From Heteronotia binoei (taxonomy: Eukaryota): a stretch of 64,000 nucleotides of DNA. Every line of letters starts with the position of its first letter. Positions within the stretch are counted from its first letter, which is position 1. The notes beneath the pieces were generated by a model. That model was not told where the DNA came from, searched no databases, and saw only the letters and a program-made list of their open reading frames with translations. Position numbers and translations under genes: made by a program. Below, piece by piece: positions 1 through 64,000 of this stretch. The stretch is from NCBI RefSeq assembly GCF_032191835.1, contig NC_083224.1, forward strand, positions 22,568,001 through 22,632,000. The letters run 5' to 3'.

Positions 1-155
1 TGACCTCATTCTTTTCCACTGAAGGTAGCACAGCCAGGCATGCGCCTTTGTTGAAATTCCATAGTTTGATCATCTCATTTTTTGGGCCAGTGATCAACCT
101 CCTCTCTGGTGCATCGAAGGTCATTGCTGTGATCTTCACCAACTTGCCTTGTGAA

Positions 156-369
156 CAATGTTCCCTCTAAGCTGCAGTCTTATGAGCAAAAATTCTACTT
201 TGTGAGCCTATAGCATTAAAGTTGTGAGCTACTAGCATTAAAGTTGTGAGCTATTGCATAAATTAGTGTGCTCTAGGGTCATCCTTCCTGAGCTAAAACA
301 AAAATGTGTGAGCTGGAGGCTAAAAATCTGTGAGCTAGCTCACGCTAACTCAGCTTAGAGGGGACAGTG
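156..369. mobile_element. hAT-type non-autonomous DNA transposon (MITE)
   Basis: Terminal inverted repeats caatgttccctctaagctg ... cagcttagaggggacagtg; perfect 8-bp TSD cttgtgaa (148-155 and 370-377). Confidence 0.85.
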
Positions 370-1833
370 CTTGTGAAGTGGGGGACTCTATGATTTTCTG
401 CCCAGTGATGAAATCCCAAACAGTGGCCAGGCCACTGTAGGAGCCATTCACTACCTGCAGGCACCACTGGTGGGGGGGATTAACTCAAACAAGATTTGGT
501 CCTGACCTCTTTGGAGGATGGAACTTTAACCACAGCGCTTGTTTGCAGTGAAAGCTTTGCTGTCTGGCACCTTGGGTTATCCAGAACACTCCATTAATAA
601 ACACTGCCCAGAACACAAACTCTTCCTTCTCAGCCACTCTTATCCCTATGTCTTTGGGTATACATGTGCCCCACTTAGAAATGTGGAGGTGTGGGTGGAA
701 ATTTTTTTGAGGGAGTGGTTCTGTCTTTTCCTTCCTGATGACTATTTTTGGAACATTTGGGGCAACATTGAAAATAAAACCTCTGAAATATTTATTTTAT
801 AATGAGTAAAATGCTTCTTGAGAGAAGGATGTGTAAACCACTTGGGGTCCCTATTGGGGAGAATGGTGACATATAAAAAGTAGTAAATTAAATTAATTAA
901 AATGTCTGAGGATTTTTTTTTTAAATTTTTCCAGTGTACTGAAGAACAAACTCTTATACTGAAGAACAAGCTCTTATATCTACTGCAGACATATAAAGCG
1001 TTTTCAATATTTTCTGTTTGGATTATGGCAACATGCTAAAATTAATACATTATTAGAGAGTTCAGAGGTTTTGATGTTGTAAAGTTTAGTTTAACAGCCA
1101 AACATGCTGGTAGTCCTCCATGTTATGACTCTGTGAGAGACACTGTGCCCAAATATTTTCAAGGTGAGCGGCCATGTTGGTCTGTGGTGGAAGAGCAAGA
1201 CTGAAATCCAGGACCAACCTAAAGACCACCTTTAAGCTGATTCCCTGGACATTTTGTTGGTCTTGAAGGTGCCACTGGACTAGAATCTTGCTCTGTCCAA
1301 ATAGTATACTTTCTTCCGCTTACTAGGTAATGTGTTGCCTGCCTTCAGTTTTTACTTTTTCCTACCCTTCAGATGGCAAAGATTAAAGGTTCCGCAGTTG
1401 GCAATACTTTCTCATGCTTGCAATTTTATAGAAAACAAAAATATTTATACCTTTAAATTCCATAAATATGCCAAATAGTACAATGTTATATAGTGACATG
1501 GTTTAAAATGATATATTTATGTCATTCAGTCAGTAAAAGATGTTTGTTAGATAGTAAATTAAGTTTTTAAAAAAATAATAAAGTACTACTATTTATAGTC
1601 CACCTTTCCCTCTGAGACTCAAGGTGGATTATATGCTGTAAATCAATGCAGCCAATAGGATGAGATCTCTAATAAATGATGTAACAAGACTAAGGTAAAA
1701 GAAATCTCAAACAAGTCATGTGTATTAAACCTGACACGTAAACAATATAGAAAATGATGTTTTGTAAGTAGAAATACAGTGCAGCGAGAGCAAGATAATA
1801 CATGCATCAGCAAATTATATATAGATAAATAGA

Positions 1834-2117
1834 GAACCCATTTGGTGTTTTGGTTAAGTGTGTGGACTCTTATCTGGGAGAACCAGGTTTGAGTCCACAT
1901 TTCTCTACCTGCACCTGCTGATGTGACCTTGGTTCAGCCACAATTTCTCATAGAGCTATTCCATTTAAGAGCAGTGGTGGGAGAGCTCTCTCAGTTCCAC
2001 CTACCTCACTGGGTGTCTGTTGTGGGGAGGGGAAGGGAGAGGAAATTATAAACCACTCTTGAGACTCCTTCAGGTAGCGAAGGTCAGGATATAAATGCAA
2101 TGACCTTCTCCTCCTCT
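1834..2117 (+). mobile_element. tRNA-derived SINE (Squam3-like), diverged
   Basis: A-box-like tggtgttttggtt and B-box-like ggtttgagtcc; body matches the copies at 27477 and 34453. Confidence 0.75.
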
Positions 2118-2261
2118 GCTGACCAGTTCCCTTTATTAAAGTGTTTTCCTGAACTCAACCTTTATAATATAGCTCTGTCACCTGTATAAAAATGCTGTCC
2201 TGAGAAACTCAGTTGGGGTGGAAGCCTTTCTGACCTCCTCAGAGGTCATTCCACATGGTAG

Positions 2262-3075
2262 GGCCACAACAAAGGAGCAATTACAAAACTGAGAAACCAG
2301 TAGAACACTTCAGCCTTCCAGGACAATCAGTGGGTGACCTCAAAAGTAGCTGCTTTACTGTAAAGGAACTTCAAGAACAGAATGGAAAGGGAAACTGCAG
2401 AATTACAAGTTATTATGAAATTTGGAACAAACACCTCCCTGGGATTGAACAGGGATATTGGTTTCTTATCACATTACATATGTTAAACCCATTCTCACCA
2501 AGTAGAGCTATACATCCATTGTATACCACTCTATTCCTCTTTTAGAAGAGTGTATCAGAATAATGTCTTTTTTTACTGACATACTGGAATAAGGGATATT
2601 GGCTATCTCATTACATACGCTAAACCCATCTCCCACTGCATTCTAATATATTCTTTTTTGTATTGGCAAACTGGGATGATGTTTATAATACTATGCTACA
2701 TGTTAAATTAGGTGGACAGAAAAACCTCTAAGAAAAATATGTTCTTAGTTTAACCCCTGCTTGAGGAGAAATAAAGCACTTAGCAGTCTATATATATCCC
2801 CTTGTGATGATGGACATCATTCTCCAACTCTGACATGTTTTTGCCTTTGTTGTTTTCCCACACAACTGATGCTATCTAGACCAGCCTTATGATTTTTTTC
2901 CAATTTGGTCATTTCACTATTCTGCCAATGGAGTCTAACTTTGTACTATTTTTGCATGCTTGACCACTGCCCACCGCTATACATAGCACTGTACCGCATT
3001 TCATCATCTGATAAAGTGTGCATGCACACAAAAGCTTACATTCTGAATAAAACTTTGTTGGTCTTAGAGGTGCTA
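2262..3075 (+). mobile_element. Penelope-like element 3' fragment (GIY-YIG C-terminus plus pLTR with decayed hammerhead)
   Basis: Translates to EHFSLPGQSVGDLK; ends ctgataaagtgtgcatgcacacaaaagcttacattctgaataaaactttgttggtc; paralogous to 16566-17330. Confidence 0.7.
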
Positions 3076-3094
3076 ATGGAATGCAACTTTATTC

Positions 3095-3215
3095 TAAGTG
3101 GGGACTTGATGGAGCTTTATCAAATTATGCATGAGGTGGAAAGAGTGGCAAAGAAAACTTTTTCTCCCTCTCCCAAATTACTAGAACTCGAGGGCATCCA
3201 ACTGCAAATAGTTCA
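3095..3215 (+). mobile_element. CR1 LINE 3' fragment
   Basis: Similar to the CR1 segment at 16110-16230 (aaattatgcatg...tttttctccct...ctagaactc); paralogous copy near 17340-17450. Confidence 0.55.
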
Positions 3216-3249
3216 ACTGGACCTCCTTCCAGGGTCAGGATGCTGGACA

Positions 3250-3960
3250 AGATAACCCCACCTTGGCCTGACCCAGGAGGGCCGATTCTCTGGTGGAACA
3301 ATGAATTGCATGGATTCCCCAGTGCAGGTCTAGCCCCCTCCTCCCATGGAGTTTCCCAGCCGTTACTCGGTGGAGGAGGAAGGATCGAATCCAGGCGAGG
3401 GGGCGACTGGGGGGAGCCACTTTTCCTGAGACTGGGGGCTGATCCAGCCTGCACCCCCGTGTGGAGTGACTCCCGAGCAGCCCCATTGAGCTGCATTGTA
3501 GGGCGCCGCTGACCGCAGCCGGGATTAATGAAGTCTAGTCCCGCGGGGGTGGGGGGGGGGAGAGGCAGGGAGCTTTTTCGGGGTACTGAAGCCGTGAAAG
3601 GGTTAAAAGAGCCGAGTTGTTTTCTAGAGAGGCCGACAAAGGGAGGGGGCGGAGAGAAGGAGGGGGGCTCGAGACACGGGAGAGGTGGGAAGGACCGCTC
3701 CCCGTCAGTCTTTTCGATCTCCGCAGAAAGAAATCCGGCTCTCGCCACGTGTTCGGGGGGCTTTTAAATCCTTTCCAAAGGTGAGGTTCTTCTCTGTCAG
3801 GATTTCCCTTTTTCAGACTGGGTGGTCCCGCCTGGGGTGGGGTGGGGGGGACCGGGGTCTGCAGGGCTTGCAAGGCGGCTCTTTCCCGGGCGGCCTCCGG
3901 GGGATCGGGACCCGCCAGGCAGCGGGGAGGTAAGGATGGAGGGGAGGGAGGGGGAGCAGG
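3250..3960 (+). promoter_or_regulatory. GC/CpG-rich promoter and putative non-coding first exon of gene A
   Basis: CpG-dense and conserved upstream of all four SCAN exons; candidate donors AAG|GTGAGG (3780|3781) and GAG|GTAAGG (3929|3930); E-box CACGTG in ctctcgccacgtg. Confidence 0.6.
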
Positions 3961-4349
3961 ATATAAATGGGACTGAATAAATACCTTCCATGGTGTCCCT
4001 TGCAGGGGCTTCCCCCTCTTATCTAATTCAAATGCTCCACCTCCTGCTTTCCTTCCAGTAATTTCCTGTAGTTTCCCCCTGCTCTGTCCCTCTGTGTTAT
4101 CAGCAAGAAGCTCCTTCTCTGCGGGGCCCCTGTTATCTTGGATTCACACCCTTAGCCTGTCTGGTTTTAACAGTTTAGCAGAAGCTCCTCTGAGGGGCCT
4201 CTTAACAGTCACTCTAAATGTTGCATCAGACATTCTCTTTTGAAGGCACAACCATATTTTCCATCATTATTATTATTGAGGTATTCATTAATTATTCAGG
4301 GGTCCCTCTTCAGTATTTTATTTATTTGCATTAATTATAGAACAAACTT

Positions 4350-4680
4350 TTAAGTCTAGTGACATCCTTAAGACAAAACCATATTCAGGATGTAAGCTTT
4401 TGTGTGCAAGTACACTTCTTCAGAATAGCCCAGGTTTTTGCATTGTGTAAAAACGTAAATATCAGTCTGTACCTCCGTAAATTTCTTCGTAAGACTGATG
4501 GAGTCCCATTCCATGCGGCTTGATGTGGTGCCTTCCATGAAGATACATTCAGGTGGGTAGTCATGCTTGCACATGAAAGCATATTCCTTGAATAAAACTT
4601 TTCTGGTCTTTAAGATGCCACTGGACTCAACTGGTCTGCCGCTTCAGACCAACAGGACTGTCCACCTGAATCTACATCAA
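4350..4680. mobile_element. Penelope-derived inverted pLTR remnant in intron 1 (shared by all four paralogs)
   Basis: Head-to-head pLTR ends (gtaagcttttgtgtgcaagtacacttcttcag and catgaaagcatattccttgaataaaac); homologs at ~18960-19260, ~35900-36230 and ~58980-59490. Confidence 0.6.
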
Positions 4681-5093
4681 TTGTAGTCTGCCATCTAATG
4701 GTTAAGCCCTTACCACACCTTTGTCCTGGGCTCCCGTTTACCTTCAGATGTACCCACTAGAGAGACTGATCCCCAGAAACTGGAAGCCAACTCCTCAACA
4801 TATTTTTTTAAAAGCAAATATTGTTGTATTTGTTGCTTCAAACTTGCATATCTTTTAAAACATTATCTGTGATATAGCACAGGGACATTAATCCTGATCC
4901 ACAAACTACAACAAGGATGCTCTTTCTGATCCACAGGGGTAATCCTTAGGTGTTTCTTCACCAGGATCTATGATGTAACTTTGTTATCTTTTTCTTCTTG
5001 CCTTTCTGATATCTTTCCCTCTCCCTCTTCACAGCTTAGTGAATAAGAGTGTCTCTCCAGAGTCAGAGGCAACCCAAGCTAAAGGGAAAGGAG

Positions 5094-5516
5094 ATGAAAG
5101 AGAAGGATCCCGAGTGCCCTGGAACTGGCAAGGCATCAAGGAAAGGTCCCCATCCCATCCAAGCAGGGAGTGGTGCTGAAGTTTTGGAAGGAGCTGTACC
5201 AGAGATCTTCATTGAGGACACTGTGACCACAAATGTAAGCAGCCGATGTTTCCGGCAGTTCTGTTACCACGAGGCAGATGGGCCCCGAGAGGTTTGCAGA
5301 CAACTCTATGGACTTTGTAAGGAATGGCTGGAGCCAGAGAAGCGCACCAAAAAGGAGATAGTGGACCTGGTGATCCTGGAGCAGTTCCTGGCCATCCTGC
5401 CCCAGGAAGTGCAGGGCTGGGTGAGAGGATGCGGGCCAGAGACCAGTTCCCAGGCAGTGGCCCTGGCCGAAGGTTTCCTCCTGAGTCAGGCAGAGGAAAA
5501 GAGACAGGCACAGCAG
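5094..5516 (+). CDS. Gene A SCAN-domain exon
   Basis: [21 protein letters not shown]...[33 protein letters not shown] is a SCAN domain; acceptor ttcacag| near 5034; donor CAG|GTGAG. Confidence 0.93.
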
Positions 5517-5540
5517 GTGAGGTGCTTTCTTGCAGACTGA

Positions 5541-6830
5541 GGGCTGTGGCTTCCTTGGCTGAGTCTTCTTCTTTTCCTGCTGCCTTTCACTTTTCTTAGT
5601 ATTTTTGTCTTTTCCTATGACTGCAGTCTTCTCATAATGTCACCAAAATACAATAGCCTCAATTGGGTCATTTTAGCTTCCACGGAGATTTGCAGATTGA
5701 TTTGATCTAAAACTCACATATTTGTCTTTTTGGTGGCCCATAGTATCTGTAAAAACACTCTCTGCCAACACCACCAAGAATTAACTTACTTCCTGGCCAC
5801 TTTCTTCCTTGTCCCGACCACTAGTCATTACTTTTGTCTTCCAGATGGTCAACTGTAATCTTCCTTTGGCATCTTCTGCTCTAACCTTCATTCATAATTT
5901 TCAATGTAATGTAATTTAATTTTTAGATTTCTATCCTGTCCTTTCCCACAAATGGGCTCAGGGTGCCTTACAACAGAATCCAATTCAATTATAAATAAAT
6001 ATAAAACTTCATTAAAACATACAGCTTAAATGTCTGAGGATAATAATGATTTCAAGTCTTCACTGCTTTCTGCCAGTTATGTCGTGTCATCTGCATATCT
6101 CAGATTGGTAACGTTCCTTCCTACCATTTTCACTCCACTTTCATCTAATTGTAATTCAGCTTTCCTTATGATATGTTCTGCACATAGATTGAAGAGACAG
6201 GGAGATAAAATACATCCTACTCTGGCACCCTTGCCAACTGGAAACCATTCTGTTTCTCTGTATTCTGTCCTCTGTATCGTGGCCTCTTGCCCTGACTGCA
6301 TGCAGGTTGTGCATCAATACAATCAGATATTGTTTCACACCCATTTCTTTTCAAACAAACCATACCTTTTCTTGATCCTAGCAGTCAAAAGTGTGGATGT
6401 AAGCTATGAATCGCAAGCTGGTTATCTCCTGAAATTCTCTCCTTCGATCCATTAACCAACATGAATTTGCAGTATGATTTCAACTGCCTCTTCCTTTTGT
6501 GAATTCATATGGAAGATCTGGCATTTCTCTTTCATTATATGACCATAGGCCTGGTTGTAAAATGATGGGTATCACTTGACTTGCATGAGGAATTAATGCA
6601 GTGGTCTGATAGTCGCTACAGTCTTTGATGTCTCCATTTTTGTAATTGGAATGTAAAGTGAGCATTTCCAGTCTGTGGGCCATTGTTTTGTTTCCATCTT
6701 TGTTAGCAGATTCTTGTTGAGATTCTGATGGACTCCTTTTCTGTGAGTTGGAATACCTCCCCTGATATCCCATCTACTCCTGGTGATTTCTTTCTCCCAA
6801 TTGTTCTCAGTGCAGCTTTGTTATGTAAAA
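5541..6830 (-). mobile_element. RTE-BovB LINE fragments in intron 2 of gene A
   Basis: Minus-strand peptide RVGCILSPCLFNL...NLRYADDTT (RT motifs); homologous pieces occupy intron 2 of every paralog. Confidence 0.8.
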
Positions 6831-7022
6831 CTTTTCCTTCTTTCATTCCTCTCTTTTCTTAGATATCTCTACTTCTAGATAGTTCAGTAAGTTGGTTCTT
6901 GCCCCGTGGTTATAGCAGCTCAGATGGTGAAGTCAGTAATGAGGAGTCTGGGAGTGGGTCAGGATCCATCTTTCCCCCCACCCCATTCCTTCTATTACTC
7001 CTCTCCCTTGCTGTTGTTTCAG

Positions 7023-7137
7023 ATGTGGGGAGAATCCATGAAGGTGGAAGCGAAGTTCTCTATGGCAGAAGGAGCTCCATCAGAGGAAGGTCAGAGGGCG
7101 CAGGCCCAAGAGCATGGCCAAGATGCCCTGTCAAGTG
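7023..7137 (+). CDS. Gene A linker exon (115 nt)
   Basis: tttcag|ATGTGG...AAGTG|gtaagg; MWGESMKVEAKF...ALSSG; conserved in B, C and D. Confidence 0.8.
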
Positions 7138-7472
7138 GTAAGGGGGCCTCCTGCCCAGAGGGGATTGGGACACGTAGTGAAGTTGTTGAGCAGAAGCTTC
7201 AGGACTGGAGAAAAGGGAAATACTTCTACATAGAATGGAGTTCTGGGGGGAAAGTGCCCTAGGATGTTGCAATGTCCACTCCCATTTTAAGGGGAAGTAT
7301 ACAGATCCATGGAGAGCAATTCCATTCTTATTTACATTAATGGAGATGTGCATATCTCACTTTCCTTCCATTAGAAGGACTCAAGGTGTCTCAAAAAAGA
7401 AAATGACTAATGTGGGTGTCATTTTCATGTCTTGTTCGGCCCAAAACCTGGATGCGAAGTCAGAGCATCAGT

Positions 7473-7630
7473 TCTCTCTCGGCTTGGCTTCGCGAACGAA
7501 GATTTAAGAAGGGTGCAGTAGTCCACGTCTGCTGCAGGCTCGCTGGTGGCTGACAAGACCAATGCGGGACAGGCAGATCCGGCCACAGTGGCTGCAGGGA
7601 AAAGTCTGATTTGGGGTTGGTGCTGTAGCA
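7473..7630 (-). mobile_element. RTE-clade LINE 3' end
   Basis: Minus strand encodes FPCSHCGRICLSRIGLVSHQRAC (C-terminal zinc knuckle); 12-bp TSD cagagcatcagt (7461-7472 and 7631-7642). Confidence 0.75.
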
Positions 7631-8126
7631 CAGAGCATCAGTAGACACTCTGGAAACACATCGGCAGTTCCCCCAGTGTTAGCTGATGTGCTAAAATCAC
7701 ATGGGTTTGGGAATGGATGTGATGCTGAGGTGTTGTACCATGTGATTTCCAGTCGCCTCTTTCTCTCCTACCATTCCAGACTCCAGGATGGGTAAGAAGG
7801 CCCAGCAGGTGGGAGAATGTCATGCCCACGCTTTCGGTCTGATCTTGCAACCATTGGAGCTCCAAGGTTCACAGGGCACATATCAAATCTCACCCAAGTG
7901 TGAAATGTGTTGACAGCGTTTATAACCCCCTGAGGCTCATGGGTACCTGGTGCTTCTCTTCTGCCTCTCCTGCAGTTTAGTAAAATTATTACAAATTTTC
8001 TTGAGTGTAAAGAAGACAACGTTTCACAACACCTGGGAATGGGTATGCATATGCAGGATTTAGAAAAGCAAAGAAAATTGGAATTTGAGTTTAAAATTTT
8101 TCCTTCCAATTTTGTCTCCCTTGTAG

Positions 8127-8197
8127 GCAATGAAGAGATGTTGTCGAATTATTTCCTTTGCAGAGAAGTGGGAATAGTTGCTCAACCTCTGGTCCAG
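8127..8197 (+). CDS. Gene A linker exon (71 nt)
   Basis: ttgtag|GCAATG...GTCCAG|gtaggg; same length in B and C. Confidence 0.8.
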
Positions 8198-8379
8198 GTA
8201 GGGGGGGATGAATGGGGATAGTCAGTGCCCTTGCTCCTGTTGTCTGAGAAACAGAGGCTGTGAACAGTACTGCCTACATATATGAACTCTACATCCTGGA
8301 GCCTCACAAAACACCCCAATCTAGAGTGTAGTCTCTGCCCAGCATAATCTCTGACAAAGGAATCTGCTTTTTCTTTCAG

Positions 8380-8506
8380 TCTCCATTTTCCTTTGGGGAT
8401 TTGGCTGTGTATTTCACTTTGGCAGAGTGGGCCTTGCTGGATCTGGGCCAAAAAGCACTCTACAGGGAAGTCATGCTGGAGAACTATGGGAATGTGGCTT
8501 TTCTGG
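8380..8506 (+). CDS. Gene A KRAB-A exon (127 nt)
   Basis: [43 protein letters not shown]; canonical 127-nt KRAB-A exon; not in the supplied ORF track. Confidence 0.92.
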
Positions 8507-9734
8507 GTAAGGATCTTTCATAGGTGCCAAAGGTGCAAATTGCTGCCATTGGGATGATGCAGTATATCTTTGTGAGGCCAGTGCAGTGAATTGGCTGCCA
8601 CTTGGTGCATTGAGCAGTTGGGGTGGCTGTGAAAGTGATGTTCAGCGTGGCCAGGTAGAGCGATACAAGCCACCCCACTGATCCAGGGCAGCTGAGGCTA
8701 GTTTTGTGGCCATCACCCACGCCAGAGAAGTTTTCTTGTTCTGAGGTTAAGGCAGGGCTGAGAGGCTCTCTGAAAGACTCTGGGAAAAGCCAGATCCTAA
8801 TTCCTCAGTTCTCAGCCTTTACAACATCCCCTTCTCCAGATGGGATTATGGCCGTCCATTCTGACTGTAATCTGGAAAGATCCATCCCCTGTAGAGTGGT
8901 TAGGATTGTGGGCTTGGATCTTGACCATGGTTCCATCCTTCCAGAACAGCTCAGCTAGATGAAGCCAAAAGCACATCCACCCTTTCCTTCATTCTTCGCA
9001 TGGATGCCTTCAGGCCTTACTGTTAGGTGGAGATGGGTTTAAGGGCTTTCCTTGGAGCTGTTCTGCCTTGTAAGGGTGACCTGCAGCAGGTAGTCCCACC
9101 AGAACACTGCAACTCAAGGGGAACTGGCTTAAGCCAAACCACATGGCATCCTCTGTTGCAGTGAAGAGGATCAGTCCTCACTCCAAGAGGGTGGAATTGT
9201 GTGATGTTGAGAAGATTCCCACTGACTCTGTCAGCCCAATAAATACAAAGACAAGTTCTCAGTTGAAACACAGTTGGTTGAGCAACAGCCGGATGGAGAA
9301 AGTACTGCAGCAGCCTTCCGTCTCCCCTAGAGACAGGCGACCAACTCTTTCCCAAAGGCTAAGCCCCTTCCACCCCCCTGAGGCAGGAAGGCATCTGCCA
9401 CAGAAAAACACAGAGGGACAGAAAGCCAGGTATACCTGTCCACTCAGTGCTTCCTGATGCCTGGGTTTCCCTAAAGCTGGCCAGTACCATCTCCCCCATC
9501 CCCAGGGAAGAGGGTTGACAACAATGACACCCCTGTTCTGCTCTAAGGGTTTGCCAAACTAGCTTTCCCATGTTTACATTACATCACCCTGGTCATGCTG
9601 AATGCTTATTCTGTATCTGCACATTTGGTGTGTGTTCCTTGGCTTGCATCTTCCTTGCGTTTTTTGGGAAAGTGGAACGGGACAGACTCTACTGAGGCCT
9701 TATCTGGACTTTTCTGCACTGCATGTTCCTCTGG

Positions 9735-10996
9735 GATTTGGGAGCTGGCCTTGCAATGGCTTTCCTCTTTCCTTGATGGTCGGGGACAAAGGGTGGCGAT
9801 TGGGGGAGAGCTGTCCCAGAGGCACTCGCTAGATTGTGGGGTGCCACAGGGGGCAGTGCTCTCTCCAATGTTGTTTAACATCTACATGCGCCCCCCTGCC
9901 CAGATTGCCCAGTATGCTGATGACACCCAGCTCTACTAATTGATAGCCGGCCTGACTACGCCCCAAAAAATCTGGATCTGGCGCTGCAAGCCGTGGCAGG
10001 TTGGCTCAGGCTGAGTAGGTTGAAGTTGAATCCAACAAAGACAGAGGTCCTTTGCCTGAGTCGGGGCAGTCTGAGAAGGGAAATTCCCCTTCCAGTTTTG
10101 ACGGTGTGCCATTGAAAGTGGCGTGCAAGGTCAAGAGCTTGGGAGTACTACTGGAGCCTTCCTTGTTAATGGATGCCCAGATAGCAGCCACTGCTAAATC
10201 CGCTTTTTTTCACCTTAGGCGGGTGAGGCAGCTGGCTCCCTTCCTAGAGCGTGACGACTTGGCAATAGTGATCCATGCTACGAGATTGGATTACTGTAAT
10301 GCCTTCTACATGGGGCTGCCCTTGTGCTGAACCCGGAAACTGCAGCAAGTGCAGAATGCAGCGGCCAGACTGTTACTAGGGCTCCCGAAGTGGGAGCACA
10401 TATGGCCTAAGCTGCGCGAACTGCACTGGCTGCCAATTGTATACCGGATTCGTTACAAAGTGCTGGTTATTACCTTTAAAGCCCTATATGGCCAGGGACC
10501 TGCCTACCTTAGAGATCGTCTCTTCGTATATGTGCCCCAGAGAGTACTGAGATCAGGAGCACAAAATCTTTAGACAATCCCCGGGCCGAAGGAGGCCAGA
10601 TTGAAGACAACAAGAGAAAGGGCCTTTTCGATTGCAGCTCCACACTGGTGGAACCAACTACCAGATGAAGTGCGGGCCCTGCGGAGCCTTGCTCAATTCC
10701 GTAGGGCCTGCAAGACCATTCTCTTTCAGCTGGCCTTCTTGTAATGTGGATCCTAGCCTATTATATCCGGTCATCATAAATCGCAAGAGGAGAACATCTA
10801 GAATATAGCACCTGGAAACGTTAGAATCTAATTAAATTGATGGTTTTAGTTATTATGTTTTTAATGTAATAGCAAATATCGTTAACCGTATATTTTTGGA
10901 TATAATGTTTATTATTGTAATCTGTTTTTATGCTATATTTTGTGAGCCGCCCTGAGCGGCGGGGAGGGAGGGATATAAATAAAATATTATTATTAT
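9735..10996 (+). mobile_element. L2 LINE, 5'-truncated
   Basis: GVPQGAVLSPMLFNIYM and YADDTQLY RT motifs; 3' end gtgagccgccctgag...ataaataaaatattattattat. Confidence 0.85.
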
Positions 10997-11797
10997 GGGA
11001 TGGGCTTCCAGAGGCTCTACCTCTGCTATAACAAGTGAATGACTTTGAGACCCTATAAGCCAGTCTTCTGGCCGTCTCTTGCTGCCCATCAGATACACTC
11101 CTTTCCAGAGAGACAGGCTTGCTTGATGCTTCCAGGAAAGGCAGAAATCCTTGGGAGGATTCAGAAACTGCTATGCAATAGACAAACCCAGCTAAGGGGT
11201 ACAGAATGGCTCAGAAATGGCAAGAAAATATAGTTGACTTTGAGAAAAGTGGCCCTACACTGCAGGGTTGGTTTTCTCCTTGGTTATTACTTGCCCCCCT
11301 AACAAATGGCACCTCTTTCAAAAACCATGGTGGCCTCCCTCTGAACTGTGGGATTCACTTGGTTAAATCCTGGTTAGATCCCCAGAAAACATGTATTTTG
11401 GGAAGGCTGAAAACCAGCTCTTTCTTGCTCTTCACAACTACAAGGAAATGCTCAGTGCAGTTTGATGGCTGCATTTTGTGTTAACTTTTTCTAGTTAATT
11501 GTCAGGAGCTGAAAGTCAGCAGAGCTGCACAGCAAGTCAAATGGGAGCAGTGGGGGAATCATTCTTTGCCACTTTCCCCCTTAAAATATATACAGGGAGT
11601 TTGGGGAGAGGAAGCACAGACAGAATATAAGAACATCTCTGCAGGAGGGCCTGGTAGGGATAAGGTGTGACCAGCGGTTCAGTTTGCAGGGAAAGAAGAC
11701 CATATAAAAGAAATGCAGACTCAAGAGTGAGGAATTCCTGACTGGTGCTTCTTGGCTTCTTGCGTGGGTGCTGATGGAAACTCTTTCTTTATTCCAG

Positions 11798-11923
11798 CAG
11801 CAAATGTAGAGGAGACAGCTGGGGAATTCCAGGGGTTTTCTTTGGAAGTAGTTAAGAATGAAGATGCTGAAAAAAACTCTAGAGATGAAGATGGATCACA
11901 GAGGCAGGAGGAAAGCCATGCTG
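11798..11923 (+). CDS. Gene A acidic cassette exon (126 nt, phase 1-1)
   Basis: tttattccag|CAGCAAAT...CATGCTG|gtaaga; AANVEETAGEFQGF...EESHA; in frame between the KRAB and ZF exons. Confidence 0.6.
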
Positions 11924-12409
11924 GTAAGAGGAGAGATAAGCCTATTCCTTGCCAAAGAGGGGTCCTCCCTGAAACCCCAGGTCATGAAGAAAGGTCAGTC
12001 AACAAAAGAAGTAACAGCCTTGCTGCCAATATCCCTTTGAGCTACTTTGAACTGAAAAATAAGCTCAGAGATACAGTGGCCCATAAGAAAAGAGAATTAT
12101 GCATTAAGAGCTGGGATTTACTTCAAGAGAGAAATTGTATAGTTGCTTGGAGTACAAAAACAGCTTCAATTCTAAAAGAGCCCTCAAAGAAGTCACAGAG
12201 GTGGGGAGTCAATATTAATGGCCAGAGTCTCAACCAAGGGTCTCTGATGCAGGAGGCTTAATGCACTTTCAAGGTGTATTTTATTGTACACTTCATTGTA
12301 CAGGAGGAGGAAAGCATTGAACCATTTGGAGCATGGGTGGAACTTAAGGGGCTGACTGGACCACCTTGTGTGGATTCTAACAGGATCTCTCTCTCTCTCT
12401 TTATTCCAG

Positions 12410-14547
12410 CAGGGGATGATCAGAGGAATAAGGAACTGCATCATCTATTGCCTGATGAGGTCAAGAAAGTAGATGTGAGCAGAAACGTCAGGATTCAAAG
12501 CAGGCTGAAGAGGCAGAAAGACAGTCAAAGGGTGAAGAATAGAAATAAATCCATTCATTGCCAGAGAGTAGATTTCCAAGAAGAAATTCACATGTTGGAG
12601 GAAACATACAAGTGCTTCGAGTGTGGAATGAATTTCTCAGATCAAACCCAATATACTGTCCATTTGGGAATGCACAGTGGAAAGAAGATCCATCAATGCC
12701 TGGAGTGTGAAAAGGCCACAATTACCAGAGCAGAGTTCCTTCGACATCTAAGATCACATACAGGAGAGGAACCTTCTAGCTGCTCAGACTGTGGTAAGAG
12801 CTTCTCAGAGAAATCAGACCTTGTTCAACACCAAAGAATTCATTCTACAAGAGAGAAGTGTTTAATCTACTCCAAGAGTGGAGTGATATTCTTGGATGGA
12901 AAAGAGGGTAATATGCATTTTTCAAAGCACAGGATAATGAATGCATGTCATTGCTTTCAATGTGGAAAGTACTTCAGATACAAATCACAGTTCCTTGTAC
13001 ACCAAAGGATCCACAGAGCAGGGAAACCTTTTGAATGCTCAGAGTGTGGCAAGACGTTCAGTCAGAGTAGCCAGCTTCAAAGTCATCTCAGAACCCACAC
13101 AGGGGAGAAGCCTTTTGAATGCTCAGAGTGTGAAAAGAGATTCAGGGATAGTAGCAGTCTTCAAAAACATCTAAGAATCCATACAGGGGAGAAGCCTTTT
13201 GAATGTTCAGAGTGTGGCAAGAGATTCAATCAGAGTGGCCAGCTTCAAAGTCATCTCAGAACCCACACAGGGGATAAGCCTTTTGAATGCTCAGAATGTG
13301 GGAAGCGATTCAGTCACAGTGGCCAGCTTAAAAGTCATCTCAGAACCCACACAGGGGAGAAGCCTTTTGAATGCTCACAGTGTGAGAAGAGATTCAGGGA
13401 TAGTAGCAGTCTTCAAAAACATCTAAGAATCCATACTGGGGAAAAGCCTTTTGAATGCACAGAGTGTGGAAAGACATTCAGTCAGAGTGCCAGTCTTCAA
13501 AGTCATCTCAGAACCCACACAGGGGAGAAGCCTTTTGAATGCTCAGAATGTGGGAAGAGATTCAGTCGGAGTGGCCATCTTCAAAGTCATCGAAGAACCC
13601 ACACAGGGGAGAAGCCTTTTGAATGCTCAGAGTGTGGAAAGAGATTCAGTCAGAGTGACTGCCTTCAACAGCATCAAAGAACCCACACAGGGGAGAAGCC
13701 TTTTGAATGTTCAGATTGTGGAAAGAGATTCAGTCACAGTGGCCATCTTCAAAGTCATCTCAGAACCCACACAGGGGAGAAGCCTTTTGAATGCTCAAAG
13801 TGTGGGAAGAGATTCAGTCACAGTGGCCATCTACAAAACCATTTCAGAGCTCACACAGGGGAGAAGCCTTTTGAATGCTCAGAGTGTAGGAAGAAATTCA
13901 GTTACAGTGGGACTCTTCAAAGTCATCTCAGAACCCACACAGGGGAGAAGCATTTTGAATGCTCAGAATGTGGGAAGAGATTCAGTCATAGTAACAGTCT
14001 TCAACAGCATCAAAGAACCCACACAGAGGAGAAGCATTTTGAATGCTCAGAATGTGGGAAGAGATTCAGTCACAGTGGCCATCTTCAACAGCATCAAAGA
14101 ACCCACACAGGGGAGAAGCCTTTTGAATGCTCAGAATGTGGGAAGAGATTTAGTCACAGTGGCCATCTTCAAAGTCATCTGAGAACCCACACAGGGGAGA
14201 AGCCTTTTGAATGCTCAGAGTGTGGAAAGAGATTCAGTCAGAGTGGCCATCTTCGAAGTCATCTCAGAATCCACACAGGGGAGAAGCCTTTTGAATGCTC
14301 AGAGTGTGGGAAGAGATTCAGTCAGAGAGCCAATCTTCAACTGCATCAAAGAATCCACACAGGGGAGAAGCCGGTTGAGTGCTCAGAGTGTGGGAAGAGA
14401 TTCAGTCACAGTGGCCATCTTCAAAGCCATCTCAGAATCCATACAGGAGAGAAGCCTTTTGAATGCTCAGAGTGTAGGAGGAGATTCAGTCATAGTAGCA
14501 GTCTTCAAAAGCATCAAAGAACCCACACAGAGGAGAAGTTTATTTAA
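12410..14547 (+). CDS. Gene A C2H2 zinc-finger exon
   Basis: (ct)n ttattccag| acceptor; 4 N-terminal fingers plus 18 tandem fingers with TGEKPF-type linkers; TAA at 14545-14547. Confidence 0.95.
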
Positions 14548-15664
14548 TGCTCAGTGTGTAGGAAGAGATTAAGTCACAATGGCAATCTTTAATGGCAATT
14601 CAGTCAGCATTCTTATGTTCAGCAACATCTAAGAACAAACACATCAAAAAGCCATGCAACTACTCAGTCTAGGAAGGGATATTGACTTCAGTTGTTACTG
14701 GGGTATGACGCGAATTCTATGGACATTTATTGCAGAATAGAGCTGTGGTCCATCTAGTCCAGCATTCCATCTCACACAGTAGCCAAGCAGTTCCTCTGGA
14801 GGGCAAACAGGGCACAGAGTCCTTCATAAGAACACCAGAAAATCCCTGCTGAAATCAGACCATGCAATAGGACCAGTATATGAGGTGGTGGGGGGGGGGG
14901 GGGGGCTTGGAGAACCACACAATATGCGTGAAAGAATCACTTGTGGCTCCAAACTGCAATTCAAGGCCAAGAAGATTTCTGGGGTTCTCCAGAGTATGAG
15001 CTCCAGTTTGGGAAAGTCCGGGTGGTACAGCCTGGGCAAGGTGGGATTCGGGGATGGGAGAGAACTCAGCAAAGCATAATGCCAGAGAGCAGACCTTCCA
15101 AAGCAGCCATTTTCTCCAGAGGGAACTGATCACTATTGTCTCCACCTGGAGTCTGTCAATGCCAACCCTACCAGAGGGGTCCCCTATGAAGGAGGGCATC
15201 AGGGAGGTGGCAGGGGGAGGACAGGACAATGACTGGATAAAGGGCAGACTTCAACCTGTTTGTAATTGTGAAGGCTTCACTGTTCCAGGCTATTAATCTT
15301 GAGAGGAGAATATTCCCAGCCCTTGAAAAAGATATTTATTTTGAACATGGAAACTCTTCTTGGGCAAAGGGACTTCGGCGCTACCTGCATCCATCTCCTG
15401 GTCATTTTGGGTCCAGTGTTGTTGGAAAATTCTTGTTTCAGGCTATAGCCTCTGTACACCTATGGATTCCTAGAGAAAGACTTCAATTTGTCTCTGTTTT
15501 GGAGTTGCAATTCCTTGTTGTTATAACTTACCTGTGTTGGTTGTTTAGACTTTGTAATGCATAACTATACAGTATTTTTGATGGTTCATTAATATAGAAG
15601 TACCGGTAATTAATGGATTTATATGTTATTGGTATTTGTAGTTGTTCAGCTTTGTTCATTCACT

Positions 15665-15860
15665 GGGGGAGCCCCTGTTTGGCCACACACACCCAAACAA
15701 CACAATCACTGTACCTAACAGCATCCATTACACCATCTCAGGCTCATTCACTTGCTCATCTTCCAGCATTATATATGCCATTAAATGCCAACGATGCCCT
15801 TCAGTTCTCTACATAGGGCAAACAGGACAAACCCTATGCCAAAGGATAAATGAGCATTTT
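15665..15860 (+). mobile_element. Penelope-like GIY-YIG endonuclease fragment
   Basis: FTCSSSSIIYAIKCQRCPSVLYIGQTGQTLCQRINEH matches the PLE GIY-YIG motif. Confidence 0.8.
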
Positions 15861-15861
15861 T

Positions 15862-16565
15862 GGTATTTAATGGCATATATAATGCTGGAAGATGAGCAAG
15901 TGAATAAATCAATGTATAAATTGATGGTGCAGCCTCATTTGGAGTACTGTGTATAATTCTTGTCACCACACCTCAAAAAAGGTATTATAGAATTGGAAAT
16001 GGTGCAGAAAAAGGGCAACTAGAATGATTAAAGGATTGAAACACTTTCCCTATGAAGAAAGATTAAAACACTTGGGGCTTTTTAGCTTGGAGAAATGTTG
16101 ACTGAGGGGGTGACATGAGAGAAGTTTACAAGATTATGCATGGGATAGAGAAGGTAGAGAAAGAGTACTTTTCTCCCTTTTTCACAGTACTAGAACTCAT
16201 GGGCACTCAATGAAATTGCTGAGTAGTTGGGTTAGAACGGATAATAGGAATACTTTTTCACCCAAAGGATGATTAACACATGGAATTCACAGAAGGAGGA
16301 GGTAGTTACAAGCATAGACAGTTTAAAGTGGGGATTGGATAAATATATGGAGCAGAGGTCTATTAGCCACAGCGTATTGTTGGGACTCTCTGTCATAGGC
16401 AGTGATGCTCTGTATTCTTGGTACTTGGAAGGGAACAACAGTGGGAGAGCTAGTGTCCTGGTCCCACTGATGGACCTCCTGATGGTGCCTGGTTTTTGGC
16501 CACTGTGTGACAGAGTGTTGGACTGGACAGGCCATTGGCCTGATCCAACATGGCTTCTCTTATGT
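15862..16565 (+). mobile_element. CR1 LINE 3' end
   Basis: VQPHLEYCV-like RT C-terminus; CR1 3'UTR ending ggcctgatccaacatggcttctcttatg. Confidence 0.8.
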
Positions 16566-17330
16566 AACCTTCCAGGACATTCAATGGGTGACCTCAAAGT
16601 AGCTGTTTTACTGCAAAGGAAGTTGAAAAACAGAATGGAAAGGGAAATTGCAGAATTACAAGTTATTATGAAACTTGGAACAAACAATTCCTGGGGCAAA
16701 ACAGGGATCTTAATTTATTATCTTATTATATAGGCTACCCATTCTCACCCAGAAGAGCTGTACATCTACTGTATCCCAGCTTATTTCTCAATAGTGTATG
16801 GAAATAATGTATTTTTTGTATTGGCATACTGGAATAAGGGATATTGGTTGCTTATCTCATTACATATTCTATTCTCTCCTTTTTGTATTGGCAGACTGGA
16901 ATGATGTTTATAATATTATGCTATATGTTAAAAAGTAAATTAGGTGGACAGAAACACCCCTAAGAAAAAGATGTTATCAGTTTAACCCCTGCTTGAGGAG
17001 AAATAAAGCAGTTAACGGACTCAACCTTTATTACCTTGTGATGATGGACGGTTGCCATCATTCTCCAACTCTGACATGTTTTTTGCCTTTGTTATTTCCC
17101 CACACAACTGATGCTAGCCAGACCAAACTTATGATTCTTTCAATTTGTCAGTTTCACTATTTTGCCATTGGATTCTAACTGTGTACTATTTTTGCATGCT
17201 TAACCACCACCCACTAGCTATATGTAGCACTGCTCACTGTACCCCATTTCATCATCTGATGAAGTGTGCATGCACACAAAAGCTTACATTCTGAATAAAA
17301 CTTTGTTGCTCTTACTGGACTGCAACTTTG
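16566..17330 (+). mobile_element. Penelope-like element 3' portion
   Basis: LPGHSMGDLKVAVLLQRK...ELQVIMKLGT (GIY-YIG C-terminal half); pLTR with ctgatgaagtgtgcatgcacacaaaagcttac. Confidence 0.75.
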
Positions 17331-17869
17331 TTCTAAGTGGGGATATTATGGATGTTTTATCAAATTATGCATGAGTTGGAGAGAGTGGGCAAAAAAGTTT
17401 TTCTCCTTCTCCCAAAATACTAGAACTCAAGGACATCCAAATGCAAATAGTTAAATGGGACCTCCTTCCGGGGTCATACATAGGTAGATCCAGGTGGGCA
17501 GCAACCCTCTTGGTCTGAAGCAACAGGACAAAGCAGGAGTCCAGTAGCGCGTTTTAAGAGGACTTTTTTTGAGCAGGAATGCAGTTTGGGCTGGCTTCAT
17601 GTCAGGGGTGTGGCCTAATATGCAAATGAGTTCCTGCTGGGCTACAGAAAGCCATATGCGAAACAATGGTGCCATCAAGGGGTGTAAGCCTAATATGCAA
17701 ATGAGTTCCTGCTGGGCTTTTCTACCAAAAAAAGCCCTGAAGACCGACAAAGTTTTATTCAGAATGTAAGCTATGATATGCAGGCATACTTCATTAGACA
17801 AAGTCAGACCTCTGAAGAGTCGCTGGGACAGGCAGGGGGAGCAACCAGTCTCCCTGTAAGTCTAGGATG

Positions 17870-18660
17870 CTGGAGGAGATGAAACCCACCATGTCCTGAC
17901 CCAGGAGGACCGATTCTCGGGTGAAACAATGAATTGCAGGATTCCCCAGTCCAGGTCTAGCCCCCACCCCCCTCCAACGGAGTTTCCCAGCCGTTACTCG
18001 GGGGAGGAGGAAGGATGGAGGCCAGGCGAGGGAGGGACTGGGGGGAGCCACTTGCTCAGCCGCATTTGCCTGAGACTGGGGGCTGATCCAGCTTGGGGTT
18101 CCCCCCTCCCCCGTGCGGAGTGACTCCCGAGCAGCCCCATTGAGCTGCATTGTAGGGCGCCGCTGACTGCAGCCGGGATGAATGAAGCCCAGTCCCGCGG
18201 GGGGGGGGGGGGCAGGGAGCTTTTCTCGGAGCTTTTTCTGCAATCTTGAAAGGGTTAAAACAACCGAGCTGTTGGCTAGAGAGGCCGAGAAAGGGAGAGG
18301 GCGGAAGTTGGAAAGAAGACAGGGGAGGGGCTCCAAACACGGAAGAGCGCGGGAAGGTCCCTTCCCAGTCAGTCTTTTCGGTCCCCGCAGAGAGGAATTC
18401 GGCTCCCGCTTCGTCTTCGGGGCAGGGGCCCTTTTAAATCCTTTCCAAAGGTGACGTTCTTCTCTGTGGAGGTTTCCCTCTCTCAGCCCCCGGGGGAGGG
18501 TGGCGTCCGGAGGCGCCTGCCGGCGGTGGGGTGTCTTCAGGGCTTGCAAGGTGGCTGTTTCCCGGGCGGCCTCCGGGGGATCTGGACCCGCCAGGCAGCG
18601 GGTAGGTGAGGGGGGAAGCAGACCAGCATCATCCCTGCATCCCGCCTCCTGGAGGATGTG
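17870..18660 (+). promoter_or_regulatory. GC/CpG-rich promoter and putative first exon of gene B
   Basis: Homologous to 3250-3960; candidate donor AAG|GTGACG at 18450|18451. Confidence 0.6.
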
Positions 18661-20008
18661 AAGGTTTTATCCGAGATGCATTGCTAATTGTTTTATGTTT
18701 GTGACGTTTCTTGTAGTTTTTGTACTGTTTTATCAGGTGCATTTTCTCTACCGAAAGTCACCTTGAGTGCCATTCCGGGGAGAGGGAGCGGGATATCCCT
18801 GCATAAATAGCCACGGTGGGCAGGGTGATCATAATGGGAGGAATCATTCGTGCCGATGGCCTTCCGGAAATAGCAGGCATTTGAGCCAGTGCTCCCCCCT
18901 ATGATGATGGGGGGGGGGGGGCGCGTCTTTTATTTATTTGCTTTAATTATCGAACAAAATTTAAGTCAACCACTACCTTTAAGACAAAGTTTTATTTAAG
19001 CTTTTGTGTGCAAGCGCACTTCAGACTAGTCCAGGTTTTTGCATTTTGTAAGTAAGGAAATATCAGTCTCGACCTGTGCAAGTTTCTTCGTAAGGTTGAT
19101 GGAATTTCATTCCATACAGCTTAATGCCCTTCATGAAGATAGATTCAGGTGGGTAGCTGTGCTTGCACATGAATTTCATGCCCTGATTTTTCAGTCATAA
19201 AAGTGCTGCTGGACTCAAACTTTGTTCAAATCAACTCATCTGTCCACCTGGCTCTACCTTAATTATAGTCTGCCATTTAATGGGACACAATGCAATCAAT
19301 AGGATGGTACTTCCAGTAAACTATGAAATAGAATTTGGGTTGCAGAAATCTGGAAAACAGGATTGAAGGAAAGCATAACTGTTAACATGACCCAATAAAT
19401 AATGCAAAATTACATAGTAAGATACAAATTATAGCAAACTATACCTGGGAATATAGATTCCAATCCCCAATAATTCATCCAAGTAACTTTGTGAATTCAT
19501 TTGTACAGTGCTACCCTATTACCTGGGTAGAGAAGTCCTCTTCAATAATTAAGTCTTGCTTAGTTTGGGGAAAGGCAAACACATCAGCTTGGTCTAGTAG
19601 TTAAGGAGTGGTGGACTCTTAACGGTTAAGCCCTTACCCGTCTCTTTGTCCTGGGCTCCAGTTTACCTTGAGATCTTCCTACTAATAAATCGGAAGCCAA
19701 GCTTATAACACCTCCAACAGATTTTTTTTTTAAAGTAAATACTGGTGGTTTTGTTGCCTGGAAGATCAAACAGGCATATTTTAAAAAGTTTGATATGAAA
19801 TATACCACGGTTATATTAATCCTCATCAACAAACTAGAAAGATACCCTTTCTGATTCACTAGGGTAATCCTTTTGTGATTCTTCACCAGGGTCAGTGATG
19901 TAACTCTTTCTTTTCTTCCTGCCCTTTTGGTATCCTTCCCTCACCCTCTTCACAGCCAAGTGAATAAGAGTGTCTTTCCAGAGTCAGAGACAACCCAAGA
20001 GGAAGGAG

Positions 20009-20431
20009 ATGGAAGAGAAGGACGCTGAGGGCTCTGGAACTGGCAAGGCATCAAGGAAAGGTCCCCATCCCATCCCAGCAGGGAGTGGTGCTGAATTTTG
20101 GGCAAAAACTGTGCCAGAGATCTTGGCTCAGGACACTACGACCGCAGATGTACGCAGCCGATGCTTCCGGCAGTTCTGTTACCAGGAGGCTGATGGGCCC
20201 CGAGAGGTTTGCAGCCAGCTCCATGGACTTTGTAAGGATTGGCTGGAGCCAGAGAGGCACACCAAGAAGGAGATCATGGACCTGGTGATCCTGGAGCAAT
20301 TCCTGGCCATCCTGCCTCAGGAAATGCAGGGCTGGGTGAGAGGATGCGGGCCAGAGACTAGTTGCCAGGCAGTGGTCTTGGCTGAAGGTTTCCTCCTGAG
20401 TCAGGCAGAGGAGAAGAGGCAGCCACAGCAG
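20009..20431 (+). CDS. Gene B SCAN-domain exon
   Basis: SCAN motif; ATG at 20009; donor CAG|GTGAG; 423 coding nt as in A. Confidence 0.93.
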
Positions 20432-20595
20432 GTGAGGGGCTTTCAATCACTCCCTTAAAGCAATGTCCTTATCTTAAGGCTTCCTCCCCGCTATTTCTCA
20501 GTGTATGTGTGTGTTAACTGCCATCAAGTCATTTCCAACTTATGGCAACCCTACAAACATCCTCTCATTAACAGCCTTTTTCAGGTCTTGCAGAC

Positions 20596-21419
20596 TGTTG
20601 CACATAGAGAAGTCCCCTTCTTCCCAAACAAAGGATTTCCCAAACAACAGAGGTACAGAAGAGTTGATGTGCAGATCTCTTTTATTGTTTTCATATTAAT
20701 GTGGGAAGGAAAACAGCCTTTTACACCCCCTTCCTTCATTCTCCTTTGACCTTCCTTTACAGAACATAATCATTTTATACCTTCCTGTAAACAAAGGAAA
20801 TTAAATTGATTGGCTACAAAGTTCTCGCTTCTGGCAATTTGTGGTTTCTCATTGGCTTAAAGAAACCCGTCTCTCTCAGGATGGGGTAATTCCTCAGGGA
20901 GTTCTTTGTTCTCTACTCCCAATCTCCCGTCTTCCTGGCATCTAGCATCTGCACGGAACTTTGTGGTTAGGTGTTACGAAAAGATGTTGCACAAGTTCTT
21001 TGTTTTAGATTTCTGGCTTGGTTCCAGAGAATGTGTCAGTGAGTACTATCTCTACTGTGTGGGTGTGATGGCTTCTTCAGGCTGGGGGGTCCTTCCTGAG
21101 GTAGGGAGAAAAGCTTTCCTTATCAAAGGATGCTAGCTGAACTTTGATAACATTCTCTTGCTAGAGAAATGTGCTTTGTGATATGCAGTGTGCTTCCTTT
21201 CATATCTATTATGCTTAGCAAGGACTCTAATTGAGACCCATTGTCCTTTGTTTCCCAGACTTTAAAGCAAGTCCTGCAAATATAATACTTTGAAGGTAAC
21301 AGTTTAAATGTAACAGTAGTGCAAGGCAGTTAGAGCAAATGAGTTCTGTGATCTGGATTAGGTGGAAATCTATCTGGCACTCTGTCCATGCCCTAGTGAA
21401 TCTGAATCTACATCCTACA
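20596..21419 (-). mobile_element. Solo-LTR-like insertion splitting a BovB fragment
   Basis: TG...CA ends; interrupts the sequence gcagactgagggc that is contiguous in paralogs; minus-strand AATAAA near 20680; TSD not cleanly resolved. Confidence 0.45.
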
Positions 21420-23290
21420 GACTGCGGGCTGTGGCTTCCTTGATTGAATCAATCCATTGAGTGTTTGGTCCACCTCTTTTCCTGCTACCTTCCATCATTG
21501 CCTTTCTCAGTGACTCCTGTCTTCTCATAATGTCCCCAAAATGCGATAGCCTCAGTTGAGTCATTTTAGCTTCCAGGGAGAGTTGAGTATCTGTAGAAAT
21601 ACTAACTCTCCTCCAACACCACAGTGAATCAAGTTTTCTTCCTCCCAGCTTTCTTCCTTGTCCAACTTTCACACCAACACACAGAAATGGGGAATACTAT
21701 GGCATGAATTAACTTGAGCTTGGTCACCAGGGACACATCCTTATACAGAAGAATCTTTTCTAGCTCCTTCCTGGCTGCCTTTACCAGTCTCAGCCTCCTG
21801 ATTTGGTTGAATCTTTTCTAATTGTGGTGAAATTAGCTGAGATTTCTTTATGACAATCCATGTGTCTCCCTTCAAGCATGAAGGTAACAAACAGCATTTT
21901 GTTTTTCTAGTTGGGCTGGGTGCAGTATATTTTAGGTTTCATTGCATTGATGTTGAAGCCAAGGAATAGAAAATCTTCTTGACAAATTTAAGCTTCTTCA
22001 TAAACTTCAATTTCTGTAATTCTCTACTAGTCATTATTTTTGTCTTCCTAGTGTTCAGCTGTAATCTTCCTTTATCATTTTCTGCTTTGGCCATGAGTAA
22101 TTATTTCAAGTCTTCACTGCTTTCTACCAGTAATGTGGTATCATCTGCACATCACAGATTTTTAAGGTTCCTTCCTAGTTTTCACTCCATCTTCATCTAA
22201 ATGTAATCCAGCTTTCCTTATGCTATGTTCTGCATATAAATTGAAGAGACAGGGAAATAAAACACATTCTAGTCTGGCAAACTTTCCAGTTGGAACTCCT
22301 TGTTGTGAAATGTTGAGCATCACTTGACTTGCATGAGGAATTAATGCAATGGTTCGATAGTTGCTATAGTCTTTCCCATCTCCATTTTGCGAAATTGGAA
22401 AGTAAAGTGAGTGTTTCCAGTCTGTGGATCATTGTTTTGTTTCCCTCTTTCTTAGCAGATTCTTCTTAAGAATTTGATGGTCTCCTTTTCTATGGATCTA
22501 CTGATATCCCATCTACTCCTGGTGATTTGTTTCTCCCATTGTTCTCAGTGCAGCTTTACTTTCTAAAACTTTACCCTGTTGTTTGAAAGATTCTTTTAAA
22601 AAGAAATTTGTCCTCCTTTCATCTCTTTTTTATAATGCTTCATTGTTCCAGGTTACTGCAGCCCTGGTGATGAAGTCAGGGATGAGGAGTCTGGGAGTGG
22701 GTCAGGATCCATCTCCCCCCCCACCCTTCCTTCTTTACTTCCTCCATTCTGTTCCTTTACTCCTCTCCCTTGCTGTCCCTTCAGATGTGGGGAAGATCCA
22801 TAAATGTGACAAACAGCATTTTTTCTCTTTTAGTTGGGGTGGGGTGCAGTGTATTTCAAGTTTTGTTGCATTCATGTTTGAGCCCAGGAATAGAAAATCT
22901 TGAAGAATTTAAATTTCTTCATCATCAACCTTCAATTTCTGTAATTCTCCACTAGTCATTACTTTTGTCTTCCTGAGGGTCACCTGTAATCTTCCTTTAG
23001 CATTTTTTGCTTTAGCCTTTATTAGTAATTATTTCAAGTCTTCACTACTTCCTGCCAGTAATGTCATCTGCATATCTCAGACTGTTAATATTCCTTCCTA
23101 CCATTTTCACTCCACCTTCATCTAAATATAATTCAGATTTCCTTATTATATATTCTGCATGTAGATCTATTTCTCCATATTCTAACAGTGGCCTCTTGCC
23201 CAGAGTACATGTTGCACATCAGAACAATCGGATCTTGTGGCACATCCATTTCTTTAAAAAACAACCATACCCTTTCTTCATCCCCACAGT
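21420..23290 (-). mobile_element. RTE-BovB fragments, partly tandem-duplicated (~920-bp unit)
   Basis: aacagcattttg...ggaatagaaaatc occurs at ~21890 and ~22812; antisense YADD motif. Confidence 0.7.
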
Positions 23291-25160
23291 CAAGACCTTG
23301 GATGTCGGCCTTCCTGCCATAGTTGATACAGTAATAAAGCTTGGGGCACCGAGCGCGTCTTCTGGTCCAATTTTGGATTCTTTCAGCCCACTCAGCCTGG
23401 AAGAAGTCGACAGGATCCTTTTGGCTGTACGCCCTACGACTTGTAGGTTGGATCCGTGCCCGTCCTGGCTTATAAAAGCTAGCCAGACGTGGCTATGTGA
23501 CCCACTACAAGGTATTGTCAACAGATCCCTGGTAGAAGGGATCTTTCCCACACCTCTTAAAGAGGCAGTGGTCCGTCCCCTCTTAAAAAAACCATCTGCA
23601 GATCCGGCCGTATTGGCAAATTATGGGCCGGAATCAAACCTTCCCTTTTTGGGTAAGGTTATAGAGCGGGCGGTGGCAACTCAGCTACAGGGATTCCTGG
23701 AGGACACTTCCGCACTGGATCCATTCCAGTGCGGCTTTCGACCAGGTCACGGGACGGAGACAGTTCTGGTCGCTCTCATAGATGACCTCATGCGACATCT
23801 GGATTGGGGCGGCTCAGTGGTGCTGTTGTTATTAGATCTGTCAGCTGCTTTTGATACGGTTGACCATCAGCTACTGACTAGCCGCCTTGCCGATGTGGGG
23901 ATTCAGGGGTCTGCCTTACAGTGGTTGACCTCCTTTCTCCAAGATTGGGGACAAAGGGTGGTGATAGGGGAGGAAGCATCCCAGAGGCACTCTCTCAGTT
24001 GTGGGATGCCACAGGGAGCGGTCATATCCCCGATGCTATTTAATATCTATATGCGCCCCCTTGCCCAGATTATCAGGAGGTATGGACTGGGTTGTCATCA
24101 ATATGCAGATGACACCCAGCTCTGTCTATTGATGGGCGGCCAGTCCGAATGTACCCCGGAAAATCTAGACCTGGTCCTTCAAGCCGTGGCTTCGTGGGTC
24201 AGGTTGAGCCGACTGAAACTGAATCCGACGAAGACAGAGGTTCTCTATCTGAGCCGGGGTGGTCCGGGGGGAGGGGTTCATCTGCCGGCTCTTGACAGGG
24301 TGCCATGAATACCGGCCCCTAAAGTCAGGAGCTTGGCCATGCTCCTTGAGTCCTCCCTTACAATGGAGGCCCAGGTAGCAGCCACAGTTAGATCCGCCTT
24401 TTTCCACCTTCGGCGGGCATGTCAGCTGGCCCCGTTCCTGGAGCACAATGACTTAGCAATGATGATCCATGCTACATATGAAGAACATATGAAGCTGCCT
24501 TATACTGAATCAGACCTTTGATCCATCAAAGTCACTATTGTCTTCTCAGACTGGCAGCAGCTCTCCAGGGTCTCAAGCTGAGGTTTTTCACACCTATTTG
24601 TCTGGACCCTTTTTGGAGATGCCAGGGATTGAACCTGGGACCTTCTGCTTCCCAAGCAGATGCTCTACCACTGAGCCACCGTCCCTCCCCAATGCTACGG
24701 TCAACTCAAGAATAGATCACTGTAACGCTCTCTACATGGGGCTACCCTTGACGCTAACCCGGAGACTACAGCTAGTGCAGAACGCTGTTAATGAGACTCC
24801 CTCGATGGGAGCACATTCAGCCGGTGCTGAAAGAGCTGCACTGGCTTCCTGTTGTGTTCCGAGTTCATTTCAAGGTGTTGGTGTTGACCTTTAAAGCCCT
24901 TTATGGTCAGGGACTTGTCTATCTGCGGGACTGCCTTTCTCCGCATATTCCCCAGAGAGCACTGTGTTCAGGGATGAAAAATCTATTGTCCATCCCTGGA
25001 CCAAAAGAAGCCAGGTTGCGTACGACACAAGCCAGGGCCTTCTCGGTGGCAGCACCAGAACTCTGGAACGCTCTCCCGGAGGCCATAAGGGCCCTGCGGG
25101 ATTTGTCTACTTTCTGCAGGGCCTGTAAGACCGAATTGTTTCGACAGGCCGTTGACATTG
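23290..25160 (+). mobile_element. L2 LINE, 5'-truncated, RT region with nested SINE
   Basis: DPCPSWL, DLSAAFDTVDH, QGAVISPMLFNIYM and YADDTQL motifs; frameshifts downstream. Confidence 0.88.
24476..24690 (-). mobile_element. tRNA-headed SINE with CR1-like tail (Squam2-like), nested in L2
   Basis: Minus strand gggagggacggtggctcagtggtagagc...ggttcaatccctggc (A and B boxes); TSD atgctac (24469-24475 and 24692-24698). Confidence 0.8.
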
Positions 25161-25504
25161 CTTGGAATACCTCCCCTGATATCCTATCTACACCTGGTGA
25201 TTTCTTCCTCCCAATTGTTCCTAAAATTCTTCCATGTTCAGAAGATTCTTCTTGTAAGCACTTTGTCCTCCTTTTATCTCTTTTTTTATAATGCTTCTGT
25301 GTATTGTTCCTATATTTTCTTAGATATTTCTATCTCTAGATAGGTCACTAGGCTGGGAAGAAAACCAAGCTCTGATTCTTACACCTGTGGTTATAGCAGC
25401 TCTGATGGTGGAGTCAGGGATGAGGACTCTGGAAGTGGGTCGGGATCCATCCCTCCCCCCTGTTCCATTCCTTCTCTTATCCCTTTCCCTTGCTGTTGTT
25501 TCAG

Positions 25505-25619
25505 ATTTGGGGAGGGTCCATGAACGTGGCAGCAAAGTTCTCTGAGGCAGAAGAAGCTCCATCAGAGGAAGGTCAGAGGGCGAACGCCCAGGAGCATGCC
25601 CGAGATGCCTTGTCAAGTG
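25505..25619 (+). CDS. Gene B linker exon (115 nt)
   Basis: tttcag|ATTTGG...AAGTG|gtaagg. Confidence 0.8.
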
Positions 25620-26561
25620 GTAAGGGGGCCTCCTGTCCAGAGGGGATTGGGGCACATGCTGGGAAGAAGTTCAGGACAGGAGGGAAAGGGAAATATTTCT
25701 GCAGACTGCAAAGAATGGAGTTCTGTGCCATATGATGTCACAATGGCCCATCCACTTTATGGGGGGTATACAGATTCATGGAGAGCAATTCCATGCTTAT
25801 CTATATCAATGGAATTATGCATACCTCATCTTCCTTCCATTGGAAGGACTCAACGTGGCTCAAAAAAGAAAAGGAAGACAAATCTGGGTGCAGCTATGAG
25901 CCAAGGTTAATAAATAGAACCTCCATGTTCTCTTGACCAGCATGGCCAAGGCTAAGCAAGGTCATCAGATCTCAGAAGCTAAGAATGGCCAGCCCATATT
26001 ACTTTTTGGCTTGGGAGACCTCCAAAGAAATTCAGGGTCTCTGTGCAGAGGCAAACTGCCTCTTAATGTCTCTTGCCTTGAAGAACACCATAAGTCAGCT
26101 GTGACTTGACAGCACCTTAGTCATACACACAAACACATCCTGTTCTGGGGCAGCGAATCTCAGAAAACCCATTTGCAAAGTCCAGTAATTTGGACTCTGT
26201 TCAACTGCTAAAATACTTTTCAGGGGCATCTGTGTGGTAACACTCGGAAAGAAGACACTGGATTAGGGAGACCAGACCATAGCCGGGCCCCCCATAAGGG
26301 TGGTGCAGCAAGGGGTGAACATGGTGCCATTTTGCAATGTATTGGCAGTATTTATAACCACCTCTCGGGGTTCATGGGTACCTGGGGCTTCTGTTCCACC
26401 TCTCCCACAGTTTCCTAAAACCTATTACCAATTTTCCTGAGCATAAAGAACACAAGATTTCACAACCTTGGGAAATGGGATGCATAAGCAAGATTGAGAC
26501 AAGGAAACAAAGTAGGAATTTGAGGCTAAGATTCTTCCTTCCCATTTTGTCTCCCTTGCAG

Positions 26562-26632
26562 GCAGTGAAGACAGTTTATCAAACAGTTTTCTTTTCAGAG
26601 AAGTGGAAACGCCTTCACAACCTTCAGTCCAG
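26562..26632 (+). CDS. Gene B linker exon (71 nt)
   Basis: ttgcag|GCAGTG...GTCCAG|gtaggg. Confidence 0.8.
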
Positions 26633-26787
26633 GTAGGGAGGGATGAATGGGGGATAGTCAGGGCCCTTCCTCCTTTATCAGGGAAGCTTTTGCTATCTGA
26701 GGAAGAGAGGCTCTGGACAACACTACCTTTATGCATACTGAACTCTACATCCTGCACCCTCACAAACTACCCCTGTGGAGAGTGTAG

Positions 26788-26976
<189 letters not shown>

Positions 26977-27476
26977 TAAGTGCTAAAGGTGCAAATTACT
27001 GCCTTTGGGATGATGTATGATTCAACAGCAATATATATTTGTGAGGGCAATGCAGCTAATTGGCCACCACTGGGTGCCTTGAGAATTCAGGGTGGCCACG
27101 AAAGTGTTGTTCAGCATGGCCCGATAGAGTGATTCAAGCCACCCCACTGATCGAGGGCAGCTGAGGCCAGTGTCGCGGCCATCACCCAAGCCAGAGAGGG
27201 TTTTGTGGCCTGAGGTCAAGGCAGGGCTGTGGGACCCTCAAAAAGACTCTGGAAGGAGCTAAATCCTAATTTCCTCAGTTGTCAGCCTTTACAACATCCC
27301 CTTCCCCAGATGGGATTTTTGCCATCCACTCTGACTGTAACCTGGAAAAGAGCCAACCCCCTTAAAGTGGTTAGCCTTGTGGGCTTTGATTTAGACCATG
27401 ATTCTTTCCTTCCAGAAGAGATTTCCCTCTTTTTTGGATTTCTTTCCTTCCACCATATAAAAATGATCTATTTTTA

Positions 27477-27720
27477 GAGCCAGTTTGGTGTAGTGGTGAA
27501 GTGTGCAGACTCTTATCTGGGAGAACCGGGTTTGATTCCCCACTCCTCCACTTGCACCTGCTAGAATGGCCTTGGGTCGGCCAGAGCTCTGGCAGAGGTT
27601 GTCCTTGAAAGGACAGCTGCTGTGAGAGCCCTCTCCAGCCCCACCCACCTCACAGGGTGTCTGTTGTGGGGGAGGAAGATAAAGGAGATTGTGAGCCACT
27701 CTGAGACTCTTCGGAGTGGA
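27477..27720 (+). mobile_element. tRNA-derived SINE (Squam3-like)
   Basis: gagccagtttggtgtagtggt...ggtttgattccc A and B boxes; followed by a CR1 tail piece (27721-27800) and a second SINE 3' half (27923-28062). Confidence 0.8.
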
Positions 27721-29514
27721 GTATATTGGCCACTGTGTGACACAGAGTGTTGGACTGGATGGGCCATTGGCCTGATCCAACATGGCTTCTCTTATGTTCT
27801 TAAAGAGCCTCCCCTGGGGAGGCAGCCAGAGAGCAAAAACGAGACTCTTTGCTACCTCTTTCCCCCGCCCAAGGTTTGGGCGGAGGAAAGAGGCAGCTCA
27901 GCCTCGCTCTCGGGGGGGATCACTCAGCCCCACCTACCTCACAGGGTGTTTGTTGTGGGAGAGGAAGGTAAAAGGAGATTGTTTGTTTAATTCGATTTAT
28001 ATGTTTGTGACTACTCTGAGATTCAGAGTATAGGGCAGGATATAAATCCAATATCTTCTTCGTCTACAGAAGAACACGCAGACCCAGAAAAGCCAGGGAT
28101 ACCTACTCAGCACTCCCCGATGCCTGGGTTTCTCTAAATCTGGCCAGCACCATCTCCCCCATCCCCAGGGAAGAGGGTTGACAACAAGGACATCCCCGTG
28201 CTGCTCTCAGGATCTGCCGAACTAGCTTCCCCATGCTCAGGTCACCCAAAGATGGCCTGTGGCAGAAGCTACCAAAGGCCCAAACAAAGCAGAGACCAGG
28301 AAGGAGCAGCCAGATGCCCTAAACCCGCACAGAATCGGGGGGTGGGGGAAGCAACAGCAGTGGCACTAGCAACCACACACAGCCTGGCCTAGGGAAGACA
28401 GGAAGGAATTCAGCAGCACATAACCAGTTCAACCAAAGAAATTTCAAATAACCAGAAAAATATAATATTATAAAATGATTAAAATAAATACTTCAGGCCA
28501 GAGCCATGCCCCAACCCACCCCCCAACAGAAACCCAACCAGATACCTATTCCCAAAGCAGGAGGAAAACTCAAGGTTTTCAAAAAGTTAAAAAGAAAAAC
28601 CTACTTCTAAAAATCCTCTGGTCCCAACAATAAGCACAAGAAAGGAGGGATCTCACCAGTCAGATAAAATGAAGTCCAGGTCCAGGAACACCACCAGCCA
28701 GGCCACAGAGAGCAGAGCGGCAGAACACTGCCAGAAGCAGAAGCTCACACTCTCTATGGCAACACAGCAGCAATGGAGTCAAGGGGACAAGAGATGGTTA
28801 AATACCCTTTCTCTGCTCATGGACAGAACAGAACAGTGAGAATAAATTGTTCTGTTCTCTGACTGGATTGAGGGGGGAAACATGCAATTCCACCAGAGAA
28901 TTGTAGTCTCTCCCTTCCCCCTACCTTGCTAGAGAAGAAACAACAAAAAAAGCAATCTGCAAAATGCATGGCTGTGATTGGTCAGGGGCCTCCCCTCCCC
29001 ACTCCCCCCAGCCAAAGGTGGGAAAAGCCAAGGGAAAGGCAATCACCAGACTGCCTTTGACTTTTCCCATTATTTTCTGGCAATATCCAGAATTCAGCTA
29101 TTCAGAATTCCAGAAACAGGCTAAGATGCCTATCCAGAATTCCCTAATTCCGGATATTGCAAAAAGACAGGTATTCGGCAGATATTTGGTAAACCCTTTA
29201 TCGTATGCACAGCCCTACTAAGGAGAGCAATTACATAATTGCTTGGAATACAGAAACACCTTGTAGGATAAAACAGCCCTTACTTCATATCAAAGAAGTC
29301 ACACAGGTGGGGAGCTATAAAAATGATAAAAGTCACAACCAAGCCCCTCTGATGCAGGAAGCTTACTGTACTTTCAAAGTGGATATTATTGTACACTTCA
29401 GTGTACAGCAGGAGGAAGGCACTGAAATACTTGGAGCATGGATGAAACTTCAGGAGCCGACCAGACCTCCTTGAGAGGATTCTAACAGGATCGATCTCTC
29501 TCTCTTTCTTCCAG

Positions 29515-31791
<2,277 letters not shown>

Positions 31792-33299
31792 TGAGGAATC
31801 CATAGAGGGCAGAAAGTTTTGGAATAGAGATTTAGTCAGTGTAATTATCTTCAACTACATCTAAGAAGCCACAAAAGGAAAAACCATGAAACTTCTTAGC
31901 CTACGGGTGTTGAGCTCATTTGTTACAATGATCTAATAGAAATGTCACTCTTCCCTCTCTGAAAACACATTTCCTCACTACACTTGATCAGCAACATTTT
32001 TTCTCCACCACCCTGGAAGCATTTTTCCTTGTGAAGCTGGGTTTCTTCCTTATTTACAGCGGTTCATCCAAAATCCTTTGCATAGAATATAAAGTCTCCA
32101 AGGAACTGGAGCTACTGCCCTCAACAGTAGCTGAATGGACCATAAAAACCATGAATTCACTACAAATTCATCAGCCACCTGTCAATAACCAGTCCTCCTC
32201 AATCTGTCCTTTTCTCCCACCACCTCAGTGTGATTCATCCACACTAATCCACTCTCCTCCAATTTCAAGTCTGCACCCACTCCTTTCCTCACAGTTAATT
32301 CCTACTTAGAGACCTGACCTTTCATGAAGACACATATACACTCCACAGTGCTGATGTTCAAGCATGGGGGCTAACACCTAGGAGACCCAGGTTCATAAAT
32401 CCAGCTCTGTTTTATAAGTTGCTGGGCGACTTTGGGCCAGTCACTAACTTCGCCTAATGTACCCTGCATGTTTCATTGGAGTCCTAGCACCTTCCTATTA
32501 CTCCTTTGCTAGTGTAGGTAACCCCCCACTCACCCCTCAAGTCAATCAACTTGGAACAAAAGTTAGAGGAAACCACTAGCACGGAGTCACTCACTCAGCC
32601 TAATGCACCCTGCACAGTTGTTATGAGGACAAAAACCTAGATGAGTTAAATGATAGTTGAAGAAAAGCGAGGAAGAGATTCCTGGAAAATAAAAGGAGAA
32701 ACTAAAAACCACCTTCCCTCACCCTAAGAGGTATATTTCTCCTCCCCACCTGTGGATTTCCAGCAGAATAGTTTCTAATTGGCAAAGGTGTCAATCTGTA
32801 TATGCTAAACATATTGTAAGGATATCTGAATTAGTTTGAAGGTGGAGTAAAAATAGATAAAGGATTAACAACTTTAGTGTGGGTGTATATTTTGTATATT
32901 TGTGTGTGTGAGTGCACATCTGGAAATCATGCTGACCTCTGGTGACTGTCCCTACTGGGGGCATGGAGGATATTCCATGCCTCCAGTATGGACAGTTGAG
33001 TGAGGAGACAGTAGGGCTGTTGGGTGAGGAGAGGGAAATATTAAATAGTGGGGGGGGGGGGGAGAAATGAGAAGCATCTCACAAATCCTTGCCAGTTCCC
33101 ACTTGGGAATACATCAGCCCCAGTCTACCCCCCCCCCCATTTAAAGACCCCCATAGGGGCAGGGACAGGCATGGGAGGGGGCAGTCTCGGGCAACAATAC
33201 CCCCAGTGCCCCCCCTGGTCCATGGAAAAATTGTTTTCTGTGAAACTGGTCCCTGGTGTCAAAAAGGTTGGGGGCCACTGGTCTAAAGGGCATCCAAAG

Positions 33300-34430
33300 A
33301 CCTACATAGGATTTTAACAGATCCAGATTTTTGCTTGGGGCTACCACAAAAGCACCACCAAGTTACAAATCATGTCTGTAGTTAGATTTTGCCACAAAAG
33401 GCATGGGCCCACAATTTTGTGGCACTACCGCATCACAAAAATATATTTCTGAATATTGGCTTTTCATGAATTCTCAGCATTGTGTCACCCCTAGCTGACC
33501 ATCAAATCATGTATCATGCCAACAGCCAGACTGCACCAAAAAAAAAATCCACAACTCTGCTTGTTTGTGTTGCTGCCCCAGCAGCAAAATGTAGTCCCAA
33601 AGAACAGATTACCATGAATACACTGTATTTCTACTTTGACATCCCCAGATCATTATCCAATCACACATCATGCCCATGGCCACAGTTTGCACCACAGAAA
33701 TCTCTAAATCCACATCTCTGTGGCTGTGTCATGGTGCAAAAATGTGGTTACAAACAACCTGTCCTCATCCTCAGAATTTCTGCACTGGGTCACACCAGAT
33801 TTACCACCAATTCACTTAATGTCCATAGCCAGAGATTTCAATGCAAAAATCAAGGATCCACTGCTTTCTGGTTTTGCCATGGTTCCAAAGCATGGATCCT
33901 CAAGATTTTTGTGTTGGTTCAGCCCAGACTCACAATCACTTATCTCCATACTGGCCAATGACAATAAAAATTAATGGACCCACATTTTTTGTCTTTGCCT
34001 CACCACAATGACATGATTCTGAAGCAAGGATCCTCAGGAATCCTGACGATGTTTGCATTCTGTAAAATCCATCACCCAATTCTGTGGCCTCAGGTGGCAC
34101 CCAAGAACTCATGGATGTGCTACTCTGAGTTGCTACAGCAGTGCAAAAAAGTTTTTCCAAACCATGGGTCGTCATGGATCCTCATGATCTTTGCATTTGG
34201 TCTCCACACATGCACTCTCCAATCACATATGATCTTCAATACCCACGGACAGCACCAGAAAAAATGGATCCACTGCTTTATGGCACTTCCATGGCACAAA
34301 AATGTAGCACATGGATTCTTCATGGATCCAAATGATTTTTGCTTTTGGTCACCCATATATTAATTTCTCCTCCCAAGGAGGGAGGGATTTCCCTCTTCCG
34401 CCATCTCTCTATGTGGGGCTGCATGCGCAG
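33300..34430. repeat. Degenerate ~120-150-bp tandem repeat region upstream of gene C
   Basis: Recurring atggatcc(a/t)c motifs at ~33851, 33973, 34110 and 34263; homolog at 50670-51350. Confidence 0.45.
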
Positions 34431-34452
34431 AATTTATTTTTGGGGACACAAC

Positions 34453-34724
34453 AAGCCAGTTTGGTGTAGTGGTTAAGTGTGCAGACTCTTATTTGGGAGA
34501 ACCGGGTTTGATTGCCCACTCCTCCACTTATGGCTGCTGCTGGAATGCCCTTGGGTTAGCCACAGCTCTGGCAGAGGTTGTCCTTGAAAGGGCAACTCCT
34601 GTGAGAGTCCTCTCAGCCCCAACTTACCTCACAGGGTGTCTGTTGTGGGGGGGGGGGGGAAGGAGATTGTGAGCCCTCTGAGTGGAGAGCGGAATATAAA
34701 TCCAGTGTCGTCCTCTTCTTCTTC
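34453..34724 (+). mobile_element. tRNA-derived SINE (Squam3-like)
   Basis: Same family as the 27477 copy; (ctt)n tail. Confidence 0.8.
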
Positions 34725-34989
34725 AAGGGGGTGGGGTTCAAAATTCAGCTTCCTGACTTGGGATCGGGGTTCCTTCCCTTCCCTCCGAGAAACAGTGCTA
34801 AAAACACCTAGACACGGGTCTATTTCTGCTTGCCTTCGAGGTCCGGCGTTTTCCTTCCACGGGGCCAGAGAAATCCAGGCTCCTCTGTGTAAAAAACCAG
34901 CGCCATCATCCATCCATCTTTGTATTCCGCCCTTTCCCACGAGTGTGCGCAAGGCGGTTGACAACAAAAGTCGGCGACCATCCAACACT

Positions 34990-35600
34990 GCCTAATCCAC
35001 CACCCTCCCCACCATGGAGTTTTTCAGGCCAGTCCTTATAGACTAGGTCGAGGAGGAGGAAGGGGGGAAGGGAAACCGGCTTCTCAGCTTCCTTTTCCCG
35101 AGATTGGGGGCTGATCCACTCCCAGGAGCGCAGCCCTGTGCAGAGCGACTCCCCAGCAGCCCCACTGAGCTACAATGTCGGGCGTCGCTGGCCGAAGCCG
35201 GGCTGAATGAAGCCCAGATTCCTTCGGGGCTTTTCCTGCAACTTTTGAAAGGGTTAAAACAACCGAGCCTTCTGCTAGAGAGGTCCAGAAAGAGAAGGGG
35301 AAAAGAAGAGGGGGTGGGGCTTCAGACGCGGAAGTCCCTTCAGTCCCCTCCCCAGCCAGTCCTTGCAATCTCCGCAGAGAGGGAATCGGATCTCGCCACG
35401 TGTTTGGGGAGGGGGGGGGGCGCTTAAATGCTTTCCAAAGGTGAAGTTCTTCTCTGTGGGGGTTTCCTTCTCTCAGTCTGCAGGGCTTGCAAGGGGGCTC
35501 TTTCCCTGGCGGCCTCTGAGGGATCGGGGCCCGCCGTGCAGCGGGTGGATAAGGATGGGGGGACAGGCCAGCAGCATCCCTGCAACCTGCCCTGCTGGAG
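34990..35600 (+). promoter_or_regulatory. GC-rich promoter and putative first exon of gene C
   Basis: Homologous to the A and B promoter blocks; candidate donor AAG|GTGAAG at 35440|35441; tctcgccacgtg. Confidence 0.55.
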
Positions 35601-36592
35601 GGTGGAAAGATTTTATCCGGAGTAGACGGCTAATTGTTTTATATTTTTTAACGTTTCTTGTAGCTTTTGTACTGTTTTATCAGGTGCATTTTCTCTGCCG
35701 AGAGTCACCTCCAGTGCCATTCCGGGGAGAGGGAGCAGGATATCAATTTTCCTGCCTAAATAGCCACCCTGGGAGGGATTATTGGGGCTGATTGCCTTTT
35801 GGAAATACCAGCCATTTGAGCAACTGCTCGCCCCATGACGGACCCTTTCGGGATGGAGAGGGCGTGTTTTATTTATTTGCTTTCATTGAACAACAAAGTT
35901 TAAGTCAACCACTACATTTTAAGACAAACAGAATTTTATTTAAGGTATAAGCTTTTGCGTGCAAGAGCGCTTCAGACTAGTACAGGCTTTTGCATATGAT
36001 GAGAAAGGAAATACCAGTCTGTACCTGTGCAAGTTTCTTCATAAGGCTGATGGAGTCCCATTCAATACAGCTTAATGTGGTGCCCTCCGTGGAGATAGAT
36101 TCAGGTGGGGTAGCCATGCTTGCACATGAAAGCTCATACCATGAATAAAACTGTTTCAGTCTTAAAAGTGCTCCTGGACTCAAACTTTGTTCTGTGCTTC
36201 ATAGCAACACAGCTGTTCACCCGAATCTACATTAATTATAGTCTGCCATTTAATGGAACTCTATACAATCAATAGGATGGTACCTTCAGTAAACTATGGA
36301 ATAGAATTTGGGTTGCAGAAATCTGAAAAACAGTATTGAAGGAAAGCATAACTGTTAACATGACCCAATTAATAATGCAAAATTACATAGCAAGATACAA
36401 ATTATCGCAAACTATATGCAGGGATATAGATTCTAGAACCCAATAATTCATCCAAGTAAGTATGTGAAGCCATTTGTACAGTACATCACTTGGGTAGAGA
36501 AGTCCTCTTCAATAATTAAGTCTTCTTTAGTTTGTGGAAAGACAGGGGAGAGGGTGCGTTCCTGACCTCAGGCATACCAGCTTGGTCTAGTA

Positions 36593-36874
36593 CAGGGGTG
36601 GCTAGACGTCCTTAATGTAACAGCAACATAGAGTAAACGTCAGATGTTTGAGAGCCACAAGGGAGGCTGGCAAATAGATGGGGAGGGAGAGGTAGAAAGA
36701 AACAATTTTAATTTTAAATGCATTCTCCAGGCTTCAAGCTGGCTTAGATTGGAGAAGTGATTTAGATAAATACCTTCTCCAAGCTGGTCGATGGGGTGGT
36801 GGAGGTTTTGAGAGCCACACAGTATGTGTGACAGAGCCACACATGGCTCCTGAGCCACAGTATGGCCATCCCAA
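36593..36874. mobile_element. hAT-type MITE
   Basis: caggggtggc...ggccatcccaa ends; perfect 8-bp TSD gtctagta; paralog B has the empty site (ggtctagtagttaagg near 19590). Confidence 0.85.
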
Positions 36875-37303
36875 GTCTAGTAGTTAAGGAGCAGTGGACT
36901 CTAATGGTTAAACCCTTACCAGTCTGTTTGTCCTGGGCTCCAGTTTACCTTGAGATGTTCCCACTAGATAGACTGATCCCCAGAATCCGAGCCAAACTCA
37001 TAATACCCCTGACAGATTTTTAAAAAAGTAAATACTGGTGGTTTTGTTGACAGAAGGACCAAACAGACATATCTTTAAAAGCTTAATATGTAATATATCA
37101 TGGTGAAATTAAACCTCATCAGCAAACTACAGAGATACTCTTTCTGATCCACTAGGGTAATCCTTAGGTGATTCTCCACCAGGGTCAGTGATGTAACTTT
37201 TCTTTTCCTGCCTTTTTGATATCTTTCCCTCCCCCTCTTCACTGCCAAGTGAATAAGAGTGTCTTTCCAGAGTCATAGGCAACCCAGGAGGAAGGGGAAG
37301 GAG

Positions 37304-37726
37304 ATGGAAGAGAAGGACCCTGAAGGCCCTGGAACTGGCAAGGCATCAAGGATAGGTCCCCATCCCATTCAAGCAGGGAGTGGTGCTGAATTCTGGGAAA
37401 AAGCTGTGTCAGAGATCTTGGTTCAGGACACTGTGACCTCAGATGTAAGCAGCCGAAGCTTCCGGCAGTTCTGTTACCATGAGGCTGATGGGCCCCGAGA
37501 AGTCTGCAGCCGGCTCCATGGACTTTGTAAGGACTGGCTGGAGCCAGAGAGACACACCAAGAAGCAGATTCTGGACCTGGTGATCCTGGAGCAGTTCCTG
37601 GCCATCCTACCCCAGGAAGTGCAGGGCTGGGTGAGAGGATGTGGGCCAGAAACCAGTTCCCAGGCAGTGGCCCTGGCCGAAGGTTTCCTCCTGAGTCAAG
37701 CAGAGGAGAAGAGGCAGGCACAGCAG
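37304..37726 (+). CDS. Gene C SCAN-domain exon
   Basis: SCAN motif; 423 coding nt; donor CAG|GTGAG. Confidence 0.92.
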
Positions 37727-38456
37727 GTGAGGGGCTTTCAATCACTCCCTTCAAGCAATGTCCTTATCCTAAGGCTTCCTGCCTGCTATTTCTCTGTGTG
37801 TGTTAACTGCCATCAAGTCACTTCCTCCTTATGGCAACCCTACAAACATCCTCTTGTTAATAGCTTTGCTCAGGTCTCGCAGACTGAGAGCCCTTGTGGC
37901 TTCCTTGATTGAGTCAATCCATCAAGTGTTTGGTCCACCTCTTTTCCTGCTGCCTTTCACTATTGTTTTTCTCAGTGACTCCTGTCTTCTTGTAATGTCC
38001 CCAAAATACAATAGCCTCAGTTGAGTCATTTTAGCTTCCAGGGAGAGTTGAGTATCTGTAGAAACACTAAACTCTCCTCCAACACCACAGTGAATCAAGT
38101 TTTCTTCCTCCCAGCTTTCTTCCTTGTCCAACTTTTCACACCAACACATAGGAAAGGGGAATATTAAGGCATGAACTAACTTGAGCTTGGTCACCAGTGA
38201 CAGACACATCCTTATACTGAAGAATCTTTTCTAGCTCCTTCCTGCCTGCCCTTCTGAGTCTCAGTCTCCTGATTTGGTTGATAAAGTTAGAGTCCAGGGG
38301 CAGCTTTAAGACTAACCAAGTTTTATTCAAGATGCAGCTTTACTTTCTAAAAATCTACCTTGTTCAGAAGATTCTTCTTGCAAGGAATTTGTCCTCCTTT
38401 CATCTCTTTTGTATAACGCTTCAGCGTACTGTTCCTATGTTTTCTTAGATATTTCT

Positions 38457-41234
38457 GGTCTTTATTATTTTTATTAATTTTAACTACAAAAAGCATAACC
38501 ACAAGTACAGCAACATCAAGAGGGAGGGGGAAATACAGAGTGGGAGATCAAAAACAAAGCTGTAAACATATCAGTTACATTTTTACCTCAAAACAAAATA
38601 CCTAATCCTTTCTACCTGCAAGTATTAAGTTTTCCCCTTATATTCTACCATCTTCATTTTCCATTGTACACTTTTTACTAAACTATTACTTAAAATACAA
38701 GTCTGAACTATTCTTCTTCAGCAAACATAGATATAAAAAAAAAATCACCAAGGTCTCAACACAGAACTAACTGGATAAGCTTAACCATATTAAAAATACA
38801 AGCTGATTTGTTATTTTAACAATGTCATCTAGATAGGCATAAAAACAAATATTTCTTTATCCTTCTAACTTACATATTTCAAACGGATAGAGAAAAAGAT
38901 CATATTTAAAATAATGTAAAAAGTGGAGAGATAGAAATATGGTAAACAAGGAGCATATTAGTTTATCTATCTCAGTATAAGCAATTTCTCCAAACAAACA
39001 TATTAAGAGCAGATCTACCAGATTACAAAATAATTGTGCTGTCTATTTTCTTAAAAACTAATCCAAGTTAACTGTTTATTTATCTAAATTTCTTTTCAGA
39101 ACTTTTCAATCCTTTAGCTCTTATATCCATATTAATCAGAGAGGAACAAACCTATTAGGTCCCAAAGATCTCACTTTGCCTTTTAAAATCACATATCTTG
39201 CTGAGAGTTCCATATTATCCAGTTACCTACAGAGAGGGAAAACAATTTAAAATCCCTTCTTCCTGAAGGTTTTCCACGTTTTGATTTTTTTGATGAAATG
39301 TGCATCCTCTCTCCTTAATGCAAGCACCCCTCTCAGTAACGATAGTAAAAATCCCACGCCATTAGATCCTCTCAAAAAACCTTCAAACAGCCTTAACTTC
39401 CGGTTCTTCTTAGTAACTGCGCCATAAGGTTCCATTTTAGTTTTCTTCTTTTCATTTCCCGACGGATCTTTTTCCATTTCCAACTCTACAGACATCACCA
39501 AGATCTCTTTGTCACTCTGCCCATGTAGATTCAAGTTTTCACTAGCTTTCAACATAAAAGCTCCCATTTGCTTTTTTATCAATTCTGTTAATAAAGCAAG
39601 GTCCTGCTTTAGAGAAAATATGATATCCATTGTATCTTTTTTATGAAACATTTTGCTTTGTGATGCCATTTTACTCCGCAGAATAACTCAGTCTAATAAT
39701 CAAAGTTGAAAAGTAACTCAGAGATCCAGTTAGTCTATCCTTCCAAATCTCCACCAGCTGTATATCTTGATTGTTGCCATTTCAGTTGCACTCAGATGAC
39801 AAATACCAATCTCTTTGGAATATATTTCATTTGTTCAGACCAAATTATAACCAAATAATAGTCTCTTTATCACTTATTCAATCATAATCCAGGTTGATTT
39901 AAACATCTGTATTCAGTCAAATTCAGATTGTTGCTGGCATTCAGAGTTGTTCTTTTTCTCTTTTGGATGCCGGATTCACAGGAAAGTGGGTGGGGGGGAA
40001 TTCACCTCTTTCCCTTCCTTTGAACTGACCCGTTTGTTGTTATGTAAAACGACCCATTAGTCGATAGTATGAAAAGCAAACTTACTTGCAGAGTAGAATT
40101 GCCATGTTTGAGGTAGGAAAGCAATGCATCAAAGGCTTGTTAGCAGAAAAGAAAGCAATTGGTCGGGTGTTCACCTCTTTCTGCCATAATGGTGATCATG
40201 TCCATGGAGTGTAGCAGGAAAACCCTATTTATACGTTACCAATTTCAAGCGGATCAATCACAGAGGCAGCGGAGGCAAAGTCAAGAAAACAGCTTTCTTT
40301 ATTTAACGTGCACATGGGCCCTGTACACGGGCTGCAGACCCGAGAGTCTGAGCCCCGATCACCGTTGGGCACGGTTTTTATACTATTTCTCAACACATAT
40401 GTTTACATTAATAGTGCTTCTATACACGTCCTGCACTGATGGCACAGGTTGTCCCACTTCCGCACCCTTTAGCACTGACCCACACTGTGGCTTGCTGTTT
40501 TGTTAGCACAGACCGTTAGCCACATGTTAACATGCTAGGTGGTTTCCTTGGTGGTGCCCATGTGGCATATAGTGTTGGGCTTACTGTAACTTCTGCTTTT
40601 CCTGATACCATTAGTGCTATTTTGTTAAGAAACACATTTAATCATACTTAACACTCCATTTAGGCCTACAGTCCGGTTATTAGTTAACAAGCTATGTTAT
40701 ATACTTACTACAATGGCTTTTGCTGCCTGTTTGGCTAGACATGCATGAATTACTTAGGCAGATACATATATATATATATCAGCTTTCACAGAGTCAGAAA
40801 AGGGGAAGTGAAAAGGAAACCCACAGGCCTTCAGCAGACATACAGCTTGGTTGCTAAGATGTCACAATCCATGTTCAATTAACCGCTAGCTAGTTCCTCT
40901 TTCAGCAGCTGCTACACACAAAAGCACACAGAGGCATTTTAAAAAGCATTTCTGTTTGCCTTATTGTCCCTACGTTGCCATCAGCCCCTAGCCCCCTTAA
41001 TATAAATTATTAATATCAATATTGTCTCCTGGCCTGTTGCTACAGGAGCACTGGAGCTCACAAGGACAGGAATATCCGCCACTGTATCCCTGCAAAAGCC
41101 CTATGCCAAAAGGAAACCCCTCCAGGGTCTCCCCTAGAGGTGCCAACAGCCTGATTCAGGGGGGCCGCAAGAGACAAGCTCCGCGGGCCCCCGCTGAGCT
41201 CAAGGCGACAGAACCCAGAAGTCTCTTAGATATC
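38457..41234 (-). mobile_element. Probable L1-mobilised non-autonomous element (~2.8 kb) with nested LTR
   Basis: Absent at the paralogous site in B and D; 14-bp near-TSD tcttagatatttct / tcttagatattgct; GC-rich 5' end (acttctgggtt...); A-rich 3' end on the minus strand; 140-aa ORF at 39247-39669. Confidence 0.5.
40210..40712 (-). mobile_element. Solo-LTR-like sequence
   Basis: tgtag...ctaca inverted ends; minus-strand AATAAA and TATA-like motifs; imperfect flanking duplication atggag/atggct. Confidence 0.4.
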
Positions 41235-41427
41235 TCTTAGATATTGCTACCTCTAGATAATTCACTAGACTGTTAAGAAAACCCAACCCTGGCTCTTCCC
41301 CTGTGGTTATAGCAGCTCTGATGATGAAGTCAGGGATGAGGAGTCTGGAAGTGGGTCAGGATCCATCTCTCCCCCCCCCCTCCAATTTCATTACTTCTTT
41401 TACCCCTCTCCCTTGATGTTGTTTCAG

Positions 41428-41530
41428 ATTTGGGGAGGATCTGTGAAGTTCTCGGAGGCAGAAGGAGCTTCATCAGAGGAAGGCCAGAGGGCGCAGGCCC
41501 AGGACCATGCCCAAGATACCATGTCAAGTG
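41428..41530 (+). CDS. Gene C linker exon (103 nt; 12-nt in-frame deletion)
   Basis: tttcag|ATTTGG...AAGTG|gtaagg. Confidence 0.8.
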
Positions 41531-42046
41531 GTAAGGGGGCCTCCTGCCCAGAGGGGATTGGGGCACTTGTTGGACAGAAGGTTCAGGTCAAGAGAAAAGG
41601 GAAATTTTTATGCAGACTACATAGAATTAAGTTTTGGGAAATAGTGCCATAGGATATCATGATGGCCTCTCCACTTTAAGGGGAGTATACAGATTCATGG
41701 AGAGCCTTTCCATTCTGATTTATATTAATGGAAATAGGCGTATCTCACCTTCCTTCCATTAGAAAGACTCAAGGTGACTCAAAAAAGAAAAGAAAGACAA
41801 ATAGGGGTGCAGCTATTAGCCAGATGAATCAGTGGAACCTGCAGGTTCTCCTGACCAGCATGGCCCAGACTAACCAAGGTCACCAGATCTTAGAAGCTAA
41901 AAATGGTCAGCCCTGATTACTTTTTGGATTAGGAGACCAGTGAAGAAATTAACGGTTTCTGTGTAGAGGCATACTGCCTGTCACTGTCTATGTCTCTTGC
42001 TTTGAAGAACTGGAGCCAGCAAAAGTCAACTATGACTTGACAGCAC

Positions 42047-42050
<4 letters not shown>

Positions 42051-42087
<37 letters not shown>
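42051..42087. repeat. (CA)n microsatellite
   Basis: Directly visible, about 18 units. Confidence 0.95.
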
Positions 42088-42089
<2 letters not shown>

Positions 42090-42474
42090 TTCTGGGACAG
42101 CAAATCTCAGAAAACCCATTGCCAGAGGCCAGTAATTCGGGCTCTGAGCTTAAAGACTTTTAAGGGGCATCGGGGTGGCAATACTCAGAAAGAGGACCCT
42201 GGATTAGGGAGGCCAGGCCCCACTTTGAGGGCGGAGCATGGGGTGGACATGGTGTATTGGCAGCATTTATAACCTCCCCCCCTCCCACAAGGTTCGTGGG
42301 TACCTGGGGCTTCTGTTCCACCTCTCCCACAATTTTATTACCAATTTTCTTGAGCATAAAGAAAACAAAGTTTCACAACCTTGGGAATGGGGATGCATAA
42401 GCAAGATTGAGACAAGGAAACAAAATAGAAATTTGGGGCTAAAATTCTTCCTTCCCATTTTGTCTCCCCTGCAG

Positions 42475-42545
42475 GCAGTGAAGAGATGTTATCAAGCTGT
42501 TTTCTTTGCAGAGAAGTGGAAATGCCTCCTAAACCTCTGGTCCAG
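42475..42545 (+). CDS. Gene C linker exon (71 nt)
   Basis: ctgcag|GCAGTG...GTCCAG|gtaggg. Confidence 0.8.
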
Positions 42546-42751
42546 GTAGGGGGGGATGAATGGGGGATAGTCAGGGACCTCCCTCCTTTCTCAGGGAAGC
42601 TTTTGCTCCTGTCTGAGGAAGAGAGGCTCTGAACAGCACTGCCTTTACACATACCCAGCTCTGCATCCTGCACCCTCACAAACTACCCCTATTGAGAGTG
42701 TAGTCTCTGTGTGTCATGATCTGTGATGAGGGAATCTCTTTTTTCTTTCAG

Positions 42752-42878
42752 TCTTCATTTTCCTTTGAGGAGGTGACCGTGTATTTCACTGTGGCAGAAT
42801 GGGACCTGCTGGATCCGGGCCAAAAAGCTCTCTACAGGGAAGTCATGCTGGAGAACTATGGGAGCATGGCTTTTCTGG
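42752..42878 (+). CDS. Gene C KRAB-A exon (127 nt)
   Basis: [43 protein letters not shown]. Confidence 0.92.
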
Positions 42879-44017
42879 GTAAGGATCTTTCATAAGTGCT
42901 AAAGGTGCGAATCGCTGCCATTGGGATGATGCGTGACTCAACATCAATATATGTTTTTGAGGCCAGGGCAGCTAATTGCCTTGAGAAGTTGGGGTGGCCA
43001 TGGCCGAGTAGAGAGATACAAGCCACCCCACTGATCCAGGGGCAGCTGAGGCCATTGTTGTGGCCGTCACCCAATTAGATAAATTTGACGTTGAGACAGT
43101 CTTGAAAGAAAAAAGCCCACAACCCTAATCATACTACGTGAGATGGATCTTTTCCAAATTACAATCAGAGTAGATGGCCATAACCCCATCTGGGGAAAGT
43201 GATGTTGTAAAGGGGTTATGGCCATCTACTCTGATTGTAATTTGGAAAAGATCCATCTCACGTAGTATGATTAGGGTTGTGGGCTTTGATCTAGACCAGT
43301 GTTTCTCAACCTTTTTTCTGACCATGGCCCCTTTCCGTCCTTGTTTTCATCCTGTGGCACTCCTGTCCTAGCGGTATAAAGGTAGCTAAGGTGTTTGTGA
43401 GTTTCCTGCATTGTGAGTTTCCTGCACTGTTTCAGTGCTTCTAGGAAAGGCAGAAATGCCTGGATGATTCAGAAACTGCTTAGGCCCTGCTAATGTGTAG
43501 AGAATGGCTCAGAGATAGCAAGAAAATGCTTCTGAGCTTGAGAAATGGTGGCCCTACACTGCAGGGCTGGTTTTCTCATTCGTCATCATCTGCCGCCCAA
43601 CACTTCTTCCAAAAACCATGGGGGGTCTTCCTCTCCACTGTGCATTTCACTTGGTTAGAGCTACAGAAATAGTATAGGGAGAGGGCTAAAACCCAGCTCC
43701 TCCTGGCTCTCTTCACAGCTAGAAGGAAACTCTCAGTGCAGTTGCAGGACTGGATATCATGATAACTTCTTGTATTTAATCGTCAAGTAAAACAAGAGCA
43801 GCAGGGGAATCATTCTTTGCCACTTCCCCCCTTGAAATTCATTTGGGGAGAGGAGGGATGGGCAGAATAGAAAAATAGCTCTGTAAAAGGGTCTATAACG
43901 TGTGAGCTTGGTATGAAAGAAGATCTTATAAGAGAAATGCAGACCCAAGAGTGAGGAGTTCTTGACTGGTGGCTGGGCTTCTTGCAGGAGTGCTGATTGA
44001 AACTTTCTTTATTCCAG

Positions 44018-44143
44018 CAGCAGATGTAGAGGAGGCAGCTGGGGAATTCCAGGAGTTCTCTTTGGAAATAGTCAAGATTAAAGATGCCGAAGAAAACTTT
44101 GGAGATGGAGATGGACTGCAGAGGCAGGAGGAAAGCTGCCCAG
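44018..44143 (+). CDS. Gene C acidic cassette exon 1 (126 nt)
   Basis: tttattccag|CAGCAGAT...CCAG|gtaaga; phase 1-1; counterpart of 11798-11923. Confidence 0.6.
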
Positions 44144-44622
44144 GTAAGAGGAGGGATAAGACAAAAGAGCGGTTCTCCTTGACACCTCAGTCCATGAAGA
44201 AATAGTCAAAAAAGGAAGGAACAAATGTCTCCGTGTGAACCAGAGAATCCACTCAGGGAAAAGGGAAATGAAAATGTGGCATTTGCAAAGACCTTCAGTC
44301 AGAAAATAATCATTTTGCAGAGGCTGGTTCCCTTTGGAGAGCAATTATATAATTGCTTGGAGTACAGAAACAGCTTCCATCATAAAACAGCCCTTATTTC
44401 ACATCTTAGAAGTCACATAGGTGGGAAGCCATAAAATTATAAAAGTCCCAACCAAGCCCCTCTGATGCAGGAAGCTTACTGTATTTTCAAAGTGGATATA
44501 ATTGTATACTTCAGTGTACAACAGGAGGAAGGCACTGATATATTTGGAGCGGGAATGAAACTTCAGTAATAAATCAGACTTACTTCTGGCGATTCTAATG
44601 GAGATCACTCTCTTTATTCCAG

Positions 44623-44742
44623 CAGGAGATGTAGAGGAGACAGCTGGAGAATTCCAGGAGTTCTCTTTGGAAACAGTCAAGAATGAAGATGCTGAAGAAA
44701 GCTATGGAGATGGAGTGCAGTGGCAGGAGGAAAGCCATGCAG
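44623..44742 (+). CDS. Gene C acidic cassette exon 2 (120 nt)
   Basis: tttattccag|CAGGAGAT...GCAG|gtaaga; phase 1-1; tandem copy 605 bp downstream of cassette 1. Confidence 0.55.
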
Positions 44743-45219
44743 GTAAGAGGAAAGAGGCAGGAGGAAAGCCACGCAGGAAAGAGGAGGGATAAGCCCTTTC
44801 CTTGTGAAAGAGGGGTCCTCCCTGAAACCCCAGTCCATGTAGAATGGTCAGTCAACAAAAGAAGGAACAAAGGCCTCCGTGTGAACCAGAGAATCTACTG
44901 CAGGGAAAAGGGAAACGAAAGTGTGGGATTTGCAAACACCTTCAGTCCTTTCTCAGAAGCTAAGCAATTATATAATTGCTTGAAGTACAGAAACAGCTTC
45001 CATCATAAAACAGCCTTTACTCCACATCAAAGAAGTCACACAGGTGGGGAGGCATAAAAATGATAAAAGTCACAACCAAGCCCCTCTGATGCAGGAAGCT
45101 TATGGTACTTTCAAAATGGATATTATTGTACACTTCAGTGTAAAGCAGGTGGAAGGCACTGAAATACTTGGAGCATGAATGAAACTTCAGGAGACCTTCT
45201 TGTGTGGATTCTAACAAGA

Positions 45220-45250
<31 letters not shown>

Positions 45251-45257
45251 ATTTCAG

Positions 45258-46207
45258 CAGGAGATGATCAGAGGAATCAGGAGGGTGAGGAACTGTATCA
45301 TGTATCACCAGAAGAAGTCAAGGATGAAGATATGAGAAGGAACGCTGGGATTCAAAGCAGGCCTCAGAGGCAGAAAATCAGTTGCAGGGTGAAGAAGACC
45401 TTCAGACACAGTAGCAATCTTCACATGTTGGAGGAAACATACAAGTGTTTAGAATGTGGAATGAACTTCCCAGATCAAACCCAATATAATATACATTTTT
45501 CAAAGCATGGTGTAATGAAGGCTTGTAAATGCTTTCAATGTGGAAAGTACTTCAGATACAAATCACGACTCCTTGTGCACCAAAGGATCCACACAGAGGA
45601 GAAGCCTTTTGAATGCTCAGAGTGTGGGAAGAGATTCAGTTACAGTGGCAATCTCTACCATCATCTAAGAACCCACACAGGGGAGAAGCCTTTTGAATGC
45701 TCAGAATGTGGGAAGAGATTCAGTCAGAATGGCCATCTTCAAAAACATCAAAAAACCCACACAGGGGAGAAGCCTTTTGAATGCTCAAAGTGTGGAAAGA
45801 GATTCAGCCGCAATGACAGTCTTCAAAAGCATCAAAGAATCCACACAGGGGAGAAACCTTCTGAATGCTCAGAGTGTGGGAAGAAATTCAGCCGCAGTGA
45901 CTATCTTCAATGGCATCAAAGAATTCACACTGGGGAGAAGCCTTATCTATGCTCAGAATGTGGGAAGAGATTCCGTTACAGTTGCGCTCTTTACAAGCAT
46001 CAAAGAACCCACACAGGGGAGAAGCCTTTTCATTGCTCAGAATGTGGTAAGAGATTCAGTCAGAATGGCCATCTTCAAAAACATCAAAAAACCCACACAG
46101 TGGAGAAGCCTTTTGAATGCTCAGAGTGTGGGATGAGATTCAGCCGCTGTGGCAGTCTTCAAGGTCATCTAAGGACCCACACAGCGGAGAAGGCTTTTCA
46201 GTGCTAA
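45258..46207 (+). CDS. Gene C C2H2 zinc-finger exon
   Basis: (ct)n tttatttcag| acceptor in frame with ORF 45332-46207; 2+7 fingers; TAA inside a tenth finger. Confidence 0.93.
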
Positions 46208-46724
46208 AAGTGTGGGAAGAAATTCAGTCACAGTAGCACTCTTCAACAGCATCAAGGAATCCACAGAGGGCAGAAAGTTTCGGAATATAGATTCAGTCAG
46301 AGTACTTATCTTCAACTACATCTAAGAAGCCACACAAGTAAAAACCATGAAACTTCTTAGCCTATGGGTGTTGAGCTCATTTGTTACAATGATCTAACAG
46401 AAATGTCACTCTCTTCGGCCGGGCCATATGTGCCACACAATGCAAAAACAGGTACCAGAGATACAAACTTTAGACAAAACATAAACAAAGCCTATTAACT
46501 GTATTATTTTTCACTCAGTATATAAACTTACTTAAAGAATAAACAGTCTTACAGTATTTATTTTATTTAGCAGTCATTGATAACTGACCTCTCTTTCTCT
46601 GAATTACTGCATCAAAATCTGGAATCAGTGTCTGTGGTGTAGAAATCTTGAGTGTTCTGTTTACTTGTGTATCTGTAAGCTGAGAATGTACTTTTGATTT
46701 ATGGACATTTATTCTACTTTACTT

Positions 46725-47740
46725 TACTTTATTTTATTTATGTCCCAACCTCCCCGCTGAAGCAGGCTCAGTGGCTTACAAAATAAAACCACAACGAACA
46801 ATTAAAATCCACAACAATATTATAAAATTTAACATTCAATTATTAAAACAGTGAAAGCAATTTGGTGCTAGCATCCTTGATGTTTTATAGCAGGGGTGGC
46901 CAAGGGTAGCTCTCCAGATGTTTTTTGCCTACAACTCCCATCAGCCCCAGCCAGCATGGCCAATGGCTGGGGCTGATGGGAGTTGTAGGCAAAAAACATC
47001 TGGAGAGCTACCCTTGGCCACCCCTGTTATATAGTTTCAGTGGCGACAGTATTTCTTAAATTTTCCCTACAGTACAAAGGCTCAGTGTCAGTTAAAGGCC
47101 AACCAGAAGAGGCCAAACTAAAGACCACCAGAGAGAGAGACTTCTCAATAGCAGCCCCCTACTGTCTTACAAGCCTTGCGGAACTGGGCAAGGCCCCGCA
47201 TGGCCCTCACTTCCTCTGGCAGTTGGTTCCACCAGTAGGGGGCTGCTATCGAGAAGGCTCTCTCTCTGGTGGTCTTTAGTTTGGCCTCCCTCAGCCCGGG
47301 GATTGCTAATAGGTTTTGGAATCCAGATCTAAGTACCCTCTGGGGAATGTGTGGGGAGAGACGGCCCCTAAGGTAAGCAGGTCCTAGGCCTTAGGACTTT
47401 AAAGGAAATAACCAGCACCTTGTAGCGAATTTGGTATACTATTGGCAGCGAGTGCAGTTCCCACAGCCCCGGCTTTATGTGCTCCCACCTGGGAAGCCCC
47501 AATAGCAGCCTGGCCACCGCATTCTGCGCTAGCTGCAGTTTCCGGATTCGAGACAGGGGCAGCCCCAAGTAGAAGGCATTACAGTAGTCCAGTCTTAAGG
47601 TGACCATTGCATGGATTACAGTTGTCAGGTCGCTGCACTCAAGGAAGGGGACCAACTGCCTCACCCGCTTAAGATGGAAAAATGCAGATTTAGCAGTGGC
47701 TGCTATCTGGGCCTCTATTGTCAAGGCAGGCTCCAGTAGC
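46725..47740 (-). mobile_element. L2 LINE 3' portion
   Basis: Minus-strand AFFHLKRVRQL...LDYCNAFYLGLP...LHSLPIVYQIRYK; tail near 46730. Confidence 0.8.
46891..47026. mobile_element. hAT-type palindromic MITE nested in L2
   Basis: 136-bp near-perfect inverted repeat caggggtggccaa...ttggccacccctg; 8-bp TSD ttttatag/ttatatag. Confidence 0.85.
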
Positions 47741-48320
47741 ATCACTAAGCTTCTAGAATAGAGCTGTTCACAGAAGTACATTGTTGAAACATATATAGAA
47801 TTCTCAAAGCAAAAGTCTTAAGGTGGTGGGTACCGTAATTTAAACCCAAAAACTGATAAAATTTGCTAATGCCAAATTCAGAAAGCCTATCCTTCCGTAC
47901 AGCATCACGCTGCTCCCCCACCTATCTGCAGTTTGTAGGATCTTTTTATGGGTAGGCGAGGAGCAGTGTGAATGTCCATCTGTACTGACTCAATATATGT
48001 AATCCACCTTCAGAATGCCTCCCACTTTAGAAAAACTTCTCCTGTTCATTGATCTTCTTCCACTCCTCAGCAGAAGTAGCCCTCTTCCCACTCTGAAAAC
48101 ACATTTCCTAACTACACACGATCAGCAACATTTTTTCTCCACCACCCTGGAAGCGTTTTTCCTTGTGAAGCAGGGTTTCTTCCTCACTTACAGCGGTTCA
48201 TCCAAAATCATTTGCATGGAATATACAACTGGAACTGGAGCTATGGCCTTCAACAGTAGCTGAATGGACCACAAAAATCATGAATTCGCTATGAATTCAT
48301 CCGCCACCTGTCGATGACCA

Positions 48321-48446
48321 TATCATAGCTTGACTTCGCAAACGAAGATTTAAGAAGGGTGCAGTAGTCCATGTCTGCTGCAGGCTCGCTGGTGGCTGAC
48401 AAAACCAATGCGGGACAGGCAGATCTGGCCACAGTGGCTGCAGGGA
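48321..48446 (-). mobile_element. RTE-clade LINE 3' end (same family as 7473-7630)
   Basis: Near-identical to the 7473 copy; TSD atgacca; paralog B has the empty site near 32185. Confidence 0.75.
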
Positions 48447-49289
48447 ATGACCAGACCTCCTCAATCTGTCCTTTTCTCCCACCACCTCAGTGTGATTCAT
48501 CCACACCAATCCATTGTCCCCCAATTTCAAGTCTGCACCCACTCCTTTCCTCACAGTTAATTCCCACTTAGAGACCTGACCTTCCACAAAGACACATATG
48601 CACCCCACAGTGCTGATGTTCGAGCATGGCGGCTAACAACTAGGAGACCCAGGTTCATAAATCCAGCTCTGTTTTATAAGTTGCTGGGCGACTTTGGGCC
48701 AGTCACTAACTTCGCCTAACGTACCCTGCATGTTTCATTGGAGTCCTAGCACCTTCCTATTACTCCTTTGCTAGTGTAGGTAACCCCCAACTCACCCCTC
48801 AACTCAATCAACTTGGAACAAAAGTTAGAGGAAACCACTAGCGCGGAGTGCAAGAGGAGGTATGGACTTGGAAGCCCACCAGTTGAGAGGAAATAGTCTC
48901 GGCAGATGGAGCAAGAGGCCTCCTGGCAGAGCTCCTTCAAGGGACCCCAGTTGCCGTGGCTGCCCAGATTAACGAAGAGTAAGAGCTGTAGTTTGGTTTT
49001 CCCACTTTCCAAAGCAGCACCGGGCGTTTCCCTTCCCGCAAATTACGCTTACAGGATGTGGAATCAATGACGCGGTGATTGAACTATGCTTAGGTGCCAA
49101 AAAAACCCACAAACATCCCACTGTAGAAAAAGAGCCAGGGGTGGAAGGCAAGCCTTGGGGCAGGAATTATCTCCTTTGGGCTGTCATTTGCAAGGATCTC
49201 TGATGGAAGGGAGACATTTCCCTTTGCATCCTCAGGGTTTGCAAATGGGATGGGTGTTCCTGGGGTGGGCGCGAAGAGCTCAAGGCTAG

Positions 49290-49916
49290 CAATGCTCCCT
49301 CTAAGCTGTGGAGTCTTGTGAGCAAAAATAATATTTTGTGAGCTACTGGTATTAAAGTTAGATCCACATGGGCAGCTGTGTTGGTCTGAAGCAGTAGAAC
49401 AAAGTAGGAATCAAGTGCACCTTCTACGACCAACAACCTTTTATGCGGAACATAAGCTTTTGTGTGCTCCAAGCACACTTCATCAGACGAATCAGGTACA
49501 GTGAGCAGGGCTATATATTATATATAGCTAGTAGGTAGTGGTTTAGAATGCAAAATGGTACAAATTTAAGATCCAATGACAGAACAGTAAAATTAAACTA
49601 TTCTGTCACTGGATCTTAAATGTGTACCATTTTGCATTCTAAACCACTGCCTACCAGCTATATATAATATATAGCCCTGCTCACTGTACCCGATTCCTCG
49701 TCTGATGAAGTGTGCTTGGAGCACACAAACGCTTACGTTCTGAATAAAAGTTTGTTGGTCTTAATGGTGCACTTGACTCCTACTTGGCATTAAAGTTGTG
49801 AGCTACTGCATCGATTAGTTTTCTCTGGAGCCATTTTTCCTAAGACAAAAATGTGAGAGCCAGAGGTTAACAAACTGTGAGCTAGCTCACACTAACTCAG
49901 CTTAGAGGAAACACTG
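49290..49916. mobile_element. hAT MITE (family of 156-369) interrupted by a Penelope palindrome
   Basis: TIRs caatgctccctctaagctg ... cagcttagaggaaacactg. Confidence 0.8.
49360..49785. mobile_element. Penelope-derived inverted pLTR pair carrying two hammerhead relics
   Basis: Arms ~49402-49588 and ~49597-49785 are reverse complements; 12-bp TSD gg(t/c)attaaagtt. Confidence 0.8.
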
Positions 49917-50502
49917 GTCAAGAGCTCACTCATGAACTTAGGAAACCTCTCTGTTGCCAACTGAATGGAAAGGAGGAGGAAAAGTTGGCTGCTGACGGGA
50001 GGGGGAGAGTTGGATCTTAATGCGGGGGGGTGGGACCAGGCACATAGAGTGGAGGGGGGGTTACTGACACCCACCGGTGGTGGGCAGCAGCGGCGAGGTG
50101 GAGCAGAGAACAGTGTGGCAGCCCAATCACAGACCAGGGCAGCGCAGCAGGCAGTCAGCAACAGTAGCTTCCCTGCCCACACCGTCCGTCCATATTTCCT
50201 TCAAGCTTGTCAGCAACCACTGGATGACTTGATACTATCCGACTTGTGTGTCTCACTTAAGACTGGCTGTTTGACCCTGTTCAACAGCAGCCACCCTAGG
50301 GAAATCAGTGTGGTGTGTTAGTTAGAGCTTCAGAGAATGGTCTCAGGGACGCAGGTTTGAATCCCTATCTTACTGTAGAAGGTCACTGAGTGATTATAGG
50401 CTAATCACATAGTTTCAGTCTAACCTACTTTACAGGGTTGTTGTGAGGACAGAAAGGAGCAGAGAAGAATGATACAAGTTCATTTAGTCCTTACTGAGGG
50501 GG

Positions 50503-50661
50503 AAAAGGTAAAGGTAGTCTCCTGTGCAAACGCCAGTCGTTTCCAACTCTGGGGTGATGTCGCATCATGATGTTTTCAACTTTCAAGGCAGACTTTTTAG
50601 GGGGTGGTTTGTCATTGCCTTCCCCGGTCATCTACGCTTTCCCCCCAGCAAGCTGGGTACT
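50503..50661 (-). mobile_element. Sauria SINE fragment
   Basis: aaaaggtaaaggtag tail plus ggggtggtttgtcattgccttcccc...cagcaagctgggtact body, recognised from memory of the family. Confidence 0.65.
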
Positions 50662-50669
50662 TCCGGTTG

Positions 50670-51350
50670 GCCTTTAACTGATTCTGAGTCACCAAACTTA
50701 CCACCAATTCACTTATAATGTCCATAGCCAGAGATTTCAATGCAAAAATCAAGGATCCACTGCTTTCTGGTATTGCCAGAAATCCTTAGGATTTTTGTGT
50801 TGGTTCAGCCCAGACTCACTATCAATCACTTATCATCTCCATACCTGCGGATGACAACAAAAAAAATGATGGATCCACTGTTTCTTATCTTTGCCATGTC
50901 ACAATGACATGATTCTGAAGCAAGGATCATCATGAATCCGGAGTATTTTTTCCACCGAGTCATGTAAAATTCATCGCCTGGTTCCATGGCCCCAAGACGG
51001 CATCCCAAAACCCATGGATCTGCTACTCCGTGTTGCAGTCGCAGTGCAAAAAAGGGATTTCCAAACCATGGGTCATCATGGATCCTCAGGATCTTTGCAT
51101 TTGTTACCCACATATGCACTCTCCAATCACATATGATCTTCAATACCCACTGACAGCACCACAAAAAATCATGGATCCACTGCTTCATGGCACTGCTGTG
51201 GCACAAAAATGTGGTTTCGAAGCACAGATGCTCATGGATCCTCACAGTTTTTATGTTTGGTCACCCATATATTCATTTCTTCTCCCAAGGAAGGAAGGAT
51301 TTCCCTCTTCCCCCTGTGGGGCTGCTTGCAAAAAGTTTGTTTTTTGGGAC
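50670..51350. repeat. Degenerate tandem repeat region upstream of gene D (paralog of 33790-34430)
   Basis: Colinear with 33790-34430. Confidence 0.5.
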
Positions 51351-51539
51351 ACGACAAGTGCTGGGGGGGGGGGGAGGTGTTAAAATGCAGCCTCCTGTCT
51401 TGGGATCGAGGCTCTGTCCCTTCCCTCCCAGATATACTGTTAAAAACTCCTAGGCAAGGGCCCATCTCTGCCCGCCTTTGAGGTCCGGCGTTTCCTCTCC
51501 ACGGGTCCAGAGAAATCCAGCCTCCCCTGGGTAAAAAAG

Positions 51540-52166
51540 AAAAAGGGAGCGTAATCTATCTAACCTTGACTAATCCTCCCTCCCAATTGAGTTTCCCAGT
51601 CCTAATAGACTAGGAGGAGGAGGAAGGATGGAGGCCAGGCGAGGAAGGGACTGGGGGGAGCCACTTGCTCGGCCTCCTTTGCCTGAGACTGGAGGCTGAT
51701 CCAGCCTGGGGTTCCCCCCGCCCCGTCCGGAGCGACTCCCGAGCAGCCCCATTAAACTGCATTGTAGGGCGTCTCTGACTGCAGTCGGGATGAATGAAGC
51801 CCAGTCCCGCGGTGTGTGAGGGGGTCTTTAAGGGGAGGGGCGGGAGCTTTTCTCGTGGCTTTTTCTGCAGCCGTGAAAAGGTTAACGTAGCCGAGCTGTT
51901 TGCTAGAAAGGCCGAGCAAGGGAGGGGGCGGAAGGGGAAAAGAGGACTGGGAGAGGCTGGGGGGTGGGCTTCAGACATGCAAAAGGCCGGGAAGGTTCCC
52001 TCCCCAGTAAATCCTTTCGGTCTCCGGAGACGCAAATTCGGCTCTCGCCACGTTTTGAAACCGTCTTTTAAAACGTGATGCTCTTCTATGTAGGTGTTTC
52101 CTTTTGCCAGCTTGCCCGCCTTTAGGGGGGGGTGGGATCTGCAGGGCTTGCGAGGCGGCTCTTTCT
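51540..52166 (+). promoter_or_regulatory. GC-rich promoter block of gene D, interrupted by L1
   Basis: Homologous to the A, B and C promoters up to aggcggctctttct; resumes at 58867. Confidence 0.6.
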
Positions 52167-52405
52167 TTTTTTTTTTTTTTTTTTTTTTGGTCCAAAAACT
52201 TTTTTATTGAATTTAATAAACATACAAATAAAGCAATCAATGACTGTATCTGCAATCATTCTTTGTGTATAAGCATAGTATACCAGCAGAACACAAACTA
52301 TATATATATATACAAAATACAAACAAAACAACACATACATACATTCACACACACATACAAAATTGGCAGCTGAATTAAAAAATAAATACTCTGTCCATAT
52401 ATTAA

Positions 52406-55400
52406 TTACATCAAATTAATAATGTCATAATATCTACCAGGTATACATGTACGCATCTGATCTACAGGACCAAAAGAAAATTTAAGAAATGGAAGCCACT
52501 TGTACATCAGAGATTCGTTACTTTCTGAATTGTTTATATTGCATAAACTATCTGCTATCTTGTCCATCGCATAGACCTCCCAGATTTTAGCATACCAGGC
52601 TTTAACTGGAGGAATATTGGGAGATTTCCAAAATTGGGCTAACACCATTTTAGCAGCAGCTAGTAAAAGGGATATCAGGGATTTATTGAGAGAAGTAATA
52701 GAAATATCTTTCCAACAGTCAAGCAAAATGAGTTCCAATCTTAAGGGTAAACTATAGCCCGTGATATCCTTGATTTTTGCCACAATTACTGCCCAAAACG
52801 CCTGCACCCTCGGGCAAGACCACCAGCAGTGTGTAAATGTGCCCACCTCTCCGCAATTTTTCCAACATTTGGAGGATTGATTTATCGCCATATGGCTTAA
52901 TCTCTGAGGTGTTAAATACCACCGAAACAAAATTTTTTGAGTTTGTAATTGTATATTCAATTATTTTGAAACATACGAAGGAGATGACCAGATTTGTTGC
53001 CAAACATCCTCCTGAAAATTAATTGAACTATTCCTTTGCCAAATTTCTTGATAGGATAACAAATCAACAGCATCAGTGTCTAGCAAACCCTTATAAATAA
53101 ATGAAATCAGTCCCTTCCGCTTTAAAAAAGGAGAATATAGCAAGTGTTCAAAGAAAGTGAGAGGTCGATTGAAATTGTATTTCTTTAAGAGTGATGTCAC
53201 CAAGTTGTTAGTTTGCAAGTATTCAAACCATGGGATTTTTGTCCCACCAGTTTTCTCTTCCAAAGATTTTTTGTCGAGCATTTTTCCATTGGACAAAATA
53301 TCCACAAACCTAGAAAGGTTATATTTTTTCCAAATTGGAAAAGACTTGTAAAAAAACCCCGGTTGAAACCAAGAAACATCCACAAAATGAGATAGTGGAG
53401 ATATTGGAGGGGCTAAAGAGAGGCGACGTTTGTCCCAAATCTGAAAAATAGCTTTAAGAAAAAGGTTGGAGGAGATAATAGGAGGTCTATTCTTCGGAAA
53501 TTCCCATAATATAGAGTGAAACGATTTGTTATTTAGATAGGTATCTTCTAGGGCCTTCCAACCTGAATTTAAGTCAGCATCATGGTATCTAATAAGACCA
53601 CCTAAAATGGCAGCTTCATAAAATTTATGGAGATCCGGAAGAGCCAGACCCCCTGAGGATTTAGAACGAATAAGAGTTGCATACCCTATTCTAGACAAGC
53701 CCTTGTTCCAAATATATCTTAAGAACGAACGACGCCAACCCACAAATAAATCCTCAGGAATAAGAATAGGAATGGCTCGAAATAAAAACAGAAATTTGGG
53801 GAAAATAAAAGATTTAATAATCTGAATTTTTTCATTCCAGGGAATGAGTGAAGAATTTTTATTCTTTTGCAGGGTAAGAATGTCCTTAATCAATAAATGA
53901 TGATTAACTTTAAAAATATCTCCCAATTTCAAAGGTATATTGATCCCCAAATATGTCCAATATCTATCAATTTTTTTAAAGTGATAATTAGAGTAAATGG
54001 AGTCTTGGAGAGCATCCGAAATTGTGATGGGGTAAAGAATGGTTTTGGATGGGTTTACTCGAAGGCCTGATATAGAAGAAAATACAGATAATAAATCAAA
54101 GACAGCCGGTAAAGAAGACTTAGGTTTTGTAACAAAAAGCACTAGGTCATCTGCAAACAAAGACACCTTAATTTGTTTCTTTCTAATAGGGATACCAGTG
54201 ATAATATTGGTATCACGGATAGCATTAGCAAGAGGTTCTATTGCAATCGCAAAAAGCAGAGGAGACAATGGGCAACCTTGCCTCGTCCCTCTGAAAAGAT
54301 TAAATTCTTCAGAATCCAAATTATTAATAGAAAGAATAGCAGAAGGCGATTTATATAAAGAATGGATTATCTTCAGAAAATTCGGGCCAAAGTTCATTTT
54401 CTGCAGTAAGGTTGTAAGATAAGGAACTTCCACGGAATCAAAGGCTTTTTCAAAATCAATAGACAAGATAAAAGAAGACTCAATATTAAATTTCCGGCAG
54501 TATTGAATAACATCAAGGACCATTCTAGTATTGTCCGTTAACTCACGGTGTGGGATAAAGCCCGATTGGTCAGGATGAATGCAGTTCCCTATAAAGGTAT
54601 TAAGCCTAGCCACCAGAGCTGCTGTAAAAATCTTATAATCACAATTAAGGAGCGATATCGGCCTGTATGAACTAGGGTCTAGTAAGTCTTTGTCCTTCTT
54701 TGGAAGAAGTATGATTTTTGCCTGTGACCAAGTAACAGGGAAAGAACCAGACTGTACAAACTGATTACAGGCGTCTGCCAAGATGGGAGCCAACAAAATG
54801 TTAAAAAATTTATAAAATTCTGGTATAAAGCCATCTCGGCCTGGAGATTTATTGGATTTCATAGACTTGATAGTCTCCTGTATTTCAAGTGCAGTAAAAG
54901 GTTTGTCCAAAAAGGATTTAACCTCAGGAGAAACAGGCTTAATAACTGAGTGAGTGTCTAAGAAAGATGAAATAAGGTCTGCTGATGGATGCTGGGAGGA
55001 ATATAGAGATGAATAGTACTTTTTAAACACTCCTACAATATCCTTAGTGGAATGTTTCAAGGTACCAGTTTTAGAACGAATGGAAGAAATAGCCATTGAG
55101 GATACTCTCTTTTTAACCTTCCATGATAGGAGTTTAAGAGATTGAGGAGTTCGAAACCAATATTTTTGTTTTATAAAAGCCATTTGTTTTTGAATCTTGG
55201 AGACGTCAAGAGATTCTAATTTTTTTCTTTCTATAAGAAGTTTTGAATAAGTTTTTTTGCTACCAAATTTTTTAAATTTCTCTTCCAATTTGGTAATGTT
55301 AGCAACCAAATCAGATCTAATTTTTTCTTTTTCTTTTTTATACGAAGAGGCAATAGCCATAAATCTGCCACGAATTACAGCTTTAAAAGAATCCCAAACT

Positions 55401-56287
55401 ATATGCTGGGGTACTCCACACTCCATATTGAATTGAAAAAATTCTTTAATGTCTTTTTCAATGGAATCTGTAACCGATTTCATAGACAGAAGTTTACTAT
55501 CCAATCTCCAATTAAAAGAAAAAGATCTGTCAGTAACGCCTGACATATACCCTTCCAACCATGCATGATCAGACCAAATCATTGGGCCAATTTCTACTTT
55601 AGAAAAAAGATTAGAAATAGAATCTGAAACTAAAAGAAAATCTATTCTGGAATAAGTTTGATGACGAGAAGAAAAAAAGGTATAATCTCTTTCATTTGGA
55701 TGTCTGCTTCTCCAAATGTCTGACAGATTATAGGATTGAAAAACTTGAGCTAAATCATTTTGGCCATTCAAATCTTTTGATTGAGACCTTTTATTGGCAG
55801 ATATAGGTAGCAGGCTTTTTTGAGATCTATCTAAAGAAGGATTAACAACATAGTTGAGATCTCCTCCCAAGATAATGGGCCCTGTATGAAAGGTTTGAAG
55901 TTGTGACAACGTATCTTTAATAAATGCGATTTGCCCATCATTTGGAGCATACACCGATGCCAGAGTATAAGGGCTACCATTAAAGACCCCATTGATAAAA
56001 ATATACCGACCCCTAGGGTCAATTGAGGAATTTTCAAAAGTGAATTGGACTGATTTACCTATTAGGATGGCCACACCTCTTGCTTTGGAAGACCCATAAG
56101 CTTGAAATTGATGAGCAAAAAATTTGGACTGGAAGACCCTGGGCTGGTTACCCTTAAGGTGAGTTTCTTGCAAAAAAATTATATCTGGTTTCTGACGAGA
56201 GATGGCAGAGGCAACCCGTTTTTTCTTAATTAAATTATTTAGCCCGTTACAGTTTAGAGAAAGAAATTTCAAGTGGCACTCTGCCAT
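52406..56287 (-). pseudogene. L1 ORF2p (APE endonuclease, RT, CCHC); 1293 codons with one in-frame TAA at 52961-52963
   Basis: NCNGL, LQETH, GGDLN, SRIDF, SDH (EN); IDFEKAFDSV, RQGCPLSP, FADD (RT); CWKNC...HCWWSC. The two track ORFs (1108 aa and 184 aa) are contiguous in one frame: TCA AAA TAA TTG AAT. Confidence 0.92.
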
Positions 56288-57744
56288 AATTGAAAGAGGA
56301 AAAAACCAAGGTTATCAAAATTATTACAATTTATAGCATTTAACCCAGGTGCCACCAGGATAGCTCGAGATGAATCCTGTAGATCAAATTTCAAAGGTAT
56401 GAGGACAGATTTCAAATCAAAGGCTTTAAAAAACTTCCAGCTAAAACCATAATAATTCAATACAGTTATGCTGCCCATAACAAAAACAAAAAACCATAAC
56501 CAACACCAGTGGTCTAGCATTAACAGACACTAGCCACTAACTCACCCTCCAACTCTGTTAACCCAAACTTGGGAAAACAACAACTACTTACTTAAAAGGT
56601 TAAATTTGAAGCGGAAGTCTTCCTTGCTGAAGACACCGCACAACTAGCAACAACTACCAAATGGAGCTATTTAAAAAAAACCGAAGTTCTCCATTCTCCC
56701 TCTCTGCCAAAAATGCTTATATTTAACAATATCAACCCAGCAAAATTAAAATTTATAAACAAAATAACAGAGCCGAATGTATAGAGAGTTTTATAATGAA
56801 AGGCCACACAAAGCTGATTGAATCAAGGCTAAAATGCCTAGAAAGCTACATATAATAAAATCTGTGCCTTTTATCAACTCAGATTAGTGAATTAAAGATA
56901 AGTACAGGCAAACTAATATACCATGTGTAACAGCATCGGATCTCGATCACAAAGTTATAGTGAGACTTAAGACACTATGATAAAAATACAATGAAACTTT
57001 AAACAGAATTGTGAACACTATTAAATACTGATCTCCCCAAACACTCCCCACCAACTATCCTTCAGCCTCTTATAAGCCTATGTAGGGAGATGTGATAGTA
57101 AGGGAAACAAATTTCCAAACCCTCATAATATCATACGGCACAAACTGACACACACATACATTCCCTACCAACCCTCTGTCTCACACACTCATTTCCATTC
57201 AAGAATTCACAAAGGAAGGGAAAAGGACCTGACACTTCATTAACTCACAGTAGAAAGAAATATATTGATATAAAGCCCTGATCATACTATTCAAGTTTCT
57301 CACTCAGATCTACCCCCCCCCTCTCACTCTCTCTCACTCTCTCACTCACTCCCACACCCTCTCTCGTCACCCAGCCTCCCCATTCAAACACCTACTTCCA
57401 CTTACTTTTTAAACCATATATTCCAAGTCACTCCACTCTTCCAATCATGCATACCCAATCAACCAAGAAGATTTCCTTTAATGAGTTGATTTAAATTAAT
57501 AACTCCCTCACATTCATAACATTGCTTTCAAAAAAATATAAATAACAAGGGGGGAAAAAAAGGGGGGGGAACCCCCCAATTTCATATATAAACACTGCTT
57601 CATAAGCACCACGTAGGCAAAGCTTATAAGTCAGCAGTTCGGTAGGCAAAGCTTATATGTCAGGGGGAAAAGGACGCCAGGAATCCTCAACAAAAAAAAA
57701 AAAAAGGGGGGGGGGAGATTTCTGCATAGCAACAGTTCCAGCAT

Positions 57745-58740
57745 TTAGCTTCTAGAAGAAACAGGCCGATCAGGACGGTTCAAAGGCACACGACGCCATC
57801 TAGTATCTGAAGTTATTGAATGAACATGTGTGGCTGCTTCCAGAAGGCCGGTGGGAACAGGAAGATTCATATCGCGGAGCATGCATAGGCCTGAGTCGAG
57901 ATCTGCAGCTACAAATGACTGATCCTGCACTGTAACTTGCAGCTTGTACGAAGCAACCCATCGATATCTGATGTTTTCCCTGTTCAGGATTTCTATAATT
58001 GGCTTCAAATTTTTCCGCCTTTGCAAGGTTTCAGAAGACAAATCCTGTAGAATTTGGACGTTGTAATCTCCTAGCAGAAGAGGATTTATAGCCCGGGCTT
58101 TTTGCAGCAACTTGGATTTCACTGAGGCAGAAGAGAAACGGACTAAAATGTCCCTAGGCAACGAAGTTTTCTGTCTGCGCAATGGGCCAATTCTATATAC
58201 TGTTTCCAGGGCACAGAGATCAGAGTCAGAAAAACCCAATGCCTTCGATAACCAGGAGACTATAAGAGTTTTTAAATCAGAGGGGGAGGCAGAATTCTCG
58301 GGGAGCCCACGAATTTTAACATTCCCCAATTTCAGTTGGTTCTCAAGTGCAATAATTTTATCAGTGGCCCATTCATCTCTTTTATAAAAATACTGAGAGT
58401 CCTCCTGCACAGCACTTGCCATGTTAAAAGCAGAATCTGCCGTCTCTGCCACCTTCTCTAAGGACGTTTTGAAACCCTCCAATTGAGCAGAAAGGGGCTG
58501 GATCATGGCAGATATTTTGTCAGTCATATTTTGTTCCAGTTTTTGAAAAGCCTCCATTACCTCAGAACGAAATGAAGCTAGGTCTGCTGCTGTGTTTTCC
58601 CCTCCTTCCGACGCCATCTTGCTTGCAGGGCTGCTTGCTTTTCCTGAGGCCTTAGCCTTAGGCTTTTTTGGAAAATAGTCTTTAACAGAGTTCCTTGAAT
58701 TTCTTTTTGATCTGGGCTTTTGACCATCTACTGTTCCCAT
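57745..58740 (-). CDS. L1 ORF1p (RNA-binding/coiled-coil), 331 aa from the first ATG
   Basis: Coiled-coil N-terminus; NVKIRGLPE, VYRIG, PRDILVRF, ILQDLSSETLQRR motifs of L1 ORF1; open. Confidence 0.88.
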   Translation of the reverse strand: MGTVDGQKPRSKRNSRNSVKDYFPKKPKAKASGKASSPASKMASEGGENTAADLASFRSEVMEAFQKLEQNMTDKISAMIQPLSAQLEGFKTSLEKVAETADSAFNMASAVQEDSQYFYKRDEWATDKIIALENQLKLGNVKIRGLPENSASPSDLKTLIVSWLSKALGFSDSDLCALETVYRIGPLRRQKTSLPRDILVRFSSASVKSKLLQKARAINPLLLGDYNVQILQDLSSETLQRRKNLKPIIEILNRENIRYRWVASYKLQVTVQDQSFVAADLDSGLCMLRDMNLPVPTGLLEAATHVHSITSDTRWRRVPLNRPDRPVSSRS

Positions 58741-59135
58741 ACTAATTAAAGAAAAAAAAGAAAACAAACAACAACGCTGGGCGCTTGCTTAAGTGGATTT
58801 GGCAGGGGTAAGTAAGGAGCTCTGCTTTCAGGCGTCCATTCCCTATGCGTGCGACGCCACGCCCCCAGGCGGCTCTTTCTAAGGCGGCCTCTGCTTGAGC
58901 CAGTGCTCTCCCCATGATGGGGGCGTTTGGGGATGGGGGGGGGTGTTTTATTTATTTGCTTTAATTATTGAACAAAGTCTAGGTCAAGCAATACCTTTAA
59001 GACATACAAAGTTTTATTTAAGCTTTTGTGTGCAAGCGCACTTCAGACTAGTCCAGGTTTTTGCATTTTATAAGAAAGGAAATATCAGTCTGTACCTGTG
59101 CAAGTGTCTTCATAAGGTTGATGGAGTTCCAATAC

Positions 59136-59316
59136 CAGGACCGGATCTAGATGTTTTTTGAGGGGGGGGGGCAAAATTAAAAAATGGCACTCTCTTATGG
59201 GTCATTCTATCTTATGGTCCCATAGAATACAATGGACTCAATACCCAATTTGGCACATACACCCCAGTTGGTGCCCGGGGCAACCACCTCTGCCCCCCCA
59301 CCCAGATCCGACCCTG
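59136..59316. mobile_element. hAT-type MITE
   Basis: caggaccggatc...gatccgaccctg TIRs; 8-bp TSD with 6/8 match; absent at the paralogous site. Confidence 0.6.
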
Positions 59317-60269
59317 TCCATTCCATACAGCTTAATGTGGTGCCCTCCATGAAGATAGATTCAGGTGGGTAGCCATGTTTGCTCATGAAAGCTCATACCA
59401 TGAATAAAACTTTTTCAGTCTTAAAAATGTCACTGGGCTAAAACTTCGTTCTGCTGCTTCCGACCAACTTGTCTGCCCACCTGAATCTACATTAATTATA
59501 GTCTGACATTTAACGGGACTCTATGCGATCACTAGGACGGTACTTTCAATAAAATATGAAATAGAATTTGGGTTGTAGAAATCTGAAAAACAGTATCTAA
59601 GGATCTAACTGTTAACGACCCAATTAATAATGCAAAATTACATAGAAAGATACAAATCATAGCAAACTATAAACAAGAATATAGATTGCAGTCCTCAATA
59701 ATTTATCCAAGTAACTATGTGAAGCCATATGTACAATGCTACCACATTGCTTGGGAAGAGAATTCCTTTTGATAATTAAGTCTTGTTTAGTTTGGGGAAA
59801 GGCAGGGGAGGGGGTACTTTTCTCACCACCTAAGGCACACCAGCTCGGTCTAATAGTTAAGGAGTGGTGGACTCTAATGGTTCATCCTTTACAAGTCTCT
59901 TGGTCCTGGGCTCCAGTTTACCTTGAGATGTACCCACTGGACAGACTGATTGCCAGAAATCGGAAGGTTAAGTTCATAACATCCACAAGAAATTTTTTAA
60001 AAAGTAAACACTGATGTTTTCGTTGCCTGAAGGACCAAATAGGGATATCTTTAAAAGCTTGATGTATAATATACCACGGTGACATTAATCCTCTCAGCAA
60101 ACTACAAGGGCACTCTTTCTGATCCATTGGGGTGATTCTTCACCAGGGTCAGTAATGTAACTCTGTTCTCTTTTCTTCCTGCCATTCTGCTATCCTTCAC
60201 CCTCTTCACAGCCATTGAGTAAGAGTGTCTTTCCAGAGTCATAGGCAACCCAAGAGGAAGGGGAAGGAG

Positions 60270-60692
60270 ATGGAAGAGAAGGACCCTGAAGGCCTTGGAA
60301 CTGGCAAGGCATCAAGGAAAGGTCTTCATCCCTTCCAAGCAGGGAGTGGTGCTGAATTCTGGGAAACAGCTGTGCCAGAGATTGTGGTTCAGGACACTGT
60401 GACCGCAGATGTACGTAGCCGATACTTTCGGCAGTTCTGTTACCATGAGGCAGATGGGCCCCGAGATGTTTGCAGCTGGCTCCACGGACTTTGTAAGGAC
60501 TGGCTAGAGCCAGAGAGGCGCACCAAGAAGGAGATTGTGGACCTGGTGATCCTGGAGCAGTTCCTGGCCATCCTGCCCCAGGAAGTGCAGGGCTGGGTGA
60601 GAGGATGCGGGCCAGAGACCAGTTCCCAGGCAGTGGCCCTGGCTGAAGGTTTCCTCCTGAGTCAGGCAGAGGAGAAGAGACAGGCACAGCAG
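60270..60692 (+). CDS. Gene D SCAN-domain exon
   Basis: SCAN motif; acceptor at 60211|60212; 423 coding nt; donor CAG|GTGAG. Confidence 0.9.
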
Positions 60693-61166
60693 GTGAGGCA
60701 TTGTCCCAAGGCTTCCTGCCAGCTATTTCTGTGTGTGTGTTAACCAAGTTGCTTCTGATTTATGACAACCCTAGGAACATCCTAGTGTTAACTGCCCGAG
60801 GTCTTGATTGAGTCAGTCTATCACATCTCCTGCTGCTTTCTACTTTTATTAGCATTATTTGATCTAGAACCCACTTATTTGTCTTTTTGGCAGTCTGCAG
60901 TGTTTGTAGAAATGCTAAACTCTCTTCCAACACAACAAAGAATCAACTTTTTTTCATGTAACCTTTTTTCCTTTTCCGACTTTCATACCCTCAATAGTAG
61001 TGGGGTATACTGCGGCACAAATAACCTTTCTTAGGGTCACCAATGGGTCACTTAGGGTCCTTACACTGAAGAATCTTTTCTAGCTTCTTCTTAGCTGATT
61101 TCTTCTTTGCAGCCTCCCTTTTGGTTGATAGTTAGAGTCCAGTGGCACCTTTAAGGCCAACAAAGT

Positions 61167-61217
61167 TTCATTCATATGACGTTTCCTGTGCAATCACAGT
61201 TCTTCAGATACAATGAA
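61167..61217 (-). ncRNA. Minimal type I hammerhead ribozyme motif in a Penelope pLTR remnant
   Basis: Minus strand: uucauuguau-CUGAAGA-A-cugug(auug)cacag-GAAA-CG-UC-auaugaaugaa; core, stem II, palindromic ACGU stem III and GUC triplet are all present. Confidence 0.6.
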
Positions 61218-62129
61218 ATGGAAGAAAACCATCCAAAGGTACACACATGGCTGAAAAGCAAATCAGCATAACATGATGAAGATTTTCAGACAAAACAGGA
61301 ACAACAAGCCAAGCATACAGAGTCAACAGCTGTATGGATCCAGTTAAGGGGCAACAATTGTTGAACCAATAAGTATGTCAAAATAGGAGATAAGAGTGGT
61401 AGAGAATCTTTCCTAATAGTGGTGAAATTACGGTAACTGAGATTCCGCAGGGCCAGTGCCTGGGTTTTTGTTTCCTAGGTGAGCTGCCCACTAGCGCCCC
61501 CCCAAAGAAATTTTAAAAACAGAGAATTGTAAAAGAAATGAAGAAACTTGAAAAGATTTACATTTTTAATTTACAGTTTATTATTTTAAATTTTAATTTT
61601 TAAAAAAAGAATTGTGAGATTAAGCAATAAAAATTGTGAGAATACTACTTGATTCTTTTAGCTGGAGGTGCCAGGGACAAGACCTTCACATGACCATTTC
61701 GACTTGATCCTTTTAGTTGGAGGTGCCAGGGACAAGACCTTGTGCATGCGAGAAAGGTGCTCTACCACTGAGCTATAGCTCCCTCCCAATGGCTATGATA
61801 AGTAGAGTAGGAGGGATGAGTGGCGGCATACAACTTCAACAGGAACTAATTTTTAGAAACTGCAGTTGGCTCTTCTTTAGCTTTTACAATTAGTTAATTT
61901 ACCCCTGCTGGGCTCGAAGGAGCGCCCTGCAAACGCACTGTCTGCTTTTGCATTTCCCGGGTCTGTAACAGACCTAGGGAACGCAAAACTGGCCGGGCAG
62001 CATCTGCGTTCCATGGAGCCTACTTTCCATTGGGGAAGACAAGCTCCAAGGAGCACACGCACCGTGCATGGGGAGAGGGGGTGCCCTAGGCGGCTGTCTA
62101 CATGCCCTACTCCCACACACTGGCCATGC

Positions 62130-63240
62130 TCAAGCGTGAAGGTAACAAACAGCATTTTGTTCTTTTAGTTGGGCTGGGGTGTGCAGTATATTTCAAGTTT
62201 CATTGCATTGGTTTTGAAGCCAAGGAATAGAAAATCTTGACCAATTTCAGTTTCTCTATAACCTTAAATTTCTGTAATTCTCCACTAGTCATTATTTTTA
62301 TCATCCTGATGTTCAGCTGTAATCTTCCTTTGGCACTTTCTGATTTAGCCTTCATTAGTAGTTATTTCAAGTCTTCGCTACTTTCTGCTAGTAATGTGAT
62401 GTCATTGCATATGTCAGATTGTAAATGTTCCTTCCTACTGTTTTCACTCCACCGTCATCTAAATGTAACCCAGCTTTCCGTATGCAGTGTTCTACATATA
62501 GATTGAAGAGACAGGGAGATAAAATGCATCCTAGTCTGGCAAACTTCCCAATTGGAAACCATTCTGTTTCTCCATATTCTAACAGTGGCTTCTTGCCCAG
62601 AGTGCAGGTTGTACATCAAAACAATCAGATGTTGTGGCACACCCATTACTTTAAGCACCAACCATACCTTTTCTTCATCCCAACAGTCAAAAGCATTGAT
62701 GTAATCTATAAATCACAAGCTGGTTATCTTTTGAAATTCTCTCCTATGCTCCATTAACCAACTTAAATGTGCACTATGATCTCAAATGCGTCTTCCTTTT
62801 GTGAATTCAGCTGGAACATCTGACATTTCTGTTTCGATATATGATAACAGTCCTTGTTGTGAAATGCTAAGCATCACTTTACTTGAATGAGGAATTAATG
62901 CAGCGGTCCGACAGCTACTACAGTCTTTGACGTCTCCCTTTTGTGGAATTGGAAAGTAAAGTGTTTCCAGGTTGTGGGCCATTGTTTTGTTTCCCTCTTT
63001 CATAGCAGATTCTTCTTAAGAGTTTGATAGGATTCCTTTTCTGTGGTTCTGATACCCCATCTACTCGCGGTGATTTCTTTCTCCCAATTGTACTCAGTGC
63101 AGCTTTACTTTCTAAAACTCTTCCTTCTTGTTCAGAAGATTATACTTGAAAGAAATCTGTCCTCCTTTCATCTCTTATTTATATTCCTTCAGTATATTGT
63201 TCCTATCTTTCCTTAGATATTTCTACCTCTAGATAGGTCA
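62130..63240 (-). mobile_element. RTE-BovB fragment in intron 2 of gene D
   Basis: Colinear with 21890-22620 and 6050-6830. Confidence 0.75.
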
Positions 63241-63395
63241 CTAGGCTGGGAAGAAAACCCAGCTCTGGTTCTTGCCCTGTGGTTATAGCAGCTCTGATGG
63301 AGGAGTCAGTGATGAGGAGTCTGGGAGAGGGTCAGGATCCATCTCTCTCCCGGTTCCATTCCTTCTCTTATCCCTCTCCCTTTCTGTTGTTGCAG

Positions 63396-63510
63396 ATGTG
63401 GGGAGGATCCATGAAGGTGGAAGTGAAGTTCTCTGAGGCAGAAGGAGCTCCATCAGAGGCAGGTCAGAGGGCACAGGCCCAGGAGCATGCCCAAGAGACC
63501 CTGTCAAGTG
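63396..63510 (+). CDS. Gene D linker exon (115 nt); gene continues beyond the window
   Basis: ttgcag|ATGTGG...AAGTG|gtaagg. Confidence 0.78.
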
Positions 63511-64000
63511 GTAAGGGGGCCTCCTGCCCAGAGGGGATTGGGGCACTTGTTAGGCATAAGGTTCAGGACAGGAGAAAAGGGAGATACTTCTGAAGACTAT
63601 GTAGAATAGAGTTTTGGGAAATAGTGCCATATGATGTCATGGTGGCCACTCCACTTTAAGGGGAAGTATACAAATTCACAGAGAGCAATTCTGTTCTTAT
63701 TTATATCAATGGAAATATACATATCTCGCTATCCTTCCATTAGAAAGACTCCTTCCTTCCATTGGAAGGACTCAACGTGGCTCAAAAAAAAAAGGAAGAC
63801 AAATCTGGGTGCAGCTGTGAGCCAAGGTGAATAAATGGAACCTCCATGTTCTCCTGACCAGCATGGCCCAGACTTAACCAAGGTCATCATATCTCAGAAG
63901 CTAAGAACGTGGAAGCAAAGTGCTCTGAGGCAGAAGGAGCTCCGTCAGAGGAAGGTCAGAGGGCGCAGGCCTAGCAGCGTGCCGAAGATGCCCTGTCAAG

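What the first reader, a model, noticed from the sequence alone, without database searches (positions are those of the whole stretch)
3250..64000. Squamate SCAN-KRAB-ZF tandem array: conserved effector domains, divergent DNA-contact codes, homogenised finger backbones
Seen: four ~15-17-kb units with very similar SCAN, linker and KRAB exons. Within each array the 84-bp finger units are nearly identical (gaatgctcagagtgtgggaagagattcagt...acccacacaggggagaagcctttt) except at helix positions -1/2/3/6: A uses HGHS/QGQS/DSSK, B uses SGSE/FSSK/WDSK, C uses YGNH/QGHK/RDYW. Intact finger counts are 22, ~20 and 9. Established: mammalian KRAB-ZFPs recruit TRIM28/KAP1 to silence TEs, and PRDM9 arrays show this minisatellite-like concerted evolution. 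Inference: this is a lineage-specific, fast-turnover specificity generator, possibly targeting the many local TE families. I cannot tell whether the locus is already annotated.
Basis: partly seen in the sequence, partly recalled or inferred. Interest (0 to 1): 0.72.

Follow-up and report, generated by a model that had tools for sequence, protein, structure and literature searches.

The report
Gecko SCAN-KRAB zinc-finger gene cluster
The window holds four tandem copies of a gecko-type SCAN-KRAB zinc-finger gene whose DNA-reading residues have diverged much faster than the rest of the protein; this is a real but ordinary example of how this large, well-known family of DNA-binding repressors evolves.

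Summary
There are four head-to-tail units, each with one CpG island. Each has an intact 141-codon SCAN exon, two linker exons and a KRAB-A exon, all with canonical splice sites. Three 84-bp C2H2 finger arrays lie in the window, with 22, 20 and 9 intact fingers and the quoted contact codes; unit D's array is off-window.

Contact positions -1/2/3/6 change 3-10 times faster than the backbone. Their dN/dS is about 1-3, against 0.2-0.5 for the backbone. SCAN (omega 0.12-0.25) and KRAB-A are under purifying selection.

"Nearly identical, homogenised backbones" is overstated:
- Backbones differ by about 10-14% for any pair of fingers, within an array, between arrays, or between this genome and Heteronotia binoei.
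- What array-specific similarity exists comes from local finger-block duplication, notably an 8-9-finger block in gene B that is >99.7% identical.

This is birth-and-death evolution, not PRDM9-like concerted evolution.

The closest proteins are annotated SCAN-KRAB-ZNFs of geckos; none reaches 90% identity. Anolis is already known to have about 240 such genes.

RNA contigs (90-95% alike) show that the family is spliced as modelled, but not that these copies are expressed. TRIM28 recruitment and TE targeting remain inference. Other notes of this scan report further genes of this family about 105 kb before and 53 kb beyond the window.

Verdict: new member of a known kind, modest interest.

The parts
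3451..3950 (+). Gene A CpG-island-like promoter region
   Evidence: GC 0.63, CpG o/e 0.69. One of exactly four such stretches in the window, one per unit. Homologous to 17860-18611.
5094..5516 (+). Gene A SCAN exon (ATG to GT donor, 141 codons, phase 0)
   Evidence: Pfam SCAN E 1.3e-35. Boundaries. 80% identical to H. binoei P0004.
7023..7137 (+). Gene A linker exon 1 (115 nt)
   Evidence: tblastn with P0004. AG/GT sites conserved in A-D. RNA contig on 7020-7113.
8127..8197 (+). Gene A linker exon 2 (71 nt)
8380..8506 (+). Gene A KRAB-A exon (127 nt, ends in phase 1)
   Evidence: Pfam KRAB E 4e-21. Donor at 8506 used in RNA joints.
11798..11923 (+). Gene A acidic cassette exon (126 nt, frame-preserving), a partial duplicate of the ZF exon's 5' end
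   Evidence: RNA joints 8506->11798 with GT..AG in two runs. Sequence and donor. The homologous exon is annotated twice in H. binoei P0107. No Pfam domain.
12413..14547 (+). Gene A zinc-finger exon: leader, 4 atypical leader fingers, 18 canonical tandem fingers (13030-14541), stop at 14545-14547
   Evidence: ORF, fingers, acceptor, Pfam zf-C2H2.
18151..18800 (+). Gene B CpG-island-like promoter region
20009..20431 (+). Gene B SCAN exon
   Evidence: Pfam SCAN E 7.7e-36..
25505..25619 (+). Gene B linker exon 1
26562..26632 (+). Gene B linker exon 2
26836..26962 (+). Gene B KRAB-A exon
   Evidence: Pfam KRAB E 3.9e-22. Best solved relative is ZNF93 KRAB, 7z36, E 1.2e-9.
29518..31628 (+). Gene B zinc-finger exon: 20 intact fingers, 2 degenerate, last finger cut by the stop. 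Fingers B02-B09 (29889-30560) are repeated as B10-B18 (30645-31400), with one extra chimeric finger, B14.
   Evidence: The duplicated blocks match at 335/336 and 335/336 nt.
34901..35200 (+). Gene C CpG-island-like promoter region
37304..37726 (+). Gene C SCAN exon
   Evidence: Pfam SCAN E 5e-37..
41428..41530 (+). Gene C linker exon 1 (12-nt in-frame deletion)
42475..42545 (+). Gene C linker exon 2
42752..42878 (+). Gene C KRAB-A exon
   Evidence: Pfam KRAB E 2.6e-20.
45261..46207 (+). Gene C zinc-finger exon: 9 intact fingers, and a stop inside the tenth
   Evidence: Backbone pN/pS is 0.47, against 0.33-0.35 in A and B.
51751..52150 (+). Gene D CpG-island-like promoter region
   Evidence: Homologous to 3337-3653 and 17967-18332.
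52961..58767 (-). L1-type LINE inserted between gene D's CpG island and its SCAN exon (ORF2 52961-56287, ORF1-like 57745-58767). Not part of the gene; it explains the longer C-D spacing.
   Evidence: ORFs. Endonuclease and RT domains.
60270..60692 (+). Gene D SCAN exon
   Evidence: Pfam SCAN E 2e-33..
63396..63510 (+). Gene D linker exon 1. The rest of gene D lies beyond the window end.

Best explanation
The window is part of a larger tandem cluster of paralogous SCAN-KRAB-C2H2 zinc-finger genes of a gecko subfamily that is also present in Heteronotia binoei.

Gene structure (shown). Each gene has a CpG-island promoter, a SCAN exon, two linker exons, a KRAB-A exon, an optional acidic cassette exon, and one large exon. 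That large exon encodes a short leader, a few conserved atypical fingers, and a variable run of canonical 28-residue fingers.

Mode of evolution (shown). The cluster evolves by birth-and-death:
- Whole units duplicate; the units differ at dS about 0.2.
- Fingers and finger blocks duplicate or are lost inside arrays by unequal exchange.
- Stop codons shift at the array tail.
- The four DNA-contact positions accumulate amino-acid changes at or above the synonymous rate.
- The zinc-binding backbone, SCAN and KRAB-A stay under purifying selection.

Function (inferred from the domains, not shown here). The proteins are probably sequence-specific DNA binders. They probably homo- or heterodimerise through SCAN and repress transcription through a standard-looking KRAB-A box, probably via TRIM28/KAP1. 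Each paralogue would read a different long target. Transposable elements are a plausible but untested target class.
For: Domains and exon structure:
- Pfam SCAN, KRAB and zf-C2H2 hits.
- Canonical, phase-compatible splice sites in all copies.
- Exon-by-exon match to annotated H. binoei protein P0004.
- One CpG island per unit.

Unit duplication: self-alignment shows four units at 80-87% identity.

Constraint on effector domains: SCAN-domain omega is 0.12-0.25 and KRAB omega is 0.33-0.56.

Contact versus backbone:
- Pairwise pN is 0.49 at contact codons against 0.08 elsewhere.
- Tree-based counts give 6.3 nonsynonymous changes per site at contact codons, against 3.6 synonymous changes per site overall (Poisson P 3e-5), and 1.3 nonsynonymous changes per site at the remaining codons.
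- In positionally homologous fingers of three H. binoei tandem paralogues, contact omega is 1.2-1.3 and backbone omega is 0.32-0.50.

Intra-array duplication:
- B02-B09 and B10-B18 are >99.7% identical.
- The nearest-neighbour finger lies in the same array 79% of the time in A and 92% in B.

Fingerprint turnover:
- No collinear fingerprint is shared among A, B and C, or with gecko relatives.
- The leader fingers (DTQI/V, YSQV, ESDQ) are conserved across gecko genera.

KRAB-A type: it carries VMLENY, L20 and a hydrophobic residue at position 27. It matches the KAP1-bound ZNF93 KRAB (residue criteria from PMC8835667).

Transcription: spliced RNA contigs join KRAB to the cassette exon and the cassette exon to the ZF exon.

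Family context: Anolis has about 240 SCAN-KRAB ZNF models (PMC3971581).
Against: - No binding, repression or TRIM28 interaction data exist for these proteins.
- Human SCAN-KRAB proteins mostly carry variant KRABs that do not bind KAP1 (PMC6745500). Liu et al. doubted KAP1 binding for the Anolis KRAB consensus (PMC3971581).
- No KRAB-B box was found.
- The RNA contigs are only 90-95% alike. They therefore come from paralogues or a related species, and do not prove that A-D themselves are transcribed.
- Contact-site omega above 1 in the window is inflated, because positional homology between arrays is lost. The clean cross-paralogue estimate of 1.2-1.3 is not significantly above 1.
- Gene C has a short array, and gene D carries an L1 next to its promoter. 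Either could be on the way to decay.
Confidence: 0.85

Rival explanations
1. PRDM9-like minisatellite. Ongoing concerted evolution homogenises the finger backbones within each array, while diversifying selection keeps the contact codons different.
For: - B contains an almost perfect 8-9-finger block duplication.
- Nearest neighbours of A and B fingers are mostly in the same array.
- Within-array backbone distance is slightly lower than between-array distance (10.6% against 12.0%, permutation P<0.0002).
- Contact dN exceeds backbone dS.
Against: - Backbones differ by about 10-14% for any finger pair, including pairs from different species (12.7%). The shared backbone is therefore a family trait, not an array-specific product.
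- With B's duplicates removed, B-B distance (11.4%) equals A-B distance (11.3%), and C-C (13.7%) exceeds A-C (12.7%).
- In H. binoei tandem paralogues, fingers keep positional identity.
- There is no PR/SET domain.
Confidence: 0.12
2. One or more copies are decaying or non-functional duplicates, and the divergence of contact codes is simply relaxed constraint. The candidates are C, with a short array and a rearranged leader, and D, with an L1 beside its promoter.
For: - C has only 9 intact fingers, a stop inside the tenth, a replaced patch in its leader, and the highest backbone pN/pS (0.47).
- Contact omega in clean comparisons is about 1, which is what neutrality predicts.
- No RNA contig of 99% identity or more was shown on the exons.
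Against: - All SCAN, linker and KRAB exons are open, with intact splice sites.
- All retained fingers keep C2H2 ligands.
- Backbone omega is 0.33-0.47 in every array and SCAN omega is 0.12-0.25, which is well below 1.
Confidence: 0.2
3. The proteins act without TRIM28/KAP1. Like most human SCAN-KRAB proteins, they would work through SCAN-mediated partner networks or other cofactors, on host genes rather than on TEs.
For: - Human SCAN-KZFPs largely fail to bind KAP1 (PMC6745500).
- No KRAB-B box was seen.
- In gene A the first conserved motif reads DL instead of DV.
Against: - KRAB-A scores 72-78 bits against a 20.4-bit cut-off over the full model.
- It keeps VMLENY, L20 and a hydrophobic residue at position 27.
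- Its best solved match is the KAP1-bound ZNF93 KRAB (PMC8835667).
Confidence: 0.3
4. Gene B's doubled array is an assembly artefact: a collapsed or expanded tandem repeat rather than a true recent duplication.
For: The two blocks are >99.7% identical over about 670 nt, inside a repeat that is hard to assemble.
Against: - The copies differ at two positions and by an extra chimeric finger, B14.
- The reading frame is kept.
- The H. binoei relative P0004 shows a similar internal block repeat (QGNK-RAHQ-HGHK twice).
Confidence: 0.1

Closest known systems
Annotated gecko SCAN-KRAB-ZNF genes (Heteronotia binoei 'ZFP2-like' P0004, 'XlCOF6-like' P0107 and 'ZNF79-like' P0166 on CM063326.1; also Sphaerodactylus townsendi, Euleptes europaea, Paroedura picta, Eublepharis macularius, Gekko japonicus)
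   Same: - Same exon plan, with the same leader and atypical leader fingers.
- Same finger backbone.
- SCAN exon 80-87% identical.
- These proteins and A-D form one clade with 0.97 support.
- H. binoei also has tandem units at about 18-21 kb spacing.
   Different: - No near-identical protein. The best matches are 65% (A leader) and 75% (B leader).
- The tandem-finger contact codes are entirely different.
- DNA identity to the H. binoei loci is only 76-87%, no higher than between the window's own units, so 1:1 orthology could not be established.
Anolis carolinensis SCAN-KRAB-ZNF expansion (Liu et al. 2014, PMC3971581; Emerson and Thomas 2011 as cited there)
   Same: A large, lineage-specific reptilian expansion of SCAN- and KRAB-containing polydactyl ZNF genes, with no mammalian orthologues.
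   Different: The Anolis KRAB consensus was reported to lack the central leucine of the MLE motif. The KRAB-A boxes here keep VMLENY. This is a different squamate lineage (Gekkota).
Mammalian KRAB-ZFP clusters (e.g. human chr19, mouse clusters; PMC4592553, PMC5363842, PMC3126818)
   Same: - Tandem gene clusters.
- A single large finger exon.
- Gene and finger gain and loss.
- Accelerated change at DNA-contacting residues.
- A KRAB-A box of the 'standard' type.
   Different: - Here every copy also carries SCAN, and no KRAB-B was seen.
- In humans the SCAN-KRAB subset is old, conserved and mostly KAP1-independent (PMC6745500). Here it is the expanding, fast-changing subset.
- TE targeting and TRIM28 use are not shown.
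PRDM9 zinc-finger minisatellite
   Same: 84-bp finger repeat, rapid change at contact codons, and evidence of unequal exchange (the block duplication in B).
   Different: No PR/SET domain. Fingers are only about 86-90% identical at non-contact positions. There is no array-specific homogenisation beyond local duplications.

Membership tests
SCAN-domain zinc-finger proteins | N-terminal SCAN (leucine-rich dimerisation) domain, Pfam PF02023 | tested here: met
   All four units match positions 2-89 of the 90-position model, E 2e-33 to 5e-37, 114-126 bits against a 27-bit cut-off.
KRAB zinc-finger proteins (modern KRAB-A) | KRAB-A box matching PF01352, with the VMLE motif (A31-34), hydrophobic residues at A20 and A27, and D/E-V at A7-8 | tested here: met
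   72-78 bits against a 20.4-bit cut-off over positions 2-42 of 42. VMLENY, L20 and L27 are present in A-C. Positions A7-8 read EV in B and C and DL in A. Criteria from PMC8835667.
KRAB zinc-finger proteins (modern KRAB-A) | KRAB-B box following KRAB-A | tested here: inconclusive
   No exon with KRAB-B character was recognised. In the annotated H. binoei homologue, KRAB-A is followed directly by the cassette or ZF exon. The cassette exon has no Pfam hit. No dedicated KRAB-B profile was available.
KRAB zinc-finger proteins (modern KRAB-A) | Binds TRIM28/KAP1 and represses transcription | not testable with these tools
   Sequence resemblance only. The best solved match is the KAP1-bound ZNF93 KRAB (7z36, E 1.2e-9).
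Polydactyl C2H2 zinc-finger proteins | Tandem C-x2-C-x12-H-x3-H fingers joined by TGEKP-type linkers, encoded in one exon | tested here: met
   22, 20 and 9 intact fingers. Pfam zf-C2H2 and zf-H2C2_2 E 1e-53 to 1e-188. 84-bp period.
PRDM9-type zinc-finger minisatellite | PR/SET methyltransferase domain upstream of the array | tested here: not met
   The exons upstream of the arrays encode SCAN, linkers and KRAB-A only.
PRDM9-type zinc-finger minisatellite | Repeat units near-identical outside contact codons, through ongoing concerted evolution within the array | tested here: not met
   Mean backbone difference is 9.8-15.6% within arrays, 11-14% between arrays, and 12.7% between species.
PRDM9-type zinc-finger minisatellite | Positive selection at contact positions -1, 2, 3 and 6 | tested here: inconclusive
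   Contact omega is 0.9-1.4 against its own dS. It is 1.75-2.8 against all-site dS in the window, where positional homology is lost. It is 1.2-1.3 in positionally matched H. binoei paralogues. Contact omega is always 2-10 times the backbone value, but it is not shown to exceed 1 in the clean comparison.

The most novel reading that the evidence does not exclude
The gecko SCAN-KRAB cluster is a combinatorial recognition system. Neighbouring paralogues with wholly different finger codes would heterodimerise through their near-identical SCAN domains, so a few genes could read many composite targets. Block-duplicated arrays such as gene B's doubled 8-9-finger module would be selected to bind tandemly repeated DNA, such as a satellite or a TE with internal direct repeats of about 24-27 bp. 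In squamates the SCAN-KRAB subset, not plain KRAB-ZNFs, would then be the main fast-evolving TE-silencing arm and would use a standard TRIM28-binding KRAB, unlike the human SCAN-KRAB genes.
Probability: 0.1. Interest if true: 0.55.

Novelty: new member of a known kind. Interest (0 to 1): 0.3.

Why it matters
The locus is a clean, fully readable example of how a non-mammalian KZFP-type cluster changes. Gene duplication, finger-block duplication, stop-codon drift and contact-residue turnover can all be seen side by side.

It also carries a point of comparative interest. In this gecko subfamily the expanding, fast-changing genes are SCAN-KRAB genes with a standard-looking KRAB-A. In humans the SCAN-KRAB genes are the old, conserved, largely KAP1-independent minority.

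That makes these genes a reasonable substrate for testing whether TRIM28-dependent TE silencing by KZFPs operates in squamates. It does not change what is known about the family.

Tried and rejected
1. Array-wide concerted evolution was rejected. Backbone distances are the same within arrays, between arrays and between species.

2. One-to-one orthology with H. binoei could not be established.
- DNA of two H. binoei loci (L001, L002) matches all window units about equally, at 76-87%.
- The SCAN-block tree is star-like, with 46-77% support.
- The protein SCAN tree interleaves the two species with only 0.6-0.86 support.
- A true cross-species test of array invariance therefore could not be made. 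Exact look-up of P0107 found no contig.

3. Gene-specific expression could not be shown. The only runs found (3 runs, one study) hold contigs 90-95% alike on the exons, so they show family-level splicing only.

4. Gene C as a pseudogene was not supported. Its backbone pN/pS is 0.47 and all exons are open.

5. Rfam at gathering threshold found only one tRNA-like hit and nothing relevant to the genes.

6. The scan's own index for SCAN/KRAB words gave only two neighbouring notes.

A whole-protein homology search or fold was therefore left out.

8. No prediction of DNA targets from the finger codes was attempted, because recognition-code predictions for arrays of about 20 fingers are unreliable.

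Full report
**1. What is in the window**

A self-comparison shows four direct repeats of a gene-sized unit at 80-87% identity. Six-frame motif scans and Pfam place a SCAN domain in each unit, with E between 2e-33 and 5e-37. They place a KRAB-A box in units A-C, with E between 2.6e-20 and 3.9e-22. Unit D's KRAB and finger exon lie beyond the window end.

Tandem Repeats Finder reports three 84-bp arrays, at 13023-14583, 29859-31784 and 45577-46275, with 79-85% matches. These lie in long open frames of 757, 689 and 291 codons. The window has no N runs.

**2. Gene models**

The annotated Heteronotia binoei protein P0004 (743 aa; SCAN, KRAB and fingers) was used as a guide in a local tblastn. Paralogous stretches were then aligned. 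Every unit has the same exon plan, with canonical AG/GT sites and compatible phases:

- SCAN exon: 423 nt, from the ATG to a GT donor, phase 0.
- Linker exon 1: 115 nt (103 nt in C, through an in-frame 12-nt deletion).
- Linker exon 2: 71 nt.
- KRAB-A exon: 127 nt, ending in phase 1.
- A large finger exon whose first two bases complete that codon.

Gene A also has a 126-nt frame-preserving acidic cassette exon at 11798-11923. It is a partial duplicate of the 5' end of the finger exon.

Exactly four CpG-island-like stretches occur in the window, one upstream of each SCAN exon.

The C-D interval is longer because an L1-type LINE sits between D's CpG island and its SCAN exon. The LINE has endonuclease and RT domains.

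I checked frames exon by exon and did not build or search a joined protein.

**3. The fingers**

- Gene A has 22 C2H2 fingers. Four are atypical leader fingers and 18 are canonical.
- Gene B has 20 intact fingers, one with a lost cysteine, one with a lost histidine, and a last finger cut by the stop codon.
- Gene C has 9 intact fingers and a stop inside the tenth.

A keeps two leader fingers plus a degenerate stretch (12691-12945) that B and C lack. These are present in the H. binoei, Euleptes and Paroedura relatives, so B and C carry a deletion.

The three genes end their frames at different points of a homologous, decaying array tail.

**4. Selection on contact and backbone positions**

Pairwise Nei-Gojobori counts were made over 45 canonical fingers:

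| Site class | pN | dN/dS |
|---|---|---|
| Contact (-1, 2, 3, 6) | 0.49 | 0.9-1.4 with own dS; about 2-3 with backbone dS |
| All other codons | 0.08 | 0.27-0.30 |

A tree-based parsimony count gave the following:

- 64.5 nonsynonymous changes on 10.3 contact sites.
- 36.9 were expected at the overall synonymous rate (Poisson P 3e-5).
- 77.5 were seen at the other codons, against 210 expected.

These window estimates are upper bounds. A, B and C no longer show positional homology: none of the 7-17 matched finger pairs in each of the three comparisons has the same code.

A cleaner estimate comes from three younger tandem paralogues in H. binoei locus L002. Their fingerprints are still collinear, with 4-8 of 16 codes identical. 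There, contact dN/dS is 1.2-1.3 against all-site dS (0.6-1.0 against own dS), and the backbone value is 0.32-0.50.

So contact residues are clearly released from the constraint that holds the backbone. They evolve at or somewhat above the neutral rate.

SCAN is constrained. Domain omega is 0.12-0.25, at dS about 0.15-0.30 between paralogues. KRAB-A omega is 0.33-0.56 on few sites.

**5. Are the backbones homogenised?**

No, not in the PRDM9 sense.

- Mean backbone difference (72 nt) within arrays is 9.8% (A), 10.6% (B) and 15.6% (C). Between arrays it is 11-14%.
- After removing identical duplicates, the figures are 10.6% within and 12.0% between. This is significant by label permutation, but small. 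B-B then equals A-B, and C-C exceeds A-C.
- Adding four H. binoei arrays shows the same 12-14% between any two arrays, and 12.7% between species.
- In the H. binoei tandem paralogues, the nearest neighbour of a finger is almost always its positional homologue in the next gene. It lies in the same array only 3-29% of the time.
- In A and B the nearest neighbour lies in the same array 79% and 92% of the time.

The array-specific signal therefore comes from local duplication. In B, fingers B02-B05 and B06-B09 recur as B10-B13 and B15-B18 at 335/336 nt each, with a chimeric extra finger, B14. Of the two differences since that duplication, one is synonymous and one changes contact position +6 (K/R).

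The common backbone is a trait of the whole gecko subfamily. It is kept by purifying selection and shared ancestry.

**6. Relatives and annotation status**

Word-indexed searches used the leader parts of the A and B finger exons. They return gecko SCAN-KRAB-ZNF proteins as the only full-coverage relatives:

- H. binoei: 65% identity to the A leader (P0004) and 75% to the B leader (P0166).
- Sphaerodactylus townsendi: about 56%.
- Also Euleptes, Paroedura, Eublepharis and Gekko.

Nothing reaches 90%. The genome is therefore a gecko whose own proteins for this locus are not in that collection.

In a SCAN-exon tree, A-D form a 0.97-supported clade with H. binoei P0004 and P0107.

H. binoei chromosome CM063326.1 carries the same kind of cluster at 17.06-17.26 Mb. 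One locus (L002) has three tandem units at about 18-21 kb spacing. The other (L001) has a head-to-head pair.

DNA identity between these loci and the window is 76-87%, the same as between the window's own units. An 840-bp SCAN-block tree is star-like. I could not define 1:1 orthologues or date the duplications relative to the species split.

Across gecko genera the leader fingers (DTQI/V, YSQV/YSEV, ESDQ) are conserved. The tandem fingers share no collinear code.

**7. Expression**

One search found three RNA runs from a single study, each holding about 8% of the sampled words.

Laid on 7000-12999, their contigs cover linker exon 1, the KRAB exon, the cassette exon and the start of the finger exon.

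They include a joint from 8506 to 11798 with GT..AG ends in two runs, and less clean single-contig joints from the cassette exon or the KRAB exon into the finger exon.

The exonic contigs are only 90-95% alike. This shows that genes of this family are transcribed and spliced in the modelled way. It does not show that A-D themselves are expressed.

Very high depths at 7400-7799 and 9600-10999 are repeats.

**8. How it most likely works**

Shown:

- The domain architecture.
- Constraint on SCAN, KRAB and the finger scaffold.
- Fast turnover of contact residues and of finger number.

Inferred from the named families:

- SCAN mediates selective dimerisation (as cited in PMC6745500).
- A KRAB-A box with VMLE, L20 and a hydrophobic residue at position 27 is of the type that binds TRIM28 and represses (PMC8835667). 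Its best solved match is the ZNF93 KRAB from the KAP1 complex, 7z36.
- Long C2H2 arrays read long DNA targets.

Cautions:

- Human SCAN-KRAB proteins mostly do not bind KAP1 (PMC6745500).
- Liu et al. left KAP1 binding by lizard KRABs open (PMC3971581).
- No KRAB-B box was seen.
- TE targeting is the standard hypothesis for such clusters (PMC4592553) but is untested here.

**9. Novelty and verdict**

Large, lineage-specific SCAN-KRAB-ZNF expansions in squamates are published; Anolis has about 240 SCAN-KRAB models (PMC3971581). Accelerated change at DNA-contacting residues and dynamic gene and finger turnover are established for KZFP clusters (PMC3126818, PMC5363842). NCBI already annotates many members of this very subfamily in other geckos.

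This is a new member of a known kind. Other notes of this scan place further genes of this family about 105 kb before and about 53 kb after the window, so the window shows part of a larger cluster.

Noticed in passing
window 52961-58767 (-); L001 27399-28940: L1-type LINE with a 1108-codon ORF2 (endonuclease and RT domains) and a 340-codon ORF1-like frame without a Pfam hit. A 1550-nt stretch of ORF2 is 95.9% identical to an L1 copy in the H. binoei locus, while all other shared DNA is 76-87% identical. Either this L1 lineage is shared and young or slow-evolving, or the gene comparisons are all paralogous.
   Followed up: partly
window 24614-24686 (-), next to 23061-24308 (+): tRNA-Pro(GGG)-like sequence (Rfam tRNA 56.9 bits; ARAGORN) beside a 415-codon reverse-transcriptase fragment (RVT_1, E 1.4e-32). 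A 92%-identical copy of 24483-24691 occurs in H. binoei L002, so it is probably the head of a tRNA-derived SINE rather than a tRNA gene.
   Followed up: partly
window 27476-27721: A repeat of about 245 bp in gene B's KRAB-to-ZF intron. It is 86-95% identical to at least seven copies, in both orientations, in H. binoei L002. It is a SINE-like family that is much better conserved between the two genomes than the surrounding DNA.
   Followed up: no
window 7400-7799 and 9600-10999: Intronic stretches of gene A covered by thousands of RNA contigs at very high summed depth in all three runs. They behave as abundant transcribed repeats, not as exons.
   Followed up: no
window 45375-45420 (gene C leader): Gene C's pre-finger leader has two 12-nt gaps flanking a 22-nt patch. 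The patch encodes a helix-like FRHSSNLH segment resembling finger B03 (FTHSSNLH). It looks like an ectopic conversion from a finger unit into the leader, and it is in frame.
   Followed up: no
window 12691-12945: Gene A retains two extra leader fingers (codes TAER, ESDQ) and a degenerate stretch that B and C lack. The same segment is present in H. binoei P0004, Euleptes P0060 and Paroedura P0054, so B and C share or repeated a deletion.
   Followed up: partly
window 11798-11923; H. binoei P0107: The acidic cassette exon noted by another first-stage finding is used in related transcripts (KRAB-to-cassette joints with GT..AG). It is annotated twice in tandem in H. binoei P0107.
   Followed up: partly
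L002 10001-44860 (H. binoei CM063326.1): The public gene model for P0166 spans 35 kb and stitches parts of at least two neighbouring units: a linker exon, a finger array, then a second linker and cassette exon. It lacks SCAN and KRAB, so it is probably a chimeric annotation.
   Followed up: no
L002 3570-4998, 23849-25277, 45525-47121: Three H. binoei tandem paralogues keep collinear finger codes (4-8 of 16 identical). They give a natural time series of fingerprint decay that the window's older copies no longer show.
   Followed up: yes
window 61167-61217: Rfam at gathering thresholds reports no hammerhead or other ribozyme here or anywhere else in the window; the only hit is the tRNA-like sequence. 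The permissive E-value mode was not run.
   Followed up: no
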